This document shows, piece by piece, positions 1 through 64,000 of a DNA stretch of 64,000 nucleotides (the first letter of the stretch is position 1; the number at the start of each line of letters is the position of its first letter). The notes under the pieces are model-generated. The model was not told where the DNA came from and did no database searches. It saw nothing but the letters and a program-made list of their open reading frames with translations. The DNA comes from an uncultured Spirochaetia bacterium. GTDB lineage: Bacteria > Spirochaetota > Spirochaetia > SZUA-6 > Bin103. The stretch is taken from the NCBI GenBank assembly GCA_958296075.1, contig CATQHW010000005.1:73270-137269 (forward strand). The letters run 5' to 3'. The translations under genes and the position numbers were made by a program.

Positions 1-664
1 TGCGGGCTTGAGCCTGATGTAGCAGGGTCGGCACTGTCCCGCTGGAGGCCAATCCCTTCAGGACGTGCCTTTCGGTCCCGGAATGGTGGAGAATGCTGGC
101 GGTGTGTTGTCCCTGTGGACCGACAACCGGTGCGTGCCGCGGGTCCTCCAACGGATAGGTCTCGCGCGGTCCCAGCCTCTCGGCGGTAAGATACGAGAGT
201 TGGCGCAGGCGGTCCGCCAACGACCTCGCGCTCACGGACGAAAGCGCATCACGAGGCAGCAGGTAGCGAAGCGGCTCCGATCCGTCGACGTCCCAGCCGC
301 CACCGTCGGCGAACTCGGCGCGGACGCGTTTCACGGCCATGGCCATATCGGTGCGTTCACCTTCGGCTTCCCATTCCCACTGAACGTAAGACCCATCGTC
401 TTCCTGAAGCGAGATCCCGCACGCTCGGTGCCCGTGAACCTGATCGACCACGTCGGCCGTCGTGCCCAGACGTATGACGTTCCCGTTGAGCATGAGATGC
501 GACGACCATTCGTGCTCGCGCATCGTCTGGTGCAGGAGCGCCAACGCCTGGATCACCGACGACTTGCCGGACGCATTCGTGCCGGAAAGCAGCGTCAGCG
601 GGCGTAGCGGCAGCTTCAACAACGTGAAGCACTTGAAATCACGAAGATCAACCCGTGCGAACAC
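1..664 (-). CDS. ABC/SMC-type AAA ATPase (AAA_15/AAA_21, DUF3696/OLD-like), 5' part only; 3' end lies beyond the left edge
   Basis: I checked the minus-strand frame codon by codon and it is open from 664 to the window edge. A GTG at 664-662 overlaps the upstream DUF262 stop by 17 nt. The translation VFARVDLRDFKCFTLLKLPLRPLTLLSGTNASGKSSVIQALALLHQ carries Walker A GTNASGKS in the N-terminal strand/P-loop layout typical of these ATPases. A later LSYLTAERLGPRETYP...VVGPQGQHTASIL motif fits the same family. It is not listed in the ORF track because it has no in-window end. Confidence 0.75.
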   Translation of the reverse strand, partial: MFARVDLRDFKCFTLLKLPLRPLTLLSGTNASGKSSVIQALALLHQTMREHEWSSHLMLNGNVIRLGTTADVVDQVHGHRACGISLQEDDGSYVQWEWEAEGERTDMAMAVKRVRAEFADGGGWDVDGSEPLRYLLPRDALSSVSARSLADRLRQLSYLTAERLGPRETYPLEDPRHAPVVGPQGQHTASILHHSGTERHVLKGLASSGTVPTLLHQAQAR

Positions 665-1781
665 CGAGGACCTCCTGAAACATCTGCTCGGCACGATGGA
701 AACGTTCTCGGACCCTCTTGGAGTCGTTCGTGCTATAGGTGATCGCTGTGACGAACTCGTCGTCTTGCAGCAGGCGACAAACGGACTCGCGAAGATGGTT
801 GGCGGATTTCTGGACGAGATCGCCGTGGTAACGAGACAAGCCGGTAGACATGACGTCCCAGATGGAAGCGTTGAGCACATTTCTGGCTTGCTCTCCCTCT
901 TCGTACCAACTAACGATGCTTTTCCTGAATGCGTGCCTCTCGAACAACAGATGGTTGTTTTCCATGCTTCGCTGGAACTCATCGGACAAGCGGTCGAGAT
1001 CGTCCGCTGTCATCTCGTTCATCTTACGTAGTGACTTGGCGAGGAAGTCGTCCATGTCGCCGCCATACCCAGCGAGATCGAGAAGTCGGAAGGCGCAGAA
1101 CCGATTGACGAACTCCCGGTCTCTCATTTTCTTCGTATCCAGACTCCTCCCCGTTGCTGCGAGGAACGATTCGGTGCCCGACGCCACTTTCAGGAACCGG
1201 GTAGCGGGTCCCATGAACAGACTGTTGCGCATCTGCTGTCTGCTGAGCGGCTCGCCGCTGTTTACGCGCTCGAAGATGTCCAGACGGGCTCGTTCCGGTA
1301 CTTTTGAGTCGATGACGTAGAAGATCAGGTTGCAGTCCTCGATCCGGTTCTTGAGCTTGGGCGGCAAGTCGGAGAACCGCAAACGGTCGAGTTCGGCGCG
1401 ATCCGGGAGACGGAGACGCAGTTCGTCCTGCTTGAATCGGTGAAACGTGGACAGGCGTTGCAGACCATCGACTACGATCATCCGCCCTTCCTCGTCCTCG
1501 GCCAGGTAGAATACCGGCAGCGGGATGCGCATGACCACCGATTCTATCAGTTTGCTCTGCTTGTCTTCCGGCCAGACGAAATCCCGCTGGAAGTCGGGGT
1601 CCATTATGTAGCTGCCCTGGTCGATCCGCCGAATGACTTCGAAGATCGTCCTGTTTTCGTGCCTGATCAACAAACGGTCGAGAGGATAGTCGCCCCACGA
1701 CTCGCCTGCGGTGTCCAGACCGTCCAGCTCTTCCCTAGCAGGGTTCTCGACCTGAGTCGCGGACTGTTCGGAATCGATCAT
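648..1781 (-). CDS. DUF262 (ParB/GmrSD N-terminal-like) domain protein, 377 aa, no DUF1524/HNH tail
   Basis: This is the lower part of ORF 648..2894, starting at ATG 1781 (MIDSEQSAT...). Motifs FQRDFVWPEDKQSKLIESVVMRIPLPVFYL and VVDGLQRLSTF match the DUF262 FQR...DGQQR signature. Local GC is about 56% (counted on 661-780), against a visibly richer background. Confidence 0.8.
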   Translation of the reverse strand: MIDSEQSATQVENPAREELDGLDTAGESWGDYPLDRLLIRHENRTIFEVIRRIDQGSYIMDPDFQRDFVWPEDKQSKLIESVVMRIPLPVFYLAEDEEGRMIVVDGLQRLSTFHRFKQDELRLRLPDRAELDRLRFSDLPPKLKNRIEDCNLIFYVIDSKVPERARLDIFERVNSGEPLSRQQMRNSLFMGPATRFLKVASGTESFLAATGRSLDTKKMRDREFVNRFCAFRLLDLAGYGGDMDDFLAKSLRKMNEMTADDLDRLSDEFQRSMENNHLLFERHAFRKSIVSWYEEGEQARNVLNASIWDVMSTGLSRYHGDLVQKSANHLRESVCRLLQDDEFVTAITYSTNDSKRVRERFHRAEQMFQEVLGVRTG

Positions 1782-1909
1782 GCTGTCGCTCCTGTCTCCT
1801 TTGGTGTCGGTACGCGCCTTACACCGTACTTCGGCGTGCGCGCGTCTGGCCAGCACGGCGCATGCGCAGGGCCGCGTGCGCGCGGCTGCCGAGATGGAGG
1901 CGTATCGCC

Positions 1910-3007
1910 TCAGGGGCCGGGAGCGCCCCGCGCCGCCTGCTTCTCCTGCCATGGTTGTCGCTCGCCGTAGAACGACTCGCGAGGCTTGCTTGGAGTCGCC
2001 GGCGGCGTCAGCGCGCGCAGCATGATCAGGAGATCGGTGAACCTGCCGCCGGAGCGCAGCCGTCGCGGCCACCGTGCTTCCTCGACGAAGTCGGCCGATT
2101 CCGCCAAGCGGCGCTGCTCGCCGTCCTCGGCGGCGACCATCAGCGCCAACTGCCCGATGCCGAGCGCGGACGCACGCTCGGCCGCGGCGTCCAGCAGGTC
2201 GGCGACGCAGTCGAAGTGCCGGCGGCCGACGCGAAAGCTCAATTCCGCGACGTGCTGCTCGCAGAAGGTGGAGAATCGCCGGAAGGCGACCGCGCCGACC
2301 ACTCGCGCCGTCGGCGCCTCCAGCACCAGAAACGCCCCGTTGCCGTCGTCGGCGGCGCGCATCACCCGGACAAAGTGACTCTCGTAGCGGGTGTCGCGGA
2401 ACGATGCCGACAGGGAATCCTTGATCAGCCAAGGCGGATCGGGGTGGTTGTACAGGACGCAGAGCCGAGCCAGATCGCCCCAATGCGCCTCGCGAATGGT
2501 CGTGGCGCCGCCGCCGGCGAACCAAAGGTCGTCGAAGTCTTCTGCGTCGGGCGCCAAGTAGCGCATGCCGTCGCCGGCGTGGAAGCGAAAGCCGTGGCGT
2601 TCGTACAGGCGGCCGGCGACCGGGTTGGTGGTACACAGGTAGAGCGCCCGGCCTCCCTGCGCGGTGAAGTGGCGAACGAGCGCTCCGACGAGCGCCGAAG
2701 CGACGCCAAGGCGCCGAAAGCGCTCCTCGGTGGAGACGAACTGCAGCGCGCCGACGTCGCGGGTGTCCCGCGGTGCGTAGTAGCACATCGTGCCGGCGAT
2801 CCGGCCGTCGATACGGCCGATGAAGTGCGGGGCTTGCATCCAGCGGTTGAGCGTTCCGGCCATCATCTCCTCGCGGATCAGCGGCCACCAGCAAAGGCGG
2901 TTCCAGTCGCAGGAGCGGCTGACCGGCGGTTCGGTGATCTCTATGGCCAGCGTGCTTCCGTCGCGCAACGGCGTTTCCTGGGCCGGGGAGCGGCTCATGC
3001 CGGTCAT
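1910..3007 (-). CDS. tandem GNAT-family N-acetyltransferase
   Basis: ORF 1910..3031. The first GNAT core is RRLGVASALVGALVRHFTAQGGRALYLCTTNPVAGRLYERHGF. A second acetyltransferase-like half is present (VVGAVAFRRF...ALGIGQLALMVAAEDGEQRRLAESADF). I prefer the ATG at 3007 because it is preceded by GGTGGA. Confidence 0.7.
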   Translation of the reverse strand: MTGMSRSPAQETPLRDGSTLAIEITEPPVSRSCDWNRLCWWPLIREEMMAGTLNRWMQAPHFIGRIDGRIAGTMCYYAPRDTRDVGALQFVSTEERFRRLGVASALVGALVRHFTAQGGRALYLCTTNPVAGRLYERHGFRFHAGDGMRYLAPDAEDFDDLWFAGGGATTIREAHWGDLARLCVLYNHPDPPWLIKDSLSASFRDTRYESHFVRVMRAADDGNGAFLVLEAPTARVVGAVAFRRFSTFCEQHVAELSFRVGRRHFDCVADLLDAAAERASALGIGQLALMVAAEDGEQRRLAESADFVEEARWPRRLRSGGRFTDLLIMLRALTPPATPSKPRESFYGERQPWQEKQAARGAPGP

Positions 3008-3148
3008 ATTCGTTCCACCATGATGTCTCAATAATGCCAGTTTTCGTTAGCGTGTGGTAGTCTGTTGATCTGATCCCGATAGGAGCGCCACAGCGGCAGT
3101 CGGTCCATCAACGAACGTAGCCGATCGGTGTGGCGTCGTTCCGAGGCG

Positions 3149-4135
3149 CTACCCGCCGCCGTGGGGTCGATCAGTCAACAGCCGCAGGAAGTCCGCTTTG
3201 TCGCGGCATTCCAGCGCGGCTTGCATCAGTACCTCCGTAGAGACGCCCTCCATCTCCGCCAAGCGCTGGGGCAACGCAGCCGGCGCCAGCAGGCCGCGTG
3301 CGCCGAATACCTGCCGCACCGCCGCGAGTTGCGCTTCCATCCGGCCTTCCGCCCGGCCTGCGGCGTGGCCCGCCCGGCGTTCGGCGCGCAGGAACGGATC
3401 GTCATCCGGCCCCGTGCCTTCCGCGGCACCCAGCGCTCCACCCACGCGGCGCAACGCCGCCGTGGTCGCGTCGGACAACTCCGGCTCGTTCAATGCCCGG
3501 TGAATCTCCGCCGCGGTCCAGCCGGGAAAGGCCCGGCTGCTCGGCGCCGAATGAAAGCCCCCATCCCCCAGCAGGTGAATCGTCAGACCGGGGCGCAGTC
3601 CAGCCGGGCGGCTCGGCGACGGCGTGTCGGGCACTTCTACCCACACTTCCGGAAAGCCCCAAGACTCGTATAGAGCGAGCTTGCCGCGGCGTACGTCGGT
3701 GGTGTTGTCCACCTCCAGCACTACGTCAGGGAGCGTGTCGCTGCCCACTTCGATGGCCGGACCCCAAGGCCGCGTCGCGCGCGGGCGCAGATACACCGTC
3801 TGGTCGGCCTGCATGATGCGCAGGTGGGCGCCGCGCGCATCGCGCACCAGGAGATCGGATGCTCCGAAGGTCTCAATCGGCGAGCCCCGCACGTGGGCAA
3901 TCGTCGTGAGCAGCCCTGCCAAGCGCTGCGGCGGATGTTCATGGTAGATGCTGACCGGTTCGCACACCATCGCGACTTCGGTATTGGCGTCCCAATACTC
4001 GATGCGCCCTTCGTAGTCGGCGATTGACTCCCGCGAAATACGCACCGGCCGGCAGCCGGGGAACTGCAACGACTCCGGCTCACTCTCACCATACGGTGCC
4101 GGCCGCGGGAGAGCGCTGACGTGGTATTGAGTCAT
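3149..4135 (-). CDS. Uma2-family (DUF820) PD-(D/E)XK endonuclease fused to a C-terminal helical tail resembling DUF4351
   Basis: The core PDVVLEVDNTTDVRRGKLALYESWGFPEVWVEV matches the Uma2 D...E-x-K pattern (PDl.vEv.S....D...K...Y...Gv.EyW). The C-terminal ~110 aa (AEGRMEAQLAAVRQVFGARGLL...LAEMEGVSTEVLMQAALECRDKADFLRLL) look like the tail found on Rpn/YhgA-like nucleases. Confidence 0.7.
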   Translation of the reverse strand: MTQYHVSALPRPAPYGESEPESLQFPGCRPVRISRESIADYEGRIEYWDANTEVAMVCEPVSIYHEHPPQRLAGLLTTIAHVRGSPIETFGASDLLVRDARGAHLRIMQADQTVYLRPRATRPWGPAIEVGSDTLPDVVLEVDNTTDVRRGKLALYESWGFPEVWVEVPDTPSPSRPAGLRPGLTIHLLGDGGFHSAPSSRAFPGWTAAEIHRALNEPELSDATTAALRRVGGALGAAEGTGPDDDPFLRAERRAGHAAGRAEGRMEAQLAAVRQVFGARGLLAPAALPQRLAEMEGVSTEVLMQAALECRDKADFLRLLTDRPHGGG

Positions 4136-4149
4136 GACCTGATTCTAAC

Positions 4150-4651
4150 ACGGCGGCCCGGTGAACTGCGGACCACCTGTGCACCGAGCCGCATTCTGTA
4201 TCTGGTGCAGGACCTTCGCTGGAGTCGGCTGCGCGGCCTGTCGGGCAGGGTGTATTCGATCATCCGATCCGCCACGAGTCGCCGGATGACCTTATTGAGT
4301 TGGCCTGAAATCTCCTTCTGTCCCAGGTTCTGCGATAGCTCGCCTTTGCCATCGTACCCTCAGCCAGCAACACAAGCAGTCTCGCCTCCAGCGACTCTGG
4401 CTGTGACTCTGGCCGTACTCCGTTCCCGTGTCCCTGACGAGCCCGTCCGCTGCCTGGTAGGCGGCGGAATATCGAAACTCCAACCACAGGCCGCCCTTGT
4501 AGCTGATCGGGTTGGGGTAGGGTTCGACGACGATCTGCAAGTACTCCCGCCCCGACTCCGTCTTCAGGAGTTGCGCGGCGGCATGGACTTCAACGATGAA
4601 AGCCAGCTCGGCGCCGGCGCGCGGATGAACATGATCCTGAATAGCGACCAT
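4150..4651 (-). pseudogene. decayed middle/3' part of an AlbA_2 (Schlafen-like)/RecG-like putative transcriptional regulator gene
   Basis: The frame of ORF 4292..4651 gives LLKTESGREYLQIVVEPYPNPISYKGG (AlbA_2 core). Further downstream, two other frames give ESLEARLLVLLAEG and GELSQNLGQKEISGQLNKVIRRLVADRMIEYTLPDRPRSRLQ (typical C-terminal wHTH). At least 2 frameshifts are needed to join them, and the N-terminus is missing. Boundaries are approximate. Confidence 0.6.
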
Positions 4652-4672
4652 GACGGAAGATGAGAAAGCGTC

Positions 4673-4926
4673 GTGAGAGAGAGTCAGCTCGTCGAATGGA
4701 AGGAATCATGGCGCGATGAGTACCTGAAGTGGATTTGCGGGTTCGCCAATGCTCAGGGCGGCGTGCTGGAGATCGGCAGGAACGATCACGGCGAGGTGGT
4801 CGGCGTCAAGGACGTGCTCCGGCTGTTCGAAGAGATCCCAACAAGGCGCTGGCGTCGCTCGGCATCGTGGTCGACGTGAATCTCAGATCGGTTGCCGAAC
4901 TGATGAACACCCATCGACGACGGTGA
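4673..4926 (+). pseudogene. 5' fragment of an AlbA_2 (Schlafen-like) domain gene, frameshifted and truncated
   Basis: ORF 4673..4879 reads RESQLVEWKESWRDEYLKWICGFANAQGGVLEIGRNDHGEVVGV (canonical AlbA_2 N-terminus). After ...EEIP the homologous sequence continues in another frame (ORF 4729..4926: NKALASLGIVVDVNL). It then ends about 75 residues into a family whose members are normally far longer. Confidence 0.6.
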
Positions 4927-4930
4927 CCGG

Positions 4931-4963
4931 CAGGGGGGCCGGAGCGGCGCTCCGGCCCCCCTG
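4931..4963. terminator. strong GC hairpin, bidirectional terminator candidate
   Basis: caggggggccggagc-ggc-gctccggcccccctg forms a perfect 15-bp stem with a 3-nt loop. It lies 9 nt downstream of the stop of the minus-strand lipoprotein gene and just after the plus-strand pseudogene. Confidence 0.6.
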
Positions 4964-4971
4964 AGGTCGGG

Positions 4972-6678
4972 TCAGCTACAGGTGTTGACCTTTCCCGGAG
5001 TGGCGGTCATGGCGCGGAAGTCCGTGCCGTTGTCGTTGCTGTCGGAGCCGTTGGGGCAGCGGCCGATCGACTTGCCGGCGGTGGCTGGATCGGTGGGCGC
5101 GGACGCGCCTTCGCCGGCGCCGGTGGGGGTCCCTTCGTACTGGACCGCGTCCATCACCTTCTCATCTGCGATTCTCACGATGCGGACCGCGTCCGGGCCC
5201 TGCTGCAGGCCGCTGCTGCCGAGCGCTATCTTGACGGTTGCGTCCGGCAGCGTTGCGGCGTCCAGCACCGCCTTGTCACCGATCACCAGGTACTTGCCGG
5301 CGGCGAGCGAACCGGCACCGGTGTAGGAGGCGTACGCCTCGCCGTCGCCGACGTCGACCATCTCGATGCGGTAGCCGGTCAGGTCGACGGGGCTGGAGCC
5401 GGGATTCAGTATCTCCACGAATTCGGCGGTGTCGCTGCTGCCGGGCTGGTCGTAGTCGATCTCATTGATCAACAGAGCCGCCGCCGGCAGCTGCAAGGAG
5501 TCGGGGAACAGGTTTGCCGGGACCGTAAAGCTGGCCGTGGAGGTGAGACCGCCTTGGGTGGCGATCACCTTCAGGGTGCCGGTCTTGGTCTGGTCGTAGC
5601 CGGTCAGGACGGCCGGGTTGACCGTGGAGTCGACGAACGAGGTGCCGGTGACGGCGTTTCCGCCGGCTTTGAAGCTCCATGCGTAGGTGACGCCCGAGCC
5701 GTCGCCCGCGCTGGAGACAACCGCGGTCCAGCGCACCCCGGCGGGCGTGCGCCGGCCGGCAACGCTCAGCACCGCCGGCCCCAGGGCCGCCGACAGCCCC
5801 GCCGACTCATCGACCGGGATGCGGAAGTCGACCGCGACGCGATTGCCGGCGGCGTTGGTCACCATGATCTTCGCCGTGTAGCGTCCCTTCGCGGCCGGCG
5901 CCGTGTAGGTGCTGGTTACCGAGGCCGTGCCGGTCGCGCCGCTCTGGGGACTGTCCGTGGTGACGGTTCCGGTGGGCGGCGCGAAGGTGCCGTTGCTGAA
6001 CCGGTAGTTGAGCGTCTCGGCCTTCTTGCCGGTCACCGACACGGTCACCGTGGCGGTGCCTCCGGCCCGGACCTGCTGCGTCGTGATCGCGGAGACGACG
6101 GGGAACTGGCCGGCGTTGTTGCCGCTCACCGCGGCCAGATTGATGGTCAACTCGGCGGTGGCGCGGGTGAGCGTGGCGCGGTGCGTGCCCCGGAACAGCA
6201 CCGTGTCGCTGCTGTTCTTGGCCTCCGCGGTGAAGGTGATCGGGGTGTCGAGCGTGATCCCCACCAGGGTGCCGGTCCAGGTCATCGACGACTTGGTGAG
6301 CGTTACCGTGAGAAGCGGATCCTGCCGCACGCCGTTGGCGTCGTTCCCGGCGGCGGTGACCGTGACCGACCTGACGTCGTCGTGGCTGCCGGCCGCCGCG
6401 TACGACGGTGGCGTCGCGCCGAGCACCAAGATCCTGCCCGCGGCCGGCGTCGCAGCGGCGGCCGGATGGGCGCGGCGCGCGGACCGGGCCGGGGCCAGCG
6501 CCGGAACCGACACCCGCACCTCGATGTCAGCGGTCCGGTACCGCCGGACGGGCGCGGGGGCCGGCGCCGACGCCGACGCCGGGTCCGGAAAGGCCGGCAT
6601 CAGGTCGGAACAGGCGACAAACGAAGCGGCGAGCACCGCTAACGCAATGCGGCTCAGTGTGGCGAGTAGATGTTTCAT
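4972..6678 (-). CDS. secreted lipoprotein with Ig-like repeats and a C-terminal lamin-tail domain (LTD)
   Basis: ATG at 6678 is preceded by AGGTGG. The signal peptide has a lipobox (MKHLLATLSRIALAVLAASFVAC). The C-terminal LLINEIDYDQPGSSDTAEFVEILNPGSSPVDLTGYRI matches the LTD signature (EfvElyN...vdLsGw). The upper 476 codons of ORF 4972..8106 are spurious and overlap the beta-helix gene. Confidence 0.75.
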   Translation of the reverse strand: MKHLLATLSRIALAVLAASFVACSDLMPAFPDPASASAPAPAPVRRYRTADIEVRVSVPALAPARSARRAHPAAAATPAAGRILVLGATPPSYAAAGSHDDVRSVTVTAAGNDANGVRQDPLLTVTLTKSSMTWTGTLVGITLDTPITFTAEAKNSSDTVLFRGTHRATLTRATAELTINLAAVSGNNAGQFPVVSAITTQQVRAGGTATVTVSVTGKKAETLNYRFSNGTFAPPTGTVTTDSPQSGATGTASVTSTYTAPAAKGRYTAKIMVTNAAGNRVAVDFRIPVDESAGLSAALGPAVLSVAGRRTPAGVRWTAVVSSAGDGSGVTYAWSFKAGGNAVTGTSFVDSTVNPAVLTGYDQTKTGTLKVIATQGGLTSTASFTVPANLFPDSLQLPAAALLINEIDYDQPGSSDTAEFVEILNPGSSPVDLTGYRIEMVDVGDGEAYASYTGAGSLAAGKYLVIGDKAVLDAATLPDATVKIALGSSGLQQGPDAVRIVRIADEKVMDAVQYEGTPTGAGEGASAPTDPATAGKSIGRCPNGSDSNDNGTDFRAMTATPGKVNTCS

Positions 6679-6734
6679 GCCACCTACAACGCCCCGGCGT
6701 CCGTGGCGCTTCATGCACGCCGCGGACGCCGCCG

Positions 6735-8810
6735 TCAGGTCGGCGCGCGGCGGTTCGGGCCGATTTCGGCGGCCGGGCCGATGCGGTCGAACGGTATCTC
6801 CTGCATGCCGGCCTGGTAGGCCGGGCAGCCGATCGCCAGCCGCAGGTCGTCGTTGCGCTCGTCCGCGAAGCCCGGATCGACGCCGATCAGATTCCCTGCG
6901 TCCGGCACCAGGCGCGGATCGACGTCGCGCAGCGTCAGCAGCCAACGGCCGCCGTAGCACAGGTTGTTGACGATCACGTTGCCGGTGGGCTGAAAGCCGC
7001 CTCCGGCCGCGTACACCGCGTCCAGCTCGGCCAACTGCGGGTACCGCTCGGCGTAGGGCGGCTGGTGGTGGTTCATCTCTTCGAGCCGCGGGCGCATGGT
7101 CCGGTAGACCATGTCCCGCCACTGCTCGGTCAGGCACTGGCCGCGCCCGTCGAGCTGGACCGCCGGCTCGCAATGCACGAACAGGTTGTTCTCTACCCGG
7201 TTGTCGCGGCCGCCGCCGATCAGCACGGCGCGCGTGCAGCGCAGGAAGACGTTGCCGAATATCGTGGTGCCGCTGGCGCAGTCGTCGAGATAGACCGCCC
7301 GCACGCCGTGCCGGCCGTAGCCGAATATGCCCAGATCGTGGAAGAAGTTGTGGCGCACCACGTTGCCCCGCTCGGTCCAGTCCCGCCCCATGTAGAAGGC
7401 GCCGGCGTCGCCGGTCTGGGTGCAGACGTGGTCGATCTCGTTGCGCTCGACCATGTGGTCGTTGCCGTGAAGCAGCACCGCGGTATGCGGCGCATCGTGC
7501 AGGTGGTTGTGCGCGACCCGGTTGCCGACCCCGTGCAGATCGACGCCGGGGGTGTAGGTGAGCAGCAGGCGGCTGAAGTGGTGGATGTCGCAGTGCTCGA
7601 CCGCGTGGCCGGCCGGCTGCAGCGTGCGGCGGTCGCCGCCGGCGAGCTGCACGCCGCCCGCACCGGTGTGATGTATCTCGCTCCGCTCGACGCGATGGCC
7701 GTCGCCGCCGTCCACGGTGACTCCGTAGTGACCGGTGTGGCGGATCTCGCAGTGGCTGACCGTCACCTCCCGGCCGCCGCTGACGGTGACGGCGTCCCCG
7801 CGGCAGCATTCGATGGTCAGGTCGCGCAGCTGCACGTGGGAGGCGTCGCGGACGGCGATAACCGCGTCGGACAAGATCGACACCGTGACCACTACCTCCG
7901 GCGGCGACGGATCGCCCGGCGGCCAGAAGTACAGGAGCCCGTCCCGCCGATCCAGGTACCATTCGCCGGGGGAGTCGAGCTCCTCCAGCACGTTCAGGAA
8001 GTAGTAACGCTGCCCGGTGGTGTATCCGTAGGCGCCGGGCTGATCGGTGGTGACCAGCCGGGCGTCGAGGTCGATCGAAACGACGCGTTGATAGGAGTCG
8101 GCCCAATCATAGGTCCAGTAGCCGTGCACCAGCGCCTCGGCCGGCCGGAGCCAGCCGCGCGGCCGGTCGCCGAAGTACTCGAAGCTGCGGTTGGGCTCGT
8201 CGCTGCTGGCGTCCCAGGGCACGTCGTCGGTGCCGCCGCGCCGCGGCGCGGCGACGCGGGCGATGGTCACGAACGAATGGTCGGGCCAGCGCGCCAGGGT
8301 CATCCGCCGGTCCCGGTAGAACACCTCCATCGCGGCCGGGCGGCGGCCGCGGCCGAAGCCGACCGGATCGAGGGCGCCGTAGTCGTCGATCCCCTGCGCG
8401 CGGAGGTCGGCCACCAGCACGCGGCCGCGCGCCGCCGGCGACAGCCGTCGCCGCGCCTCCGCAGTGGCGCCCGATTCCGCGATCGGCCGGAACCCCGCCG
8501 CGGCGCAGCCGCCGATCAGGTGGACCTTCTCGCCCGGGAAGGCGCGGTAGACGACGGGCGCGTCCTGAGTGCCACCGTCATCGGGGCCGAGATCGAAGGG
8601 CGTTTCCCGATGGTAGCGCCAACCGCGCAGCCACACCGTCGCGCCGGCGGTCGTCCCGCCGGAACGGCGCCGCGCCTGCAGCGCATCGCGCGCCGCCTCC
8701 AGGGTAGCGAACGGACCGTCGCGTCCGTCGCCGGTCGGGTCGGGATGGCGACCGCTCCAGGCATCGCTTCCGGCCGGGGATACGTACAGGTCGAGGCTGT
8801 CGTCTACCAT
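6735..8810 (-). CDS. right-handed parallel beta-helix repeat protein (pectate-lyase fold, probable glycan hydrolase/lyase)
   Basis: 691-aa ORF with repeated beta-helix rungs: VTVSHCEIRHTGHYGVTVDGG, HRVERSEIHHTGAGGVQLAGG, HAVEHCDIHH, NRVAHNHLHDAPHTAVLLHGN, NRVENNLFVHC. The N-terminus LYVSPAGSDAWSG is typical of this family. Confidence 0.75.
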   Translation of the reverse strand: MVDDSLDLYVSPAGSDAWSGRHPDPTGDGRDGPFATLEAARDALQARRRSGGTTAGATVWLRGWRYHRETPFDLGPDDGGTQDAPVVYRAFPGEKVHLIGGCAAAGFRPIAESGATAEARRRLSPAARGRVLVADLRAQGIDDYGALDPVGFGRGRRPAAMEVFYRDRRMTLARWPDHSFVTIARVAAPRRGGTDDVPWDASSDEPNRSFEYFGDRPRGWLRPAEALVHGYWTYDWADSYQRVVSIDLDARLVTTDQPGAYGYTTGQRYYFLNVLEELDSPGEWYLDRRDGLLYFWPPGDPSPPEVVVTVSILSDAVIAVRDASHVQLRDLTIECCRGDAVTVSGGREVTVSHCEIRHTGHYGVTVDGGDGHRVERSEIHHTGAGGVQLAGGDRRTLQPAGHAVEHCDIHHFSRLLLTYTPGVDLHGVGNRVAHNHLHDAPHTAVLLHGNDHMVERNEIDHVCTQTGDAGAFYMGRDWTERGNVVRHNFFHDLGIFGYGRHGVRAVYLDDCASGTTIFGNVFLRCTRAVLIGGGRDNRVENNLFVHCEPAVQLDGRGQCLTEQWRDMVYRTMRPRLEEMNHHQPPYAERYPQLAELDAVYAAGGGFQPTGNVIVNNLCYGGRWLLTLRDVDPRLVPDAGNLIGVDPGFADERNDDLRLAIGCPAYQAGMQEIPFDRIGPAAEIGPNRRAPT

Positions 8811-8987
8811 TCGGGGCCTCCTCGCGATTCGGGCTCAGGCTATGGCCGACATGCCGGCGGCACGGCCGGCATGCTCGCGAAGTCTACTACGCGCCGGCGG
8901 CGGCGACCCACGTCGGCGCGCCACGTGACGGGGCGGATCTGCGGTCGGGTCGTGTCGGTACCGCCGACGAACGGCTATGATGCAGCC

Positions 8988-9929
8988 ATGGCTCAGACCG
9001 AAGCGTCGAGCCCGGCCCTGCGCAGGACCGGCGCCGGCGGCCGGATCTTCGACGCCGCCAATTACCTGTTCCTGATCCTGCTGTCGCTCTCCATCCTGCT
9101 GCCGTTCATGCGGCAGATCACCATCTCGATCAGCACCGCCGACGAAGCGCTCCGGTTCGGCGCGCACCTCATTCCCAACTTCGCAAAGGTCACCCTGGCG
9201 TCCTACGAGCGCATCTTCCAGACTGACGCCATCGCCCGCGCCTACTTCTGGACGTTGGCGCGCACGAGCATCGGCACCGCCCTCACGTTGCTGGTGACCG
9301 GCATGCTGGCCTACCCGCTGGCCAAGCGTTATCTGCCGCTGCGCCGCTTCTGGATCGCGTTCGTCGTGCTCACGTTCTTCTTCGCAGGCGGACTGATCCC
9401 CCGCTACCTGCTGGTGCGGAGCCTGGGGCTGATCAACACCTTGGGGGCGCTCGTATTCCCGAATCTGGTGTCGGCATTCGCCCTGATCGTCATGCGCAGC
9501 TACCTGATGACCCTGCCGGAGGACCTGGAAGAGAGCGCCCGTATCGACGGCGCCAGCGATCTGCGGGTGTTCTTTCGCATCGTCATGCCGATGGCCAAGC
9601 CGGTCTTCGCGGTGGTGGCGCTCTGGACCATGGTCTTCCACTGGAACGAGTGGTTCGACGCCTTGATCTTCGTCACCGATCCGCGCATCAAGGTGGTCCA
9701 GCAGTTGCTGCGGCGCGTGCTGCTGGAGAGCGACTTCAGCTACGCCGGGCTCGGCACTACGGAGACCGCCGCGCAGATGATGGCCCAGGAGCGGCTGCTG
9801 CGCCAGTATACGCCGGAGACCATCAAGGCGGCGATCCTGATGGTGTCGACGGTGCCGATCCTGCTGGCCTATCCGTTCATGCAGAAGTACTTCGTCAAGG
9901 GCGCCCTGATCGGAGCTCTGAAAGGTTAG
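8988..9929 (+). CDS. carbohydrate ABC transporter permease (LplC/YtcP-like)
   Basis: This is the last 313 codons of ORF 6408..9929, from an in-frame ATG at 8988. It contains the EAA loop LEESARIDGASDLRVFFRIVMPMAKP and multiple TM segments. Confidence 0.85.
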   Translation: MAQTEASSPALRRTGAGGRIFDAANYLFLILLSLSILLPFMRQITISISTADEALRFGAHLIPNFAKVTLASYERIFQTDAIARAYFWTLARTSIGTALTLLVTGMLAYPLAKRYLPLRRFWIAFVVLTFFFAGGLIPRYLLVRSLGLINTLGALVFPNLVSAFALIVMRSYLMTLPEDLEESARIDGASDLRVFFRIVMPMAKPVFAVVALWTMVFHWNEWFDALIFVTDPRIKVVQQLLRRVLLESDFSYAGLGTTETAAQMMAQERLLRQYTPETIKAAILMVSTVPILLAYPFMQKYFVKGALIGALKG

Positions 9930-9930
9930 G

Positions 9931-10908
9931 GTGACGGAGGTTCCCCGCATGGCCGCCGAACGATCCGTCGCCGCCGTCGCCGCTGCACCGGTCGAATACC
10001 GCAAACCGGGCCTGAGCAAGGAACTGTACCGGTACCGCTATCTGCTGCTGCTGATGCTACCGGGCATCGTCTACTTCGTCGTCTTCCACTATGTCCCGAT
10101 CTACGGCGCCGTGCTGGCCTTCAAGGACTACGACGTCGGCCAGGGCATCCTTTTCAGCCCCTGGGTCGGTCTCAAGCACTTCCGGCGGCTGTTCGAGCAG
10201 CACGACGTCGCGCGCGTGTTCTGGAACACTGTGGAGATCAGCGCGCTGCGCATCGTCTTCGGCTTCCCGATGCCGATCATCCTGGCCCTGCTGTTGAACG
10301 AGATATTCAACGCCAGGTTCAAGCGCGCGGTGCAGACGATCTCCTACCTGCCGCACTTCCTGTCCTGGGTGGTGGTCGCCGGCCTGATTACGGAGCTTCT
10401 GTCGCCGGGCCGCGGCGTCTACGGCTATCTCATGCGCCTGATCGGCGCCGAGCCGGCCGTGCTCCTGACCAGCCAAGCCTGGTTCATCCCGATCCTGGTC
10501 GTCAGCGGCATCTGGAAAGAGGTCGGCTGGGGTACGATCATCTACCTGGCCACCATGTCGAGCATCAATCCCGAGCTGTACGAGGCGGCCGTGGTCGACG
10601 GCGCCAGCCGTTGGCGGCGCGCGCTCAGCATCACCCTGCCCGGCATCCTGCCGGTGATCGCGATCCTGCTGATCCTGAGCATGACGCAGATACTCAGCGC
10701 CGGCTTCGACCAGATTTTCAACCTCTACAACCCCCTGGTGTACGAGGTAGCCGACATCATCGACACCTACATCTACCGGATCGGCCTGCAGAGATTCGAT
10801 TACGAGTTTTCGACCGCGGTGGCGTTGACCAAGAACGTCATCGCCCTGGTACTGGTGCTTGCCGTCAACGGGATCGTACGGCGATTCACCAGCTACGGGC
10901 TCTGGTAA
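9931..10908 (+). CDS. sugar ABC transporter permease (LplB/YteP-like)
   Basis: The N-terminus YRYLLLLMLPGIVYFVVFHYVPIYGAVLAFKDY is characteristic of LplB-type permeases. It also has YEAAVVDGASRWRRALSITLPGILP. GTG at 9931 or ATG at 9949. Confidence 0.85.
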   Translation: MTEVPRMAAERSVAAVAAAPVEYRKPGLSKELYRYRYLLLLMLPGIVYFVVFHYVPIYGAVLAFKDYDVGQGILFSPWVGLKHFRRLFEQHDVARVFWNTVEISALRIVFGFPMPIILALLLNEIFNARFKRAVQTISYLPHFLSWVVVAGLITELLSPGRGVYGYLMRLIGAEPAVLLTSQAWFIPILVVSGIWKEVGWGTIIYLATMSSINPELYEAAVVDGASRWRRALSITLPGILPVIAILLILSMTQILSAGFDQIFNLYNPLVYEVADIIDTYIYRIGLQRFDYEFSTAVALTKNVIALVLVLAVNGIVRRFTSYGLW

Positions 10909-10994
10909 ACGGCGATGGCTCTATGGGAGAGACGACGCCCTCGCGGGCGGCCCTGCGTTGCAGGGCAGACAATCATATTCGAGGAGAGTGAGTG

Positions 10995-12593
10995 ATGAAG
11001 AAGTCGCTTACCGTCGTACTCGGCGCGCTGCTGCTGTTCGGCAGCGCGGCGCTGGCGCTGGGCGCCGGCGCCACCGAGGGAGCGGCCGACGAGCCGCTGG
11101 AGATACGCTGGTTCGGCCTCCGTCAGGTGCCCGAGGAGCGCACCGAGGTCTTCACCACGGTCGAGTCGTGGATCGAGCGCGACCTGGGCCGCAAGGTGAT
11201 CATTTTGCCGGAAGGGGTCGACGCCGACAGCGAGGTGACCGAGAAGATGAACCTGCTGCTGGCATCGGGCGACATGCCGGACGTGTTTCCCGTGTGGTGG
11301 AATGAAGAAGTGATGAAACAGGGCACCGCCCGCTTCGAGCTGTCCGATGTCCAGGAATACATGCCGGGCGTCTACCGGGCGCTGGTCGACGTGATGAAGG
11401 TGGTCGGCCTCAACGAGCAGGGGACCTGGGACCGTTTTCGCCGCGACGACAAGCTGGTGCAGATCCCGAACGTCTGGTTCGGCGGTCAGTTCCCGCACGG
11501 CATCGCCTGGCGCATGGACGTGCTCGAGAGTCTCGGCTTCGACCACGCGCCGGGTACCTACGAGGAGATCGAGGCGGTCTTCGCGGCCTACAAGGCGGAG
11601 CATCCCGATCAGTTCCCGTACGCCTGTCCGGCCAAGGGACTGACGTGGCAGTGCTTTCCGATGATCTTCGACGGCACCGGCTGGGCGCAGTGGCGCTGGA
11701 ATCTCCGCGACGGCCGGCTCGTGCACGGCTTCAACCAGCCGGAGATGAAGCTGGGTTACGAAGTGGCGCGCGATTGGTTCGAGAAGGGATACATCGATCC
11801 GGAGTTTCCCACCTACGACTCAGGGACCAACGTCAATCTGTTCCGCAACGGTAAAACGATGGTCAAGGAGTGGATCGGCTACGGCTCATGGGACGACTCG
11901 CTCGACCGGCCCGGTACCGAGGGCAACTGGATACGCAAGGTGGTGCCGGAGGCGCGCCTCGAGATGGGGCCGTTCCCGCGCTTCTTCGATGACGTGCGGC
12001 CGGCTCGTTACGTCTGGAATCCCTTCCACGGCGGCTCCTACGGCTTCGGCCGTCATCTGGAGTCGCGTCCGGACGACCTGCACCTGATCATGCAGATCAT
12101 GGACAGGATGAACACGGACGAGGCGTACCACACGCTCACCAACCAGGGCATCGAAGGCACGCACTGGGAGATCAACGAGTTCGGCTACCCGGAACGCAAG
12201 GAGGATTTCATCGGCATCGACGCCTCCAAGCAGATCGGCGCCGGCTACTTCTGGGGCGCTCTCTACAGCTACACGCCGCACACGGCGAACTGGCAGCACC
12301 CCGGCGTCCTCAAGGCGCTGGAGGACTTCCACAAGAACGCTGACGGCATCTACTCCGACGCGAACATCCGCCGGGTTCCGACGAATCGGTTCTTCCCGAT
12401 CACCGACGAGGACGGCGACGACCTGTGGGCGAAGATGGACGTCAGCGGCCAGATGAACGTGCTGTTCGTCGAGCTGATCACCGGCGCCAAGGAGATGTCC
12501 GCGTTCGACGAGTGGCTTGCGCGCTGGGAAGAAGGCGGCGATCTCCAGGTCGTCGAAGAGCGCATGAACGACATCAACCTCAAGTTCCAATAG
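10995..12593 (+). CDS. extracellular solute-binding protein (LplA-like, large family-1 SBP)
   Basis: RBS GAGGAGAG lies 7 nt before ATG 10995. Signal peptide is MKKSLTVVLGALLLFGSAALALGAG. At about 530 aa it has the usual size of LplA-type binding proteins, and it follows the two permeases. Confidence 0.8.
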   Translation: MKKSLTVVLGALLLFGSAALALGAGATEGAADEPLEIRWFGLRQVPEERTEVFTTVESWIERDLGRKVIILPEGVDADSEVTEKMNLLLASGDMPDVFPVWWNEEVMKQGTARFELSDVQEYMPGVYRALVDVMKVVGLNEQGTWDRFRRDDKLVQIPNVWFGGQFPHGIAWRMDVLESLGFDHAPGTYEEIEAVFAAYKAEHPDQFPYACPAKGLTWQCFPMIFDGTGWAQWRWNLRDGRLVHGFNQPEMKLGYEVARDWFEKGYIDPEFPTYDSGTNVNLFRNGKTMVKEWIGYGSWDDSLDRPGTEGNWIRKVVPEARLEMGPFPRFFDDVRPARYVWNPFHGGSYGFGRHLESRPDDLHLIMQIMDRMNTDEAYHTLTNQGIEGTHWEINEFGYPERKEDFIGIDASKQIGAGYFWGALYSYTPHTANWQHPGVLKALEDFHKNADGIYSDANIRRVPTNRFFPITDEDGDDLWAKMDVSGQMNVLFVELITGAKEMSAFDEWLARWEEGGDLQVVEERMNDINLKFQ

Positions 12594-12616
12594 GCGTTAC
12601 CGGGCGATCTCACGCA

Positions 12617-12641
12617 GGGCGCGGCCGTCACGGCCGCGCCC
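12617..12641. terminator. bidirectional hairpin terminator candidate between convergent genes
   Basis: gggcgcggccg-tca-cggccgcgccc has a perfect 11-bp stem and is followed by gttt. It sits between the SBP stop (12593) and the MoxR stop (12660). Confidence 0.55.
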
Positions 12642-12659
12642 GTTTCCGGCGCGGCGGCG

Positions 12660-13613
12660 CTACACCGCCGCGGCGAGGGGCGGGACGTCGACCGATTCGA
12701 GCAGGTCGTCGACCGCTCCATCCTCGGTCATGCCCTTGGCGGAGTGCTCGGACTTGAGCAGCAGCCGCTTGCGCAGCACCGACGGGGCGAGGTCGCGGAC
12801 ATCTTCCGGCGTGACGAAGTCCCGGCCGCGCACCGCGGCGAGCGCCTGACCGCCCTTGAACATCGCCAGCGATCCGCGCGGCGACACGCCGATCATCAGG
12901 CGGTTGTCCTCCCGCGTGCGGTTGACGATCGACAGGATGTAGCGCCGGATCGACGGTTCGACGTGGACCTCCATCACCGCTTCCTGCATCTGCAGCAGCG
13001 TATCGATCTCCGTGACGGGGCGTATGCGGTCCAGGGGCGGCTCGATGACGCGCTGCATGGCGATCACCGACTTCTCCGCCTCCCGCGACGGATAGCCGAT
13101 CTTGATCGACAGGAAGAAGCGGTCCTTCTGCACCTCCGGGAGCGGAAAGGTATCCTCCGACTCGACCGGGCTCTCGGTGGCGATCAGCACGAAGGGATCG
13201 GGCAGCGGCTGACTGCGGCCCTCGACCGAGACCTGTCCTTCGGCCATCGCCTCCAGCAGCGCCGACTGGGTGCGCGGCGTGGCGCGGTTGATCTCGTCGA
13301 CCAGCAGCATGTTGGTCATGATCGGCCCTTCGCGGAAGTCGAACTCCCCGGTTTGAGGATTGAAGACCGACACGCCGAGCACGTCGGCGGGGAGCAGGTC
13401 GGGCGTGCACTGCAGTTGCCGGAACTGCCCGCCGATGCTCTTTGCCACCGCGCGGCCCAGCACGGTCTTGCCGGTGCCGGGCACGTCCTCGATCAGCACG
13501 TGGCCACGGCAGAGCAGCGCTACCAGGACCCGTTCGATCGGATCCTGTTTGCCGAAGAACGCCTGTTCCACCGAGCCGCGCACCTGCTCGGCCCATGCTT
13601 TCACGTCTGCCAT
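12660..13613 (-). CDS. MoxR-family AAA+ ATPase (paralogue 1)
   Basis: Walker A EDVPGTGKT, Walker B LLVDEINRATPRTQSALLEAMAEGQVSVEG, and QKDRFF. 317 aa, the typical MoxR size. Confidence 0.9.
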   Translation of the reverse strand: MADVKAWAEQVRGSVEQAFFGKQDPIERVLVALLCRGHVLIEDVPGTGKTVLGRAVAKSIGGQFRQLQCTPDLLPADVLGVSVFNPQTGEFDFREGPIMTNMLLVDEINRATPRTQSALLEAMAEGQVSVEGRSQPLPDPFVLIATESPVESEDTFPLPEVQKDRFFLSIKIGYPSREAEKSVIAMQRVIEPPLDRIRPVTEIDTLLQMQEAVMEVHVEPSIRRYILSIVNRTREDNRLMIGVSPRGSLAMFKGGQALAAVRGRDFVTPEDVRDLAPSVLRKRLLLKSEHSAKGMTEDGAVDDLLESVDVPPLAAAV

Positions 13614-13665
13614 CGGTTACTCCTCTCGGTTACCGGGAAACGCCGTTCCCGCAGGCGTCGGCGAC

Positions 13666-15273
13666 TCACCGCGCTACCGGAGCCAGCGGGGCATCCGGCG
13701 CGCGGGTCGTTGTGGATTCCTGCAGGCGATGGCGAGTCACCTCTTTGATGAGGTCGTAGTAGGTCTGCGACCGTTCGGCGGGCGGGTCGGTCGCCGCGTA
13801 GGCGATCTGTTCGAAGATGGCGCCGATCTCCATGAGCGCCGCGGCGTTGGCCGCCGACCGTTCGGCCACCGACATCAGGTACTCCATCGGTCCCATCCAC
13901 GTGCGGAACGGCACGCCGCCGCGCTCTGCCCAGCGGATCAGGCGCACGAACGCCCGCGAAGCCTGCCCGATCGCGCGCTGGCGCTGCTTGTCGAGCGCCG
14001 CCTCCCGCGCGCGGGCGGCGGCGCGCGCCGCGCTCCGCTCCCGCGCGCGCTCGATCAGCGACTCGCCGAACCGCGCCAGCGAACGCCGCGAGCGGGCGAA
14101 CGTCTCGATCATGCGGCGCATCGATGCGGCGAGCGACGCGAAGAAGCGGCCGACCGCGGCCGCCAGCCGGGCAAGCGGACGGGCCTGCCGCAGGCGCTCC
14201 CGATAATCGCGTGACAACATCGGCCGGACCAGGAAGTAGAGCAGACCGATCAGAATCAGCGCGCCGGCGGATATGAGCACGATGCGCACCAGCCGCTCCA
14301 GGAAGTCGTTCTGCTCGCGCTCGTCGCCCAGTTCGCCCAGTTCGGGTTCGCGAAAATCTTCCTGAAAGACCTCCGTGTCGCCGCCCTCGCGGACCTTGAC
14401 CCGGACCTCGCGCTCGGGCAGGCGCAGGCGCTCCTCCAGCCACTCCATGAAGGCGCCGATCGCCTCGGCCGGCAGCAGCGCCTCGCGGCCGGTGAGCGGC
14501 GTCACCACGGCCGCGGTCAACAGCAGCGTCAGCACGGTGGCGCGCACCCGGCGGCGCTGCAGCGGCACCGGCACCGGCAGCCCTTCGCCCAGATGCTGTT
14601 GCTCCTCCATGAAGCTGTTGACGATCGCCAGGAAGACGAGCCCGAAACCGACGTGGCCGAGCGCCAGCACCGTCCACCACGGCTCGATCGGGTCGACGGC
14701 GATCAGCAGGATCAGGAAGGCGATCAGGGACAGCGACTGGAACCAGAGGACGGCGCGTCGCAGCGCGCGCATCCGCGCTGACGAGGTGGTCGCTTCCTCG
14801 GCGTAGTCGCGGAACGCGGTCTTGAGCTGTTCGCCGTCCCGGTCGACGACCAGCGCCAGGAACGCTTCCCGTTCGCGCATGTTGCGGTGCAGCGCGAAGG
14901 CGATGATCCAGTAGACGAAGGTAAGCGCCAGCGGATACAGGACGTCGGCCTTCACCGGATTGACGTCGCCGCGCAGCAGGTGGCCCTGAGCCAGCATGAA
15001 CAGCACCAGCGTGCCGATCAGTATCAACAGCAGCTCCCGGAGGCGGGGCGCGATGCTGTTGGTTCCCTCTTCGGCCATGCGGTTGGCCGACACCGCCTGG
15101 ATAACGCCGACCAGCAGCAGCGACGCCCACAGATAGCCCGGCAGCGGCAGCACGGCGTGCAGCACCATCGCCCGCACGAAGGTCTCCACCGACAGCAGCA
15201 GCAGGAACGGTATGGCGATCGACAGGAACGGGTGCAGCGTGGTGCGGTAGAAGCGCAGTCGGGCCGGATTCAT
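13666..15273 (-). CDS. polytopic membrane protein with C-terminal DUF4129-like domain
   Basis: About 8 predicted TM helices, a charged linker, and a C-terminal VPFRTWMGPMEYLMSVAE...AALMEIGAIFEQIAYAA that fits the DUF4129 pattern (tp.E....l......fe...Y). It occupies the position of the transglutaminase/DUF4129 partner of MoxR-DUF58 operons. Its ATG overlaps the DUF58 stop (ATGA at 15270-15273). Confidence 0.65.
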   Translation of the reverse strand: MNPARLRFYRTTLHPFLSIAIPFLLLLSVETFVRAMVLHAVLPLPGYLWASLLLVGVIQAVSANRMAEEGTNSIAPRLRELLLILIGTLVLFMLAQGHLLRGDVNPVKADVLYPLALTFVYWIIAFALHRNMREREAFLALVVDRDGEQLKTAFRDYAEEATTSSARMRALRRAVLWFQSLSLIAFLILLIAVDPIEPWWTVLALGHVGFGLVFLAIVNSFMEEQQHLGEGLPVPVPLQRRRVRATVLTLLLTAAVVTPLTGREALLPAEAIGAFMEWLEERLRLPEREVRVKVREGGDTEVFQEDFREPELGELGDEREQNDFLERLVRIVLISAGALILIGLLYFLVRPMLSRDYRERLRQARPLARLAAAVGRFFASLAASMRRMIETFARSRRSLARFGESLIERARERSAARAAARAREAALDKQRQRAIGQASRAFVRLIRWAERGGVPFRTWMGPMEYLMSVAERSAANAAALMEIGAIFEQIAYAATDPPAERSQTYYDLIKEVTRHRLQESTTTRAPDAPLAPVAR

Positions 15274-16463
15274 CGCTTGATCAACTCCGATCCGTAGCCG
15301 CGCACCGGGTGCGAACGGATGCCGGGCACCACCGCGTCCTCTTCGCGAGTCTGGTGCGTGGAGACGATGAAGACCTGCACGTCATGGCCGCGGCGGCGCA
15401 GCGCCAGCAGCGAATCGTTCTGGGCGCCGGTGGTGGGCGGCGTCACCACCATCACCTTGGCGCCGGTGGGGATCGGCACGCCCGATGCCAGCACGTGGCC
15501 GGTGAAGTCGATCGGCTCCTTGCCGGCGGTGATGCGCGCCAGCATCTCCAGGATGCCGATGGCGTGACCCACCCCGGCGCGCGCCGGCTCCGCCGGCGGC
15601 TGGTCGCCGCCCCGTATCGAGCCGGTGGTGATGATGCCGACCTCCTGCTTGATGCTGACGAAGAAGAACAACAGGCTGCCGGCCACCTCGATCGCGCGTT
15701 CCATGAGGTGCTCGCGCTGGCCCATCGGGTAATCGCCCTCCGTCAGGTTGAGCACGATCATGACCGGGTAGTAGATCGACGGCGTGTACTCGGTCGAGAA
15801 GAGCTTGCCCATGCGCGCCGACACCTTCCAGTTGATCCGCTTCAACTCGTCGCCGGCCACGTACTCGCGCACGGAGCGGAACCGGGTCGTGTCCTCGTAG
15901 AGGCGGCTGGAGACCGTGATGCTGCCGGACGGCAGCCCGTCCTTCTCATGCATCTCGACCGGAAACACCGCCGGGTATACGAGCACGGTGGCGGGGGTCG
16001 GCGACTGGTGACCCCACTTGAAGAAGCCCATCGGGTCGGCGCCGCGCAGCCGCACCGGCCCCAGCTTGAACTCGCCGCGGTGGTGGCTCTCCGCCTCGTA
16101 GGTGACCTGCCGGCGCCCGCCGGGCGGCAGCGCGACCATGAACGAGCCGCCGCGCACTACGAAACTGCCGTAGGTGTCGGCCACGGTCAGGTAGTGGATC
16201 GGTATCGGCCCGCGGTTGTGCAGCTCCAGGGTCACGCGAAACCGCTGGAAGCGCTGCGCGTGGATCAGCGTCTCGGTGCGGGTCACCTGCACCAGGCGCG
16301 GCGCCAGATATGCATACAACAGCGCCAGCGCGCGGACCACGAGCAGGGCCAGGACCGCGAAGCGGAACGGGCGGAACGGCGCGAACAGAAACGTCCCCAG
16401 CAGGACCAGCGGGAACAGGAGGTCGACGAAGAAACGCAGCCGCCCCCCGGCGTTGATCGCCAC
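15270..16463 (-). CDS. DUF58 (vWA-like) protein
   Basis: REYVAGDELKRINWKVSARMGKLFSTEY is the DUF58 hallmark (Y.pGD..r.IdWkasAr). It has two N-terminal TM helices and starts at GTG 16463, 4 nt after the upstream MoxR stop. Confidence 0.85.
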   Translation of the reverse strand: MAINAGGRLRFFVDLLFPLVLLGTFLFAPFRPFRFAVLALLVVRALALLYAYLAPRLVQVTRTETLIHAQRFQRFRVTLELHNRGPIPIHYLTVADTYGSFVVRGGSFMVALPPGGRRQVTYEAESHHRGEFKLGPVRLRGADPMGFFKWGHQSPTPATVLVYPAVFPVEMHEKDGLPSGSITVSSRLYEDTTRFRSVREYVAGDELKRINWKVSARMGKLFSTEYTPSIYYPVMIVLNLTEGDYPMGQREHLMERAIEVAGSLLFFFVSIKQEVGIITTGSIRGGDQPPAEPARAGVGHAIGILEMLARITAGKEPIDFTGHVLASGVPIPTGAKVMVVTPPTTGAQNDSLLALRRRGHDVQVFIVSTHQTREEDAVVPGIRSHPVRGYGSELIKR

Positions 16464-16467
16464 CGGG

Positions 16468-17430
16468 TCAGCCGCCGGCAGCTACCGGGGCGGCCGCCGG
16501 CTCGCGGGGAGTGGATTCGAGCAGACCGTCGATCACCAGATCCTCGTCCAGACCCTTGAGCTGGTGTTCCGACCGGACGCTGATCCGCTTCAGCAGCACC
16601 CCCGGAGCCAAGTTGATCACGTCGTCGATCGTGGCCCGCGTGCGGCCATTCATCGCCGCCACCGCCTGCGCGCCCTTGTACAGGGCCATCGACGCGCGCG
16701 GCGACGCGCCCAGGTTGAGCCGGTTGTCGCTGCGGGTCGCCTCCACCAGGGTCAGGATGTACTCCTGCACCTCGTCCTCGACCTCGACCTCGAGGATCTT
16801 CTGTTGCAGCGAGAGCACCGTCTGCAGATCGGTGGCCGGCTTCAGGTCGGTGACCGGATGCGTGAGCCGCCGCTGCGCCAGCATGATCTCTTCCTCCGCC
16901 TCCGGCGGCGGATAGCCCATGCGCAGGGTGAGAAAGAACCGGTCCTTCTGGGCTTCCGGCAGGTTGAACGTCCCTTCGAACTCGACCGGGTTCTCCGTGG
17001 CGATCATGAAGAACGGCTGCGGCAGCGGAGTGGTCTTGCCCTCGACGCTGATCTGCCCCTCCGCCATCGCCTCCAGCAGCGCGGACTGCGTGCGGGGCGT
17101 CGCCCGGTTGACCTCATCGACCAGCAGGATGTTGGTCATCACCGGCCCTTCCTTGAAGTCGAAATCGCCCGACTTGGGGTTGTAGACCGAGACGCCCAGC
17201 ACGTCGGCCGGCAGCAGATCGGGCGTGCACTGGATGCGCCGGAACTCGCCGCCGAGCACCAGCGACAGCGCCCGCGCCAGGATCGTCTTGCCCACGCCCG
17301 GCACGTCCTCCAGCAGCGCGTGGCCGCGGCACAGCAGGGCGATCAGCAACCGGCGGATCACCTGTTCCTTGCCGAGGATCACCTTGCCGACTTCATCGAC
17401 GATCGACTTCGACCAACTGCGCACGTCCAT
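16468..17430 (-). CDS. MoxR-family AAA+ ATPase (paralogue 2)
   Basis: EDVPGVGKT, LLVDEVNRATPRTQSALLEAMAEGQISVEG and QKDRFF. Roughly 60% identical by eye to paralogue 1, and colinear over the full length. Confidence 0.9.
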   Translation of the reverse strand: MDVRSWSKSIVDEVGKVILGKEQVIRRLLIALLCRGHALLEDVPGVGKTILARALSLVLGGEFRRIQCTPDLLPADVLGVSVYNPKSGDFDFKEGPVMTNILLVDEVNRATPRTQSALLEAMAEGQISVEGKTTPLPQPFFMIATENPVEFEGTFNLPEAQKDRFFLTLRMGYPPPEAEEEIMLAQRRLTHPVTDLKPATDLQTVLSLQQKILEVEVEDEVQEYILTLVEATRSDNRLNLGASPRASMALYKGAQAVAAMNGRTRATIDDVINLAPGVLLKRISVRSEHQLKGLDEDLVIDGLLESTPREPAAAPVAAGG

Positions 17431-17499
17431 AACGTTTCAGTCTACGGGGTCGAGCGGTGACCGACAACCGCCCGAAGGCCGCGGACGGGGTACGGCGCT

Positions 17500-18576
17500 C
17501 TACGAGGCGGGGGGCGGCGCCGCGGGAACGACCGGCCGCCCGGAACGCGCGCTCTCGTAGATCGCCAGGACGATCGCCACCGCCGCCATCGCGGCGCGGC
17601 CATCGACATCGGGCTTGGCGCCGCGCAGGATCGCCGCCGTCACCTCCTCGTACTGCCGCCGGTGTCCGGCGATGCCGACGCCAGCCGGGTCGGAGGCGCC
17701 GCCGCGGCCCGGGTCGGCGGCGCCGCGGCGCGCGCGCAGCGCCGCGTCCACATCGGTCTCGTCCGCGAAATGCCACTCCTGGATGAGATCGCCGGCCAGC
17801 GCGGCGCTGCCGGCCGTGCCGCCGATCTCGATGCGCCGCTCGAAGCCGGGATGGATGGCCGTCGACCCCTGGATCGTGCCGAGCGCCCCGGACGCGAACC
17901 GGACCGCCGCCACCGCGGTGTCCTCGACCTCCAGCCCGGTGTGGGCGCGGCGCGCCGTGAACGCCTGCACCGATTCGATCGGGCCGAGCAGCCACTGCAG
18001 CAGGTCGATGGTATGGATCGACTGGTTCATCAGCGCGCCGCCGCCGTCGAGCGCCTGGGTGCCGTGCCAACTGTCCCGGTAGTAGCTGTCCGGCCGCACC
18101 CACTTGACGATGGCGTCGCCGGCGACGATGTCGCCGAACCGGCCCTGCTCGACGGCGCGGCGGATCAGCAGGACGTCCGGCAGCGACCGGGACTGAAACA
18201 CGCCGGAGCAGACGACGCCGGCGGCGTCGGCCGCGTCGACGATGCGCCGGCAGCGGTCCAGGGTCACCTCCAGCGGTTTCTCCACGAACAGGTGCTTGCC
18301 GGCGGCGGCCGCCGCCAGCGCCGGTTCCAGGTGGGCGCCGGACGGAGTGCAGATGCTGGCGGCGTCCAGATCGGGGTGGGCCAGGAAGGAGTCGAGGTCG
18401 CTGAACGCGGCGCAGCCGTGTTCCTGAGCGAACCGCTCGCCGCGGACGGGATCGCGCGACAGGCAGGCCACCAAGCGCGCGGACGGGACCTCCGCCAGCG
18501 CCTGGGCGTGCATGCCGGCGATCAGGCCGGTCCCGACGATGCCGAAGCCGACCGGCGCGGAGCGTCCGGGGCTCAT
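17500..18576 (-). CDS. Gfo/Idh/MocA-family NAD(P)-dependent oxidoreductase
   Basis: In-frame ATG at 18576 (MSPGRSAPVGFGIVGTGLIAGMHAQAL is a Rossmann GxGxxA). EKPL motif (HLFVEKPLEVTLD). The ATG overlaps the stop of the upstream hydrolase (ATGA). The upper part of ORF 17500..19077 is spurious. Confidence 0.85.
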   Translation of the reverse strand: MSPGRSAPVGFGIVGTGLIAGMHAQALAEVPSARLVACLSRDPVRGERFAQEHGCAAFSDLDSFLAHPDLDAASICTPSGAHLEPALAAAAAGKHLFVEKPLEVTLDRCRRIVDAADAAGVVCSGVFQSRSLPDVLLIRRAVEQGRFGDIVAGDAIVKWVRPDSYYRDSWHGTQALDGGGALMNQSIHTIDLLQWLLGPIESVQAFTARRAHTGLEVEDTAVAAVRFASGALGTIQGSTAIHPGFERRIEIGGTAGSAALAGDLIQEWHFADETDVDAALRARRGAADPGRGGASDPAGVGIAGHRRQYEEVTAAILRGAKPDVDGRAAMAAVAIVLAIYESARSGRPVVPAAPPPAS

Positions 18577-19433
18577 GCGCCGGGGCGCCAGATCGCCGGC
18601 CCGCGGGACGAGCCGGCCACCGACTGCAGGATGCCGGCGTCGCGGCCTGCCTGCGCCGGGTCCAGCAGCGTCTCCAGACGCCGGTCGTCGAGCAGCGGCA
18701 CGCGCGCCTTCTGCGCCTGCTGTTCCTCCGGGTCGAGGTCGGCGACGATGACGCCCGGCGTGTCCTCGGCGGCGCGCGCCAGCACGCGGCCCTTGGGGCT
18801 GACGATGAGGCTGCGGCCGCAGGTCCTGAGGGCCGGATCGGGATTGATGATGTCCGACCCGGCGACGAACACGGTGTTGTCGAGCGCGCGCGATCGCACC
18901 GCCAACTCCCACTCGCCGCCCGGTCCCAGCCAGGCGGTGGAGATCACGCACAGGTCGGCGCCAGCCAGCGCCGCGGCGCGGCCGATCTCCGGGAAGCGCG
19001 TGTCGTAGCAGATCCACGAAGCGCAGGTGACGCCGGCCAGCTCGTACGGCTCGATCGAAGCGCCGGGCTGCGCCCAACCCTCGGTCTTCCAGAGGTGTAT
19101 CTTGCGGTAGATGCCGGCGATGGCGCCGGCCTCGTCGACCGCCAGCATGCTGTTGTAGCGCGCGCCGCCGGTGATCTCCGGCAGTCCGAAGACGATGGCG
19201 ATGTCGTGCTGGCGGGCGGCCTCGCGCATCGACTCCACCCCGTCGCCGTCGAGCGGCTGGCAGTGGTCGAGCACTTCGGGCGCCGGCAGATAGCCGGTGA
19301 GCGCCAGCTCCGGAAAGACGACGATGCGGGCGCCGCGCGCCCGCGCCTCCGCCGCCTGATCGCGCATGATCGCCACGTTGTCGGGCAGGCTGCCGGCCTG
19401 GAACTGGCCGCAGGCGACTCGTACCGGGCGCAT
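18573..19433 (-). CDS. carbon-nitrogen hydrolase (nitrilase superfamily)
   Basis: The E-K-C triad context is present: IVVFPELALTGY, IYRKIHLW and ASWICYDTRFPE. Confidence 0.85.
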   Translation of the reverse strand: MRPVRVACGQFQAGSLPDNVAIMRDQAAEARARGARIVVFPELALTGYLPAPEVLDHCQPLDGDGVESMREAARQHDIAIVFGLPEITGGARYNSMLAVDEAGAIAGIYRKIHLWKTEGWAQPGASIEPYELAGVTCASWICYDTRFPEIGRAAALAGADLCVISTAWLGPGGEWELAVRSRALDNTVFVAGSDIINPDPALRTCGRSLIVSPKGRVLARAAEDTPGVIVADLDPEEQQAQKARVPLLDDRRLETLLDPAQAGRDAGILQSVAGSSRGPAIWRPGA

Positions 19434-19577
19434 CGTCCCTCTAGTATCGGCTCAGGCGGACCGGCGTCAACCGATGGGTCGGGCGCGAACCAAGCCGGCA
19501 GGCCTCACCGGCCCTACGTGACCGCCATGGCACGCCGGCAGAAGGAGTTGACGCGCGCCAACCGCGACTCCGGTTCA

Positions 19578-21938
19578 TCACGGGGAGAAGGTCGAATCCC
19601 AGACGTTGCCTTCCCCGGGCGTGTACTGGCCTGTCCTGATGCGGGCGATTTCATAGTCAGGCAATGACGTGATCGCAACGCACGTTCCGTCCAGGAACGC
19701 CCCGCGTTCCGCGAACGAAAAATCCAGGTTGTCGAAACCGGACTGAACCTGACGCCAGCGGGCGGGAAGGTCGGCGGCATCCGCTGGCACGACGTGCAGG
19801 AAGAACGGATCATGCACGTCCTCCGCCACGCACGGATCTCTGAGATACGTCAACGCGTTTCCAGCAAGATAGAGGTCGAAGATCGAGCGCGCCGCCGGCG
19901 CCCCGTAATCGCCGGCCAGGATCGACCGGTACGCCGACCGATACGGATGGAGCCGCTGCTCGGCGATCTCCGCCTTCCAGAGCGGGCCGTACGCGGGGAA
20001 ATACTGGCCGGTCGTGATATGGCCGATCCGGTAACCCGGCAGCGTAACGACCGCCAAGCATCTGCCGTCCAGGATGACGCCGCGCTCCGAAAAGGTAAAG
20101 TCCAGGTTGTCGAAACCGGACTGAACCTGACGCCAGCGGGCGGGAAGGTCGGCGGCATCCGCTGGCACGACGTGCAGGAAGAAACCGGCCTTCACGTCCT
20201 CTGCGGTGCACGGCTCCTTGAAGTACGCGAGCGCGTCGCCGTAGAGATAGATATCGAAGTGCGAGCGAACTACCTGATCTCCCGCAAGGGACGCCGAGCC
20301 GGACGGCCCGCCGGCCGCAGTGATCCGGAATATCACGCCGTCGTTCAGGTCCGCGACGAGTTCCACGCCCGGCAAGGCGCCCAATTCATCGAATACGTAG
20401 TCGTAATTACGAGCGCGAAACGAGTTCTCGAACAAGACGACATACGCCGATTCAGCAGGATCGCGGTTGGCAAGCTGATCCGTGACGTCGGCGAGAGAGA
20501 GGCTGATCGTCCAGACGCGGCGCAGCTCGGTAAGGAAATAGAGCGCCTGAGGATCGCTCGACCAGACGGTGCCGTCCAGCCGATTGGCGTTCAGATACCG
20601 GATGACGTCGGACTCGGTCCAACCCCTGGACGTGTAGCCGCTGCCGTCATCCAGCCACACCCTGGTAGCGTTGTAGGTCGCTCCGACCTGCTGCACCAGC
20701 CACAGCGAAACGACGATCGAGGCGACGACCGGAACCGCTTTTCCGATCTTCTTCGATGCCGCCGCGTTGCGGGCATGAGCGTTCGACATGAGTCCGTCCA
20801 GAACCATCGTCGCCGCTACCAGCAGCGGCGGAAACAACGGCAACAGATATCTGACCGCCAGCATCGTGTCGGCGAGCGGCAGATATATCGCCAGAAAGAG
20901 CGAGTACGCGGCGACGAAGACTATGGAAACGGTCAGTACGGTGCGGTTCTTGCGGAGGAATCCGGGCCGGTACCGCGCGAGTGCGTACCCGGCGCCGATC
21001 GCCGGCGCAGCCAGGACCGCCAGCTTCGCCGCGGTCGCGGTTACCGTGGCGGCTCCGGCCGGGCCGATGCTGGTAATGCTGCCGATCGCGCCGTTCAGCA
21101 CGTCGAATCCCGTTGGCCCCAATAACCACAAGGCGAATTCGTCGGTCGCGCGATGGAGGCTGATCAGACCGGAAAATCCATCTGGAAACTGTGATCCGAG
21201 AACCGATCCGATGACCAGCAGATTGCGCATTATCCATACGCCGACCGGCGCCATGGAAGCGACCGACCAGATCGCGGTGTCTCGGAGCCTGGTGCGAATT
21301 ACGATGTCGTTCCGCAGGAGGAGCACCAGCGCCCCGGCGCCGATCATGACCCCGCCCAGGTAGCGGGTCAGACATGCGGCGGCGGCCGCGGCCGCCGCCA
21401 GCAGGAGCGCGAGCACCTTCCCGCTGCTCAGGAACCGGTCCAGCAGCGAGAGCGCGATCACGATGAACAGGATGCAGACGACTTCCGTCCACGCATGAGC
21501 TGCCGCGGAGGCCAGTGCAGGCGACAGGGCGCACGCGCAGCCGGCCCACACGGCGAGCAGCGGCGACCGGACATGGCGTTTCAGCCACGCGGCGACCACG
21601 AAGACGGTCAACCCGAACGCGGCGGCGTTGACGTAGCCGGCCGCGTCGATGACATCGATGCCGAACAGACCGACGGCGGCCAGCAGCAGCGGGAAGAGTG
21701 GAGCGGCGCCCTGGTACCGGGTTCCGTTCCATTCGAGGAGCCCGTCTCCGGCCAACAGATTTCGAGCGACCGATATGTATGAACCGGAGTCCCAGGTCAG
21801 CCCAACCCCATGATTGGCCTCCCGCAGCAGGATGAGCGCTGCGCCGAGCACGCCGAGTGCGGGCACCGCGAACCGGGCCATGTCGTTCGACAACGCGGCG
21901 CGGCGCGGCGTTCGACGCGACCGCACGTTGGCGTTCAT
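19578..21938 (-). CDS. GT-C fold polyprenyl-phosphate-sugar-dependent glycosyltransferase (ArnT/PMT, GT39/GT83-like) with two C-terminal Cys-repeat modules
   Basis: N-terminal polytopic region with the first-loop motif GLTWDSGSYISVARNLLAGDG and more than 10 TM helices. The C-terminal about 240 aa are two tandem copies of a module with consensus F.YL.G..L.Y.K.PC...D....FFLHV.P....DLP......GF.NLDF.F...G....G.C.A...LP.Y.I..I.TGQY. Confidence 0.7.
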   Translation of the reverse strand: MNANVRSRRTPRRAALSNDMARFAVPALGVLGAALILLREANHGVGLTWDSGSYISVARNLLAGDGLLEWNGTRYQGAAPLFPLLLAAVGLFGIDVIDAAGYVNAAAFGLTVFVVAAWLKRHVRSPLLAVWAGCACALSPALASAAAHAWTEVVCILFIVIALSLLDRFLSSGKVLALLLAAAAAAAACLTRYLGGVMIGAGALVLLLRNDIVIRTRLRDTAIWSVASMAPVGVWIMRNLLVIGSVLGSQFPDGFSGLISLHRATDEFALWLLGPTGFDVLNGAIGSITSIGPAGAATVTATAAKLAVLAAPAIGAGYALARYRPGFLRKNRTVLTVSIVFVAAYSLFLAIYLPLADTMLAVRYLLPLFPPLLVAATMVLDGLMSNAHARNAAASKKIGKAVPVVASIVVSLWLVQQVGATYNATRVWLDDGSGYTSRGWTESDVIRYLNANRLDGTVWSSDPQALYFLTELRRVWTISLSLADVTDQLANRDPAESAYVVLFENSFRARNYDYVFDELGALPGVELVADLNDGVIFRITAAGGPSGSASLAGDQVVRSHFDIYLYGDALAYFKEPCTAEDVKAGFFLHVVPADAADLPARWRQVQSGFDNLDFTFSERGVILDGRCLAVVTLPGYRIGHITTGQYFPAYGPLWKAEIAEQRLHPYRSAYRSILAGDYGAPAARSIFDLYLAGNALTYLRDPCVAEDVHDPFFLHVVPADAADLPARWRQVQSGFDNLDFSFAERGAFLDGTCVAITSLPDYEIARIRTGQYTPGEGNVWDSTFSP
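19723..19805. repeat. 83-bp perfect direct repeat, copy A (inside the GT-C gene)
   Basis: tccaggttgtcgaaaccggactgaacctgacgccagcgggcgggaaggtcggcggcatccgctggcacgacgtgcaggaagaa is identical to 20101-20183. The flanks have diverged. Confidence 0.95.
20101..20183. repeat. 83-bp perfect direct repeat, copy B
   Basis: Identical to 19723-19805. The offset is exactly 378 bp (126 codons), so the two copies are in the same reading frame. Confidence 0.95.
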
Positions 21939-21950
21939 GGCGGCGATCGG

Positions 21951-22652
21951 CTATGAGCGCTTGCGGAAGACGGCAAGGAAACTCGAGCCGATGAGAGCCA
22001 CCAGCGGCCCGCCGACACCCCGCAGTCGCATCCCCCACGGCGGAAAGATCGAGAGCCATTCTACCGGTTCGAGTCCGGCGCGGTCCGCCGCCGCGTGCAT
22101 CCGGGACGGTGGATGGTGGATCAGGTCGGATGCGGAATGCCGCCGGCGGTCGAGGATGCGCAAACCTGCGTCGGCGGCGCGGTGGACCCATGCCTTGCGA
22201 TTGGCCCAGGCGATTATCAGCCGCCCTCCGGCGCGCAGCACCCGCGCCGTTTCGCGCAGCACGCGCTCGACATCAGCGGCGCTGCACTGCTGGACCATCT
22301 CGACATTCACCACGACGTCCACGGTAGCGTCCGCCAACGGCAGATCGGTCGCGTTGCCGCGCAGCGCATGCAGTCCGTTCCGTCCGGCCTGCTCGCACGC
22401 CGCGCGATCCAGGTCCACGCCGGTGACGCGGCGCCCGGCCCGGACCAACGGCAGCGTCATCAAGCCGGAGCCGCAGCCGACGTCCAGGATCGTCCCGGAG
22501 CCGCCGCCGACGGCGGCCAACACGAACTCTCGTTCGCGCAGAAACCAGCGTTCGGAGATATAGCCGCATGCCCTGGGGCTGTTTTCGCCAAAACGCTGCC
22601 GCAGCGCCTCGTAAATCTTCTGGTCTCTGGGGTCAGCCTCGGTCTTGTCCAT
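21951..22652 (-). CDS. class I SAM-dependent methyltransferase
   Basis: Motif I ILDVGCGSGLMTLPL, then RVTGVDLD and DVVVNVEMVQ. Confidence 0.8.
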   Translation of the reverse strand: MDKTEADPRDQKIYEALRQRFGENSPRACGYISERWFLREREFVLAAVGGGSGTILDVGCGSGLMTLPLVRAGRRVTGVDLDRAACEQAGRNGLHALRGNATDLPLADATVDVVVNVEMVQQCSAADVERVLRETARVLRAGGRLIIAWANRKAWVHRAADAGLRILDRRRHSASDLIHHPPSRMHAAADRAGLEPVEWLSIFPPWGMRLRGVGGPLVALIGSSFLAVFRKRS

Positions 22653-22688
22653 GACTATGACTATGCTCCGTCAGACTAAAGGCGCGTT

Positions 22689-23648
22689 TTAGAAATCCGC
22701 CAGATACCGGCACAACCGCGGGCCTGCGCGGTCGGTTAAGAAGTCCGGCAAGGTCCGCCAGAGTTTCTGCGCTACCCGGTAGCGGCGGTACGGATCGACC
22801 GGCTTGTCGCTCAGCCACAGGACCGGCACCGGACCGGCGCCGAAGTTGCGCTTGAAACGGTAGGTTCCACTGCCTGCCGGCGACCGTCCGAAATCGAGGA
22901 TATCCGCGCCGTCGTTCGCGGCTTGCTCAACCATGGCCCAAAACAGGAGGTTGCCGGGGCAGTCAGCGCTGTGATACGCTCCCGACCACGGCACCCAGGC
23001 GATCGGGCCGTCGCGCAGCCACAGCAAGCCGGCCTGCGGAGCTCCGTCCACGCGGTTGCGAACCACCAATGTCCGCGCTCCCATCTCCGTTATCAACCCC
23101 TCGAACAACGCCGCCGGCAGCATCGGCGCGCCATGCCGCGCGTGGGCCAGGCGAAGCATGGCGCAAAACGCCTGCAGGGCGCCCGGACCGGTCTCTTCCG
23201 CGGCGGCGAGCCCGGCCTTGCGAGCGCGCCGAACCGCCTTTCGCGCCACGCGGTTGAGTCCCCGTTCCCATACCGCTTCGCGAGCGTGGCCAAAGGCGGC
23301 TAGATCGATCCTGAGAACGGCGGGCGAGCCCGGCCGTAGTTCCCCTTCCGGGCGCGGCGCCGCCAAGGCCCGAATGTTGAACGGACGGCCCTGCACCTCG
23401 CGCGCGAGCTCCTGCGCAGCGGCGGCGTCCAGGTCGGAATAGTTCAGACCCGGCAGATACGCGAATACCGGCCGGCCGGCGAGTGAGGGAACCACGGCGA
23501 ACCGGCCGGCCTGCCGCCAGCGATAGACGCCGCATGATACCGACCGCCACGCGGCGACGAAGTCGGCGCTGTGCCGCAGGGTCAGGCGCCGGTCGTCGTG
23601 CGCTCCACGATACGCAGAACCACCGGCAAGGTCGGGGTACGTCTTCAT
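22689..23648 (-). CDS. FemAB-like / Acetyltransf_6 GNAT-fold transferase
   Basis: About 320 aa with C-terminal GADILDFGRSPAGSGTYRFKRNFGAGP (family pattern ...Y.FK..FG). Earlier it has KAVRRARKAGL, typical of FemAB/BioF2-like GNAT proteins. Confidence 0.6.
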   Translation of the reverse strand: MKTYPDLAGGSAYRGAHDDRRLTLRHSADFVAAWRSVSCGVYRWRQAGRFAVVPSLAGRPVFAYLPGLNYSDLDAAAAQELAREVQGRPFNIRALAAPRPEGELRPGSPAVLRIDLAAFGHAREAVWERGLNRVARKAVRRARKAGLAAAEETGPGALQAFCAMLRLAHARHGAPMLPAALFEGLITEMGARTLVVRNRVDGAPQAGLLWLRDGPIAWVPWSGAYHSADCPGNLLFWAMVEQAANDGADILDFGRSPAGSGTYRFKRNFGAGPVPVLWLSDKPVDPYRRYRVAQKLWRTLPDFLTDRAGPRLCRYLADF

Positions 23649-23706
23649 GACGAGGGCCCTTCCCCGTGCTCCTGCGTCGCGGGTGGCGTGCGGTGGACCA
23701 TGCCTA

Positions 23707-23880
23707 GATCATAGCCGCCGTGCCCGCCGGCGTCCACAATGGCGTGCCCGTCACGGCGAGAACGCCGCGACGGAGCTGCCGCTCGGCGAATATCACCCTC
23801 CAAAGTTCCTCCTCCGGCAGGTACTGGCCGGTGCTGATGCGGCCGATCCGGTAGTCGGCGGCCAGCGCAATCCAGGTCAT
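23707..23880 (-). pseudogene. 3' remnant of a third GT-C/Cys-repeat gene
   Basis: The last 58 codons of ORF 23704..24837, WIALAADYRIGRISTGQYLPEEELWRVIFAERQL, align with CLAVVTLPGYRIGHITTGQYFPAYGPLWKAEIAEQRL of the 786-aa protein. The DNA is also similar (tactggccggt..tgat..ggccgatccggta). Everything upstream is replaced by the PDDEXK_9 pseudogene. Confidence 0.6.
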
Positions 23881-23930
23881 GGCGGCCGGCCACGCCGCGC
23901 CATGAAGCGTTCGACTCGAGGCGAGCGCGC

Positions 23931-25675
23931 TCAGACATCGGCGGTCTTCTCGACCACGGCGTCGCAGTGGACCAGCTCCCAGCCGTGGAACACCAGCGCC
24001 AGCCCGGTGAAGCGGACCGACCGGTACTGCCGCGCCAGCCGCTCGTCGGCCGCATAGCGCCGCACCTGCGCCGTCGCCTCCGCCACCTGCGCCGCGTTCG
24101 CTTGCTCCTGCTTCAGATACTTCAGCTCGATCACGTAGCCGTGGCGTATGCTGGTATAGCGCTGCAGGTGCGGCTCCAGGCAGATGTCGGCGTAGCCGCC
24201 GCCCAGCTCCCGCTCCGAGTGGAATACGAAGTGCTCGGTGGCGCTCAGATAGGCTGCCAGGAAGCCCTGGATCACCTTCTCCCTGGAGGTAGTCGCGGAT
24301 CGCCGTCTGCCGGGCGATCGCTGCGCTCACAGGAACTCCACCACCGGCCGCCATGCGCCCCGGTAGGCCATCTCGTGCACCAAGCGGCCGAACGCATACA
24401 GGTCGACCGAGAACACCCCCACGTCGCGGTAGCCGTCGCGCAGGAAGGCGTACATCAGCCGCCGGACGGTCTGGTTGGGTATCCCCAGCCGCGGCCTGCC
24501 GTCGCGCACCTCGCGGATGCTGAGCAGACCGAAGAAGTGCAGCAGCGACAGGAAGTGCTCGCGCTGATTCAGTTGCTCCAGTGGGAAGCCGCCGGTGCTT
24601 TCGCTGTCGGCCCAACCCTCGCCGATGACGCGGCGCAACAGGTCGAAGTTGCCGTTCAACTGCCGGTTGACCGTGAGCAGGTGGCGCAGCTTGCCGTAGT
24701 CGATACGCACGTTGGTATCGATCAGATCGTCCGGCGGTTCCTCGTTCGGAATCGACTCCTTGAGGTAATAGAGCACCATGTCGGTGTTGTAGAGATCGTT
24801 CGGCGCGGCCTTGGCGAAGCGGTAGCCGTTGTACCACTCGCCCATCACCGCCATCGCCTCGTCCACGTTCTGGTCGAATACGCCGTGGTCCCGGTAGGTC
24901 GAAAGGATGCCGCGCACCTCCGCCTCGGTGAAGCCGAGCAGCTCGTTGAACTTCCGGCGCAGGCTGAGGTTGGCGGCGATGTTGAAGCCGCTGGTCACGT
25001 CGTCCATGGTGATCGGCGACACGCCGGTGACGAACAGGCGCTCGATGGCGCCGGCGCCGGCGCCGGCCTTGAGGGTGGCGAAGAAGTTGCGGTAGAAGCC
25101 GCCGCCGTGGGTGAAGGAGTGGTACGCCTCCGCCCGCGATGGGCCAGGATGGTGTTGGCGAAGTTGTCGTACTCGTCGATCAGCACGTACAGCGGGATGC
25201 CCTGCTCGCCGGCGTAGTCAAACAGCTCGTTCAGCCGGCCGTCGATGGCAGGGAGCGCCAGGATGCGGTCGATCACCGGCTGAGGAAACAGGTCCCGATT
25301 CCGTTCCAGCGCAGAGCGGAGTTTGATGAAGCAGTAGGTCTCGAAGCGCTCGCGCAGCGTCTCCAGGGTGTCGTCGAAGGCGGAGAAGTCGAAGCGCAGG
25401 ACGACGTACCGGTTGCGGTTCGGCGTCGGCCGGCGCCCGACGTCGGTGCCGGCGAACAGGGTCTCGAAGCTGTCAGCGCGGGTGCGATCGTAGTAGTGAT
25501 CGAGCAACGACACCCAGCACGACTTGCCGAAGCGGCGGGGGCGGATCAGAAAGGCGTAGCGCTCCTGCTCCAGGTCATGCAGGAAGCGGGTCTTGTCGAC
25601 GTACAGGGTGCGCTCGCGACGCATCGCTGCGAAGTCCGCCCAGCCGTAGGGGATCTGCGGATATGCGCTGCTCAT
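23931..25675 (-). pseudogene. AAA-ATPase_like + PDDEXK_9 (DUF1703) family gene inactivated by about 3 frameshifts
   Basis: Three consecutive ORF pieces are colinear with the intact paralogue at 40288..42090. They are the lower part of 24995..26482 from ATG 25675 (MSSAYPQIPYGWADF...DEYDNFANTILAH), then 24327..25022, then 23931..24275. There is a 1-nt deletion near 25133, and two further frame changes at 24276-24330. Confidence 0.8.
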
Positions 25676-25861
25676 CGATTCCGTGCGCTGGTGCCGGCGA
25701 CCAGGATCAGCCCGCCCGCGATCAGCATAGGGTCGGCCGACCCGTTTCGTCGAGACGCGGCCGCCGGCACCGCAAAAGACCCGCGGGCTCGCCAGGCAGG
25801 TGGCGCACGTGTACGATGAATCGTTCTGGCAGCTCCTTCCGTTCGTTCCAGGAGACCTCCG

Positions 25862-26872
25862 ATGCAGTGGGCTAGGCCGTGGACCTGGGCGCTCGCCGCG
25901 ACCGTCAGTCTGGCGCTGTTCGGAGTGGTCGCCACGCGGCTCGACGCGGCTTCCCTGGCCGCCGCGGCGGCTTCGTTTTCGTGGCCTCTCGTCGCGGCGG
26001 GGTCGGCGCTCCTGGTGGCGGCGCACCTGTTCGGCGCCCTGCGGACTCATCTGATCGCCGAGCGCGGCCCGTTTACCACCGCCATACGGGTCACTGCCTG
26101 GCATGCAGTCTGGCTGATCGCGCTGCCGATGCGCCTGGGAGAAGTGGCCTGGGTCGTGGCCATGCGCAAGGCCTACGGGTGGAACCCGGCCACGGCAGTC
26201 GTCTGCGCCCTGGTACAGCGGCTGCTGGACTTGGCGGTCATCGCCGCCTTCCTGCTGCTGGCGACGCCGGCGGTTCTCGGCCTGGGCCGGGATGGGGCGC
26301 CGCTGATCGCCGCCGCGGCCGCCACCGCCTGCGGGCTGGCGCTCGCCGGCGCCGTGACGCTGCGGGTCTGGCTGCGCCTGATCGCCCGGCTGGTGATCGC
26401 GACCGGCCGTCCGCGCGGTTGGCGATTGCGTGTTTTGCATCACCTGCGCCAAGGTCGGCGGTGGCTGGAAAGCGTCCATCATCGGCGCATCATGCGACTA
26501 TGCCTGATGCCTACGGCGCTGTCGTGGCTGGCGGTCTTCGGCGGCCATTGGCTTCTCTGCCAGGCGATCGGCCTGCAGGTGGCCGTGGCCGAACTCCTGT
26601 TCGCGGCCGCCGGCAGCAATCTGATAACGGCGCTCCCGGTGCAGTCCATCGGCGGGTTCGGGCTGATGGAGGTGGGGTTCACCGGCATCCTCGCCTGGTT
26701 CGGCTCCCCTGCCGATACCGCCGCTGTCGCCGCCCTGACAATTCGTTTCGCCACCTGGGTCGGGACCGGCCTGTTCTGGCTGATCGGCCTGCTGTCGGTA
26801 CGGGTGCGGCGCGGCGTTCAATGCCGCTCTCCGGCGATCGCCGGCGGTTTACTCCGGCAAGACGAGGAATGA
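25862..26872 (+). CDS. LPG_synthase_TM / UPF0104 flippase-like membrane protein (MprF N-terminal-domain family)
   Basis: 336 aa with about 8 TM helices. Motifs RLGEVAWVVAMRK and ALPVQSIGGFGLMEVGFTGILAWFG are typical of this family. Confidence 0.65.
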   Translation: MQWARPWTWALAATVSLALFGVVATRLDAASLAAAAASFSWPLVAAGSALLVAAHLFGALRTHLIAERGPFTTAIRVTAWHAVWLIALPMRLGEVAWVVAMRKAYGWNPATAVVCALVQRLLDLAVIAAFLLLATPAVLGLGRDGAPLIAAAAATACGLALAGAVTLRVWLRLIARLVIATGRPRGWRLRVLHHLRQGRRWLESVHHRRIMRLCLMPTALSWLAVFGGHWLLCQAIGLQVAVAELLFAAAGSNLITALPVQSIGGFGLMEVGFTGILAWFGSPADTAAVAALTIRFATWVGTGLFWLIGLLSVRVRRGVQCRSPAIAGGLLRQDEE

Positions 26873-27753
26873 ATTGGCGCGGCGGCAGTAACGGTAAGGC
26901 ATTCGACGCGGCGGCGCACAAGATCGAAGCGAGGCGCTTGCCCGCCAGGATCGCCGTGCTTTCGATCGACGTGGAGCACGACTACAACGGCGACGGAAGT
27001 GCGGCGTTGAACCGGCTGCCCGATCTGCTGACCGCGGTGAGGAGCGCAGGTCTGCCGTTGACGGCGTTCGTGGAAGGCCGCCTGTTCGTCGAACGCCCGG
27101 ATATCTGTACCTGCCTGGTCGAGGCCGATGCTGACCTGCACCTCCATTGCCATGACCATAGACATCCGGGTGATACGGCGGAGAGCCTGGCGGCGGGCAT
27201 CGACGCTTTCGGGAGTTTCATCGGCGCCGCGCCGCGCGGGTATCGTGCGAACACCTACGGCTTGACGGAAGAGATATTTCAAGAGCTCGTGGCGGCAGGC
27301 TTCGCCTGGGATTCCTCCATCCTGCCGGGAATCGGCCTCGGCTGCCGGCCGGACGCTGCGTTTCGACGCGGCGACTGGTTTCTGTTCGACGACTCGCTGG
27401 CGGAGTATCCGGTGGCGAGCTGGCGGTTCGGGAACCTGAGAACCATCCCCTTTATCTGCTCCTATCGGCAACTGATAGGACCGTTTGCGGAGTCGCTGCT
27501 CGAGCGCGTGGCGACGTTGCCCGAGCTGGTGATATATGACATGCACATGGTCGATCTCGTGCCGGACGGCCGCCTCCGGAGGTCACCGCTGCCGCTGTGG
27601 TTGAAGGGCGCCCACGCGCTGACGCGGTGGCGCCAGCGGGGATTCGAAGACCTGGCGGCCCTGGGCCAGCGCTTGCGCCGCCAAGGCTATCGCTGGACCA
27701 CGATGACGGCGTTACATGAATTGTCGATGGAGAACCAGGGAAGCGGTGTATGA
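26869..27753 (+). CDS. polysaccharide deacetylase (CE4 / NodB-fold) family protein
   Basis: In-frame ATG at 26869 overlaps the upstream stop (ATGA). Motifs VLSIDVEHDY (motif 1 type DVED), LHLHCHDHRHP (His pair) and GYRANTYGL (motif 3). No signal peptide is visible. Confidence 0.7.
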   Translation: MNWRGGSNGKAFDAAAHKIEARRLPARIAVLSIDVEHDYNGDGSAALNRLPDLLTAVRSAGLPLTAFVEGRLFVERPDICTCLVEADADLHLHCHDHRHPGDTAESLAAGIDAFGSFIGAAPRGYRANTYGLTEEIFQELVAAGFAWDSSILPGIGLGCRPDAAFRRGDWFLFDDSLAEYPVASWRFGNLRTIPFICSYRQLIGPFAESLLERVATLPELVIYDMHMVDLVPDGRLRRSPLPLWLKGAHALTRWRQRGFEDLAALGQRLRRQGYRWTTMTALHELSMENQGSGV

Positions 27754-27777
27754 GCTCAAGACCGGGTCTGTCGGCGG

Positions 27778-30700
27778 TCACCTCCGCACGTTGTCTTCCG
27801 CGCGGCGCGGCGGGTACGACGGCTGCAGGAGGTACGGCTCCTCGTTCGGAAGCAGCGAGAGCGTGGCGGTCTCCGTAAACGCGGGGATGCGGCCGACGAC
27901 CTTGCCGTTCTGCGTGACCTCCACCGGTGCGTCGAACCAATCGGTCGGCCGCCTGAATATCAACGTCAACGGCTGATCGAACCGGTCATTGTCCAGACCG
28001 TCCGCCAGCACGAACTCGATCCGGCGCGTCACTCCGTCCCGTTCGATCACCTGCATGGTAACCTCGGCGTTCTCCCGTTCCCGCAGGTAGAGAACCACGT
28101 CGTTCATCGGGGCGACCCAGAAGTCGCGGGCGGCGATGGCTCGAAGGTCCGCCTGAAAGTCTTCCCAGTCGTAGAATCCCCAGCCCTCTCGGCTGCCGAT
28201 ATTGTGGTACACGGGAATGATCCAGGCCGTACTGTGGAGCGCGTGGTCCAGGATGGGGACCAGCTCTCGGGTGTCGTTGATGCACCAGTCGCACTGCCGG
28301 AAGTCGATGCTCTCCATGGTCAGGGCGGGCAGGAAGAACCAGTTATCGGGGGTCGTTTCGGAATCGGGAACGATGTACGGGGTCTGATCCGCCATCCAGA
28401 ACGACAGGCGGCCGGCCAGAAAACCCGCGTCGGCCAGCGCCTGCTGGGTCTCCGCTTCGCCGCCGGCCCCGCGCGGATAGGCGTAGGCTACCGGCTCCAA
28501 CCCCAGGCGCTCCATCACCTCGAAGGAGAGTCGGAACGAATCGTAGGCCTGAGCGTAGGTGAGGGCGTCGTGGTCGACGTGCCAGTGCCCGTGCCCGAAG
28601 AAGCCGAACCCGTGGGCGGTGAGCGACAGAGCGTACTCGATCTGATCGTCGGTCAGGCGGTCGTACAGGTCGCCGGGAACGACGTCCGGGATGAGCTCCG
28701 TCAAGTCGTGCTCGACCCAATCGGGCACCCGGTCTTGGTACATCTGGGTGACCATCTCGTAGTCCAGCACCAGCCCCAGGTCCAGTGCCAGGTCGTCGAC
28801 GGCGTTGGGCGCCCGCGGCGAGCCGTCGTACGTGACGGAGATGGCCGCGTCGTGGTCGTCGAACCACTTCGCTATGGTGATCTCCGGAGAATGGGGAGGC
28901 GGCTTGCTGACCGTGAACGCCGCCTCCCAGAGCTGCTCCCCGCCGCCGCCGGCGGCATACTGGCCGGTGCGGATGCTGGCGATTTCATAGGCGGGAAGCG
29001 GGACCTCCGCCCGGCATCTCCCGTCTGACGCCAAGCCGCGGTTGCGGAATTCGAAGTCCAGGCTATCGAACCCATGCTCCCGGCGATGCGCGGGCAGGTC
29101 GGCGGCGGCGGCCGGTCGGAGGTGCAGGAAGAACTCCGCCTGCGCGTCCCGCGCGGCGCACGGTTCCTTGCGGTAGACCAGCGTGTTCCCGAGCAGGTAG
29201 ACGGCGAAGTCCGGTCGCACCGCCGGTACGACCAGCGTCACGTTCCAGAGCTGCCCGGCGCGCGGCGTAAACTGGCCGGTTGCCAAGCGGGCGACCGGGA
29301 AGTCGGGAAGATCGCGCACCGCTACGCAGAGCCCGCGGTAGCGAAACCCGTGGCGGTCGAAGTCGAAGTCCAGGTTGTGGAACGAGTACCCGGAGACGGG
29401 GAGGTCGTGGTAGTTGCCCGGCACGACGTGCAGGAAGAACCTTGCCTCGACGTCAGCGTCTCGACACCCGTTCTTCGTGAAGATCAGCCGGTCGGCGGCG
29501 GCGTCCAGGTACACCGTGAATTCGGAGCGAAGGCCGATGCTGGCATCTTTCAGAAGCGGCTGCGTGATGCCGCCCGCGTCCAGTGGCGCAGTCGGCGCGC
29601 TGCGGCGCAGGATGACGCCATCATCCAGGGCGGCCACGACCGCCATTCCCGGCATCCGCAGCAATGTCTCCAGACCGTAGCCATAGCGCCCGGAGTCCCG
29701 ATAGAACCAGGCGACGTAGCGCTCCCGGCCGGCGGCCTCCTCCGCGGAGAGCCGAGCCCACGCTCGCGAAAGCTCCTGCGGAAGCTGGTAAGCGCCGGTA
29801 TCCGCCGCCGTCAGAAGGTAGATCGCGGCGCCGTCGGTGCCGTGGATGGCGCCCTGGGGGCGGCCGGCATTCAGGTAACGAACCACGTCGGACTCCGACC
29901 ACTGCCGCGACGCGTAGCCGCCGCCGGTCGCACGCCGCTGTTCGACGTGATCGGCAGTCGCTCCGGCCTGCGGCGCGAGCCACAGCGCGACCAGCAGTGC
30001 GGCGGCGAGTGGCCGCCGCGCCAGCCATCGTCCCGCCGGTCGAACCCGGGAGATCAGCTCATCCAGGACCAGGGTTGCCGTTACCAGCAACGGCGGGAAC
30101 ATCGGCGTCAGGTGCCTGAGCTCGAGCGCGGCGCCGCCTGCGGGAAGGGCGATCAGCAGATAGAGCGCGTACGCCGAAACGAACACGAGAGGGACGGACA
30201 CGTAGGAAATGGCCGTCGCCGTGTGATTTCCCCGCAGGAATCGGCAGCGGCGCCGCGCGAGCGCGTACCCGACGCCGGCCACCGGTACCAGCAGGACGGC
30301 GATCCGCAACGCGACCGCGGGCACGCCGGCACCCGGCATTCCCGCGGCCAACCGGTCCAACAGCCCGAGTCCGGTTCGTCCAATGAGCCACAGGATGAAC
30401 TCACCGGTGGCGGTGTGGAGACTCCGCAGCGGCAGGAATCCGCCGGGACTGGCCGTTCCAAAGGACGCTCCGCTCACGACCAGATTTCCCACCAGCCATG
30501 CGCCGATGGGTGCCGCCGATACGCCGATCCAGACCGCCGCGGCCGCCAGCCTGCTGCGCGCTACGGTGGTTCTCCGTACCAGCAGGAGCAACGCGCCACT
30601 GCCGATCAGAGTCACGCCGGCATAGTGTGTCAGGCCGGCGGCCGCGGCCGCCGCCGCCGCCAGGACGAGGAGCGGCCTCCTGCCCGTGCGCAGAAAGCGG

Positions 30701-32685
30701 TCCAGCGTGGACAGCGACACGACGGCGAACAGGATGAAGGGGATTTCGGGCCACACGTGCGCCGCCACGCCGGCCAGCGAGGTCGACAGGGCGCAGGCGC
30801 AGCCCGCCCAGACGGCCACCAACCGAAACCGAACGCGGCTTCTCACCCACGCGGCGACGGCGTACGCCGTCAGACCGAAGGCGGCGGCATTGAGGTATCC
30901 CGCCGCCGTGACCAGGTCCGCACCGAACAGGCCGGCAGCCGCCAGGGTCACCGGGAAGAGCGGGCCCGCTTCCCGAAACGGGGTGCCGAGGAACGTGACC
31001 AGCCCAGCGCCGTCCAGCAGATTGCGCGCGGCCGACACGTAGAGCGCCGAGTCGGACGTCAGCCCTGGCCCGTAGGCGGTTTCCCACAGCAGAATCAGCA
31101 GCGCACCGACCCCGCCGAGCGCCGCCAGGAACATCGGCAACCCGTCGAGCCGGGCTGCGTGGCGAACGATGCTGCTGCCCGCCAGGGCGCGCCGTGCGGC
31201 GCTCGCGGCGCGTTTGGTGGTGTCCATCTCCATGACCGCCGCGAGCGCGTAGCACAGCGCCAGCGCGTACGGCAGGAACAGGTAGCGGGCGCGGCGATAC
31301 ATCAGATCGTCGGGTATCAGGAGGTGCACGGCGGCGAGCGCCATGAGCGCCGCGATCCACCACGTGCGGCGCAGCAGCGCCGGCCGGTTCCGGCGAGCCT
31401 GCAGGGTAGCGAAGCAGGCGGCCGCGGCGCAGGAGAGGGCCGCGACCCACGTCAGGATTCTGCCGGCCCGCACGCTCCCCAGCCCCATCTGCCAGTACGG
31501 CTCGAAATGCACGACCAGCGGGGCTCCCGCCGGCGCGCGATACCGGTCCGCATACTCGGGAATCGGCAGCCGGCGAGTCAGTTGCTCGAGACCGGGGACG
31601 TCCGTGACGAACTCCCGAACCGTCTGGATCAGGACACCGAGCACTTTGCTGCTCAAGACCCTCCACGTCAGCGCGTCCTGCGGCGCCCCTTCGCATGCTG
31701 CGCGCCACGCGAACCAGTCGGGAACGAGACACGCCTCGAGCGCCATCTTGGCCGCCTGACCCAGGGCGTAGGCAGCGGCGAAACCGGCGATATAGAGCCC
31801 AACGCACCCGCCGGCCAGCCGTGCCCGGCCGGCGGGTGCGGGTTGGTGGTCGTATCCGAAATAGACCAGCATGCCGATGAGCGTGACCATCACGATGCCG
31901 TGTCCGTCGCCCAACCACAGGTATGACGAAACCATGCCGGCGGCGAAGCAGACCAGCCGCGTCAGCCGCAGGCGGGTCTCCGGCGGTGTCGGAGACGGCA
32001 GCCGCGCGCGCATGGCGACGACCAGCGCGACGGACGTCCATACCGCCCAGGCGTACGGTATGCCGATGGCGACGCCTGACAACCAGCGGATGCCGGAGAA
32101 CAGGCAGCCGAAGACGATCAGCGGCGCAAGGATGGCCAGCGTCCGGGGCGCGAGCAGCAGCAGCGCCGCCGCCAGCGCGATCCAACCGGCGTACGCGGCA
32201 TACCGTATCAGGATGCGGATGTCCTGCACGGAAAGGCTGCGCAGCATGACGGCATAGAGCGCCTTGCTGCCCCACCAGTATTGCGTTGAGGAGAAATATT
32301 CGTCTACGTAGAGCCCGTTTACCGCGTCCGCCAACTCGCCGCAGTAATCGTAGTAATCGCCTCGCGGCGCCAACACCTTCGGCAGCAGAGCGTCGCGGAA
32401 TCCGTTGCCGCCCTCGGCGAGCGGCTGGTGCGCTCCGGCCAGGACCATCGCCGACAGCTTGCAGTCCTCGAATGGTGTATTGAATCCTGCCGCGAAGCCC
32501 TCGTCCGGCCGATCGGTCGCGATCTCGGCGGCGAACTTCTGCACCGCGGCGCGAAAGTAGATCTGGTTGCCGAGGTGGTGCAGGAAGATGAACAGCGCCG
32601 TGCCGAGTAGCGCCGTCGCCGTATAGACGGCGACCGGCGCGAGGGGCGAGCGCCGCCGCGGCGCCCGCCCCTCGTCCGCGCCCAT
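27778..32685 (-). CDS. 1635-aa multidomain membrane protein: unknown polytopic module + GT-C glycosyltransferase + 2 Cys-repeat modules + CE4 deacetylase domain
   Basis: I chose the ATG at 32685-32683 because it shares one base with the GT2 stop (TGATG).
- About 32685-31200: unknown TM module.
- About 31150-29540: colinear with the 786-aa GT-C protein, roughly 50% identity by eye (GLTSDSALYVSAARNLLDGAG; VAVWAGCACALS).
- About 29535-28905: two repeat modules (FFLHVVPGNYHDLP, FFLHLRPAAAADLP).
- 28880-27778: CE4 motifs ISVTYDG, HGHWHVDH, AYPRGAG. Confidence 0.75.
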   Translation of the reverse strand: MGADEGRAPRRRSPLAPVAVYTATALLGTALFIFLHHLGNQIYFRAAVQKFAAEIATDRPDEGFAAGFNTPFEDCKLSAMVLAGAHQPLAEGGNGFRDALLPKVLAPRGDYYDYCGELADAVNGLYVDEYFSSTQYWWGSKALYAVMLRSLSVQDIRILIRYAAYAGWIALAAALLLLAPRTLAILAPLIVFGCLFSGIRWLSGVAIGIPYAWAVWTSVALVVAMRARLPSPTPPETRLRLTRLVCFAAGMVSSYLWLGDGHGIVMVTLIGMLVYFGYDHQPAPAGRARLAGGCVGLYIAGFAAAYALGQAAKMALEACLVPDWFAWRAACEGAPQDALTWRVLSSKVLGVLIQTVREFVTDVPGLEQLTRRLPIPEYADRYRAPAGAPLVVHFEPYWQMGLGSVRAGRILTWVAALSCAAAACFATLQARRNRPALLRRTWWIAALMALAAVHLLIPDDLMYRRARYLFLPYALALCYALAAVMEMDTTKRAASAARRALAGSSIVRHAARLDGLPMFLAALGGVGALLILLWETAYGPGLTSDSALYVSAARNLLDGAGLVTFLGTPFREAGPLFPVTLAAAGLFGADLVTAAGYLNAAAFGLTAYAVAAWVRSRVRFRLVAVWAGCACALSTSLAGVAAHVWPEIPFILFAVVSLSTLDRFLRTGRRPLLVLAAAAAAAAGLTHYAGVTLIGSGALLLLVRRTTVARSRLAAAAVWIGVSAAPIGAWLVGNLVVSGASFGTASPGGFLPLRSLHTATGEFILWLIGRTGLGLLDRLAAGMPGAGVPAVALRIAVLLVPVAGVGYALARRRCRFLRGNHTATAISYVSVPLVFVSAYALYLLIALPAGGAALELRHLTPMFPPLLVTATLVLDELISRVRPAGRWLARRPLAAALLVALWLAPQAGATADHVEQRRATGGGYASRQWSESDVVRYLNAGRPQGAIHGTDGAAIYLLTAADTGAYQLPQELSRAWARLSAEEAAGRERYVAWFYRDSGRYGYGLETLLRMPGMAVVAALDDGVILRRSAPTAPLDAGGITQPLLKDASIGLRSEFTVYLDAAADRLIFTKNGCRDADVEARFFLHVVPGNYHDLPVSGYSFHNLDFDFDRHGFRYRGLCVAVRDLPDFPVARLATGQFTPRAGQLWNVTLVVPAVRPDFAVYLLGNTLVYRKEPCAARDAQAEFFLHLRPAAAADLPAHRREHGFDSLDFEFRNRGLASDGRCRAEVPLPAYEIASIRTGQYAAGGGGEQLWEAAFTVSKPPPHSPEITIAKWFDDHDAAISVTYDGSPRAPNAVDDLALDLGLVLDYEMVTQMYQDRVPDWVEHDLTELIPDVVPGDLYDRLTDDQIEYALSLTAHGFGFFGHGHWHVDHDALTYAQAYDSFRLSFEVMERLGLEPVAYAYPRGAGGEAETQQALADAGFLAGRLSFWMADQTPYIVPDSETTPDNWFFLPALTMESIDFRQCDWCINDTRELVPILDHALHSTAWIIPVYHNIGSREGWGFYDWEDFQADLRAIAARDFWVAPMNDVVLYLRERENAEVTMQVIERDGVTRRIEFVLADGLDNDRFDQPLTLIFRRPTDWFDAPVEVTQNGKVVGRIPAFTETATLSLLPNEEPYLLQPSYPPRRAEDNVRR

Positions 32686-33872
32686 CACCGCTCGCGCGTC
32701 GACCCGCGCATGGTCCCCTGCGTCGCCAGCAGCGCGTAGAAAAAGGCGGAGAATATCAGCTCCACGCCACAGATCAGGAGCGTAACGGACGGAACCGCCG
32801 CGCGCATCCGCACCTCGATGTTCGGGCTGCCCATCTGTGCCCATACGAACAGGCTCCAGATGCTTCCCGCCGCTCCCACCAGCACCAGAATGATCCCCGT
32901 CACCACGCCGACGTCCAGGAGCAGGCCGCTCTTCGGGTTCAGCCGCGCCGACCAGCGTCCGTCAGACAGACCGATGTTCTCGCAGAACGCGCTCGCCAGT
33001 AGTGCGAAGATGATCAGTTGCAACCCGCACACCACGAACGCCGCGCCGAACAGCATGGTGTACGATCCGTAGCTGCCGCCCGCTTCCACGGGGTACAGAA
33101 TCGGTATGAGTATCGCCAGCGCTCCGGCCGCGAACAGCATACATCCCGGATAGAGATACAGCCAGCGGGGCGACAGCATCAACAGGAGCCGAAGATGACG
33201 CCAGCCGTCCCGCCACACTCGCAGGTGCGAAGCGCGCTCCGGATCGAGCGCGTGGCGCTGTACCACCGGCACTTCGGCTATGCGCATGTCGGCCTTCACG
33301 GCCTTGACGATCATCTCGCTGGCCGCCTCCATGCCCGGGCACCGCAGCGCAAGGGAGCGCGCGCTGCAAGTCTTGAATCCCCGCAGACCGCAGTTGAAGT
33401 CCCTGACCGGCGAGCGGAACAGCACCTTGCCGACGCCGGACAGGACCGCGGTGCCGGCGTTGCGCAATCGGCTCGATGCGGCGACGCCGGCCGCGAACCG
33501 GTTCCCGAACACGAAGTCGTAGCCTTCGCGCAGCTTTTCGTAGTACGGCTCCAGCGATCCCAGGTCGTGCTCGCCGTCGCCGTCTCCCAGGATGATGAAG
33601 CGGCCGCGGGCGGCGTCGATGCCGGCGTTGATCGCGTTGCCGTATCCCGGACGCGACTCGACGACGACCCGCGCGCCGGCGCCTTGGGCCAGATCGGCCG
33701 AGCGGTCGCGGCTGTCGTTGTCGACCACGACGACCTCTCCGTCGATGCCGTTCCGGTCCAGGAAGCCGCGGGCTTCGCCGACGCAGTGAGCGATCGAGCC
33801 CTCCTCGTTGCGGCACAGGATCACGATCGTGAGGTCGTGCCGCGCTCGCGACGGACCGGCGGGTTCGGGCAT
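32685..33872 (-). CDS. GT2 glycosyltransferase with C-terminal TM helices (polyprenyl-phosphate sugar synthase type: ArnC/GtrB/CsbB/DPM1-like)
   Basis: LTIVILCRNEEGSI, VVVDNDSRDRS, GYGNAINAGI and IILGDGDGEHD (the DxD). About 4 C-terminal TM helices are present. Confidence 0.8.
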   Translation of the reverse strand: MPEPAGPSRARHDLTIVILCRNEEGSIAHCVGEARGFLDRNGIDGEVVVVDNDSRDRSADLAQGAGARVVVESRPGYGNAINAGIDAARGRFIILGDGDGEHDLGSLEPYYEKLREGYDFVFGNRFAAGVAASSRLRNAGTAVLSGVGKVLFRSPVRDFNCGLRGFKTCSARSLALRCPGMEAASEMIVKAVKADMRIAEVPVVQRHALDPERASHLRVWRDGWRHLRLLLMLSPRWLYLYPGCMLFAAGALAILIPILYPVEAGGSYGSYTMLFGAAFVVCGLQLIIFALLASAFCENIGLSDGRWSARLNPKSGLLLDVGVVTGIILVLVGAAGSIWSLFVWAQMGSPNIEVRMRAAVPSVTLLICGVELIFSAFFYALLATQGTMRGSTRER

Positions 33873-33878
33873 GGCGGA

Positions 33879-34883
33879 TCAGGACTCCGGAGGAGCGATG
33901 TCGGCGGCGTGAACCCAGCCGAAGTTGCGGTAGCTGCCGCGTACGCGCACGTCGTACCAGTCGCCCACGCGGCCCAGCACCGACAGCCGGTCGCCCGGCC
34001 GCAGATGCAGCCGCACCCCGGACCGGCGGTCGGGGGATGCGTGAACGGCGATGCCGGCGCGCGGCGAGCGCAGGAATTCGGTCCGCGGCGCCACGAGCGA
34101 TTGGCGGTCGTGCGGGTCGCGCTGCTCCAGGTAGGCCAGCAGGCCGTCGGCAAGCCCGCGCGCCGCCGCCTCCGGCCGCTCGTGCAGGAACGCGCGGTCG
34201 CGGGCGTTGCTCAGGTAGCCGAGCTCGAAGATCGTCGCCGGTGTGGTGGGGGCGATGGCGTGCCGGTAGCGGCCGCTGAAGGCGTAGTAACCGCGCATGT
34301 TGATGGTGATTCCGTTCAGGTCCTCCGGCAGGCCGGTGGCCGGCCCGTAGTGGTCGCGCAGCGCAGCGACCAGCAGGCGCGAGGCCGGGGAGGCGTACCA
34401 CGGCGGCGACGCCTTGTAGCCGCGCACGTCGGTATTCGTGCTGCCGTCGGCATGGATTGCCACGAAGGCGTCGGCGTCGAATCCCGGCGGGATGGTGGCC
34501 GGCAGCACCTCGACCACGACGCCTTCGGCCTCCAGGATGGCAGCGACCGCGTGGACCACCGCGCGGTTGATCTCCACCTCACCGATGCCGCCGGCATACG
34601 CCCCGGTAGAGTTGCGCAGACGGCGCAACTCGTCCGGCAGCAGCGCCGCGTCCAGGTGCCCGATCTGCAGGCCGACCCGCCACGGCGCATCGGCGCCGCG
34701 CACCGCGGCCGGCTGGCCGGCGGTTTCGCCGCCGCGCGGCGCGGCGGACCGGGCGGGCTGGCTACGGAAATACAGGATCGCCCACGAGACCGTCGCGGCG
34801 GCCACCAGGACGAGCACCGCGGCAGCGGCCGGCCGCACGCGCGTAACGGACTTCACGGACCCCGACAGTATAATGCCGTTCAT
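33879..34883 (-). CDS. membrane-anchored N-acetylmuramoyl-L-alanine amidase (Amidase_3) with C-terminal SH3b domain
   Basis: N-terminal anchor AAAAVLVLVAAATVSWAILYF. Amidase_3 motifs LQIGH, EVEINRAVVHAV and FVAIHADGS. The C-terminal GDRLSVLGRVGDWYDVRVRG...GWVHAADI is SH3b-like. An alternative GTG start lies at 34856. Confidence 0.75.
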   Translation of the reverse strand: MNGIILSGSVKSVTRVRPAAAAVLVLVAAATVSWAILYFRSQPARSAAPRGGETAGQPAAVRGADAPWRVGLQIGHLDAALLPDELRRLRNSTGAYAGGIGEVEINRAVVHAVAAILEAEGVVVEVLPATIPPGFDADAFVAIHADGSTNTDVRGYKASPPWYASPASRLLVAALRDHYGPATGLPEDLNGITINMRGYYAFSGRYRHAIAPTTPATIFELGYLSNARDRAFLHERPEAAARGLADGLLAYLEQRDPHDRQSLVAPRTEFLRSPRAGIAVHASPDRRSGVRLHLRPGDRLSVLGRVGDWYDVRVRGSYRNFGWVHAADIAPPES

Positions 34884-36636
34884 GCGGCCTGAGAACGTCG
34901 AGCGCGAGGGCGTTCGCTACGAACCCGACGACAAGCCGCCGAGGGCGCTGACGTTCGGCCTTGGCGTGCAGTTCACGATTCTGAGCATCGCCGGCGTGGT
35001 GCTGACGCCCGCCATCGTGATCCGCGCCGCCGGCGGCAGCGAAGTCTACCTGACGTGGGCGGTGTTCGCCGCGGTCGCGGTCAGCGGCGTCACCACCATA
35101 CTCCAGGCGGTTCGGGTCGGTCGCGTCGGCGCCGGCTACGTGCTGCTGATGGGGACCTCCGGCGCCTTCATCGCCGTCTGCGTCACGGCGCTGGCTCGAG
35201 GCGGTCCGGCGATGCTCGCCACGCTGGTGGTCATCTCGTCGCTGTTCCAGTTCGCGCTGGCGGCGCGCCTCTCGCTGCTGCGCCGGGTGTTGACGCCCAC
35301 CGTGGCGGGAACGGTGATCATGCTGATCGCGGTCACGGTGATGCCGATCGTCTTCGACATGCTGGAGGAGGTGCCGGAGGGCGCTCCGCCGCTCGCGGCG
35401 CCGATCTGCGCGCTGGCGACCGTGCTGGTCATCACCGGACTGGCGCTGAAGGCGACCGGACCGCTGCGCCTCTGGGCGCCGGTCATCGGCGTCGCCGCCG
35501 GCTCCGCGGTCGCCGGCTTGTTCGGCGTCTACGACGCGGACGCGGTGGCGCGGGCGGCGTGGATCGGCATTCCGAACAGCGACTGGCCCGGCCTCGACCT
35601 GAGCTTCGGACCGGTCTTCTGGGCGCTCCTGCCGGCGTTCGTGTTCGTGACGCTGGTCGGCGCCATCGAGACGATCGGCGACTCGGTCGCCATCCAGCGC
35701 GTCTCCTGGCGCCGCTCGCGGGCGGTCGATTTCCGCGCGGTGCAAGGCGCGGTGGCCGCCGACGGAACCGGCAATCTCCTGTCCGGCTTGGCGGGAACCG
35801 TGCCGAACACGACCTATTCGTCCTCCATCGCAATCACGGAACTGACCGGCGTCGCCGCCCGCCGCGTCGGCGTCGCCATCGGCATCATCTACGTCGCGCT
35901 GGCGTTCCTGCCCAAGGCGCTGGCGGCGGTGGTGGCGATTCCGGCGCCGGTAAGCGCCGCCTACCTGCTGGTGATTCTGTCGATGCTGTTCGTACAGGGA
36001 TTGCGGATGGTGGTGCAGGACGGCATCGACTATCGGAAGGGCTTGGTCGTGGGTATCTCGTTCTGGGCCGGGGTGGGCTTCCAGAGCGGCGTGATCTTTC
36101 CCGAGTACTTCTCGCAGGTGGCCGGCGGTCTGCTGCAGAACGGCATGACCGCCGGCGGTCTGGTGGCGATCCTGATGACCTTGATCATGGAGTTGACGGC
36201 GCCGCGACGCAGCCGCCTGGAGGTGGAGATCGATCGGTCCGACCTGCCGAAGATCACGGAGTTCCTCCGCGCGTTCGCCTCCCGCCACGGCTGGGACGCG
36301 GCGATGGCGCAGCGTCTGGACGCCGCCGCCGAGGAGACGCTGCTGTCGCTCGTCGGACCGGACGAAGCCGCGCGGGAGCGCGACCGCCGGCGGTTGCTGC
36401 TGGTCGCCTATAGACAGGACGGCGGCGCGGTGATCGAGTTCACGGCGTCCACCGGCCGGGAGAACCTCCAGGACCGGCTCGCGCTGCTCGAAGCGCCGTC
36501 CGCCGAGGCCCCGGACGAGCGGGAAATCTCGCTGCGGCTCCTGCGGCACCTCGCGTCTTCGGTACGCCACACGCAGTACCACGACACGGAGATCGTGACC
36601 GTCCGCGTGGATGCGCCACCGCCGGCCGCCGGCTGA
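34882..36636 (+). CDS. NCS2 (xanthine/uracil/SLC23) family permease with a C-terminal cytoplasmic extension of about 130 aa
   Basis: This is the lower part of ORF 34438..36636, with ATG at 34882 (or 34873). It has permease TM repeats plus GAIETIGDSVAIQR and NTTYSSSIAITELTGVAARRVG. The extension DLPKITEFLRAFASRHGWDAAMAQRLDAAAEETLLSLV...LLLVAYRQDGGAVIEF resembles a degenerate RsbW/SpoIIAB-type GHKL fold. Confidence 0.75.
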   Translation: MRPENVEREGVRYEPDDKPPRALTFGLGVQFTILSIAGVVLTPAIVIRAAGGSEVYLTWAVFAAVAVSGVTTILQAVRVGRVGAGYVLLMGTSGAFIAVCVTALARGGPAMLATLVVISSLFQFALAARLSLLRRVLTPTVAGTVIMLIAVTVMPIVFDMLEEVPEGAPPLAAPICALATVLVITGLALKATGPLRLWAPVIGVAAGSAVAGLFGVYDADAVARAAWIGIPNSDWPGLDLSFGPVFWALLPAFVFVTLVGAIETIGDSVAIQRVSWRRSRAVDFRAVQGAVAADGTGNLLSGLAGTVPNTTYSSSIAITELTGVAARRVGVAIGIIYVALAFLPKALAAVVAIPAPVSAAYLLVILSMLFVQGLRMVVQDGIDYRKGLVVGISFWAGVGFQSGVIFPEYFSQVAGGLLQNGMTAGGLVAILMTLIMELTAPRRSRLEVEIDRSDLPKITEFLRAFASRHGWDAAMAQRLDAAAEETLLSLVGPDEAARERDRRRLLLVAYRQDGGAVIEFTASTGRENLQDRLALLEAPSAEAPDEREISLRLLRHLASSVRHTQYHDTEIVTVRVDAPPPAAG

Positions 36637-36651
36637 CAGAATAGAGCCGGA

Positions 36652-37833
36652 CTATACGATCCGGCGCAGGCCGGCAGCGAGCCGGCGCAGCGCCTCCGCA
36701 AGGGCGTCGTCGTCGGGTGCCGCGTACGCGATGCGCAGGTAGCAACCGCCGGTCAGCCCGAAGGCCGCTCCCGGCACGACCGCCACGCGGTGCTCGCGGA
36801 TCAGCCGCGACGCGACCGTTACCGAGTCGGCGTCGGTCGCCACGCGGGCCAGCGCGTAGAAGGCGCCGCGGGTCGCCGGCGCCTCCACCAGCGGCCGCAG
36901 CTCGCCGAACGTGCGCAGCACCGCCGACCGCCGGGCGGCGATCGCCGCGAGATGGCCGCGGCAGTAGTCGACTCCGGCGTCCAGTGCGGCGGCGGCCGCG
37001 AACTGCGAGATGATCGCCGGACTGATCGCGATCGTGTCCTGGATCTTGGCGGCGGCGTCGTGCAGGTAGGCGGGCATGCGCAGGTAGCCGATCCGCCAGC
37101 TCGCCAATCCGTACGCCTTGGAGAGCGAGTACAGGGAGATCGTGTGGTCGCCCGCGTCCGGGAGCGAGCCGGGCGAGAAGTGCTCGGCGCCGTCGTAGAG
37201 GAAGTACTCGTACGCCTCGTCGTGGACGTGAAAGAGGCCGCGTTCGGCGCACAGGCGGTTCAGGGCGCGCAGGTCCGAGCGCGGATAGACGGCGCCGGAA
37301 GGATTGTTCGGGGAGACCGTGACCACCGCGCGCGTGTCGGCGGTGATCGCGGCCTTCACGGCGTCCAGGTCGAGTTGGAAGTCGCGGTCGGTGGCGGCCA
37401 GCACGGGCCGGCAGCCGGCCATCGTCACGGCCATCTCGTGGTTGAAGTAGAACGGGGACATCAGCACCACGTCGTCCCCTGCGTCGCAGATCGCCAGCAG
37501 CGCGTTGACGAACGCCATGTTGCCGCCGGCGGTGACCATCAGTTCGTGTTCGTCGCCGACGGCGATCCCGTTCTCCCGCGACAGCTTGGCGGCAATGCGC
37601 TCGCGCAGCGCGGGAATGCCGTACACCGATGCGTACTTGTGGTTGTCGGCGTCGGCCAGGAAGCGGTCCAGCGCCTCCCGCACGCCCGGCGGCGGGGGAT
37701 AGCCGACCACCCCCTGTCCCAGCGAGATGGTGCCCGGGTTCTCGGCGATCAGGCGGTGGATGCGCGGGATGACCGGCGGCTGCACGCGCCGCAGGCGGGC
37801 CGACTGACCGAGCGGCTTCTGAGGGCTCTGCAC
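36652..37833 (-). CDS. PLP-dependent aminotransferase, class I/II
   Basis: YSLSKAYGLASWRIGY contains the PLP lysine motif SxSK. Also PNNPSGAVY and HVHDEAYEYF. Confidence 0.85.
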   Translation of the reverse strand: MQSPQKPLGQSARLRRVQPPVIPRIHRLIAENPGTISLGQGVVGYPPPPGVREALDRFLADADNHKYASVYGIPALRERIAAKLSRENGIAVGDEHELMVTAGGNMAFVNALLAICDAGDDVVLMSPFYFNHEMAVTMAGCRPVLAATDRDFQLDLDAVKAAITADTRAVVTVSPNNPSGAVYPRSDLRALNRLCAERGLFHVHDEAYEYFLYDGAEHFSPGSLPDAGDHTISLYSLSKAYGLASWRIGYLRMPAYLHDAAAKIQDTIAISPAIISQFAAAAALDAGVDYCRGHLAAIAARRSAVLRTFGELRPLVEAPATRGAFYALARVATDADSVTVASRLIREHRVAVVPGAAFGLTGGCYLRIAYAAPDDDALAEALRRLAAGLRRIV

Positions 37834-37982
37834 CGCCTCAGTATACCGCTTTGGAACCCGACGACGTTGCGTGCGTGCGGTCGGGTTCGGTGTGAGGGTT
37901 GGCGACGGCCGCGCGGCAAGCTACCGTGCGGGGGGCAGCGCGGCGCTTGCGAGCGTATCCTGAAGAGGGGAGTGGAGATCGA

Positions 37983-38858
37983 ATGGCAGGGAAAATCGGT
38001 TGGATCGGAACCGGCGTGATGGGGCGCTCGATGTGTCTGCATCTTCGCCGGGCCGGATACGAGGTGGCGGTCTACAACCGCTCGAAGGACAAGGCGCAGG
38101 ACATGCTCGACGCTGGAGCCGTATGGTGCGATACGCCGGCCGGCGTGGCCGGCGGTAGCGAGGCGGTCTTCACCATCGTCGGCTATCCGCGCGACGTGGA
38201 GGAGGTGTACCTGGGGTCGGCCGGCGTGCTCGCGGCGACCGCGAGCGGCAGCTTGGTGATCGACATGACCACCTCGGAGCCGGCGCTGGCCAAGCGGCTC
38301 CACGAACGGGCGGCGCAGCGCGGGGTGGCGGCGCTCGACGCGCCGGTCTCCGGGGGCGACACCGGCGCCCGCGCCGGGACCTTGGCGATCATGGTCGGCG
38401 GCGACCGCGCCGACTTCGACCGCGCCATGCCGTACTTCCGCATCATGGGCGAGAACATCGCCTACATGGGGCCGGCGGGCGCCGGCCAGCACACCAAGAT
38501 GAGCAACCAGATCCTGATCGCCTCCACCATGGTGGGGGTAGTGGAATCGCTGCTCTACGGCCACCGCGCCGGCCTCGACCGCGACGAGATCATCGCCGTG
38601 ATCGGCAAGGGGGCGGCGAGCTGCTTTGCCATCAACAACCTGGGGCCACGCATCGTCAAGGGCGACTTCGAGCCCGGCTTCTTCATCAAGCACTTCGTCA
38701 AGGACATGGGCATCGCCCTGGCGGAGGCGCAGGCGATGCGGCTGGCCTTGCCGGGGCTGGCGCTGGCCAACCAGTTCTATACCGCAGCGATGGCGGAAGG
38801 GTTGGAGGACCGCGGAACTCAGGCGCTGTACCGGGTGCTGGAGCGTCTGAGCGGCTGA
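37983..38858 (+). CDS. NAD(P)-dependent beta-hydroxyacid dehydrogenase (3-hydroxyisobutyrate dehydrogenase family)
   Basis: ATG at 37983 follows GGAGTGGAG. Motifs KIGWIGTGVMGRSM (Rossmann), DAPVSGG and GAGQHTKMSNQ. Confidence 0.85.
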   Translation: MAGKIGWIGTGVMGRSMCLHLRRAGYEVAVYNRSKDKAQDMLDAGAVWCDTPAGVAGGSEAVFTIVGYPRDVEEVYLGSAGVLAATASGSLVIDMTTSEPALAKRLHERAAQRGVAALDAPVSGGDTGARAGTLAIMVGGDRADFDRAMPYFRIMGENIAYMGPAGAGQHTKMSNQILIASTMVGVVESLLYGHRAGLDRDEIIAVIGKGAASCFAINNLGPRIVKGDFEPGFFIKHFVKDMGIALAEAQAMRLALPGLALANQFYTAAMAEGLEDRGTQALYRVLERLSG

Positions 38859-39069
38859 TCGCTACTGTGCGCCGCGCCGCCCAGGAGGCGGTAGGAACCG
38901 ACGCTGAGCGCCGGCCCGACCGCCTCTTGAACGCCGTTCGCCGCACCGCGCGTGCTGCGGGCGGCGGCCGTTGACCGTTCCGGGGGCGTCGGGATACTCC
39001 GGGCAGCAAGTAGGCCGCGGTGGCCACCGCCACCCGCCGCAGGAAACGAGAGGGAAGGTGCGGGTCGAG

Positions 39070-40107
39070 ATGAACGCTCCGCTGGCCGCCTGCAACACGC
39101 TCCGCGTGGCGGCGGCGGCGCGGTACTTGGTGCGCGTGGGCGGCGGCGCAGCCGACCGCGCGGCGCGAGAGCTGGCCGAGTTGCTCGCCGGCCCGCGCTT
39201 CGACCGCCTGCCGCGGCTGGTGCTCGGCGGCGGCAGCAATGTCCTGTTCGCCGGCGACTACCCCGGCGTCGTGATCCTGCCGCGCGCCGGCGGCATCGCG
39301 GTGCAGGAGAAGGCGGAGTCGGTGATCGTCACGGCCGCCGCCGGTCACGACTGGCACCGGCTGGTGGACTACGTGGTGGCGCGCGGCTGGGGCGGCATCG
39401 AGAACCTCAGTCTGATCCCGGGATCGGTCGGCGCGGCGCCGATCCAGAACATCGGCGCCTACGGAGCGCAACTCTCCGACGTCTTCGTCGACCTGCAGGC
39501 GGCGCCGCTGGCCGGCGGCGAGCCGCGTACCATGGACGGCGCCGCGTGCGCGTTCGGCTACCGGGACAGCGTGTTCAAGCGCAGTCTGCGCGACCGGATG
39601 CTCATCACCGAGGTGCGCCTGCGGCTGCGCAATCGGCCGCGGCTGAACCTGGAGTATGCCGGGGTGCGCGCGGAGCTGGCGCAGATGGCGGTCGCCGATC
39701 CCACGGTCGCCGACGTGAGCCGGGCGATCGTCCGCCTGCGCCGTCGCAAGCTGCCCGATCCGCACCTGCTGCCCAACGCCGGCTCCTTCTTCAAGAATCC
39801 GGTACTCGCGCCCAACGACTACGCGCAGGTCCGGGAACGCTGCCCGCAGATCGCCGGGGCGGCGGTCGACCGAGGCTACAAGGTTCCGGCGGCGCAGTTG
39901 ATCGAAGCGTGCGGCCTGCGCGGCCGCCGCTTCGGGCGCGCAGGCGTAGCCGAGCGCCATGCCCTGGTGCTGGTCAACCACGGCGACGCCTCCGGCGCGG
40001 ACGTGCTGGCCGCGGCTCGAGCGGTGGAAGAGGCGGTCGCCGAACGCTTCGGCGTGCGGCTGGAACGCGAAGTCCGCGTGATCGGCGGGGAAGAGGGGCC
40101 GGTCTGA
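39070..40107 (+). CDS. murB: UDP-N-acetylenolpyruvoylglucosamine reductase
   Basis: In-frame ATG at 39070. Motifs LVLGGGSNVLF, ENLSLIPGSVGAAPIQNIGAYG, FGYRDSVFK and PNAGSFFKNP. This is the long (E. coli-type) form. Confidence 0.9.
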   Translation: MNAPLAACNTLRVAAAARYLVRVGGGAADRAARELAELLAGPRFDRLPRLVLGGGSNVLFAGDYPGVVILPRAGGIAVQEKAESVIVTAAAGHDWHRLVDYVVARGWGGIENLSLIPGSVGAAPIQNIGAYGAQLSDVFVDLQAAPLAGGEPRTMDGAACAFGYRDSVFKRSLRDRMLITEVRLRLRNRPRLNLEYAGVRAELAQMAVADPTVADVSRAIVRLRRRKLPDPHLLPNAGSFFKNPVLAPNDYAQVRERCPQIAGAAVDRGYKVPAAQLIEACGLRGRRFGRAGVAERHALVLVNHGDASGADVLAAARAVEEAVAERFGVRLEREVRVIGGEEGPV

Positions 40108-40287
40108 TCACGGTTCATCGTACGATTCGGTATTCTCCAACAGGCGTCCACGATGCCCGGCCGGCGGCCGGAACGCTCGCCGTTCTGCGCAGCTTTCGGC
40201 TTGCGCCGTCGCTGCCTGCCGCCGTCATCCGCCAGCGGCTCGTCGGGTTCGCCGTTCCACAGGATCCGGAGATAACAGTTGGCCGGG

Positions 40288-42090
40288 TCATCTACCGGCA
40301 CGGCGGGTTTCCGTTCCGCTCGACTCCACCACCTCTGCGCTGTGCACCAGTTCCCAGCCGCGGAACACCAGCGCCAGCCCCTTGAACTCCGCCGCTGGGT
40401 AGCGGCGCGCCAGCCGCTCGTCCGCCAGATAGCGGCGCAGTTGCGTGACCGCCGCGGCGGCCGTGGACGCCACCTGCGCCGCCGTCGCCAAGTCGCGGCG
40501 CAGGTACTTCAACTCGATCACGTAGCCGTGCCGCATGCCCGGATAGCGCGCCGCCAACGGCTCCAGCACGATGTCCGCGTAGCCCTTCGCCAGTTCCAGC
40601 TCGGTGTGGAACACGAAGTAACCCGACGCGCTCAGGTAGGCGGCCAGGAAGCCCTGCACCACCTTCTCGCCCTGCAGGTAGTCGCGGATGCCGGTCTGCT
40701 CGGCCACCGCGGTGCCGAGCCGCTCGACCGCCGGGCGCCAGTCGCCGGCCAGCGCCATGCGCCGCGTCAGCCGGTCGAACTCCACCAAGTCCAGCGAGAA
40801 CACTCCGGTCTCCCGGTAGGCTTCGCGCAGGTAGCTGTACATCAGGCGCCGCACCGTCTGATTGGGGATGGCGAGGCGCGGCACGCCGGCCGCCATCCCG
40901 CAGATGCTCAGCAGGCCGAAGTAGTGCAGCAGCGACAGGAAGTTCTCGCGCTCGCCGAGCAGCGCCAGCGGGAAGGACTCCACCAGGTCGCTGTCGGCCC
41001 GCCCTTCGGCGATCACCTGCCGCAGCAGGTCGAAGTTGCCGTTCAACCGCCGCCCGGTCACCAGCAGGTGGCGCAGCTTGCCGTAGTCGATGCGCACGTT
41101 GACGTCGATCAGGTTGTCGGGTCCGGGCTCGTTGGGGATGGAGTGCTTCAGGTAATAGAGCACCATGTCGGTGTTGTAGACGACCTGCTCGGCGACCTTG
41201 GCGAAGCGGTAGCCGGCGTACCACTCGCGCATCGTGGCCAGCGCGGCATCCACCTCCTGGTCGAATACGCCCAGGTCCCGGTAGGTCTCCAGCAGGCCGC
41301 GCACCTCGGACTCGGTGAAGCCGAGCAGCTCGTTGAATTCCGGCCGGAGGCTCAGGTTGGAGCCGATGTTGAAGCCGCTGGTGGCGTCGTCCATGGTGAT
41401 CGGCGACACGCCGGTGACGAACAGCCGCTCGATGCTGCCGTTTTCGGTGCCGGCCTTGAGGGTGGCGAAGAAGTTGCGGTAGAAGCCGCCGCCGTGGGTG
41501 AACGAGTGGTACGCCTCGGCGCCCTGGTGCGCCAGGATGGTGTTGGCGAAGTTGTCGTACTCGTCGATCAGCACGTAGAGCGGTATCCCCTGCCGCCGGG
41601 AGTGCAGGAACAACGCGACGAGTTTGTCGGTGATCGTCGGCTCCGATCGAAACTGCGCCACCACGGGTTCCGGGAAGAGATCCGGATTGCGTTCCGCCGC
41701 GTCCATGAACACCTTGGCGCAGTAGTTCTCGAAGTTTCGCTCCAGCGTCTCGGGGGCGTCGTTGAAGGCGGAGAAGTTGAACCGCAGCACGACGTAGCGG
41801 CTGCGGTTGGGCGTCGGGTGGCGGCCGATGTCAGTGCCGGCGAACACCGCCTCGAAGTCGTCCGCCTCGGTGCGGTCGTAGTAGCTCTCCAGCAGCGACA
41901 GCCAGCAGGTCTTGCCGAAGCGCCGCGGGCGGATGAAGAACACGAACCGCTCCTGCTCCAGGGCGTGCAGGAAGCGCGTCTTGTCGACGTACAGGCAGCC
42001 TTCCCGGCGCAGGCCCTTGAAATAGGCGAGCCCGTAGGGGATCGTCGGATACGGCGCAGGAGCGCGGGACGGCGCAGCGGGCGCGGACAC
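40288..42090 (-). CDS. AAA-ATPase_like + PDDEXK_9 (DUF1703) family protein, intact
   Basis: N-terminus YVDKTRFLHALEQERFVFFIRPRRFGKTCWLSLLESYY (P-loop-like RPRRFGKT) and YVLIDEYDNFAN (Walker B-like). The C-terminal nuclease core is ELELAKGYADIVLEP...GYVIELKYL (the D...E-x-K). GTG start at 42090. Confidence 0.8.
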   Translation of the reverse strand: MSAPAAPSRAPAPYPTIPYGLAYFKGLRREGCLYVDKTRFLHALEQERFVFFIRPRRFGKTCWLSLLESYYDRTEADDFEAVFAGTDIGRHPTPNRSRYVVLRFNFSAFNDAPETLERNFENYCAKVFMDAAERNPDLFPEPVVAQFRSEPTITDKLVALFLHSRRQGIPLYVLIDEYDNFANTILAHQGAEAYHSFTHGGGFYRNFFATLKAGTENGSIERLFVTGVSPITMDDATSGFNIGSNLSLRPEFNELLGFTESEVRGLLETYRDLGVFDQEVDAALATMREWYAGYRFAKVAEQVVYNTDMVLYYLKHSIPNEPGPDNLIDVNVRIDYGKLRHLLVTGRRLNGNFDLLRQVIAEGRADSDLVESFPLALLGERENFLSLLHYFGLLSICGMAAGVPRLAIPNQTVRRLMYSYLREAYRETGVFSLDLVEFDRLTRRMALAGDWRPAVERLGTAVAEQTGIRDYLQGEKVVQGFLAAYLSASGYFVFHTELELAKGYADIVLEPLAARYPGMRHGYVIELKYLRRDLATAAQVASTAAAAVTQLRRYLADERLARRYPAAEFKGLALVFRGWELVHSAEVVESSGTETRRAGR

Positions 42091-42538
42091 GCGAGTATCT
42101 TATCTCACTCGCGCATACGGCGCCTACCGGATGGTCGCCAGCCAGCTTGTTCAGATTGATTCTCTCTGCGGCGGCGTGCATGTCCAGGATACACTGGACG
42201 AAGTTCATGCCATGGCAGTGCTTCAGGATGTGCCGGGCGAACCTCTCGTACAAAAGGTGCTCGTCATGGCGAACCGCGTAGAGCGCTTTGCCGATCTCGC
42301 TGAGCGTCGCGTCGTTCTCCTCGATGAGGCCGTACGCGCGCAGCGAGAGTTTGGTGTTGTTGGCGAGCTTGCTCCTGTTGTAATCGGAAGTACGGTGACC
42401 GGCGAAGTACCGGTCTCGGACAGCGGCCTCGAATCCCTTCCAGTCGGCGCCGTGTTCATGGGCCAGCTCCAGGAGATACGCAAGTTCGATCTGCGCCGGC
42501 GAGAACTCGCTCCCGAAGGGAAGATCGCTGCGTGGCAT
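42091..42538 (-). pseudogene. 5' part of a low-GC gene of unknown family, apparently truncated by the adjacent PDDEXK_9 gene
   Basis: ORF 41831..42538 reads as a plausible protein for about 134 aa (MPRSDLPFGSEFSPAQIELAYLLELAHEHGADWKGF...HAAAERINLNKLA). It then runs without a stop into the PDDEXK_9 gene in another frame and becomes Arg/Pro-rich nonsense. This stretch is visibly AT-richer than its surroundings. Confidence 0.45.
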
Positions 42539-42727
42539 CAGACGACCTGTTCACGTTGACGTCCCGCGCGCGCCTGCACGGTAAGCGTGGAGGCGCGCAA
42601 ATCGGCCATTCGCGCGCGCGTCTCCGGCGGCTGCCGGCCGGCTTTCGGCAAGTTTTCAGCCAGCAGGCCGCGCCCGATCACGTTTTGGCCGACCGACGGC
42701 GGTGGCGAAGCTGCGATCAGGAGTCGA

Positions 42728-44962
<2,235 letters not shown>

Positions 44963-45064
44963 TCAACCGAGCGGACCATCGGCGCCGCACAGGCCGCGCC
45001 GCACGCAGGCCGGCCGCTGGACGGTGCGGCGCTCGGGGCGTCATGCTGTCCGTGGAGGTGAACT

Positions 45065-45928
45065 ATGGAGGAGCAGGACCCCCGGCGCGAAGCCGGGGAG
45101 CAGGCATTTCGATTCGTTGACGGCTGGGGGGGCGGCTCGGCGGGGCGAACGCTGGGGATCGCCTCCGGCGTGGCCGTCGACAGCCGCGACCGGGTGTACG
45201 TGATCGACCGCGAACCTGACCCCGCCATCGTCGTGTACGACCGCGACGGCGTCCTGATCACGGTGTGGGGTGAGGACATCTTCAGCGTCCCGCACGAGCT
45301 GTGGATCGACGAGCACGATCGCGTGCTGGTGGCCGATTGCGGCGATCACACGGTGCGCATCTGCACCGCCGACGGCCAGGTGCTGCAGACGCTGGGCACG
45401 CCGGGCATGCCCGGAGACGTCGGCATGCCGTTCAATCGGCCCACGCGCGCGGCGGTCGCCGCGGACGGCGAGATATGGGTGGCCGACGGCTACGGCCAGG
45501 AGTATCTGCACCGCTTCTCCGCCGCCGGCGAGCTGCTGGCGACCTTCGGCGGCCGCGGCGCCGGCCCGGGCTGCTTCACGCTGCCGCACTCGGTGGTGTG
45601 CGACGACCGCGGCCGCATCCTGGTCGCTGACCGGGAGCCCAATAACCGCATCTGCGTGCTCGATCGCTCGGGGCGTCAGGTGGCCGAATGGCGCGGCCGG
45701 CGAGGCCCCTGCGGCCTGTTCGTGGGCGGCGACGGGACGGTCTACCTGGCCGACGGCGGTTTGGTGATCCTCGATGGGGACGGCAACGAGCTGGCCGACG
45801 TTCCGATGCCGGAACAGCCCACCGGCCACGCGCACGGAGCGCACAGCGTATGGGTCGACCGGCACGGGGACATCTACGTGACGGAGGTCGGCGTGGAGAA
45901 CCTGGTGCACAAGCTCACGCGCGCGTAA
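45065..45928 (+). CDS. NHL-repeat beta-propeller protein
   Basis: Repeated blades: GVAVDSRDRVYVIDR, ELWIDEHDRVLVADCGDHTVRI, AAVAADGEIWVADGY, SVVCDDRGRILVADREPNNRICV, SVWVDRHGDIYVTEVG. RBS GGAGGTG. Confidence 0.8.
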   Translation: MEEQDPRREAGEQAFRFVDGWGGGSAGRTLGIASGVAVDSRDRVYVIDREPDPAIVVYDRDGVLITVWGEDIFSVPHELWIDEHDRVLVADCGDHTVRICTADGQVLQTLGTPGMPGDVGMPFNRPTRAAVAADGEIWVADGYGQEYLHRFSAAGELLATFGGRGAGPGCFTLPHSVVCDDRGRILVADREPNNRICVLDRSGRQVAEWRGRRGPCGLFVGGDGTVYLADGGLVILDGDGNELADVPMPEQPTGHAHGAHSVWVDRHGDIYVTEVGVENLVHKLTRA

Positions 45929-45937
45929 GCGGGCACC

Positions 45938-46918
45938 CTACCACTTCAGCAGGTTGCCTCCGAACGTGAGGCCTGCGCCGAAGCCGACGGTGATCAGAAG
46001 ATCGCCGTCGGCGACCTTGTCGCGCTCGTACAGCTCGTTCAGGGCGATGGGGATGGTCGCCGCCGACGTGTTCGCGTACTCCTCGATGTTCAGGTAGAAC
46101 TTCTCGGTGGGGATGCGCGCCCGTTTGGCGGCCGCCTCGATGATCCGGCGGTTGGCCTGGTGCGGGACGATGTAGGCGATGTCGTCGATCGTCAGCCGGT
46201 TGCGGTCCAGTATCTGCTGGATCACCTCGATGATCGCCGGCACCGCGAAGTTGTAGACCGACTGCCCCTCCATCTTGATCAGCAGGTCGCGTTCGGCGCT
46301 GTGGCCCAGCTTGAACGGCGCGCGCGTACCGCCGACCTCCCGCGCCAGATACGAAGCGCCCGAGCCGTCGGCCTTGAGGACCGAGTCCAGGATGCCGCGG
46401 CCGTTGGACGAGGGGCTGATCACCGCGGCGCCGGCGCCGTCGCCGAACAGCACGCAGGTGCTGCGGTCGGTCCAATCGACGATGCGCGTCAGCACCTCGC
46501 TGCCGATCAGCAGCACGCGGTCGGCGGCCCCCGAGGCTATGAACCCCTTCGCGGTCTCCAGGCCGTAGACGAACCCCGTGCAGCCGACCCCGATGTCCAT
46601 CGCCGCGGCGTTCTTGGCGCCGATCATGTTCTGCACGATGCAGGCGGTCGACGGGAAGCCGACATAGTCGGAAGAGGCGGTGGCCACCAGCACCATGTCG
46701 ATCGACTCGGGATCGGTCCCGGAACGGTCCAGCGCTACCTTGGCGGCCTGCGCTCCCAGATCGGAGGCGGCTTCGTCGTCGCTGGCAACGTGGCGATAGC
46801 CGATGCCGGTATGCGATCGGATCCATTCGTCTGAGGTGTCCAGAAACTCGGCGAGTTCGTCGTTGGACATGCGTCGGGACGGCGTATAGGCGCCGATCCC
46901 CTCAATTCTTGCGCCCAT
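45938..46918 (-). CDS. fabH: 3-oxoacyl-ACP synthase III
   Basis: TSDEWIRSHTGI, DIGVGCTGFVYGL (active-site Cys), VPHQANRRI and GFGAGLTFGG. Confidence 0.95.
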   Translation of the reverse strand: MGARIEGIGAYTPSRRMSNDELAEFLDTSDEWIRSHTGIGYRHVASDDEAASDLGAQAAKVALDRSGTDPESIDMVLVATASSDYVGFPSTACIVQNMIGAKNAAAMDIGVGCTGFVYGLETAKGFIASGAADRVLLIGSEVLTRIVDWTDRSTCVLFGDGAGAAVISPSSNGRGILDSVLKADGSGASYLAREVGGTRAPFKLGHSAERDLLIKMEGQSVYNFAVPAIIEVIQQILDRNRLTIDDIAYIVPHQANRRIIEAAAKRARIPTEKFYLNIEEYANTSAATIPIALNELYERDKVADGDLLITVGFGAGLTFGGNLLKW

Positions 46919-47058
46919 CGGGTCTCCTTGGAGCGGTGTGGGAGTCTGATCCGCCTTCGAAGACGACTGTGGGTGCCGACTGTAGAGTCCGGGTCTTCAC
47001 GTGGTCAAGCGGGCTGCGTGGTGGTGGTCGGCCTGTCAGTGGTTGCGTGGTTGGAGCG

Positions 47059-47088
47059 TTGACGCGTCAGGGCGGGGGGAGCTATTGT
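47059..47088 (+). promoter_or_regulatory. candidate sigma70-type promoter for fabD-fabG-fabF, with an overlapping 10-bp palindrome
   Basis: TTGACG (47059-47064), an 18-nt spacer, then TATTGT (47083-47088), about 18 nt before ATG 47106. The -35 is embedded in the perfect palindrome TGACGCGTCA (47060-47069). Confidence 0.35.
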
Positions 47089-47105
47089 GCAATTTGTACC
47101 ATCCG

Positions 47106-48044
47106 ATGCGAACCTGTTTCCTGTTTCCGGCGCAGGGCGCCCAGTACCCGGGGATGGCCCGTGATCTCTGGGAGCGCAGCCAAGCGGTCAAGGACCTGTT
47201 CGGGATCGCCTCCGAAGCCACGGGCACCGATCTGCGGCGCCTGCTGTTCGACGGCACCGATACGGACTTGCGCGCCACCGATCGCACCCAGATCGCGGTC
47301 ACCCTTGCCAATCTGTCCGCGGCCACCGTGCTGGGCGAACATGGCGTGAGCGGCGACGGCTTCGCGGGGTTCAGCCTGGGAGAGTACTCGGCGCTGCACC
47401 TTGCCGGCGTGATCGGCGCGGCCGACATCTTCCCGATCGTCAAGGAGCGCGGCATTGCGATGGAAGCGGCCAGCCGCGCCTCCGATACCGCCGAAGGGCG
47501 TTCCGGGATGGCTGCGGTGATCGGCTTGGCTCCCGAGCGGGTGGAAGCGACGATCGCCGATCTGCCGGCCGGAAGCATCTTCATCGCCAACTACTCGGGC
47601 GCGCGGCAAGTGGTGCTGGCCGGCACCGCCGGCGGCCTGCGCAGCGCGGAAGCGGCCTGCAAGGAGGCGGGTGCCCGACGCTTCATCTCCCTCAAGGTGT
47701 CGGGGCCGTTTCATTCGCCGCTGATTCGCGATGCGGCCGAGCGGCTGGCGGAGGCGCTGGCCGGCGTGTCGTTCGCCGACCCGGTGCGGCCGGTCTACGC
47801 CAACGTCACCGGCGCGCGGGTCACCTCGGGAAGCGAAGCGCGCGATCTCTGCGTCCGGCAGGTGGTGTCGAGCGTGCGCTGGACCGACGAGGTGGCCGCC
47901 CTGCAGGCCGACCGATACGAGCGCTACCTCGAGGTCGGGCCGGGGCAGGTGCTCGCCGGCCTCTTGCGGGGCTTTCCCGGCCGGTTGCGGTGCGAGGCGG
48001 CCGGCACCCTGGAGGCGATCGAAGCGGTCGCGGCGGCGGCATGA
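47106..48044 (+). CDS. fabD: malonyl-CoA:ACP transacylase
   Basis: FLFPAQGAQYPGM, GFSLGEYSAL (active-site Ser) and SGPFHSPL. Confidence 0.95.
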   Translation: MRTCFLFPAQGAQYPGMARDLWERSQAVKDLFGIASEATGTDLRRLLFDGTDTDLRATDRTQIAVTLANLSAATVLGEHGVSGDGFAGFSLGEYSALHLAGVIGAADIFPIVKERGIAMEAASRASDTAEGRSGMAAVIGLAPERVEATIADLPAGSIFIANYSGARQVVLAGTAGGLRSAEAACKEAGARRFISLKVSGPFHSPLIRDAAERLAEALAGVSFADPVRPVYANVTGARVTSGSEARDLCVRQVVSSVRWTDEVAALQADRYERYLEVGPGQVLAGLLRGFPGRLRCEAAGTLEAIEAVAAAA

Positions 48045-48769
48045 GCCTGGACGGCGCGGTCGCGGTGGTGACCGGCGGCTCGCGCGGTATCGGAGCGGCG
48101 GTCGTCCGGTCCCTGCTGCGGGACGGCGCCAAGGTCTATTCGCTGTCGCGGACCGCTGATGACGGCGCGGCCGGGCTGCCGGATCGGGGCGATTATACGT
48201 GGCTGGCTACCGACTTGACCGACGAGGCTGCCGTCGACGCGCGCCTCGGCGAGGTCCTGGCGGAGAACCGGGGCGTGCAGGTGCTGGTGAACAACGCCGG
48301 CATCACCCGCGATGGACTGGTGTTCCGCATGTCGCGGCAGGACTGGGACGCGGTCCTGGCCCTCAACCTGACGGCGGCGTTCCTCACCTGCAAGGTCGTC
48401 GCCCGTGACATGGCCCGGCGGCGCGCCGGGTCGATCGTCAACATCTCGTCGGTGGTCGGCTTGACCGGCAACCCCGGCCAGACGAACTATTGCGCATCGA
48501 AGGCCGGGATCATCGGCTTCTCGAAGAGCTTGGCGCGTGAGGTGGCCGGCCGCGGCGTGCGGGTCAACGTGGTCGCGCCCGGCTATATTGAGACCGGCAT
48601 GACGGCGTCGCTCGGCGACCGGGTGCGCGAGACGATTACCGGCCTGATACCGCTCGGCCGCACCGGAACGCCCGAGGAGGTGGCCGAACTGGTCGCCTTC
48701 CTCGCTTCGGCCCGTTCCGCCTACGTCACCGGACAGGTGCTGCAGGTGGACGGCGGGCTGTCGATGTAA
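48041..48769 (+). CDS. fabG: 3-oxoacyl-ACP reductase
   Basis: AVVTGGSRGIG, NNAGITRDG, YCASKAG and GQVLQVDGGLSM. ATGA overlap with the fabD stop. Confidence 0.9.
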   Translation: MSLDGAVAVVTGGSRGIGAAVVRSLLRDGAKVYSLSRTADDGAAGLPDRGDYTWLATDLTDEAAVDARLGEVLAENRGVQVLVNNAGITRDGLVFRMSRQDWDAVLALNLTAAFLTCKVVARDMARRRAGSIVNISSVVGLTGNPGQTNYCASKAGIIGFSKSLAREVAGRGVRVNVVAPGYIETGMTASLGDRVRETITGLIPLGRTGTPEEVAELVAFLASARSAYVTGQVLQVDGGLSM

Positions 48770-48815
48770 CGTTCGACGGAGCGAAGGTGCGCGGAATCTG
48801 ACGGAGGAGATGGGA

Positions 48816-50060
48816 ATGGACAGACGCGTGGTGGTTACGGGGCTCGGCGCCGTCACTCCCCTTGGGAACGACGTCGACACGTTCTGGCGTGCGGTCAAGA
48901 ACGGCGAATGCGGGGTAGATCGCGTCCGCTCGTTCGACGTCTCGGACTACCCCTCGAAGGTGGCGGGTGAGGTCAGAGACCTGGATCCCTCGAAATACCT
49001 GGACCGGCGCGAGGTGCGCCGCCTTGACCGCTTCGCCATGTTCGCGATGGTGACCGCGCTGGAGGCGCTCGCCGACGCTCGCCTGTCGACCGATGACCTG
49101 GACCCGAACCGGACCGGCGTCATCATGGGAGTGGGGTTCGGCGGCATCCACACCCTGCACTCCGAGTTCAAGAATCTGTTCGACCGCGGCCCCAAGGCGG
49201 TGCATCCGCTGCTGGTGACGAAGATGATCAGCAACATCGCTGCCGGCCACGTCGCGATCAGGATCCACGCGCACGGCCCTTCGTATACCGTGGTGTCGGC
49301 ATGCGCCTCAGCCAACGACGCGATCGGCGAGTCGTATCGATGGGTCAAGGACGGCACGGTGGACGTCATGGTGACCGGTGGCGCCGAAGCTGCCGTCGCT
49401 CCGCTGGCGCTGTCCGGGTTCTCCGGCCTGCAGGCGGTCACATCGTCGTTCAACGACGATCCCAAGCGCGCCAGCCGACCATTCGACAAGGACCGCGACG
49501 GCTTCGTCCTAGGCGAAGGGGCAGGAACGCTCATCCTGGAAGAGCTCGAACGCGCCAAGGCGCGGTCCGCGCCGATCTACTGCGAGGTGGTCGGCTACGG
49601 CGTTACCTGTGACGCCAACCACTTGACCGCTCCCCATCCTCAGGGCAAGGGCGCCGAGAACGCGATGAAGATGGCGATCGCGGGGAGCGGCATGCCGCCC
49701 GAAGAATTCGATTACGTCAACGCGCACGGCACTTCGACCCAGCTCAACGACGCCACCGAGACCATGGCGATCAAGCGGGTGTTCGGCGATCACGCCGCCA
49801 AGCTCAAGGTATCGTCCACCAAGTCGATGGTCGGGCACCTGCTCGGCGCCGCCGCCGGCGTGGAGGCGATCGCCACGGCCAAGGGACTGCAAGAACAACA
49901 CTACCCGGCGACGATCAACTACGAGACGCCGGACCCCGAATGCGACCTGGACTACGTTCCCAACCGCGGTCAGAATGCTCCCATGCGCGCCGCGCTCAAC
50001 AACTCGTTCGGATTCGGCGGCCACAACGCGGTCGTCGCCCTGAAACGGTACGACGGCTGA
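48816..50060 (+). CDS. fabF: 3-oxoacyl-ACP synthase II
   Basis: RVVVTGLGAVTPLGN, VVSACASAN (active-site Cys), NAHGTSTQLND and SFGFGGHNA. I prefer ATG 48816 because GGAGGAG lies 6-7 nt upstream; 48810 is also possible. Confidence 0.95.
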   Translation: MDRRVVVTGLGAVTPLGNDVDTFWRAVKNGECGVDRVRSFDVSDYPSKVAGEVRDLDPSKYLDRREVRRLDRFAMFAMVTALEALADARLSTDDLDPNRTGVIMGVGFGGIHTLHSEFKNLFDRGPKAVHPLLVTKMISNIAAGHVAIRIHAHGPSYTVVSACASANDAIGESYRWVKDGTVDVMVTGGAEAAVAPLALSGFSGLQAVTSSFNDDPKRASRPFDKDRDGFVLGEGAGTLILEELERAKARSAPIYCEVVGYGVTCDANHLTAPHPQGKGAENAMKMAIAGSGMPPEEFDYVNAHGTSTQLNDATETMAIKRVFGDHAAKLKVSSTKSMVGHLLGAAAGVEAIATAKGLQEQHYPATINYETPDPECDLDYVPNRGQNAPMRAALNNSFGFGGHNAVVALKRYDG

Positions 50061-50077
50061 CGGCCGGAGCGTGCGCG

Positions 50078-50590
50078 GTGCGGGTCGCGGTCGTCGCCGA
50101 TACCCATGACAACTGGCCGGCGCTCGACGCCCTGTGCCGGCGCCTCGCCGCCGTCGGCTGCACGCATCTGCTCCACTGCGGTGATGTCTGCGCGCCGCTG
50201 ACCCTGCTGCGGTTGCTCGACCGGTTTACGGGCCGGGTCGACTTGGTGGCCGGCAACGTCGACGGCGACCACTTCCTGATGACCACCCGCACCGCCGATC
50301 GCATCGGCTTCCGGTTCCACGGCGCGGAGCTGGCCGAGCTCACCATCGGCGGGCGGCGCATCGCCATGCAGCACTACCCGCGCTTGGCGCGGGCGCTTGC
50401 GCGCGGCGGGGAGTACGACGCGGTCTTCTACGGCCACGACCACCGCGCCAACGTGGAGCGGCTCCCGGCGGGCGGCCGTACGGTGCTGCTGGCCAACCCC
50501 GGCACGCTGAGCGCCATGGGCGGCTCGCTCACCTACGGTCTGTACGACGCGGCGGCCAACGACCTGGAGCTGGTCGATCTGAGCGTGTGA
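50078..50590 (+). CDS. YfcE/MJ0936-type metallophosphoesterase
   Basis: GTG at 50078. Motifs VAVVADTHDN, HCGDV and FYGHDHR. Confidence 0.75.
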   Translation: MRVAVVADTHDNWPALDALCRRLAAVGCTHLLHCGDVCAPLTLLRLLDRFTGRVDLVAGNVDGDHFLMTTRTADRIGFRFHGAELAELTIGGRRIAMQHYPRLARALARGGEYDAVFYGHDHRANVERLPAGGRTVLLANPGTLSAMGGSLTYGLYDAAANDLELVDLSV

Positions 50591-50626
50591 GCGGCGGGCG
50601 GGGTGCGTCCGCGCCGCTCAACGGGA

Positions 50627-50710
50627 TGCCGGCGGTCGGACTCGAACCGACACGGGGTCGCCCCCACCAGATTTTGAGTCTGGCATGTCTACCGATTTCA
50701 TCACGCCGGC
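50627..50710 (-). tRNA. tRNA-Leu (anticodon CAA), type II with long variable arm; CCA not encoded
   Basis: Minus-strand read: GCCGGCG-TG-ATG-AAATCGGTAGA-CAT-G-CCAGA-CTCAAAA-TCTGG-T-GGGGGCGACCCCGT-GTCGG-TTCGAGT-CCGAC-CGCCGGC-A. All four stems pair, the T-loop is TTCGAGT, and the anticodon loop is CT-CAA-AA. Confidence 0.9.
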
Positions 50711-50795
50711 GTGACGTGAACGGCGGCGCGGCGGCGCGCGGGCCGTCCGCCATCCTAACGGCGCTCGGCCCGATGTCAAACCCGGCAGCGGACCG

Positions 50796-51485
50796 TCAGC
50801 CTCCCGTGATCGCGGTTCCGCGGTAGGGGCGCCCCTCCAGGATCGAACGCAGGTTGCCGGTGTCGCTGCCGGTGAAGACCACGGTCATACCGTGCCGGCA
50901 GGCGGCGCGGGCGGCTACCGGGTCGAACGGCAGCCGGCTGCCCGGCTGCCACTCCCCGTCGCTCATCCGCGCCAGCTCGCTCCAGGTGACGTGCGTGAGC
51001 GGGCGGGCGCCGGCGTCGAGCCTGGGATCGCTCGAATAGACCATGGCGACGTTGGACATCTTGATGACGGTGCCGGCGCCGAAGCGCTGTGCCAGCAACA
51101 CGGCGTCATAGTCGGTGGAGAAGCCCGGCTTCCAGCCGGCCGCGACCATCACGCGGCCGGGAAACGCGGGGACGGCGGTCGGGTCGGTGATCAGCGGCGC
51201 GCAGCAGTCCGGAGAGAACGCGTGGCGCAGCAGCTCGCCGTGCAGCCGCGTGGCGGCGATGCCTATCCAGTCCTGCGCTTCGTCGGACGGCGCCGCCGCG
51301 AGCCGGCGATAGGCGGCCTGGTAGTCTCGCGCCAGATCGCCGCCACCGGTGACGACGATCGCCTTGTCGCCAGCCGACGCGCGCAGGGCTTCCAGGACGG
51401 CGGAGCGAAACCGATCGAGGTACGCGGCGGCGGTCGACTCGCGCTCGATGAGCGACCCGGACAGGTCGATCACATGCACGGCCAT
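50796..51485 (-). CDS. amino-acid-kinase-fold protein, archaeal-type UMP kinase-like
   Basis: In-frame ATG at 51485. Motifs IVVTGGGDLARDY and MVAAGWKPGFSTDYDAVLLA fit the AAK fold. The specific substrate is uncertain. Confidence 0.6.
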   Translation of the reverse strand: MAVHVIDLSGSLIERESTAAAYLDRFRSAVLEALRASAGDKAIVVTGGGDLARDYQAAYRRLAAAPSDEAQDWIGIAATRLHGELLRHAFSPDCCAPLITDPTAVPAFPGRVMVAAGWKPGFSTDYDAVLLAQRFGAGTVIKMSNVAMVYSSDPRLDAGARPLTHVTWSELARMSDGEWQPGSRLPFDPVAARAACRHGMTVVFTGSDTGNLRSILEGRPYRGTAITGG

Positions 51486-51592
51486 CGACGCAGGATGATA
51501 GCACGGCCGCCGTCGGGCAGGATCGATCCGTTCGGGGTTGCCTTGCGGCCTTCGCATGTCGTTATCATTGACATGTCGAAAGCGATGAATCG

Positions 51593-52342
51593 ATGGACCG
51601 CGACCTGACGGAAATCCTCGAAGACTGGCGGTACGACTCGGACGATCAGTACCGCGTGATCAAGGCGCGCGACGGGCGCGCGGTGCTGCAGGTGCGCCAA
51701 CCGCTCGGCATCGAGCAGTACGAGCTCGATGGGCGGCCGGACGGTCTGCGCCCGTTCGGCAAGGAGTCGGTGCTGGTGGAGATGCTCGACCGCCTCGACT
51801 CCTGCGACGTCGCCGACGACGGGGGCTTCCTGATCGACCACAAAGACTTCCTGCGGCTGCAGAACGAGGGCATCCTCTACTACTATCGCTATCTGATCCT
51901 GTTTCAGATGGGAGATTTCGAACGCACCGTCAGCGACACCATGCACAACCTGCAGATCTGCGATCTGGTCGAGCGGTTCGTGCAGGAAGCCGACGATCAG
52001 AAGGAGATACTGCAGTACCGCCCCTACATCATCCGCATGAACGCCATGGCGGGCGCCATGCTGCAGCTCGGCGCCGAGGATTCGGACGGCGCGCGCGGTG
52101 CGCTGCAGGGCGCGATCGACGACATCGGCGCGCTCGACGAGGTCGACACCCCCACCTACCACTACGAACGGCTGCGGTCCCTCCAGTACCTGCGCACCGC
52201 GTTGCATCAGATCAAGGCGCGCAAGCCGACCGTGCTGGAGCGATTGAACGCCGCGCTGGATGAGGCGGTCGAGCAGGAAGCCTACGAACGGGCGGCGGAG
52301 CTGCGCGACAGAATCCACGCCTTGCAGCAGCGCCGGGCGTAG
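51593..52342 (+). CDS. UVR-motif (UvrB/UvrC-like) domain protein
   Basis: The C-terminal LNAALDEAVEQEAYERAAELRDRI is the UVR motif. The rest belongs to a conserved-looking globular protein of unknown function. Confidence 0.6.
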   Translation: MDRDLTEILEDWRYDSDDQYRVIKARDGRAVLQVRQPLGIEQYELDGRPDGLRPFGKESVLVEMLDRLDSCDVADDGGFLIDHKDFLRLQNEGILYYYRYLILFQMGDFERTVSDTMHNLQICDLVERFVQEADDQKEILQYRPYIIRMNAMAGAMLQLGAEDSDGARGALQGAIDDIGALDEVDTPTYHYERLRSLQYLRTALHQIKARKPTVLERLNAALDEAVEQEAYERAAELRDRIHALQQRRA

Positions 52343-52353
52343 TCCGCACCGGC

Positions 52354-53208
52354 ATGCGCAACGCGGTGCGGCGCAGGGCTGCACGGGCGGCGGTCCGGCG
52401 CCCGTTGCGGCGTGCGTGGTCGGGGTGTTGGCGGCGCGTTGCCGCTGCCGCGGCGGCGGCCGGGATGGTCGCGGCCGCCGATGGCGCGACCGCCCGCGAG
52501 TTGGTTACCGCGCAGGCGTTCTTCGACGAGGTCGCGGCAGCCTACGCCGACATCGAGGATTATCAGGCCGACGTCGTGATCGCCGCGCGCCGCTTCCAGC
52601 GGGTGGCCGACGCCAGCGGCGGAGCCGGCGCGCCGGACTCCGGCTCCGCGCTGCGGGAGGTCGAGCTGTCGCGGATGGAGGGGACGCTGTCGTTCAAGCG
52701 ACCCGATCTGCTGCGTATCGACTTCAGCGATCCTTCCGGTCAGGTTCTGGTGTCGGACGGGGAGCTGCTCACCATCTACGTGCCGGGATTGGACCTCATC
52801 ATCGAGCAGCGGCTCGGTGGCGCTGCGGCTCCCGCCGCGGCCTCCCTGGCATCCCGTCTGGCGCCGGCGCCGGGCTTGCGCTCCCTCCGTTCCAACTACG
52901 CGATCGCCTACCAGATCGGGCCCGAGCCGGTGCCGCTGAACGACGGCTCCGGACAGGAGGTGGTCCGGCTGCTGCTGGGACGGCAGGCCGCGGAGGAGGG
53001 ATTCGAGACGATCGAGGTCGCGGTCGGCGGCGACAAGCTGATTCGCAGCATAGTCGGCGAGGATCGTTCGGGGACCCGGCTCGCCATCGAGTTCCGCGCC
53101 GTGCGGATCAACCGATCGATACCGGACGCGCGGTTCCGGTACGAATCGCCGCCCGACGCGAACGTCTATCGGGATGTCCTGTTCGGCGACGTCCTCCTTG
53201 GCGGCTGA
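52354..53208 (+). CDS. LolA-like outer-membrane lipoprotein-sorting family protein
   Basis: N-terminal signal-like segment. MEGTLSFKRPDLLRIDFSDPSGQVLVSDGELLTIYVPG matches the LolA-fold pattern (G.l....P.k.R......g...v.dG..lw.Y.P). Confidence 0.6.
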   Translation: MRNAVRRRAARAAVRRPLRRAWSGCWRRVAAAAAAAGMVAAADGATARELVTAQAFFDEVAAAYADIEDYQADVVIAARRFQRVADASGGAGAPDSGSALREVELSRMEGTLSFKRPDLLRIDFSDPSGQVLVSDGELLTIYVPGLDLIIEQRLGGAAAPAAASLASRLAPAPGLRSLRSNYAIAYQIGPEPVPLNDGSGQEVVRLLLGRQAAEEGFETIEVAVGGDKLIRSIVGEDRSGTRLAIEFRAVRINRSIPDARFRYESPPDANVYRDVLFGDVLLGG

Positions 53209-53216
53209 GAGAGCCG

Positions 53217-53981
53217 ATGGCGGCTGACCCGATGACGGAGGACGGCCGCGAGTCGGCGGCGAGCGCCGCCCTCCGCGATTCCCGCACCTCGCGCGGCATC
53301 TCCCTGGAGCAGGTCACGCGCGACATTCACATCAGCAAGCGATTCCTGGCGGCTCTGGAAGCCGGCGACTACGCCGATCTGCCGGCAGATGCGTACGTCA
53401 CCGGGTTCATCCGCAGCTACGCCGACTACCTGGAGCTCGACCCCGAGCCGCTTATCGACCACTACCGTTCACAGCGGGCGACGAGCGCCGCCGCCGAGGA
53501 GCCGCCCGGGCGCAGCCGGTCACCGCTGGTGGCGGTGCTGGCGCTGGCGCTGCTGGTGTTCGCGGCCGGGATCGCCGCCCTGGTACGCTGGGTGATCCAA
53601 CCCGCCGCCGCCGAGCGCACGGTGGAGCGGCCGGCCGCTGCGCCACCGGCGCCGTTCGTGATGGCCGGGGAGACGGTGATCCGGGTGCTGGAGGTCGGCA
53701 CCGTGGTACAAGTGCCGATCGACGATCGACGCTATGACGTGCTGCTGGTTCGGTACGACGACGGTCTGGTCATCCGGTACGGCGATGACGAGGCGCCGCT
53801 CGCCGTCGGCGGCGAGCGGCTGCTCGATCTGGACGGCGACTCCCGGACCGACCTGCGCGTGTTGTTCAACAGCGTCGACCGAAGCGGCGATCCGATCCGC
53901 GTCAACCTGACGCTGCAGCGCGGCACGGCCGGCGAGCAGGCGCCGCCGGCGCCGGTCGGCTCCGGCCGCGCCAGCGGCTGA
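53217..53981 (+). CDS. RodZ-like HTH_25 domain membrane protein
   Basis: RGISLEQVTRDIHISKRFLAALEAGDYADLPADAYVTGFIRSYADYLELD is the RodZ N-terminal HTH. It is followed by one TM helix (PLVAVLALALLVFAAGIAALV) and a C-terminal beta-rich domain. Confidence 0.7.
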   Translation: MAADPMTEDGRESAASAALRDSRTSRGISLEQVTRDIHISKRFLAALEAGDYADLPADAYVTGFIRSYADYLELDPEPLIDHYRSQRATSAAAEEPPGRSRSPLVAVLALALLVFAAGIAALVRWVIQPAAAERTVERPAAAPPAPFVMAGETVIRVLEVGTVVQVPIDDRRYDVLLVRYDDGLVIRYGDDEAPLAVGGERLLDLDGDSRTDLRVLFNSVDRSGDPIRVNLTLQRGTAGEQAPPAPVGSGRASG

Positions 53982-53991
53982 CGGCCGCACG

Positions 53992-56220
53992 TTGCCCGAA
54001 ACGACGTCAGGCCGGGGCAGGCCGCCTATCGAACCCGCACTGGTCCAACCGCATCCGGCCGGCGGTCATTCGCTCGAACACCGCTTGGCGGTGCTGAACG
54101 AGCCGCAGCGGCGCGCCGTGGAGCATTGGGGCCGCCCGCTGCTCATCCTGGCGGGAGCCGGCTCCGGCAAGACGCGGGCGATCACCACCAAGATCGCCTA
54201 CCTGACCGAGCGGCGCGGCATCCCGCCGCGCGCGATGCTGGCGGTCACCTTCACCAACAAGGCTGCCGACGAGATGCGCCAGCGGGCCACCGCAATGCTC
54301 CCGGCCGCCGCCGGGGCGAACATCCGCACGTTCCATTCGTTCTGCAACTGGCTGCTCCGGCGCTATGGAGCCCGCGCCGGCGTCGATCCGAGCTTCTCCA
54401 TTCTGGACGGCGCCGACGCGCTGTCGGTCCTGCGCGACGCGGCCGGCGGCGGATGGCCGGCCGACGAGCTCAAGGCGGCGGGCGAGCTGATCGCGCGGGC
54501 CAAGGATCACGGTCTGCGCCCCCGCGACGATCTCGATCGGCTCGACGTGCCGGTGGGCGTGCCGTTGGCCGACTTGTACGCCGCGTATCAGGAGCATCTG
54601 CAGCGCAGCAACGCCATGGACTTCGGCGACCTGATCCTGCGTACGATCGACCTGCTGTCCACGGAACCGGGAGCCGAGATCGCCGGCCGCTTCCAAACGC
54701 TGCTGGTCGACGAGTATCAGGACGCCAATCGGGCGCAGGTGCAACTGCTCCGCCTGCTGGCCGGCGGCGGCGCCTACGTGTGCGCGGTCGGCGACGATGA
54801 CCAGTCGATCTACGGGTTCAGGGGCGCCGACGTCGGGGCGTTCCTGTCGTTCCCGGACCATTTCGCGGGCGCGGAGATCGTACGCCTTGAACAGAACTAC
54901 CGGTCCACCCCGCAGATACTGGCGGTGGCGCAGAGCGTGGTGGAAGGCAACCGCGACCGCCTGGGCAAGACCCTGTGGACGGAGAACGGGCCCGGACCGG
55001 CGCCCCGGCTGCACGAGCTGCCCGATCAGGAGGCGGAGGTCCGCCTGTGCTGCGAGCTGGTCGATCGAGAGCCCGATCTGGAGACGGCGATCCTCTACCG
55101 GATGAACTTTCAGTCGCAGCCGTTCGAGACCGCGTTCCGCCGACTGCGCATACCGTATCGGCTGGTCGGGGCGATCGGCTTCTTCGAGCGCCAGGAGGTG
55201 AAGGACGCGATCTCCTACCTGATCCTGACGGTCAATCCGGCCGACGCCGTCGCGCTGCGGCGGGCGCTTTCCACGCCGCGGCGCTCGGTCGGCCCCAAGA
55301 CGCTGCAACGCATTCTGTCGGCGGAGCCGGACGCGGCCGCGTCCGCGGACGCCGTAAGCGGGACGCTCTTCGACGTGGGCCCGTCCGGCGTCACCGCCGT
55401 CGACCGGGCGCGCGCGGCGCGCGGCTCCCTGCCGGCGCGGGCGCGCGCCGGGGTCGGCGCCTTTCTGGAGCTGCACGACGAGCTGTGCGAGATGGCCGAG
55501 CACGCCCCGGTGGCGTCGCTGGTCGCCGCCGCGGTAGAGCGCTCCGGGCTCGCCGCCCATTACGGCCGGCTCGACGCGGTGTCCGGCGGCAGCCGGATGC
55601 GCAACCTGGAGCAGTTGGCGGCGAGCGCCGAGGCGTTCGGCGCCGGCCGCGGCGAGCTGCAGCGGTTTCTCGAAGCGGCCGGGCTGCATGACGCCGGCCG
55701 CGAACGCGACGAGGAGCGGTGGGCGATCCGCCCGGTGACGCTGATCACCGCGCACAACACCAAGGGGCTGGAGTTCGAGCGGGTCGTGGTCACGGGGATG
55801 GAGGAAGGGGTGTTCCCGCTTCTGCCGGCGGACCGCGACGGCGCCGATCAGGCGCAGCGCGACCTGGAGGAGGAGCGCCGCCTGTTCTACGTGGCGGTGA
55901 CGCGGGCGCGGAGCCATCTGCACGTCACCTGTTGCGCTCGCCGCACCGTGTTCGGGCAGCGGCGCGACCAGCGGATGAGCCGGTTTCTGGCCGAGATCCC
56001 CGACCGGTTGCTGGTCCGGGACGCGGCGGCCCCCGGGCTCGGCGAAGAGGCCGGTGACTTTCCGGCCGGCGCCGAGGTCTATCACGACGATTACGGCAGC
56101 GGGGTCGTCACTCGCCGCTGGAACAACGCCGGCACCTGGTTCGTGACGGTCCGCTTCGCCACCGAGCACGAGGCATCGTTCGCCCTTCGCTACGCCGCCC
56201 TGGAGCGGATACGCTCGTGA
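53992..56220 (+). CDS. pcrA: UvrD/Rep/PcrA-family DNA helicase
   Basis: LNEPQRRAV, ILAGAGSGKT, VTFTNKAADEM, LLVDEYQDAN, VGDDDQSIYGFRGA, QNYRST, ITAHNTKGLEFERV, LFYVAVTRAR and C-terminal VYHDDYGSGVV. TTG start at 53992 is taken from the ORF track. Confidence 0.9.
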   Translation: MPETTSGRGRPPIEPALVQPHPAGGHSLEHRLAVLNEPQRRAVEHWGRPLLILAGAGSGKTRAITTKIAYLTERRGIPPRAMLAVTFTNKAADEMRQRATAMLPAAAGANIRTFHSFCNWLLRRYGARAGVDPSFSILDGADALSVLRDAAGGGWPADELKAAGELIARAKDHGLRPRDDLDRLDVPVGVPLADLYAAYQEHLQRSNAMDFGDLILRTIDLLSTEPGAEIAGRFQTLLVDEYQDANRAQVQLLRLLAGGGAYVCAVGDDDQSIYGFRGADVGAFLSFPDHFAGAEIVRLEQNYRSTPQILAVAQSVVEGNRDRLGKTLWTENGPGPAPRLHELPDQEAEVRLCCELVDREPDLETAILYRMNFQSQPFETAFRRLRIPYRLVGAIGFFERQEVKDAISYLILTVNPADAVALRRALSTPRRSVGPKTLQRILSAEPDAAASADAVSGTLFDVGPSGVTAVDRARAARGSLPARARAGVGAFLELHDELCEMAEHAPVASLVAAAVERSGLAAHYGRLDAVSGGSRMRNLEQLAASAEAFGAGRGELQRFLEAAGLHDAGRERDEERWAIRPVTLITAHNTKGLEFERVVVTGMEEGVFPLLPADRDGADQAQRDLEEERRLFYVAVTRARSHLHVTCCARRTVFGQRRDQRMSRFLAEIPDRLLVRDAAAPGLGEEAGDFPAGAEVYHDDYGSGVVTRRWNNAGTWFVTVRFATEHEASFALRYAALERIRS

Positions 56221-57041
56221 CCGGCAACGACCCCTCAGCCCGCGCGCGGCTGGAGCGGCTCGGGCCGATCCGCCGGGCGCGCGGCTACCGGCTGTACGAC
56301 CACCGCGGCCGGCGCTACCTGGACCTGTGGCAGGCCGGCGGGCGCGCGTTGCTCGGACACCGTCCCGACCGGGCGGTGGCGCAGATCAAGGGCGTCCTGT
56401 CGCGCGCGCCGCACGCCGGCGTGCCGTCGGTCTACGAGCGCCGGTTGCTCGGCCGCGTGCGGCGGCTCGTTCCGGGGTTCGAGCCGCTCCTGACCGCCGG
56501 CGGCGCCGAGGTGCGCGTGGTCCTCGGGCGCGCAGGGCTCGGCGAAGAGGCGCTCTACGATCCGGCGCTCGACGCAGGTCCGGCGGACGCACGCCGGGCC
56601 GGGCTCTGGCGGCCGGCCGCCGGACCTGCGCCGCTGCCGGCGAGCTGGCGCGCCGTGGTGCCGGTTCTGCCGTTCACGCTCGGGCAGGCGCCGGCGCCGG
56701 TCTGTCTGTCGCCGGACGCCGTGGCCGAGCTGCCGGAGGCGCCGGCGCCGCAACCGGCGGCGCTGCTGGCCGCGGCGCTGGGCGGCCTGGACCGACTGCC
56801 GCGCTACGGCGGAGCCGCCTGGGCGTCGCAGGCGTGGCCCGATCCGCACGGATGCGAAGGGTGGGAGCGGCGCGGCCCGTACGTGGCGGCGCGCTGCGAT
56901 GCGGCCGCCTACGACGACGTGTTCGATCGGTTCCTGCAGGCGGGAGCGGTGCTCTCCCCCTTTCACCCGGGGCCGAGCATCCTGCCCGACGAGGTTTCCG
57001 CCGGGGAGGCGGCGACGCTCATGCGGCTGTTCGCCGGGTGA
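56217..57041 (+). CDS. hypothetical protein (N-terminus resembles class-III aminotransferase entry motif)
   Basis: GTG overlaps the pcrA stop (GTGA). RARGYRLYDHRGRRYLDLWQAGGRALLGH resembles G..l.D.dG..ylD...g.g...lGH. The remainder is Ala/Pro-rich with no recognisable PLP-lysine motif. Confidence 0.4.
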   Translation: MTGNDPSARARLERLGPIRRARGYRLYDHRGRRYLDLWQAGGRALLGHRPDRAVAQIKGVLSRAPHAGVPSVYERRLLGRVRRLVPGFEPLLTAGGAEVRVVLGRAGLGEEALYDPALDAGPADARRAGLWRPAAGPAPLPASWRAVVPVLPFTLGQAPAPVCLSPDAVAELPEAPAPQPAALLAAALGGLDRLPRYGGAAWASQAWPDPHGCEGWERRGPYVAARCDAAAYDDVFDRFLQAGAVLSPFHPGPSILPDEVSAGEAATLMRLFAG

Positions 57042-57059
57042 CGCCGCCGGCCGGCGGCG
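57042..57059. terminator. GC palindrome between convergent genes (weak terminator candidate)
   Basis: cgccgccggccggcggcg is a perfect 18-nt palindrome. It lies between the stop at 57041 (plus strand) and the stop at 57068 (minus strand). Confidence 0.3.
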
Positions 57060-57067
57060 GACCGCGT

Positions 57068-57763
57068 TCAGCGCCGCATCAGCCGCAACAGGAACAGGAA
57101 CAGGTTGAGCATGTCCAGATAGAGCTTGAGCGCGCCGAGCACGGACAGGCGGACGAAGGCGGTTTCGTCCATGGTTCCCGCCTCGGCCTGCCAGCGTTTG
57201 ATCACCTGCGTGTCGTAGGCGGTCAGGCCCAGAAAGAGCGCCACGCCGGCGATCGAGATCAGGAAGCCCAGAGCGTCGCTGCCGATCAGCAGGTTGACGA
57301 CGATGGCGATCATCAGTCCCAGCAGACCCATGCTCAGGTAGCTGCCGATGGTCGTCAGGTCGCGCCGAGTCGCGTAGCCGTACAGGCTCATCCCCGCGAA
57401 CATCGCCGCCGCGATGAAGAACGCGTTGAAGATCTGCTGCTGGGTGTAGACGGCGGACAGCACCGACAGCGTGATCCCGTTGAGCGCCGCGAAGGCGATG
57501 AAGGCTCCCGAGGCGGCGCCGATGCTCATGGTCATGATGCGGGCGCTGAGGAACCAGACCAGCGCCAGCTCGCCGATGATCAGTCCGAAGTAGAGCATCG
57601 GATTGCCGAGCACCGCACCGAACAGCGCGGGCTGGCTGACGACGAACCAGGCGATGACTCCGCTCAGAGCCAGACCGCCGGTCATCCACAGGTAGACGTT
57701 ACTCATCAGCCCGGTGCGGGCTGCGGCGCGGACGGTGCCGTGTGTTACGCTCCTGACCGACAT
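57068..57763 (-). CDS. Bax inhibitor-1/YccA family membrane protein
   Basis: 7-TM protein. Motifs YLWMTGGLALSGVIAW, GLTAYDTQVIK and LGALKLYLDMLNLFLFLLRL. I chose ATG 57763 because it follows GAGGGAGG. Confidence 0.85.
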   Translation of the reverse strand: MSVRSVTHGTVRAAARTGLMSNVYLWMTGGLALSGVIAWFVVSQPALFGAVLGNPMLYFGLIIGELALVWFLSARIMTMSIGAASGAFIAFAALNGITLSVLSAVYTQQQIFNAFFIAAAMFAGMSLYGYATRRDLTTIGSYLSMGLLGLMIAIVVNLLIGSDALGFLISIAGVALFLGLTAYDTQVIKRWQAEAGTMDETAFVRLSVLGALKLYLDMLNLFLFLLRLMRR

Positions 57764-57919
57764 GGGTCCCTCCCTCATCCCGGCGGTGGGCCGCCGGGCA
57801 TTCGATTCACGGGGCAATGTGCTGCTGCCGCCCGGCACGGTCAAGGATTGCGCGGCCGGCGGTTGCTCAACGCGCCGCGAAGCGATACTCTTGGGAAACT
57901 CTCAGCGCGTGAGGCGACG

Positions 57920-58198
57920 ATGATTGCTCTGTTGGTGGGCTTGGTGCTTCTGTTGTTCGCGGTCTACTCGGTACTGCCGGTTCCGTGGTCGACGCAGTGG
58001 TGGTCCCACGTCGTGGACTTCCTGAAGGGGGGCATTCCGGTCGCGGCCCTGCTGATCGGTCTGATCGGGCTGTTCGTCGGATTTGCCGATATCAAGGACA
58101 AGATGGAAGCCAGGAAGGAAGAGCGAGAGGCGAAGGCGGCCGAAGCGGCGGAGGCCGGCGGTTCCGGCGGCAAGGGCGCCGGCCGATCCTCCGCGTAG
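57920..58198 (+). CDS. small membrane protein (2 TM helices, Lys/Glu/Ala-rich tail)
   Basis: This is the last 92 codons of ORF 56327..58198, from ATG 57920: MIALLVGLVLLLFAVYSVLPVPW...IPVAALLIGLIGLFVGF...KMEARKEEREAKAAEAAEA. No family was recognised. Confidence 0.4.
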   Translation: MIALLVGLVLLLFAVYSVLPVPWSTQWWSHVVDFLKGGIPVAALLIGLIGLFVGFADIKDKMEARKEEREAKAAEAAEAGGSGGKGAGRSSA

Positions 58199-58232
58199 GG
58201 CGACGCGCGGCAGAGGAATGAAGGGTTAGGTG

Positions 58233-58670
58233 ATGAAGACGGTTTTCGTGCGCCCCCGCGACGTGGAGCGGCGGTGGTACATCGCGGACGCCGACGGCGC
58301 TCCGCTCGGCCGGCTGGCGGCGCGGGTGGCCAGCGTGTTGCGCGGCAAGCACCGCCCCTGGTTCGCGCCGCACCAGGATCTGGGGGACCGCGTGGTGGTC
58401 ATCAACGCGGCCAAGGTGGCCGTGTCCGGCAACAAACGGAGCGACAAGCGGTACTATCGCCATTCCGGGTACCCCGGCGCGCTGCGCAGCGAATCGTTCG
58501 AGCACGTCATCGCCCGCAAGCCGGTCTTTCCGATGGAACGCGCCATTCGAGGCATGCTCCCCAAGGGCGCTCTGGGCCGCGAGCTGTTCCGCAACGTGCG
58601 CGTCTACCCCGGTGCCGAGCACCCTCATCAGGGTCAGCATCCCCAACCTCTCGAACTGGATCACGAATGA
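58233..58670 (+). CDS. rplM: 50S ribosomal protein L13
   Basis: RRWYIADADGAPLGRLAARVASVLRGKH, GDRVVVINA, YYRHSGYPG and MLPKG. Confidence 0.95.
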   Translation: MKTVFVRPRDVERRWYIADADGAPLGRLAARVASVLRGKHRPWFAPHQDLGDRVVVINAAKVAVSGNKRSDKRYYRHSGYPGALRSESFEHVIARKPVFPMERAIRGMLPKGALGRELFRNVRVYPGAEHPHQGQHPQPLELDHE

Positions 58671-59119
58671 TGGCAGAAACCGACAGCACCAACCTGGCCC
58701 TGGGCACGGGGCGCCGCAAGACCGCGGTCGCCCGCGTATTCCTGCGCCCGCCGGTCGCCGGCGCCGGTGCCGGCGAGACCGACCTGCACCGGGTGGCGGC
58801 CGGCCAGATCACCGTCAACGGCAAGTCGCTGGACGATTACTTCAAGTCCGAGGAACTGGTGCAGCGGGTGACGTCCCCGCTCGACGTCACTGACAATCTC
58901 GGCAAGCTCAGCATCCTCATCAACGTGTCCGGCGGCGGACCGGCCGGTCAGGCGGACGCCAGCCGGCACGGCTTGGCGCGTGCGCTCGACGCCTACGACG
59001 CCGCCAACCATGAGAGCCTGCGGGCAAACGGCTTCCTGACGCGCGACCGCCGCATGGTGGAGCGCAAGAAGTATGGCCGTCCCAAGGCGCGCAAGCGCTT
59101 TCAGTTCTCCAAGCGGTAA
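58667..59119 (+). CDS. rpsI: 30S ribosomal protein S9 (with a short Gly/Ala-rich N-terminal insertion)
   Basis: GTGRRKTAVARVFL, ITVNGKSLDDYF, GGGPAGQADASRHGLARAL and RMVERKKYGRPKARKRFQFSKR. ATGA overlap with the rplM stop. Confidence 0.95.
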   Translation: MMAETDSTNLALGTGRRKTAVARVFLRPPVAGAGAGETDLHRVAAGQITVNGKSLDDYFKSEELVQRVTSPLDVTDNLGKLSILINVSGGGPAGQADASRHGLARALDAYDAANHESLRANGFLTRDRRMVERKKYGRPKARKRFQFSKR

Positions 59120-59158
59120 CCCGGCCGCTGCCGCGCCAGCCGCGGTCGTGAGCGCGTC

Positions 59159-59602
59159 GTGGAGCTGACCGGGCGCGCGGCGGCGCTGCAGCTCGCCAAG
59201 GCGCTCATCGCGCGCCGCGACCACTCGGTCTTCGAGTTGCGGCGGAAACTGCATGACAGAGGGCACGCGGGCGATGCGGATGCGGTGATTGATGCGTTGA
59301 CCGCGGCCGGGCTCCTCGACGACGAGCGCTACGCCCGCGCCTGGGTGACCGCCCGCACCGGGCGCAAGGCCGAGGGCCGCCGCCGTCTGGTGGCCGAGTT
59401 GGTCGCGCGCGGCGTGCCAAGCCCGCTCGCCGAAGCGGTGGTGGCGGACGAGCTGCCGGACGCGGCGGAACAGGCGTTGCTCCGTTCGAGTGCGGCAGCC
59501 CTGCACGCGCGCGGCCACGACCGGTTCGCCGTCGCCCGCCGGCTGCTGGCCAGGGGGTTCCCGGAGGGAGCGGTGCGGCGCATTACGGCGGTCGACCCGT
59601 AA
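59159..59602 (+). CDS. recX: RecX family regulatory protein
   Basis: ALIARRDHSVFELRRKLHDRG, VIDALTAAGLLDDERYARAW and RRRLVAELVARGV show the three-repeat RecX pattern. GTG start. Confidence 0.75.
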   Translation: MELTGRAAALQLAKALIARRDHSVFELRRKLHDRGHAGDADAVIDALTAAGLLDDERYARAWVTARTGRKAEGRRRLVAELVARGVPSPLAEAVVADELPDAAEQALLRSSAAALHARGHDRFAVARRLLARGFPEGAVRRITAVDP

Positions 59603-59635
59603 TCGCCGCCGGGGGCGGCCCGGACGCCCGCAGGT

Positions 59636-60928
<1,293 letters not shown>

Positions 60929-60980
60929 CTATAGTAATTCACGGTGCGGGTTCGGTGAAGCTCGACCGGTCGCGGCGGGT

Positions 60981-62885
60981 TCAGGCGCGCGGCGAGGGCG
61001 CGCCGGCGACCACCTGCTCCCACGGAGGCGCGGGTATCCGCAGCGGCAGCGTCACGAACATCCGACGCGGCGGCCCGCCCGGCTCGTCGGCGGAGATCAC
61101 GATGCCGACGTCGATGGCGATCGACTCCTGCGTGTCCCGCAGGCTGTCCGGCAGATGGAGCTTCACCCGCCGCTCCACCCGCTCGCCGGGCTCGATACGG
61201 CCGACCGGCACCCGTATGCCGGCAGCGTGCACGCTGATGCCGGTACGTGCCACCACGCCGGGATTCTCCACCTGCAGAGGGATGCTCACCGGCCGCGGGT
61301 CGTCCGCCGAGATCACCAGCCGGTCCGGGCTGAGCACCAGGAACGGCTCCTGGAACATCACCGACTCGGCGTCGCTGCGGACGCCGATCGCGCGCTCCAG
61401 TCCCGACCGAATCTCCTGATCGTCCGGGAACAGGCCGAGCGCGTGCTCATACAGCTCCACGGCCAGATCGGCCCGCTGCAGCGCCTGCGCCATGTCGCTC
61501 CAATCCTGCGCCGCCACGGCGTGGGTGAGCGCGAGCGCCGCGAGCTGCCGGGCGAGGTCGCCGGCGCCGGCGGCCTCCGGGGCCCCCACGCCTTCCGAGG
61601 CGCCCGTGCCGTCCGAGGCCCCTACGCCGTCCGAGGCGCCGGCACTGTAGTCGCCGAAGCGCAGGATCCGGTTCCGCGGCCCATCAAGCAGGAAGAACGC
61701 GCCCTGGTCCGTCGCCGGTTCCAGCGTGAATTGGGCCGGCAGGGTTTCCCGGCCGCCGCCCGGCGCGGACTGCAGCCACAGCGGGCGCCCGCGCGGGTCG
61801 AACCCCCAGATCATGCCGGAGCCGCCCAGCAGGATCGATCCGTCGGCAAGCGTGGCGACCGCGTGCGGCAACGGGAGCATCCGCGGGTCGACCTGGGGGC
61901 GAATGGAGCCGATCTCACGGCCGTCCAGGCCGGCGATCACCACCCTGCGATCGAACGGGTCGTACAGCACGAGCCGGCGTCCGCGATCGACGTCCATCGC
62001 GGTGATGAAGCGGGCGGCGGCCGGCACGCGGTGCGTCTCGATATCGTGCTCGGTCAGGCGCACGTAGGTCGGTCCGTGTCCGGTAAGGGCGGCCAGCCCG
62101 CCGCCGGGCACCGCCTCCAGCCGGCGGGCGCTGGACGGCAGATCGACGGAGGCGACGCCGGTCTGGCCGCTGCGGCGGCGCAGGATGCGCGCCCCGTCCA
62201 GGTCGGCAGCCAGCAGGTCGTGCGTCCAACTGGTGCGTGCGATTTCGTGCGGCGCCGCTGCGGCCGGCGGGAGCGGCGCCGGCCGCAGCGACGCCGGGGT
62301 GGCGGCGGTCATCTCGAAACGGGGTCCCAACTCGACCGATCCACCGGTCAACAGCACGCTCACGCCGCGGTCGTGGGCGGCGAAGTCGAGGATCTGCATG
62401 TCGGGCTCCGGCCCGGCGTCTGCGCCGCCGGTCGCCCGATCGACGGTGTGAATCAGGTCGGCGATCCGGTACCCGTCGATCGCGCCGGTGATGTCCGGCG
62501 GCAGGTAGATCGGAGGCGGGAAGCCGGCGCGCGCCGCCTGCAGGTAGCCCAGGTCGGCGGCCAATGCCGCAGCGACCGCCTCTCCGGCGGCTGCCGGCGT
62601 CGAGCGCACGGTGGAACGCACCGACAGATCGGCTTCCAGGTCGGTGGTCGTGATCAGCAGGTCGAATCCGCCGCCGGAGACGGCGATGTCGACGCCGATG
62701 CGCACCGGCTGGGCGGGCGGACCGTCGCCGGTCTCGGCCAGCATGGTGTGCAGCCTGCCGATCAGGACGCCTTCGTCGAGACCGGCGCGCGGATCGATCG
62801 TCCACTCGGAGACCCGCGAGCCGACCGCCTGAGCGCCGGCGATGAGCAGCGCGCACGCGGCGACGGCCGCTCTGATCGCGCTCAT
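60981..62885 (-). CDS. secreted hypothetical protein, translationally coupled to murE
   Basis: ATG at 62885 overlaps the murE stop (ATGA). Signal peptide MSAIRAAVAACALLIAGAQA. Central blade-like segments are present (VVIAGLDGREIGSIRP; LADGSILLGGSGMIWGFDPRGRPLW; FFLLDGPRNRILRF), followed by a GASDGV-type hexapeptide repeat and a C-terminal beta-rich domain. Confidence 0.55.
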   Translation of the reverse strand: MSAIRAAVAACALLIAGAQAVGSRVSEWTIDPRAGLDEGVLIGRLHTMLAETGDGPPAQPVRIGVDIAVSGGGFDLLITTTDLEADLSVRSTVRSTPAAAGEAVAAALAADLGYLQAARAGFPPPIYLPPDITGAIDGYRIADLIHTVDRATGGADAGPEPDMQILDFAAHDRGVSVLLTGGSVELGPRFEMTAATPASLRPAPLPPAAAAPHEIARTSWTHDLLAADLDGARILRRRSGQTGVASVDLPSSARRLEAVPGGGLAALTGHGPTYVRLTEHDIETHRVPAAARFITAMDVDRGRRLVLYDPFDRRVVIAGLDGREIGSIRPQVDPRMLPLPHAVATLADGSILLGGSGMIWGFDPRGRPLWLQSAPGGGRETLPAQFTLEPATDQGAFFLLDGPRNRILRFGDYSAGASDGVGASDGTGASEGVGAPEAAGAGDLARQLAALALTHAVAAQDWSDMAQALQRADLAVELYEHALGLFPDDQEIRSGLERAIGVRSDAESVMFQEPFLVLSPDRLVISADDPRPVSIPLQVENPGVVARTGISVHAAGIRVPVGRIEPGERVERRVKLHLPDSLRDTQESIAIDVGIVISADEPGGPPRRMFVTLPLRIPAPPWEQVVAGAPSPRA

Positions 62886-64000
62886 GGCTGCAGCGCCGCG
62901 TGCGCTTCTGCGGCTTCGTCCCACGGCTGCAGGTGATCGGCGTACTCGATCGTCCGCTCGTGCCCCTTGCCGAGCAGCAGTACGGTGTCGCCGGGCCGGG
63001 CGAGTCCCACCGCGGCGCCGATCGCCGCGCGGCGATCGGGGATGAGCTGCGGCGCCGGAGCGCCGGCGGCGAACCCGGCGGCGATGTCCTTGAGGATCAG
63101 CATCCGATCCTCGCGCCGCGGGTCTTCATCGGCAAGGATCACGATGTCGGCGTGCTCGGAGACGATCCGTCCCTGCATGGCCCGTTTCTGTCGATCCTTT
63201 TCGCCCGCCGAGCCGAACACGACGATGACGCGGCCGTCTGCGGCCGGATCTTCCCGCCGCCGCAGCCGCAGCCCGGCGAACAGGTGCTCGAACGCCGCCG
63301 GCGTGTGCGCGTGGTCGACGATCACGGCGAATCCCCGGTCGTTGGCGATCGGCTGCATGCGGCCGGGCAGTGGCCTCAGAATCGGCAGCTCGTCCAGCAC
63401 CCGCTCCGGGACGGCGCCGGCCACGCCGGCGGCCAGCAGGCAGGCGGCGGCGACGTTGCCCGCCTGCACGGGATCGCCCAGCGGCACGCGGCGCCGGCGG
63501 CGGACGCCGTGCAGCTCGACCGCCAGGGTCAGGCCCGATCGGCAGGCATTCTCGACCGCCGCGGCGCAGTCGGCCGCGGCCGGAGCCGCGGTGAAGCTCT
63601 GCGCCGCCGGGAAGCGGGCGGACAGGTACTCCCACGCGGCGTCGTCGCGGTTGAGTACCGCCACGCCGGGCGATCCGTCGGGGCGATCCCGGAGCATGTC
63701 GAGCAGTCCCGCCTTGGCGTTGCGGTACCGCTCCCAGTCCCCGTGAAACTCCAGGTGCTCGTGGGTGACGTTGGTGATCGCCGCGGCGGCAAGGGGTAAC
63801 CCATCGACCCTGCCGGCCGCCAGCGCGATCGACGTCGCTTCGATGACCGCGGCGCGCAGGCCGTGGCCGGCCATACGTGCCAGCAGTGCGTGCAGCTCCG
63901 GCGCCTCCGGCGTCGACAGCCGCCACGGCGTGTCCGCCGCACCTGTCCCGTCGTCGACGTAGACGCTGGAGACCAGTCCGCACGGGACGCCCAGGCGGTC
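62882..64000 (-). CDS. murE: UDP-N-acetylmuramoyl-tripeptide synthetase (Mur ligase, MurE-like); 5' end beyond the right edge
   Basis: The frame is open to position 64000 (DRLGVPCGLVSSVYVDDG...TPEAPELHALLARM). Motifs AVIEATS, ITNVTHEHLEFHG, DHAHTP, VFGSAGEKDRQKR and ILADEDPR. Confidence 0.85.
   Translation of the reverse strand, partial: DRLGVPCGLVSSVYVDDGTGAADTPWRLSTPEAPELHALLARMAGHGLRAAVIEATSIALAAGRVDGLPLAAAAITNVTHEHLEFHGDWERYRNAKAGLLDMLRDRPDGSPGVAVLNRDDAAWEYLSARFPAAQSFTAAPAAADCAAAVENACRSGLTLAVELHGVRRRRRVPLGDPVQAGNVAAACLLAAGVAGAVPERVLDELPILRPLPGRMQPIANDRGFAVIVDHAHTPAAFEHLFAGLRLRRREDPAADGRVIVVFGSAGEKDRQKRAMQGRIVSEHADIVILADEDPRREDRMLILKDIAAGFAAGAPAPQLIPDRRAAIGAAVGLARPGDTVLLLGKGHERTIEYADHLQPWDEAAEAHAALQP

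Follow-up and report, generated by a model that had tools for sequence, protein, structure and literature searches.

An apparently intact Type I Menshen (NsnABC) operon in a variable defense hotspot of an uncultured, Spirochaetia-labelled lineage

Menshen (NsnABC) is a known and already named anti-phage system. Its founding, experimentally validated example is that of Solibacillus silvestris StLB046, the anti-phage activity of which is cited in the domain analysis of Li et al. (Nucleic Acids Res 2025; PMC12065111). The majority class of NsnC proteins has an architecture that combines a PIN-like domain with a BECR domain bearing an H-R-H triad, and about 28% of Menshen operons are associated with Type I restriction-modification (R-M), BREX, Type III R-M, or methylases (PMC12065111). 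The NsnB4-NsnC2 assembly has been predicted in the literature to resemble Septu, PARIS, and Gabija. With these three systems (PtuAB, AriAB, and GajAB, respectively), Menshen shares an ABC ATPase of the OLD/AAA_15 type that is believed to bind a nuclease effector and keep it in check. With GmrSD/BrxU, SspE, and DndB, it shares an N-terminal DUF262 NTPase/sensor module and, after it, a helical DNA-binding domain of a related kind.

The window analyzed here is a stretch of 64,000 nucleotides from an uncultured high-GC MAG lineage, congeneric MAGs of which are labelled "Spirochaetia bacterium" by NCBI. The initial annotation had described, at its left edge, a DUF262 gene and an overlapping ABC-ATPase gene, and had put them forward as a candidate two-gene defense module with an effector that might lie farther left. 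When the contig was extended leftwards, a third gene (nsnC) was found wholly outside the window on that side. The defense module thus stood, and the two-gene system did not: according to PADLOC, the locus is a three-gene NsnA-NsnB-NsnC operon, transcribed in the order nsnA, nsnB, nsnC on the minus strand (Table 1). The PADLOC models return a complete, already named system, an outcome that had been set beforehand as telling against the two-gene proposal, which was given up. Very probably, the locus encodes a full and apparently intact Menshen system of Type I, one that was horizontally acquired and that occupies a variable defense hotspot between GNAT and enolase-superfamily (MR_MLE) genes. There is nothing new in its identity; the importance of the result is mainly one of correct annotation, as Menshen (NsnABC, Type I) and not as a candidate new system.

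Table 1. Coordinates of the operon and of adjacent features. Window positions are counted from the first base of the 64,000-nt stretch.
Feature	Position	Strand	Remarks
nsnA	window 648-1781	minus	ATG at 1781, TGA at 650-648; 377 aa
nsnB, part in window	window 1-664	minus	GTG start at 664
nsnB, full gene	514 nt left of window to window 664; C5:72755-73933; L001 11486-12664	minus	392 aa
nsnC	516 to 1466 nt left of window base 1; C5:71803-72753; L001 10534-11484	minus	316 aa
Spacer, GNAT stop to nsnA start	window 1782-1909	minus	128 nt
GNAT gene	window 1910-3031		co-directional, upstream of nsnA
YgjP 3' remnant	window 3028-3142		R-M-island debris
AlbA_2 fragments	window 4216-4883		R-M-island debris

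The three genes are co-directional and coupled, as in Type I Menshen. The nsnA stop and the GTG start of nsnB overlap by 17 nt (664-648+1), and a single nucleotide separates the nsnB stop from the nsnC start. Each of the three reading frames is intact and, judged by its PADLOC profile, of full length. The 128-nt spacer upstream of nsnA is presumed to be the site of the operon promoter, unless transcription reads through from the GNAT gene. A consensus scan of L001 10300-14100 detected neither a sigma-70-like promoter nor an intrinsic terminator.

All three PADLOC Menshen models were matched near full length, which bore out the remark in the initial annotation that a DUF262 protein and a DUF3696-ATPase occur together in Menshen. 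The Pfam domains are also those published for the system, namely DUF262 in NsnA, AAA_15/AAA_21 plus DUF3696 in NsnB, and none in NsnC (compare PMC12065111). NsnA matched PDLC03877 (3.8e-113; residues 33-373 on profile positions 38-384 of 385). Its sole Pfam match was GmrSD_N/DUF262 (PF03235; residues 48-189, 1.8e-24); no DUF1524, HNH tail, or other nuclease domain was detected by Pfam, in keeping with its earlier description as a stand-alone DUF262 protein, and NCBIfam gave no match. The QRxxxW, DGxQR, and FxxxN motifs of Menshen NsnA are present as QRDFVW (65-70), DGLQR (105-109), and FERVN (170-174). The assigned start is confirmed by a 75%-identical orthologue that opens with the same MIDSEQSAT. 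The PADLOC match takes in the C-terminal half of the protein, and the C-terminal region is a predicted helical ParBDB-type domain, like that of Menshen NsnA; the protein as a whole is a predicted DNA sensor. Because NsnA is without an extra N-terminal sensor domain, the system was assigned to Type I.

NsnB matched PDLC03878 (3.3e-102; residues 4-389 on profile positions 4-343 of 345). In Pfam it returned AAA_15 (1.8e-22), AAA_21 (1e-19), and, at the C-terminus, DUF3696 (4.4e-14); the protein ends in the last of these, and TOPRIM is absent. Walker A (GTNASGKS, residues 28-35) is present as read in the initial annotation, and the 17-nt overlap with nsnA that it had reported agrees with the coordinates. 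Walker B (LLLIEN, 282-287), GFG (261-263), and THS (318-320) were also located. The protein therefore keeps the GxG motif, the H-loop, and an EN-type Walker B, the EN dyad being typical of NsnB. It is predicted to be the signal transducer of the system.

NsnC matched PDLC03896 (1.1e-103; residues 2-316 on profile positions 2-319 of 319). It had no Pfam or NCBIfam match, and when the 62 NsnC members were all scanned with Pfam, nothing relevant came up. In the 62-sequence alignment (A2), W281-H282-G283-K284 and R291 are invariant, and H293 is nearly so. An earlier model built from 26 close homologues had a pLDDT of 61 (about 30 in the C-terminal domain), and a Foldseek search with it was discarded as meaningless, the model being too poor. 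A confident AlphaFold2 model (pLDDT 91.8) was built from the 62 sequences, which include a 25-33%-identical sister subfamily. In this model, the N-terminal domain is alpha/beta, and the C-terminal domain consists of a helix and then four to five strands; these strands bear H282, K284, R291, and H293, and both the two-domain layout and the conserved H...R.H pattern in the C-terminal domain resemble those of Menshen NsnC. A Foldseek search of the confident model against the PDB and BFVD gave nothing with E below 0.4, and an hmmsearch of the C-terminal-domain profile against all PDB sequences gave 0 matches at E up to 10. In hhalign, the same profile reached probabilities of 0.8% with E. coli YafQ and 0.4% with RelE, the sequences of both being approximate. 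The model is compatible with the PIN-like plus BECR majority architecture. The putative BECR assignment has two sources, the literature and a resemblance in secondary structure and motif. NsnC is a predicted nuclease effector that probably acts on RNA.

In the mechanism proposed here, the steps of sensing, signaling, and RNase activity come from the published Menshen domain analysis; what the present data give directly is the gene content, order, and coupling, the conserved motifs, the assignment to the family, the horizontal origin, and the hotspot context. Phage DNA would be recognized by NsnA through its ParB-like DUF262 NTPase and helical DNA-binding domain, and the signal would pass from NsnA to NsnB, an ABC ATPase that is predicted to be tetrameric. 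NsnB would grip NsnC with the DUF3696 helices at its C-terminus, and ATP binding or hydrolysis by NsnB would release or activate NsnC. The nuclease action of NsnC, probably on RNA, would then halt phage growth, either directly or via arrest of the infected cell.

Conservation of the gene order was examined in 80 loci retrieved with the NsnC profile. NsnA and NsnB were located upstream of NsnC, in the same order and with the same spacing, in 79 of them, the single exception being cut by a contig end. These loci span at least 12 phyla. The subfamily occurs, at an NsnC identity of 47-62%, in MAGs from a dozen or more phyla, a spread suggesting that transfer across phyla is frequent within a single habitat.

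Base composition and chromosomal setting both bear on the origin of the operon. The low-GC patch of about 56% that had been noted at the outset was recovered (0.556-0.584 in 500-nt segments over positions 501-1750, versus 0.69-0.74 nearby). By gene, GC is 56.8% for NsnA, 62.3% for NsnB, and 63.0% for NsnC, versus 68.7% for the genome; their GC3 values are 0.74-0.76, as opposed to 0.85-0.93 for the flanking genes. The annotated flanking genes (AlbA_2/HATPase_c_4, alpha/beta hydrolase, MR_MLE, GNAT, and Uma2) include no integrase, and a search for mobile-element edges yielded neither a tRNA nor convincing repeats, direct or inverted, in the flanks. The GNAT and MR_MLE genes that bracket the operon are 6-60 nt apart in four congeners; in others, the same variable region holds a HEPN/MNT pair or a Type I R-M operon with a solitary NsnA. 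Because this junction is empty or differently occupied in congeners, the operon is regarded as horizontally acquired cargo in a defense hotspot. NsnC is present in only eight of 41 related genomes, at an identity of no more than 58%, and no traces of NsnB or NsnC were detected by tblastn in the congener regions retrieved at and around the site. From the GC3 values, the patchy distribution of NsnC, and the empty congener junctions, the origin of the operon is horizontal.

The operon has a defense-island setting beside remnants of a Type I R-M island, an association also reported for Menshen in PMC12065111. That island is intact in congeners G001 and G004, where the HsdM-HsdS-AlbA_2-HsdR-YgjP operon adjoins a solitary NsnA; in the present genome only debris is left, the YgjP and AlbA_2 remnants sharing 73-91% DNA identity with their intact congener counterparts. 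Within the genus, a single chromosomal region displays a natural series of states (a GNAT/MR_MLE junction without cargo, HEPN/MNT, Type I R-M with a solitary NsnA, and a full Menshen with R-M debris), which could be used to study defense-island turnover and any role of NsnA apart from NsnBC.

With such debris next to it, the operon could itself be a non-working leftover, decaying or silent in function, of a defense island that is eroding. The reduction of the neighboring island to YgjP/AlbA_2 debris, the loss of nsnB and nsnC in two congeners, and the lack of a promoter-like site in the consensus scan would fit that history. It is judged very unlikely, however, given that the three frames are intact and full length against the profiles, that every catalytic and nucleotide-binding motif is retained, and that the coupled starts are kept as in 79 other loci. 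Furthermore, the dN/dS of 0.33 versus the G004 orthologue places NsnA under purifying selection.

The nearest orthologues of NsnA (79% and 75% amino-acid identity) are the solitary proteins of G001 and G004, and DNA homology to both genomes ends exactly at the nsnA stop/nsnB start. From this arrangement it could be argued that, in this lineage, the main role of NsnA is to assist the adjacent Type I R-M island, and that the three-gene layout here is secondary and its members possibly non-cooperating. This is considered highly improbable. Of the 80 subfamily loci, 79 follow the pattern of a 17-nt nsnA/nsnB overlap with the genes in A-B-C order, from which the three-gene state is taken to be ancestral and the solitary NsnA derived; moreover, there are no intact R-M genes at the locus here for NsnA to serve. 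A different matter is whether NsnA is a separable module able to work without NsnB and NsnC. Since intact close orthologues occur without these partners in two congeners, NsnA may act outside the three-gene system, an idea that is advanced tentatively and held to be doubtful. A solitary NsnA, if functional, might supply input to a Type I restriction enzyme or serve as a stand-alone DNA-binding defense factor; in that case, Menshen in this lineage would be an output module plugged onto a sensor that is linked to R-M.

That the genes belong to another DUF262/ABC-ATPase family (GmrSD/BrxU, DndB/SspE, PD-T4-2, or a Septu/PARIS/Gabija-like pair) can scarcely be entertained: NsnA does cross-match PD-T4-2_A (1e-32) and SspE (7e-4) in PADLOC, and NsnB does cross-match PDC-M55A (3.9e-36), HEC-03B (1.6e-32), AriA (2.4e-25), GajA (9e-16), and PtuA (6e-13), but these runner-up matches, many of them partial, fall short of the Menshen ones by at least 70 orders of magnitude. 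In addition, a DUF1524/HNH tail is missing from NsnA, none of the flanking genes examined, from about 6 kb left to about 3 kb right, is a dnd/ssp, PtuB, AriB, or TOPRIM gene, and the third gene is a full-length NsnC. The individual systems were rejected on corresponding grounds. For GmrSD/BrxU Type IV restriction, GmrSD_N is the sole Pfam domain of NsnA; unlike in those enzymes, DUF1524 is not fused to it, and the output would run via separate ATPase and effector proteins. Unlike SspE and DndB, NsnA has no dnd or ssp modification genes nearby: dndACDE and sspABCD are missing from the annotated flanks, and the SspE match is confined to residues 42-83. Septu, PARIS, and Gabija differ in their HNH (PtuB), DUF4435/Toprim (AriB), and fused TOPRIM components, none of which is present, and in the separate ParB-DUF262 sensor protein of the Menshen locus; the downstream protein matches only the NsnC models of PADLOC. 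The PADLOC scores of PD-T4-2 and PDC-M55/HEC-03 were far below those of the Menshen models. The locus was accordingly retained as Type I Menshen. The one difference noted from described Type I Menshen is its host, an uncultured high-GC MAG lineage labelled as Spirochaetia.

The contig was extended leftwards (locus L001), which completed the ATPase at the window edge to 392 residues ending in DUF3696 and brought in a third co-directional gene, nsnC, starting 1 nt past the nsnB stop. The initial annotation had proposed a candidate two-gene defence module cut by the window edge, guessed that an effector lay to the left, and tentatively noted that DUF262 and a DUF3696-ATPase occur together in Menshen. 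The guess and the Menshen link were right, and the defence assignment stood; however, the module has three genes and could not be kept as an unnamed candidate, since PADLOC models assign it to a complete named system. Matches were nearly end-to-end for NsnA (PDLC03877, 3.8e-113, residues 33-373 aligned to 38-384 of 385 profile positions), NsnB (PDLC03878, 3.3e-102, 4-389 on 4-343 of 345) and NsnC (PDLC03896, 1.1e-103, 2-316 on 2-319 of 319). The runner-up systems were far weaker (PD-T4-2_A, 1e-32; PDC-M55A, 3.9e-36; also HEC-03B, AriA, GajA and PtuA). Other DUF262 or ABC-ATPase systems were ruled out by the profile scores and the absence of their defining partner domains from the three proteins and the flanking genes examined (ca. 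6 kb on the left to ca. 3 kb on the right).

The sole Pfam domain of NsnA was GmrSD_N/DUF262 (PF03235, residues 48-189, 1.8e-24), with neither a DUF1524 nor an HNH tail; all three DUF262 motifs were present (QRDFVW 65-70, DGLQR 105-109, FERVN 170-174), preceded by a short acidic stretch of ca. 47 residues with no additional domain. NsnB matched AAA_15 (1.8e-22), AAA_21 (1e-19) and C-terminal DUF3696 (4.4e-14), and featured Walker A GTNASGKS, Walker B LLLIEN (282-287), GFG (261-263) and an H-loop THS (318-320); its GTG start overlaps the nsnA stop by 17 nt. The peculiarities of the NsnB family, i.e. EN replacing DE in Walker B, GxG replacing SGG, and an H-loop (Li et al. 2025, PMC12065111), were all found in the NsnB of this locus. 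In Type I Menshen, NsnA has no extra N-terminal domain (PMC12065111). Judged from the three profile matches, the NsnB motifs and this NsnA architecture, the locus encodes a complete Menshen system of Type I. The nuclease-free DUF262 gene, the Walker A motif, the GTG start and the overlap had all been described initially and were confirmed, as was a low-GC patch of ca. 56%: GC was 0.556-0.584 over window 501-1750 (500-nt windows) vs. ca. 0.69-0.74 further in (assembly: 4.05 Mb, five contigs, 68.7% GC). Menshen is an already named system; among the by-products, just the hotspot series in congeners and two solitary NsnA genes are of mild interest. That the operon is a decaying remnant is unlikely, as all three frames are intact, the motifs are retained and the gene coupling is preserved.

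Coordinates of the operon, its surroundings and related genes (window, C5:73270-137269; L001, C5:61270-79270; window coordinate = L001 coordinate minus 12000; G000, genome under study; G001 and G004, congeners with loci L096 and L089; C1-C3 and C5, contigs of G000)
Feature	Coordinates	Strand	Remarks
nsnA	window 1781 (ATG) to 650-648 (TGA)	minus	377 aa, DUF262 protein
nsnB	L001 11486-12664; 514 nt left of window to window 664 (GTG)	minus	392-aa ATPase
nsnC	L001 10534-11484; 516-1466 nt left of window	minus	316 aa
MR_MLE (enolase superfamily)	L001 9387-10517	plus	operon flank
GNAT acetyltransferase	L001 13910-15031	minus	other operon flank
Cargo hotspot, LTD-lipoprotein to MR_MLE	window 1782-4926; L001 9387-16900		
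YgjP 3' end remnant	window 3028-3142		115 nt, just upstream of GNAT; 73% identity
Uma2-like gene	window 3149-4135	minus	328 aa
AlbA_2/HATPase_c_4 gene fragments	window 4216-4883		83-91% DNA identity to the intact gene in the G004 and G001 R-M operons
Intact AlbA_2 + HATPase_c_4 gene	L001 5951-7216; ca. 4.8-6.0 kb left of window	plus	421 aa
Solitary NsnA, G004	L089:1183-2307	minus	75% aa identity to window NsnA; PADLOC NsnA 2.1e-110
Solitary NsnA, G001	L096:7952-9064	plus	79% aa identity to window NsnA
DUF262-like paralogues, G000	C3:105301-106413; C2:463125-464048; C1:5912-6700		ca. 27% identity
NsnB-like ATPase, G000	C2:1314550-1315626		33% identity, full length

An NsnC profile built from alignment A1 (NsnC homologues) identified 263 encoding stretches in GTDB-representative genomes, and the 80 closest loci were examined by tblastn with the three proteins. 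NsnA and NsnB lay directly upstream of NsnC, with the same order, overlap and spacing, in 79 of the 80; the sole exception was truncated by its contig end. Identities to the window locus were 59-69% (NsnA), 52-70% (NsnB) and 47-62% (NsnC). Nearly all of these loci came from MAGs, spanning at least 12 phyla, with hosts labeled Binatia, Vicinamibacteria, Latescibacterota, Nitrospirales, Alpha- and Gammaproteobacteria, Bryobacterales, Thermodesulfobacteriota, Chloroflexota, Verrucomicrobiae, Rhodothermales, Gemmatimonadota, Actinomycetes and Spirochaetia. Many bin names (APA_, COS, CAR1_, RHO1_, SB0665_) are ones that we take to be from sponge-microbiome studies. Together, the phylum range and these names suggest exchange of the subfamily across phyla within one habitat.

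Composition, distribution and an empty site all indicate that the operon was acquired horizontally. GC3 was 0.74-0.76 in the three genes vs. 0.85-0.93 in flanking genes. NsnC occurred in only 8 of 41 genomes (40 relatives plus the genome under study), and the best copy among the relatives was 58% identical, below the 60-62% of Binatia and Vicinamibacteria MAGs. The flanking MR_MLE and GNAT genes were present in all 11 congeners tested (89-94% and 75-84% identity) and, in G001, G003, G009 and G011, were convergent and separated by just 6, 19, 25 and 60 nt, respectively, which is the empty site; the 3392-nt gap in the genome under study contained exactly nsnC, nsnB and nsnA. Neither a tRNA gene nor any convincing flanking repeat was found around the operon, and no integrase was seen among the annotated flanking genes.

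Comparison with the congener loci L089-L096 showed that the stretch from the LTD-lipoprotein to MR_MLE is a cargo hotspot differing in nearly every congener. Four (G006, G008, G010, G012) had ca. 940 nt at the site, encoding a HEPN-like (HI0074-type) protein and a minimal nucleotidyltransferase (MNT); G002 and G005 had only the MNT. In G004, the site held 9.7 kb encoding HsdM, HsdS, an AlbA_2/HATPase_c_4/Fic_C protein, HsdR, a YgjP-like metallopeptidase and a solitary NsnA. G001 carried this Type I R-M operon too, on the far side of GNAT, with another solitary NsnA ahead of it. As the YgjP and AlbA_2 remnants show, the genome under study keeps this island as debris only; the “head-to-head AlbA_2 remnants” reported initially are explained because these fragments are Type I R-M debris. 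Debris of this kind beside the operon is in line with the published finding that Menshen is associated with Type I R-M and similar systems (ca. 28% of operons; PMC12065111). The Uma2-like gene, which sits where congeners have the R-M operon, had a weak Pfam match (Uma2, putative restriction endonuclease, 1.4e-4, below the gathering score). The intact AlbA_2 protein, whose gene lies ca. 3.3 kb to the left of the Menshen operon, is paralogous to the decayed AlbA_2 gene on the opposite side and had partial PADLOC matches to pAgo-associated models (5.9e-20).

Both solitary NsnA genes were intact, had no NsnB or NsnC, and directly flanked the HsdM-HsdS-AlbA_2-HsdR-YgjP operon, at opposite ends. Their DNA homology to the window locus ended at the nsnA stop/nsnB start, and NsnA dN/dS was 0.33 (G000 vs. 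G004). These copies prompted the idea that NsnA is primarily an accessory of Type I R-M, which is highly improbable given that the three-gene state is clearly the subfamily rule.

NsnC of this type is a member of a large family (1170 clusters among the scored candidates, at E <= 1e-3). The protein had no match in Pfam or NCBIfam. A sister subfamily, 25-33% identical, was found via the G011 copy and was combined with the family in alignment A2 (62 sequences). The N-terminal part had the invariant residues N6, W76, G81, F83, V103, G109, E110, N155 and W174, and the C-terminal part had F243, G245, F250, P270, W281-H282-G283-K284, R291, W296 and G310; H293 was nearly invariant. With 26 close homologues as input, AlphaFold2 gave a poor initial model; the model from A2 was confident (pLDDT 91.8, pTM 0.67). 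In this predicted structure, strands alternate with helices in a PIN/Rossmann-like manner over residues 1-165, and a helical linker leads to a helix and strands 266-268, 276-278, 282-285, 290-294 and 304-311 (ca. 233-311). The latter fits the core described for BECR RNases, one helix and a four-stranded antiparallel sheet, and H282...R291.H293 resembles the H-R-H triad of PB-BECR1, the majority effector (PMC12065111). The predicted PIN-like plus BECR RNase architecture was taken as likely, short of firm, because confirmation was not obtained from Foldseek of the model against PDB and BFVD (no match with E below 0.4), the C-terminal domain profile against PDB sequences (none found), hhalign of that profile against approximate sequences of YafQ and RelE (under 1% probability) or Pfam (no match in any of the 62 members). 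Five PADLOC NsnC models matched only about the N-terminal third (within residues 1-127) and one only residues 154-313, a pattern in keeping with the published domain shuffling.

The published Menshen mechanism is the best-supported model for the locus. By analogy, NsnA would sense phage DNA via ParB-DUF262 and its DNA-binding domain; NsnB, a predicted GajA-like tetramer, would use DUF3696 helices to clamp the N-terminal domain of NsnC, with ATP binding or hydrolysis coupled to NsnC activation or release; and NsnC would then degrade nucleic acid, probably RNA, of phage or host. Higher-order Menshen complexes have been described by mass photometry (2025 preprint, 10.1101/2025.07.10.664194), and the PIN domain has been argued to be possibly active in some NsnC proteins (2026 preprint, 10.64898/2026.08.28.747851).

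Elsewhere, the genome under study encodes the three DUF262 paralogues tabulated and several DUF3696/AAA_15-like ATPase paralogues, the tabulated NsnB-like ATPase among them; on C3, a DUF262 gene and a 44-residue match to the ATPase N-terminus are ca. 3.4 kb apart. None of the DUF262 or DUF3696/AAA_15 paralogues was accompanied by an NsnC match, and they may be members of other defence systems.

Follow-up and report, generated by a model that had tools for sequence, protein, structure and literature searches.

A conserved spirochaetal gene cassette, proposed to build, tailor and flip a lipid-linked hexosamine, combines known enzyme families with two protein modules undescribed in databases

The closest characterised systems are HexSDF (PMC10128005) and GpgSDF (PMC12713373), triads of a glycosyltransferase, a deacetylase and an MprF-like flippase that make amino-sugar lipids. 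The acceptors of HexS and GpgS are glycerolipids, not polyprenyl phosphate (PMC10128005, PMC12713373). In archaea, UPF0104 neighbourhoods described in 2015 associate a GT2 with PMT/STT3-like enzymes, and also a deacetylase with a glycosyltransferase (PMC5898192). Here, we consider a 15-kb locus (positions 19578-34883) carried by a 64,000-nucleotide stretch of DNA from an uncultured Spirochaetia bacterium, the whole of which is called the window. Re-reading of the sequence finds all nine genes of the locus present, as follows, with the basis of each assignment in brackets:

33879-34883, minus strand: amidase, Amidase_3 + SH3_3 (Pfam)
32685-33872, minus strand: GT2 glycosyltransferase (Pfam PF00535)
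27778-32685, minus strand: 1635-aa four-part fusion (no Pfam match)
31216-32685, minus strand: fusion residues 1-490, orphan multi-TM N-domain (AF2, profiles)
29560-31164, minus strand: fusion residues 508-1042, GT-C + periplasmic alpha/beta domain (paralogue comparison)
28906-29559, minus strand: fusion residues 1043-1260, two repeats of ~105 aa (repeat HMM)
27778-28905, minus strand: fusion residues 1261-1635, divergent CE4 + C-terminal beta domain (relatives compared with PF01522)
26869-27753, plus strand: stand-alone CE4-type deacetylase (PF01522, TIGR03006, profile-to-PDB)
25862-26872, plus strand: LPG_synthase_TM membrane protein (PF03706, TIGR00374)
23935-25675, minus strand: decayed AAA-ATPase_like + PDDEXK_9 gene (PF09820)
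about 23780-23850, minus strand: 24-residue repeat-domain remnant (repeat HMM)
22689-23648, minus strand: FemX/FemAB-like GNAT-fold transferase (PF13480, TIGR03019)
21951-22652, minus strand: class I SAM-dependent methyltransferase (Methyltransf_11)
19578-21938, minus strand: 786-aa GT-C (residues 1-553) + two repeats (554-786) (paralogue, AF2)

A sequence-only reading of this DNA had described a tightly packed minus-strand trio and, converging on it, a coupled plus-strand pair. Direct reading of the junctions bears out both: six nucleotides (tccTGAtccgccATG) separate the amidase and GT2 genes, the GT2 and 1635-aa genes overlap as TGATG, and the LPG_synthase_TM and stand-alone CE4 genes (25862-27753) overlap as ATGA. 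The FemAB-like protein, the methyltransferase and the second GT-C paralogue are likewise found on the minus strand, at 19578-23648. The orphan N-domain, the repeats of both large proteins, the decayed AAA-ATPase gene and the repeat remnant lie outside that earlier description.

Most of the cassette belongs to recognisable enzyme families. The GT2 passes the gathering score of PF00535 (Glycos_transf_2, 1.3e-19); among NCBIfam models it comes closest to AglJ (3e-31), dolichyl-P hexose transferase (2e-19) and PpgS (2e-19), without reaching any of their equivalog cutoffs, and PF26629 (GT2_TM_C) is precomputed for an identical protein. With four C-terminal hydrophobic segments (residues 244-383), it is predicted to load an (N-acetyl)hexose onto a lipid phosphate. 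In other taxa, copies at 54-85% identity are neighbours of N-domain or GT-C genes. The LPG_synthase_TM protein matches PF03706 over its full length (1.1e-28, above the gathering score) and the flippase-like domain TIGR00374 (2.4e-7). Its family, UPF0104/PplT, is that of the MprF flippase domain, and copies at 61-76% identity occur within the cassette in other taxa; it is predicted to flip the lipid-linked sugar once tailored. The stand-alone CE4, sub-threshold for PF01522 (E=0.0038), matches TIGR03006 over its full length (9e-6), and its profile matches the solved deacetylases 3qbu (5e-6) and 3rxz (1e-5). It carries the invariant motifs IDVEHD, HCxDH and PRGYRA, and neither a signal peptide nor a TM or hydrophobic segment was found; as judged from its sequence, it is a cytoplasmic enzyme, translationally coupled to the flippase-like gene. 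The FemAB-like protein exceeds the gathering score of PF13480 (Acetyltransf_6, 1.3e-14), stays under the cutoff of TIGR03019 (2.9e-28) and has no hydrophobic segment. Its profile finds the solved FemX (2.5e-5) and an aminoacyl-tRNA-dependent peptide synthase (0.011), the PDB matches being aminoacyl-tRNA-dependent enzymes only. A cytoplasmic, aminoacyl-tRNA-dependent N-acylation step is predicted. Because PF13480 enzymes can also use acyl-CoA, FemX-like aminoacylation is only the likeliest option. The methyltransferase (Methyltransf_11, 2e-22, above the gathering score) has no equivalog-level match among NCBIfam models and a single C-terminal hydrophobic segment (residues 210-228). Signal peptides are absent from the CE4s, the FemX-like protein and the methyltransferase.

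The largest protein, described earlier as a GT-C/CE4 fusion, does contain these two parts but is made of four: an orphan membrane domain, a GT-C module, two repeats and a CE4 domain predicted to be periplasmic. The N-domain (~480 aa) comprises a first TM helix, a loop of ~110 aa with two invariant cysteines, and about ten further helices, with a YWWGSKALY motif. It has no match in Pfam, NCBIfam or the PDB, either as a single sequence or as a profile, and 140 cluster representatives among 1.84 billion make up its family. Its AF2 model (pLDDT 81, pTM 0.84) gives no significant Foldseek match (best ArnT, E=0.23; STT3, E=0.48), hhalign finds no relation to the GT-C TM profile, and its first loop has no conserved acidic residue. 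From the gene neighbourhood, one may guess that this domain is a transferase.

The GT-C assignment passes through the 786-aa paralogue, which aligns with fusion residues 508-1258 (44% identity, E=5e-174). Its AF2 model (pLDDT 91) best matches ArnT (5ezm, E=5e-9) and then only other GT-C enzymes. In the fusion, the first-loop Asp is D545, the DS motif of which aligns with the near-invariant D50. The Pfam searches gave a mixed outcome: the GT2, Amidase_3 + SH3, LPG_synthase_TM, methyltransferase and FemAB-like assignments lie above cutoffs, whereas the GT-C and both CE4 assignments are sub-threshold. Thus, the 786-aa protein scores 21.2 bits for PMT_2 against a cutoff of 26.1 (E=3.6e-4), the 1635-aa protein has no Pfam match, and the fused CE4 alone reaches E=0.077 for PF01522. 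Nevertheless, family-level, profile-to-PDB and AlphaFold matches confirm the GT-C and both CE4 calls: PMT_2 is matched by 23 and PMT by 15 of 66 GT-C family members, and 21 of 39 relatives of the fused C-domain match PF01522 (best 2.4e-7). Invariant residues of the fused CE4 are D28, H106, H110, H113, D114, Y144-P145 and H235. Its stand-alone relatives, which adjoin repeat-bearing proteins, have an N-terminal lipobox-like LxxGC.

Each large protein carries two repeats of ~105 aa with two conserved cysteines per repeat (those of the 786-aa protein at window positions 19581-20279) and the consensus FFLHVxP..DLP..NLDFxF..C.A..LP.Y.I..I.TGQ. The AF2 model predicts beta strands. No relative was found in Pfam or the PDB, and the repeat HMM is positive for 147 of 249 fetched proteins, with 1-7 copies each. 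The N-domain and the repeat are two protein modules undescribed in databases, mixed with known steps.

The gene set is real and conserved, and some of its parts occur in bacteria of many phyla. The neighbourhood, whose conservation the earlier reading had proposed to check, is kept in four Spirochaetia MAGs: the five Spirochaetia loci L001-L005 share the gene set, with the same six to eight families together in varying orientations. Smaller combinations of these families are present in at least eight other genomes (50-85% identity), and sub-modules recur in at least seven other taxa (50-70% identity), always beside repeat-bearing proteins. The LPG_synthase_TM, CE4, FemAB-like and methyltransferase genes lie beside N-domain+repeat genes in Gammaproteobacteria, Nitrospirales, Vicinamibacterales and Azotimanducaceae (50-76% identity). 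The GT2 is directly upstream of such genes in Dehalococcoidia, Thermodesulfobacteriota and Binatia, and locus L025 has a minimal set of GT2, a small EamA-like protein and GT-C+repeat. Outside Spirochaetia, loci with the four tailoring and flipping genes have no GT2 of the 395-aa type, and the three non-spirochaete loci with this GT2 type lack the four genes within 10 kb. Because these elements separate elsewhere, the full chain is found together only in Spirochaetia. The modules that accompany the cassette from phylum to phylum are the orphan domain and the repeat rather than the GT-C. Tandem arrays of N-domain+repeat genes can reach 6-12 paralogues with 2-7 repeats, and at many N-domain+repeat loci no GT-C is nearby.

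Two elements are relics. The AAA-ATPase_like/PDDEXK_9 gene (PF09820, 5e-37 on the N-terminal ORF) has about three frameshifts, is missing between LPG_synthase_TM and FemAB in L001 and L005, and has an intact paralogue at 40288-42099. It is a decayed insertion, outside the system. The 24-residue remnant DYRIGRISTGQYLPEEELWRVIF is what is left of a repeat-bearing gene that has been lost (repeat HMM domain E=4e-5).

On balance, we lean towards a pathway in which a lipid-linked hexosamine is built and tailored on the cytoplasmic face of the inner membrane, flipped, and moved to an envelope acceptor. Tool results support its enzyme families, and we infer its step order and substrates. The TM-anchored GT2 would attach N-acetylhexosamine to a lipid phosphate, of which polyprenyl phosphate is the likeliest candidate. 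The cytoplasmic CE4 would remove the acetyl group, the FemX-like enzyme would acylate the amine thus exposed, an aminoacyl-tRNA being the probable donor of an amino acid, and the SAM methyltransferase would methylate the product. Once the MprF-type LPG_synthase_TM protein has flipped it, the ArnT-like GT-C modules, perhaps along with the orphan N-domain, would act in the periplasm and pass the sugar to an acceptor, which the disulfide-bonded repeats may bind. The fused periplasmic CE4 would then deacetylate acceptor or product outside. A surface polysaccharide, an LPS-like glycolipid and peptidoglycan are possible acceptors. On this reading, bacteria living together have also exchanged all or part of the cassette by horizontal transfer.

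Other readings must be weighed against this one. A cationic amino-sugar lipid, made by the GT2, the cytoplasmic CE4 and the MprF-like flippase and further aminoacylated and methylated, could itself be the end product, changing membrane charge, with the GT-C and N-domain proteins separate and merely co-located. HexSDF and GpgSDF have exactly that function (PMC10128005, PMC12713373), the flippase gene is coupled translationally to that of the deacetylase, and in several taxa the four tailoring and flipping genes occur where neither the 395-aa GT2 nor any GT-C is present. However, the window GT2, with its C-terminal TM domain, belongs to the Dpm1/AglJ/PpgS type, whereas GpgS and HexS are of the GT4/GT28 type. 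Its gene runs into the start of the gene for the GT-C fusion, and in four other taxa GT-C+repeat or N-domain+repeat genes directly follow this GT2 type. As the tailoring and flipping genes are, moreover, always beside repeat-bearing membrane proteins, we consider this reading unlikely, while giving it some weight. Accidental grouping of unrelated envelope genes, to which the pseudogene and domain remnant of a rearranged region and the differing gene orientations might point, is hardly credible in view of the co-occurrence in the five Spirochaetia loci, the subsets shared with other genomes, and the TGATG and ATGA couplings.

Two further readings concern the acceptor. Peptidoglycan precursors are the classical substrates of FemX-family enzymes, and the amidase, a membrane-anchored N-acetylmuramoyl-L-alanine amidase (Amidase_3, 5.9e-9; C-terminal SH3_3, 4.9e-8; both above the Pfam cutoff), lies just upstream of the GT2 on the same strand, as in L005. 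The sequence-only reading had seen in this co-transcribed amidase a hint that peptidoglycan or a wall-linked polymer is decorated; the amidase would then be a functional partner. The hint had the amidase as its only basis, and it does not hold up well: beyond the window, the amidase is beside the GT2 in two of four related Spirochaetia genomes (L005, and L003, where it is convergent), and is missing from the cassette in L001/L002 and L004 and from every non-spirochaete locus compared. In the window, its other flank is an unrelated permease gene, so that it may simply border an insertion site, and in L001 the cassette sits among Wzx, epimerase, GT4 and AAA_31 polysaccharide genes. The amidase is probably a neighbour rather than a core part, and this reading is improbable. 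The N-domain+repeat proteins could instead be membrane-anchored arrays displayed at the surface, on whose repeats the GT-C would place the tailored sugar. Their tandem arrays resemble diversifying surface proteins, and the N-domain is without conserved catalytic-type acidic residues. Yet in nearly every family member the repeats are joined to a bona fide GT-C enzyme, where acceptor-binding modules are usually placed, and they show no conserved Ser/Thr-rich or sequon-like feature; many N-domain+repeat loci, as noted, have no GT-C nearby. There is little likelihood that the repeats are the substrate.

Compared with known systems, the locus is not part of the Arn pathway: equivalents of ArnA, ArnB, ArnE and ArnF are absent, and the ArnC model, with a cutoff of 529 bits, gives a score of 28. 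The four functions put forward earlier, a polyprenyl-phosphate-type GT2, a cytoplasmic deacetylase, an MprF-type flippase-like protein and a GT-C, are all present, and, as had been claimed, no characterised cluster was found to match the whole locus. The MprF-type flippase, on the other hand, had been called non-canonical, a view that HexSDF (PMC10128005), GpgSDF (PMC12713373) and the archaeal UPF0104 neighbourhoods (PMC5898192) do not support. Together with Gtr-type systems, these provide partial precedents for the logic of the proposed pathway. Its cytoplasmic CE4 step would be akin to the deacetylation by ArnD, HexD and GpgD of their lipid-linked sugars, and FemX-like acylation followed by LPG_synthase_TM flipping would amount to a 'split MprF' acting on a sugar lipid.

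The genes of the cassette, delimited by ORF listing and translation, are arranged as follows, together with two decayed features.

33879-34883, minus strand: Amidase_3 and SH3_3 protein, 334 aa
32685-33872, minus strand: GT2 glycosyltransferase, 395 aa
27778-32685, minus strand: fusion protein, 1635 aa, its start being an ATG that overlaps the upstream stop
26869-27753, plus strand: stand-alone CE4 deacetylase, 294 aa
25862-26872, plus strand: LPG_synthase_TM flippase-like protein (LPG_TM), 336 aa
23935-25675, minus strand: decayed AAA-ATPase_like/PDDEXK_9 gene with about three frameshifts, between the FemX-like and LPG_TM genes
23780-23850, minus strand: 24-residue relic of the two-Cys repeat domain, DYRIGRISTGQYLPEEELWRVIF, beside the pseudogene
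22689-23648, minus strand: FemX-like (FemAB-like GNAT-fold) transferase, 319 aa
21951-22652, minus strand: methyltransferase, 233 aa
19578-21938, minus strand: GT-C and repeat protein, 786 aa

Read directly, the amidase and GT2 genes are separated by a 6-nt gap (tccTGAtccgccATG), the GT2 and fusion genes overlap at cggTGATGggc, and the LPG_TM and stand-alone CE4 genes overlap at gaggaATGAat. This last pair, on the plus strand, is convergent with the fusion gene, with 24 nt from stop to stop. The gene layout had been described correctly by the sequence-only reading, including the ORFs, the 6-nt gap, the TGATG and ATGA overlaps and the convergence. In related loci, only about 150-250 nt separate the FemX-like and LPG_TM genes, as against the pseudogene-interrupted spacing of the window. 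An intact paralogue of the decayed ATPase gene is found 15 kb away (40288-42099, minus strand; a 603-aa frame matching PF09820 at 3.6e-47 and PF08011 at 1e-14). The repeat relic suggests that a repeat-bearing gene has been lost. The flanks of the cassette are unrelated to it (permease, aminotransferase, MurB and MoxR/DUF58 genes); upstream, at 12660-17436 (minus strand), DUF4129 and DUF58 genes between two MoxR-type AAA_3 ATPase genes form an unrelated MoxR/DUF58 system. The G+C content of the window is 65-72%, with 0.646-0.688 at 20001-30000 against 0.70-0.72 in the flanks at 16-20 kb and 34-40 kb. This slightly lower value would fit, if only weakly, a cassette acquired from elsewhere. Scans for promoters, terminators, tRNAs and Rfam families added nothing for the locus.

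Several products are assigned above Pfam thresholds, to the families first proposed for them. The GT2 matches Glycos_transf_2 (1.3e-19) and has four C-terminal hydrophobic segments; an identical protein carries a precomputed GT2_TM_C match. Its nearest NCBIfam models are AglJ, dolichyl-phosphate hexose transferase and PpgS, all below their equivalog cutoffs. The full-length match of LPG_TM to LPG_synthase_TM (1.1e-28, 101 bits for a cutoff of 33.4, positions 1-298 of 302) places it in the LPG_synthase_TM/UPF0104/PplT family, as a predicted flippase. The amidase carries Amidase_3 (5.9e-9) and SH3_3 (4.9e-8), and the methyltransferase matches Methyltransf_11 (2e-22). The FemX-like protein matches Acetyltransf_6 (PF13480, 1.3e-14), and also TIGR03019 at 2.9e-28, with 98.9 bits for an equivalog cutoff of 260.35. 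When a profile of eight FemX-like orthologues was compared with the PDB, only aminoacyl-tRNA-dependent enzymes were matched, namely FemX (2.5e-5) and an aminoacyl-tRNA-dependent peptide synthase (0.011).

For the GT-C and CE4 calls, PMT_2 and PF01522 both remained below threshold. Taken literally, this outcome came close to contradicting the earlier assignments, and the GT-C and both CE4 calls were therefore tested by other routes: the GT-C call stands by fold, the stand-alone CE4 by profile, and the fused CE4 is probable. The 786-aa protein scores 21.2 bits with PMT_2 (PF13231), under the Pfam gathering threshold of 26.1, and a Pfam search with the whole 1635-aa fusion gave no match, to PMT_2 and PMT or otherwise. 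Residues 508-1258 of the fusion are 44% identical to the 786-aa protein (E=5e-174), the transmembrane half of which has at least 145 relatives. Among 66 aligned relatives, PMT_2 is matched by 23 and PMT (PF02366) by 15 (E<=1e-3). Since part of the relatives match while neither protein reaches the threshold, both are best described as a divergent sister group of PMT_2/PMT and not as scored Pfam members. The first-loop aspartate D50 of the 786-aa protein (in LTWDSGSY) is at least 90% conserved in the 66 relatives, and D545 of the fusion aligns with it. An AlphaFold (AF2) model of the 786-aa protein, built on the alignment of its relatives, has a mean pLDDT of 91. In a Foldseek comparison with the PDB, its best match is ArnT (5ezm, E=5.4e-9, TM-score on the target 0.57), and the next 40 matches are almost all GT-C enzymes (STT3, AglB, PglB, ALG9/12, DPY19, Pmt4, AftA/B/D, Emb). 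Only fold comparison succeeded here, as PDB sequence searches with the 786-aa protein and with the GT-C family profile gave no match. Thus, both the fold and the first-loop acidic residue of the GT-C superfamily are found in the 786-aa protein and in residues 508-1042 of the fusion, in line with the sequence-only reading. The predicted structure confirms the GT-C assignment at the fold level, as that of a divergent subfamily.

The stand-alone CE4 (26869-27753) reaches E=0.0038 with PF01522 (17.6 bits for a cutoff of 23.1) and matches TIGR03006 over its full length at 9e-6 (25 bits for an equivalog cutoff of 276.2). A profile of seven orthologues finds in the PDB 3qbu (HpPgdA, 5e-6) and 3rxz (1e-5), aligned via the His-x3-His motif. 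The motifs IDVEHD, H93/H97 and PRGYRA are invariant. Homology, together with an Asp and the His-x3-His metal motif, assigns this protein to the CE4/NodB family; having no hydrophobic segment, it is predicted to be cytoplasmic. The fused C-domain (27778-28905) reaches only E=0.077 with PF01522 when its C-terminal 340 residues are searched, and its profile finds no sequence relative in the PDB. However, 21 of 39 of its relatives match PF01522 (best 2.4e-7), and D28, H106 and H110 are invariant in the family. Its 84 relatives are mostly stand-alone proteins of 370-430 aa, with a lipoprotein-signal-like consensus N-terminus. This domain is probably an extracytoplasmic CE4-type domain.

The fusion, initially seen as joining GT-C and CE4, is in fact made of four parts: a multi-TM N-domain (1 to about 490), the GT-C module (508-1042), two repeats of about 105 aa (1043-1260) and the deacetylase (1261-1635). 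The GT-C portion of the initial description holds and its CE4 portion is probable; the N-domain and the two repeats had escaped it. Single-sequence Pfam, NCBIfam and PDB searches with the fusion and its four segments gave nothing usable. The N-domain has no relative in Pfam, NCBIfam or the PDB, as a single sequence or, for Pfam and the PDB, as a 43-member profile. An exhaustive HMMER search of 1.84 billion cluster representatives returned only 140 for its family, and a tblastn search of plasmids was negative. The N-domain was modelled with confidence (pLDDT 81, pTM 0.84); the best Foldseek matches, ArnT and STT3, are not significant (E=0.23-0.48). An hhalign comparison of the N-domain with the GT-C module was swamped by common repeats when full alignments were used, and hence trimmed alignments were compared, with a negative result. 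Family-wide, only two cysteines in the first long loop, one proline, one glycine and few other residues are conserved; the closer family additionally conserves H36, K141, K313, R464 and R467. Elsewhere, the N-domain occurs alone or is followed by 2-7 repeats in proteins of 900-1400 aa. Four such proteins with 6-7 repeats (P0019-P0022) carry a precomputed, putative PF04301 (BioG/DUF452 esterase) match. Exact-sequence look-ups of P0001 and P0022 found no record. The repeat has two conserved cysteines, is beta-rich in the model and has no relative in Pfam or the PDB. It is present in 147 of 249 fetched proteins, including nearly all members of the GT-C subfamily of the locus. Larger fusion variants of 2000-2240 aa (P0002-P0009) contain a second repeat block and CE4 domain. 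Two protein modules defined by the locus carry no annotation anywhere: a membrane domain whose structure is predicted with confidence yet matches no fold, and a repeat of about 105 aa that marks a network comprising GT-C enzymes, periplasmic deacetylases and membrane proteins.

Relatives of the fusion are rare, with only 34 in 5.8 billion sequences. A scan of GTDB species representatives gave 20 loci. Neighbourhoods were compared by tblastn of the eight window proteins and by gene calls on selected contigs, with the following results.

Four "Spirochaetia bacterium" MAGs: the full set of GT2, fusion, CE4, LPG_TM, FemAB-like protein, methyltransferase and one to several GT-C and repeat paralogues, 56-88% identity
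Two Gammaproteobacteria, Nitrospirales, Vicinamibacterales and Azotimanducaceae MAGs: three to four of LPG_TM, CE4, FemAB-like protein and methyltransferase, 48-71% identity, always adjoining N-domain and repeat genes
Dehalococcoidia, Thermodesulfobacteriota and Binatia MAGs: an N-domain and repeat gene immediately preceded by a GT2 of the same type, 62-70% identity
L025: a minimal set of GT2, small EamA-like protein and GT-C and repeat protein
L026 and L027: stand-alone periplasmic CE4 relatives adjoining repeat-bearing proteins
L024: a paralogue array, at least 12 GT-C and repeat genes in a row
L010/L011: at least six N-domain and repeat genes in a row

The neighbourhood is therefore conserved in related genomes, as the sequence-only reading implied. 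A chance juxtaposition was rejected, since the gene set recurs across genomes and starts and stops overlap. Gene orientations differ among the Spirochaetia MAGs, some of which have a duplicated or split fusion; L003 and L004 have their N-domain and GT-C parts in duplicate or as separate adjacent genes. In L001, the cassette is surrounded by epimerase, GT4, fn3, AAA_31 and Wzx genes. Only in the window, in L003 (where it is convergent) and in L005 is the amidase a neighbour of the cassette; it was thus rejected as a core component, and the link to peptidoglycan that had been drawn from it is weak.

Arrays and variants were observed at other loci. L024 (1-22358, in a 5.38-Mb MAG from assembly ERZ25068400) consists of head-to-tail paralogues of 645-785 aa, several with overlaps of about 30 nt. 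The gammaproteobacterial MAG OZ242023 (L010/L011, also L013-L015 and L017) has N-domain and repeat genes at seven or more sites, and LPG_TM, FemAB-like and methyltransferase genes immediately precede one array of at least six. At L026 (9447-17221), GT-C and repeat genes and the periplasmic CE4 relative stand beside UbiA, FAD_binding_4 and adh_short genes, a set that resembles decaprenyl-phosphate-arabinose-type donor synthesis (DprE1/DprE2-like) outside Actinobacteria. In the Vicinamibacterales locus L023 (16786-17916), a short GT2 of 246 aa beside N-domain genes is followed by a DUF2304 small membrane protein, presumably a PpgS/Rv3632-like arrangement.

Assembly ERZ25068400 is the source of the Spirochaetia, Vicinamibacterales and L024 genomes, and ERZ19489113 that of the window contig, L026 and L027. 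Across Spirochaetia, Gammaproteobacteria, Nitrospirales, Acidobacteriota, Chloroflexota and further groups in the same metagenomes, sub-modules are 50-76% identical. Such identity of accessory enzymes between phyla within one community would argue for horizontal transfer, and it points to selection for a common surface chemistry. We take the mix of taxa to resemble that of marine sponge microbiomes.

The tool results establish the enzyme families, their translational coupling and their co-inheritance. The stand-alone CE4, the FemX-like enzyme and the methyltransferase are cytoplasmic by prediction, and the repeats and the fused CE4 bear an extracytoplasmic signature. A pathway may be envisaged in which the GT2 would make a lipid-phosphate-HexNAc, the stand-alone CE4 would free the amine and the FemX-like enzyme would acylate it, most likely from an aminoacyl-tRNA. 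After modification by the methyltransferase, the tailored sugar lipid would be flipped by the MprF-type LPG_TM protein, so that the FemX-like enzyme and the flippase may together represent a split MprF whose substrate is a sugar lipid. Outside, the GT-C modules would transfer the sugar to an acceptor bound by the repeats, and the fused CE4 would act there. The N-domain is the shakiest step. Because it replaces the GT-C beside the GT2 in three phyla and is fused to the GT-C in Spirochaetia, it might be a transferase of a new type, or else a protein partner that handles the lipid donor or the acceptor.

The main rival explanation is that the tailored lipid is itself the end product. This is the case in HexSDF of C. 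difficile (PMC10128005) and GpgSDF of P. aeruginosa (PMC12713373), which combine a glycosyltransferase, a deacetylase and a stand-alone MprF-flippase-like (UPF0104) protein; deacetylation of the lipid-linked HexNAc was demonstrated experimentally in both (PMC10128005, PMC12713373). The flippase-like protein and the deacetylase are present and coupled in the locus as well, and the GT2 is of another family, the comparison being made by family description. The HexSDF and GpgSDF synthases, GT28-like and GT4, act on glycerolipids, whereas the locus has a GT2 of the polyprenyl-phosphate type that consistently adjoins GT-C or N-domain genes. Both the type and the neighbours of the GT2 argue against a lipid end product, though not conclusively. 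Further, GpgD belongs to COG3233 and the locus deacetylase is PF01522-like, and a GT-C, a FemX-like enzyme and a methyltransferase are all missing from the HexSDF/GpgSDF operons. These operons yield a membrane lipid; the product of the locus is proposed to be a donor.

Within the preferred reading, where the sugar lipid serves as a donor, a bolder version may be imagined, although as a whole we judge it rather unlikely. The N-domain would be an unrecognised class of membrane transferases using lipid-phosphate-linked sugars and, with the repeat as a new acceptor-binding module, would install an N-aminoacylated, methylated hexosamine on the surface. The kit would be a mobile "surface-disguise" cassette exchanged among co-resident bacteria of at least eight phyla/classes, and its arrays of as many as 12 successive paralogues would diversify the acceptor or the linkage. 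Should the preferred donor pathway itself be right, it would be the first to deacetylate a lipid-linked amino sugar, to acylate it anew with a FemX-type (tRNA-dependent) enzyme and to flip it with an MprF-type protein ahead of transfer by a GT-C enzyme. It would join Arn/Gtr-type glycosylation, HexSDF/GpgSDF amino-lipids and MprF aminoacylation, themes hitherto studied apart.

Among known systems, the Arn pathway has the same functional order as the locus, with GT2 loading, cytoplasmic de-N-acylation, flipping and periplasmic GT-C transfer, and the Arn-like logic first proposed is right in outline. Its parts are ArnC (GT2), ArnD (a CE4-type deformylase), ArnE/F (flippase) and ArnT (GT-C), and it is ArnT that the 786-aa protein matches best in structure. 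However, Arn uses the SMR-type pair ArnE/F where the locus has an MprF-type (PF03706) candidate, and the locus adds the FemX-like enzyme, the methyltransferase, the periplasmic CE4, the N-domain and the repeats. An assignment to the Arn pathway was rejected, since the ArnC model scores 28.1 bits on the GT2 for a cutoff of 529 and no ArnA/ArnB-type or ArnE/F genes were found within 19.5-35 kb.

In the three-component GtrA/GtrB/Gtr*, CsbB/GtcA/YfhO and PpgS/Rv3632/Rv3779 systems, too, a GT2 that is anchored in the membrane by TM segments or associated with it is paired with a flippase and a GT-C. PpgS is among the nearest models of the locus GT2, and the mycobacterial GalN pathway likewise requires de-N-acetylation. 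L025 represents a minimal three-component form with the GT2 and GT-C and repeat families of the locus, and L023 has a GT2 with DUF2304. Compared with these systems, the locus has another flippase family, extra cytoplasmic tailoring enzymes and a GT-C with novel repeats and domain fusions.

With MprF, the locus has in common the LPG_synthase_TM domain and the pairing of a flippase with a GNAT-fold transferase, which in the locus is probably aminoacyl-tRNA-dependent as well. In MprF, the transferase is a fused DUF2156/LPG_synthase_C domain and the substrate is phosphatidylglycerol, whereas in the locus it is a separate FemAB/Acetyltransf_6-type (PF13480) protein that is proposed to act on a sugar lipid after deacetylation. 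LPG_TM is a 336-aa protein with PF03706 only and was not identified as MprF. Of the named families, the XrtA/PEP-CTERM FemAB protein (TIGR03019) comes closest to the FemX-like enzyme and the XrtA/PEP-CTERM deacetylase (TIGR03006) to the cytoplasmic CE4, and the same pair of predicted activities co-occurs in XrtA/PEP-CTERM exopolysaccharide loci. Equivalog status was rejected, both scores being far below the cutoffs, and no exosortase was seen among the window genes examined. In archaea, UPF0104 genes adjoin AglD-like GT2 and PMT/STT3-like genes, or polysaccharide deacetylase and glycosyltransferase genes, and their products have been predicted to act as flippases in glycosylation (Makarova et al. 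2015, PMC5898192). These are predictions only, and a FemX-like enzyme, a methyltransferase, the N-domain and the repeats are absent from the archaeal neighbourhoods. The PplT preprint lists fusions of the LPG_synthase_TM/UPF0104 domain with glycosyltransferases and methyltransferases.

No characterised system was found in which a FemX-like enzyme, a methyltransferase, a periplasmic CE4, the N-domain and the repeats accompany these steps. Thus, the initial statement that no characterised pathway has this composition holds for the whole combination but was overstated for sub-triads such as HexSDF and GpgSDF. The locus is a variant of known lipid-linked sugar modification systems, with two undescribed protein modules.

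Follow-up and report, generated by a model that had tools for sequence, protein, structure and literature searches.

GT-C enzymes assemble and decorate the envelopes of bacteria, and their recognition of acceptors is poorly understood. In ArnT-type enzymes the C-terminal soluble domain is periplasmic, and in the mycobacterial Emb arabinosyltransferases a C-terminal carbohydrate-binding domain binds the acceptor polymer. We analyzed a 64,000-nucleotide stretch of DNA from an uncultured Spirochaetia bacterium (the window, meaning this whole stretch), in which two genes, ORF A and ORF B, encode predicted GT-C proteins that each carry two copies of a two-cysteine module. Like the lectin-like C-terminal domain of Emb and the carbohydrate-binding modules (CBMs) of AftD, the module is predicted to be a soluble, beta-rich and extracytoplasmic domain placed after a GT-C membrane domain, and acceptor-polymer binding as in Emb would, by analogy, be the role that we propose for it. 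However, the module shares neither sequence nor fold similarity with the Emb and AftD domains: the Emb structures of the PDB library aligned with ORF A through the membrane domain only, and a single module matched no Emb (Foldseek). It also differs from them in its length of about 100 aa, its Cys pair and its occurrence in 1 to 10 tandem copies.

ArnT (GT83, an undecaprenyl-phosphate-aminoarabinose transferase) shares with ORF A an almost invariant Asp in the first loop on the outer side (D50 in ORF A) and a nearby GT2 partner of the ArnC type, the window's GT2 resembling ArnC with a score below the curated cut-off. ArnT differs in having a small periplasmic domain only and no tandem modules, and its substrate, lipid A, is not implied for ORF A. 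The MIR domain of eukaryotic PMT enzymes, implicated in substrate handling (PMC7759382), is like the module a luminal or extracytoplasmic accessory domain of PMT-type GT-C enzymes, and the carriers described here have weak PMT_2/PMT matches; MIR, however, is a beta-trefoil inserted in a loop, whereas the module is usually C-terminal, and the two are unrelated by Pfam or Foldseek. Three-component extracytoplasmic glycosylation systems combine a GT2, a flippase and a GT-C enzyme (GtrA/GtrB/Gtr*; GT136 pentofuranose; PMC11127046). The window likewise encodes a GT2 candidate, a flippase candidate and GT-C enzymes together, but its flippase candidate is of the LPG_synthase_TM type rather than GtrA or MATE, and its GT-C enzymes have modules in addition, joined in ORF B by a deacetylase-like domain.

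Module-bearing genes of the window

The features of the window on which the analysis draws are the following.

19578..21938, minus strand: ORF A, 786 aa, with a GT-C membrane domain, an alpha/beta soluble domain and two C-terminal modules (ORF list, translation, AlphaFold2, Foldseek)
19587..19892, minus strand: module A2, the second module of ORF A, ending 3 residues short of the stop codon (HMM positions 1-100, E = 9.1e-52)
19893..19964, minus strand: linker between the two modules of ORF A, with some helix in the full-length AlphaFold2 model (residues 660-663 and 665-674)
19965..20270, minus strand: module A1, the more N-terminal of the two in ORF A (HMM positions 1-100, E = 6.6e-52)
23769..23874, minus strand: relic of a third gene with modules, comprising ~28 residues from the end of a first module and the beginning of a linker (HMM and DNA alignment)
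25862..26872, plus strand: flippase-like membrane protein of the LPG_synthase_TM family (PF03706, 101 bits against a cut-off of 33.4)
27778..32685, minus strand: ORF B, with an extra polytopic N-terminal domain, a GT-C paralogue, two modules and a deacetylase-like domain (translation, alignments)
27778..28899, minus strand: C-terminal 373-aa domain of ORF B, a NodB/CE4-like polysaccharide deacetylase candidate (Polysacc_deac_1 match under the cut-off)
28915..29220, minus strand: module B2, in ORF B (HMM positions 1-100, E = 1.3e-48)
29233..29532, minus strand: module B1, in ORF B (HMM positions 1-100, E = 1.4e-46)
29545..31164, minus strand: GT-C paralogue part of ORF B, with approximate boundaries (BLASTP alignment to ORF A residues 12-555)
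32685..33872, minus strand: GT2 glycosyltransferase directly upstream of ORF B and overlapping its start (Glycos_transf_2, E = 1.3e-19)

When the window is scanned in six frames with an HMM built from the four copies, exactly four full modules are recovered, all on the minus strand and with domain E-values of 1e-46 to 1e-52, in agreement with the two plus two copies of the original prediction. From the start of one module to the start of the next there are 126 aa in ORF A and 104 aa in ORF B, consistent with the 105-126 aa given there. Across the four copies 31 columns are invariant, both Cys among them. The 2 + 2 arrangement reflects whole-gene paralogy, since ORF A aligns end to end with residues 561-1311 of ORF B (44% identity), and an identical 83-nt tract in modules A1 and A2 shows that gene conversion between them is ongoing. 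A remnant had also been placed at 23707-23880; the relic is real but amounts to just about 35 codons, less than a whole module. Its HMM match spans 23794-23874 (profile positions 71-98, E = 0.0027), and over the full relic the DNA pairs with the 3′ end of module A1 and the beginning of the inter-module linker. Both paralogous genes and the relic lie inside 13 kb.

The full-length AlphaFold2 model of ORF A (pLDDT 91.3) has a GT-C membrane domain at about residues 1-435 and a small alpha/beta soluble domain at about residues 436-545. Its best Foldseek match in the PDB is ArnT (5ezm, E = 4e-9, target TM-score 0.57), which bears out the placement of the modules after the soluble domain of a GT-C enzyme. 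All 34 of its PDB matches at E ≤ 1e-3 are GT-C enzymes (ArnT, STT3, AglB, DPY19, Pmt4, ALG9/12, PglB, Emb and AftB), and on the evidence of the model ORF A is a genuine GT-C fold protein. Among 88 homologues, residue D50 (in TWDSG) has a conservation of at least 90%; in the helix layout of the model it lies between helix 12-39 and the membrane helices that follow, in the first outer loop. The match of ORF A to Pfam PMT_2 is weak (21.2 bits, under the 26.1 cut-off) and no PMT_2/PMT match was found for ORF B in the Pfam search; several homologues of the carriers have precomputed PF13231 or PF02366 matches.

ORF B has a listed extent of 27778-32844 (1688 aa), and its true start is probably the ATG that overlaps the GT2 stop at 32685. 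The alignment with a homologue, P0108 (62% identity), begins at residue 64. The C-terminal domain of ORF B is probably a NodB/CE4-like polysaccharide deacetylase: its Polysacc_deac_1 match lies below the cut-off (E = 0.072), and P0108 passes the 23.1-bit cut-off with 27.5 bits on a second, distal copy (residues 1947-2013), which is not the copy aligned with the 27778-28899 stretch of ORF B. The deacetylase-like domain is found beside modules in 7 other loci. As these 373 residues follow the modules, the modules of ORF B are internal, and the expectation that the module always sits at the C-terminus does not hold.

Family size, conservation and architecture

The four-copy profile found 2,222 cluster representatives at E ≤ 1e-3 (1,786 at E ≤ 1e-10), and a genome scan with the 4-row alignment found 489 matching stretches in species-representative genomes of at least 7 phyla. 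The two paralogues and the relic crowded into 13 kb, together with gene conversion within ORF A, would fit a recent local duplication limited to this genome with no wider family, but these counts rule that reading out, leaving it next to no probability. Among 510 instances from other proteins, taken from public data, the predicted consensus pattern stands, as does the description of a discrete module with two invariant cysteines: both Cys are conserved in 100%, P76 in 99%, W96 in 99%, G86 in 98%, F56 in 97% and Q87 in 95%. At least 8 polar residues (D6, D25, H33, D41, N53, D55, T85 and Q87) are 72-95% conserved. The domain is real and strongly conserved, and its family is large.

Copy number ranges from 1 to 10 tandem modules per protein. 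The protein ends with the module in 145 of the 150 best-scoring proteins, and 115 of 173 family ORFs in related loci have a single module at the very C-terminus. The N-terminal family of ORF A is common to just 35 of 150 representatives. Fusion partners across the family include PMT_2/PMT, GtrII, GT87, DUF2079, Wzy_C (an O-antigen-ligase-type protein), Polysacc_deac_1, arylsulfotransferase and GDSL, and some proteins consist of modules only, behind an N-terminal signal peptide, membrane anchor or lipobox. The module is thus not confined to GT-C partners as had been supposed, given the Wzy_C, arylsulfotransferase and GDSL fusions and the module-only proteins. Such promiscuous fusion to differing membrane and exported enzymes, together with the range of copy number and the location of the ORF B modules between two catalytic domains, is accessory behavior typical of binding modules. 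A C-terminal sorting or secretion domain (for example, a T9SS CTD) was also considered and is ruled out by the tandem copies, the inner-membrane enzymes that carry them and the presence of the module in phyla without T9SS.

The same architectures bear on whether the modules act as a passive spacer or stalk, that is, as rigid disulfide-stabilized beads without a ligand that set the distance of the enzyme to a distal layer or a distal catalytic domain, of which the deacetylase-like part of ORF B would be an example. The variable copy number, the position of the modules between catalytic domains in ORF B and P0108, and a beta-rich fold joined by short linkers all suit this reading. Where the single module is the very C-terminus, as in those 115 ORFs, there is nothing past it to space. 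Moreover, plain spacers usually keep less polar-residue conservation than the module does, and many highly conserved polar residues across phyla would be unusual for a pure spacer. We consider a spacer unlikely.

Fold and relation to described domains

The AlphaFold2 model of a single module (A2) has a pLDDT of 95.3 and a pTM of 0.86, and the modeled fold is mostly beta with short linkers. Modules have an aromatic content of 13% and are acidic (median pI 4.8, net charge −5), an acidity that says nothing specific about sugars. We searched Pfam-A (2025 copy), NCBIfam r20, PDB sequences, and PDB and BFVD folds. The four window modules matched zero families at E ≤ 1 in Pfam-A and NCBIfam, and 87 diverse modules gave only scattered chance matches there (E ≥ 0.007), consistent with the original prediction, in which the module had been assigned to no named domain family. 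Profile searches of PDB sequences with the 4-row and 87-row alignments gave nothing credible. In Foldseek, the module model had no match at E ≤ 1e-3 in PDB or BFVD; the best values were E = 0.067 with TM-scores of at most 0.44 in PDB, and E = 0.009 with TM-scores of at most 0.49 in BFVD. No name for any family member was found in public records, and the motif strings IRTGQY and FFLHV returned nothing relevant from the literature.

Every weak Foldseek match is to an Ig-like or another beta-sandwich protein, and for this reason the module could be a distant member of a described superfamily (Ig-like, a CBM beta-sandwich of known type, or an entry newly added to InterPro, CATH or ECOD) that the searched libraries missed. 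The best PDB matches are antibody domains (Ig V; E = 0.07-0.3, TM-score 0.3-0.44, rmsd 5-8 Å), and superposition of the module on an Ig-like or fibronectin-III-type beta-sandwich was not significant (Foldseek against PDB). CBM31 (2cov) scored E = 0.28 with a TM-score of 0.31, and no sequence or fold kinship with a known CBM family was found in Pfam, NCBIfam, PDB sequences or PDB folds. So confident a model with such poor fold scores in both libraries, the empty profile searches and the namelessness of the family members make distant membership improbable. In the libraries searched, this domain family has neither a name nor a curated model. The module matches no characterized domain there, does not represent a local duplication, and is a discretely folded non-catalytic unit of carbohydrate-active enzymes (pLDDT 95.3; GT-C, Wzy_C and deacetylase-like fusions).

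Neighboring genes and proposed function

The GT2 upstream of ORF B has four C-terminal hydrophobic segments, and in NCBIfam it most resembles AglJ, dolichyl-P-hexose transferase, PpgS and ArnC, each with a score below the curated cut-off; it is likely a polyprenyl-phosphate sugar synthase that makes a lipid-linked donor. The LPG_synthase_TM protein, which also scores 30.5 bits, under the cut-off, against TIGR00374 (flippase-like domain), is a candidate for carrying this donor across the membrane. The arrangement of GT2, LPG_synthase_TM and module recurs in locus L002. Among 79 related loci, single-sequence phmmer searches found a GT2 in 2 and the flippase in 0, and few of the candidate conserved neighbors (GT2, flippase-like, methyltransferase, FemAB-like), so that a conserved operon around the module genes is not established. 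The nearest DNA matches of the window's neighboring genes are Dehalococcoidia genomes (69-73% identity).

For the module itself we infer one disulfide, an outer-face location and ligand binding. The outer-face location is suggested by its position after the GT-C soluble domain, by the signal peptide, anchor or lipobox of the module-only proteins and by the invariant Cys pair, such pairs being typical of exported proteins. We propose, tentatively and with a little less than even confidence, that the module is an exported accessory domain, stabilized by a disulfide, through which enzymes that modify glycans outside the cytoplasm bind their acceptor or product glycan. In its favor are the strong conservation of the domain, including its polar residues, the aromatic content, the varied fusion partners and the neighboring GT2 and flippase-like genes; against it are the lack of similarity to any known carbohydrate-binding family or fold in the libraries searched and the scarcity of the GT2 and the flippase among related loci. 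In this proposal the GT2 enzyme would load a sugar onto polyprenyl phosphate, the flippase-like protein would carry the loaded lipid across the membrane, and ORF A and ORF B, as ArnT-like GT-C enzymes, would pass the sugar to an extracytoplasmic acceptor, with the fused deacetylase-like domain of ORF B acting next on the same polymer. Each module would be an autonomous, mostly beta, ~100-residue extracytoplasmic domain with one predicted disulfide. The 1 to 10 tandem copies would bind the polymer that serves as acceptor or arises as product, most likely a glycan, and so keep the catalytic domains on their substrate, like the carbohydrate-binding modules of other carbohydrate-active enzymes.

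The ligand could instead be a protein, either an acceptor such as an S-layer or envelope protein glycosylated by the GT-C enzyme or a partner in oligomerization or docking to envelope machinery. Among the nearest relatives of the carriers in sequence and fold are the protein-glycosylating PMT, STT3, AglB and PglB, and the upstream GT2 is most like AglJ of S-layer N-glycosylation. Many family members also come from Dehalococcoidia, and sponge SAR202, a Dehalococcoidia-affiliated clade, is reported to be without peptidoglycan genes (PMC6306507); in such lineages the acceptor could be protein instead of glycan. Fusions to Wzy_C, deacetylase-like, GtrII and GT87 domains nevertheless point to glycan substrates, and the module has no likeness to known peptide-binding modules in PDB folds, Pfam or NCBIfam. 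Protein recognition or assembly seems to us doubtful as the main role.

Distribution and significance

The nearest relatives at the genome level are without exception metagenome-assembled genomes, from at least 7 phyla. For half of the modules the nearest relative is in another phylum, with cross-phylum identities of up to 86%, and the related genomes contain multi-copy gene clusters. Their taxon mix matches sponge microbiomes (PMC13087572, PMC8163846), and it is from this mix only that a sponge origin is deduced. The module seems, from these sequence comparisons, to have moved between unrelated bacteria resembling sponge symbionts. Taken with the relics and gene-conversion tracts, the 86% cross-phylum identity and the multi-copy clusters suggest a horizontally shared, rapidly evolving surface-glycosylation system. 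A bolder reading, which we regard as speculative and rather unlikely, is that the module founds a new fold-level glycan-recognition family, exchanged horizontally within one host-associated community (apparently a high-microbial-abundance sponge microbiome) and grown, on GT-C enzymes, to at least a dozen loci in each genome. It would then belong to a shared, fast-turning-over toolkit that remodels the symbiont surface, for instance as a means of evading phages or phagocytosis by the host.

The module, present on thousands of GT-C enzymes and unmatched in the libraries searched, offers a handle on acceptor recognition. A family model would annotate domains that are now blank in every searched library, and should the module prove to bind glycans, it would represent a carbohydrate-binding family not described before, perhaps one with a new fold. 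The family is apparently concentrated in metagenome-assembled genomes of many phyla that fit a sponge-symbiont consortium, which gives it relevance to symbiosis biology.

Module copies and their carrier genes

A profile of the four copies of the two-cysteine module, scanned over all six frames of the 64 kb (G+C ~69%, 0.686), returned four full modules, each with an E-value within 1e-46 to 1e-52, and one partial match (profile positions 71-98, E 0.0027), with no further copy. The modules and the two paralogous carriers are:

19587-19892, minus strand, second module of ORF A
19965-20270, minus strand, first module of ORF A
23794-23874, minus strand, relic, a partial module
28915-29220, minus strand, second module of ORF B
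29233-29532, minus strand, first module of ORF B
19578-21938, minus strand, ORF A, 786 aa, with two ~100-aa modules at its end
27778-32844 as listed, minus strand, ORF B, 1688 aa, with two modules at about residues 1105-1310

The original prediction of four full copies, two per ORF, and one remnant is borne out, the remnant also by DNA alignment. Its placement of all copies at the C-terminus fails for ORF B, whose modules are internal and followed by 373 more residues. The "2 + 2" pattern reflects whole-gene paralogy, since residues 561-1311 of ORF B match ORF A over its full length at 44% identity. The relic aligns with the 3′ end of the first ORF A module and then runs into linker sequence, which identifies it as what is left of a third gene with tandem modules. 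Immediately 5′ of the relic, an AAA-ATPase_like (PF09820) and PDDEXK_9 (PF08011) gene (23931-25750, minus strand) is split between three frames, through either frameshift decay into a pseudogene or sequencing errors. It may record how the third module-bearing gene was lost.

The only Pfam match of ORF A is a sub-threshold one to PMT_2. Its AlphaFold2 model, built from 88 homologues, is confident (pLDDT 91.3), and Foldseek ranks ArnT best (5ezm, E 4e-9), followed by STT3, AglB, DPY19, Pmt4, ALG9/12, PglB, Emb and AftB; the model firmly places ORF A in the GT-C enzyme fold. Residue D50 lies in the loop that follows the first membrane helix and is conserved in at least 90% of homologues, in line with a place in the GT-C catalytic loop.

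The true start of ORF B is probably at 32685, overlapping the upstream gene's stop, since the alignment of a 62% homologue (P0108) opens only at residue 64. Fused ahead of the GT-C paralogue is an extra polytopic domain of ~500 aa (31165-32685, minus strand; about 9-10 hydrophobic segments), which has no family match in Pfam or NCBIfam, is kept in P0108 and is also present in loci L035 and L061 of public genomes. The C-terminal domain of ORF B (27778-28899, minus strand) matches Polysacc_deac_1 weakly (E 0.072). P0108 (2220 aa) contains the unit "two modules plus deacetylase-like domain" twice and reaches the Polysacc_deac_1 cut-off on its own second, distal domain copy (residues 1947-2013). 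Such a weakly matching domain adjoins modules in seven further loci (L005, L012, L018, L019, L030, L053 and L059).

A large family without a match in the searched libraries

The four-copy profile matched 2222 cluster representatives (50% identity) at E<=1e-3 and 1786 at E<=1e-10, so the similarity belongs to a wide family and is not confined to one genome. Neither Pfam-A nor NCBIfam holds a credible match for the four window modules or for 87 diverse modules, and the module profiles match nothing among PDB sequences. A single-module AlphaFold2 model (pLDDT 95.3, pTM 0.86) comprises roughly eight strands plus three short helices. Foldseek assigned it no known fold, with nothing under E 0.067 in the PDB (TM-score <=0.44, weak Ig-like matches only) and nothing under E 0.009 in BFVD. 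Public sources name family members solely "hypothetical protein", and a full-text literature search for the module motif strings found nothing. Within Pfam-A, NCBIfam, PDB, BFVD, public names and full text, the module is undescribed, as originally proposed, and its modelled fold is possibly new; that it is an overlooked remote member of a known superfamily seems quite improbable after these searches.

Both cysteines are invariant in 510 full-length module instances, in which P76, W96, G86, F56 and Q87 are conserved at 95-99% and several Asp, Asn, His and Thr positions at 72-89%. Among the best-scoring 150 proteins, a set biased towards many module copies, the last module lies within 20 residues of the protein end in 145. 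In 99, the modules follow an N-terminal stretch of 400 aa or more, in most cases with 6-11 hydrophobic segments; another 27 have hardly any N-terminal stretch, some being fragments and others opening with a signal peptide, anchor or lipobox. In related genomic loci, 115/173 module-bearing ORFs have a single module. Clustered paralogues, as in the window, are typical, since 49/79 loci carry at least two module-bearing ORFs within about 12 kb.

The claim that the module always occurs on GT-C proteins is too strong: the N-terminal family of ORF A is common to only 35 of the 150 representatives, and the partners recognised by Pfam include PMT_2/PMT, GtrII, GT87, DUF2079, Wzy_C, Polysacc_deac_1, arylsulfotransferase and GDSL, the majority of partners having no Pfam match. 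The carriers are better described as envelope-modifying enzymes that are membrane-bound or exported and in most cases GT-C-like.

Apparent rapid turnover

An 83-nt tract (19723-19805 and 20101-20183) is 100% identical in both ORF A modules, the rest being 63% identical at the DNA level, and looks like recent intragenic gene conversion. Truncated or fused remnants occur elsewhere, for example P0002 in locus L001, where a deletion product (7460-8477) consists of the N-terminus of a GT-C gene linked to the same gene's last 1.5 modules. Many short public "proteins" among P0001-P0069 comprise 1-1.5 modules and start mid-module. Decayed paralogues are common in this family. ORF A has a G+C of 0.645, below the window average of 0.686 (third position 0.80; neighbours' third position 0.82-0.93), compatible with more recent acquisition. 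Conversion tract, window relic, remnants in other genomes and lower G+C are together signs of turnover.

Genomic neighbourhood

Two further genes bear on the proposed pathway:

32685-33872, minus strand, GT2 glycosyltransferase gene directly upstream of ORF B
25862-26872, plus strand, "flippase-like" gene with a Pfam LPG_synthase_TM match

The GT2 product has four hydrophobic segments at its C-terminus and is closest in NCBIfam to AglJ, dolichyl-phosphate hexose transferase, PpgS and ArnC, every one under the curated cut-off. An extracytoplasmic glycosylation system of the three-component type consists of a synthase for the lipid-phosphate sugar, a flippase and a GT-C transferase (PMC11127046), and the window's GT2, candidate flippase and GT-C genes resemble that layout. 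Locus L002, in a different genome, has a GT2, an LPG_synthase_TM gene, a membrane gene and a module. Single-sequence searches did not recover the GT2/flippase neighbourhood in most related loci, and the layout is therefore suggestive only.

Between ORF A and the relic (21951-23648, minus strand) lie a class-I methyltransferase and a FemAB-family protein resembling the XrtA/PEP-CTERM-associated type (TIGR03019, 98.9 bits, under cut-off); both may act on the same envelope polymer as the carriers. An Amidase_3 (N-acetylmuramoyl-L-alanine amidase) and SH3_3 protein (33879-34883, minus strand) adjoins the GT2 gene and suggests that the organism has peptidoglycan, which is relevant to the identity of the acceptor polymer. 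Just downstream of the glycosylation genes, two MoxR-type AAA_3 ATPases, a DUF58 protein and a DUF4129 protein (12660-17430, minus strand) appear unconnected with the module.

Proposed function

The module defines a large family of probable accessory domains on enzymes that modify glycans outside the cytoplasm, for which the searched libraries offer neither a name nor a curated model. We infer that it sits on the outer face of the membrane because it is placed behind the soluble C-terminal part of an ArnT-like GT-C protein, export signals are present on module-only proteins, and the cysteine pair is kept invariant. The reading we favour, though tentatively, is that the module would bind the acceptor or product glycan as an accessory domain of its catalytic partner, since it is fused to catalytic scaffolds of several unrelated kinds, varies in tandem copy number, can stand between two catalytic domains and conserves many residues of polar or aromatic type. 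Modules that target carbohydrate-active enzymes to their substrates behave in this way, and EmbC, likewise a GT-C enzyme, offers a direct precedent in its lectin-like C-terminal domain. A passive spacer is unlikely, and a protein-recognition or assembly module equally so.

Distribution and probable horizontal exchange

Among bacterial and archaeal genomes, taken as one per species, 489 stretches encode module relatives. The best 80 of the 489 are all in metagenome-assembled genomes and are labelled Dehalococcoidia, Chloroflexota, Caldilineaceae, Latescibacteria, Bryobacterales, Candidatus Entotheonella, Gamma- and Alphaproteobacteria, Pseudomonadales, Binatia and Spirochaetia, a list that ranking by similarity to the window may bias. 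Because this mix matches the published taxon signature of high-microbial-abundance sponges (PMC13087572, PMC8163846), the module-bearing genomes look like a sponge-symbiont consortium. In sponge Chloroflexi, GT83 enzymes (the ArnT family) rank with the most abundant glycosyltransferases (PMC6306507). The most module-bearing loci in one genome, at least 13, are on a 3.5-Mb Dehalococcoidia chromosome (OZ251484.1).

For 106 of the 214 modules of these loci (L003-L077), the nearest relative in another genome belongs to a different phylum, with identities reaching 86% (Gammaproteobacteria versus Binatia) and 81% (Entotheonella versus Dehalococcoidia). Binning error, which could give such similarity, is made less likely by the complete chromosomes assembled under these accessions; the sequence comparison points to horizontal exchange of modules. 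Such an apparently habitat-linked spread across phyla would be of interest.
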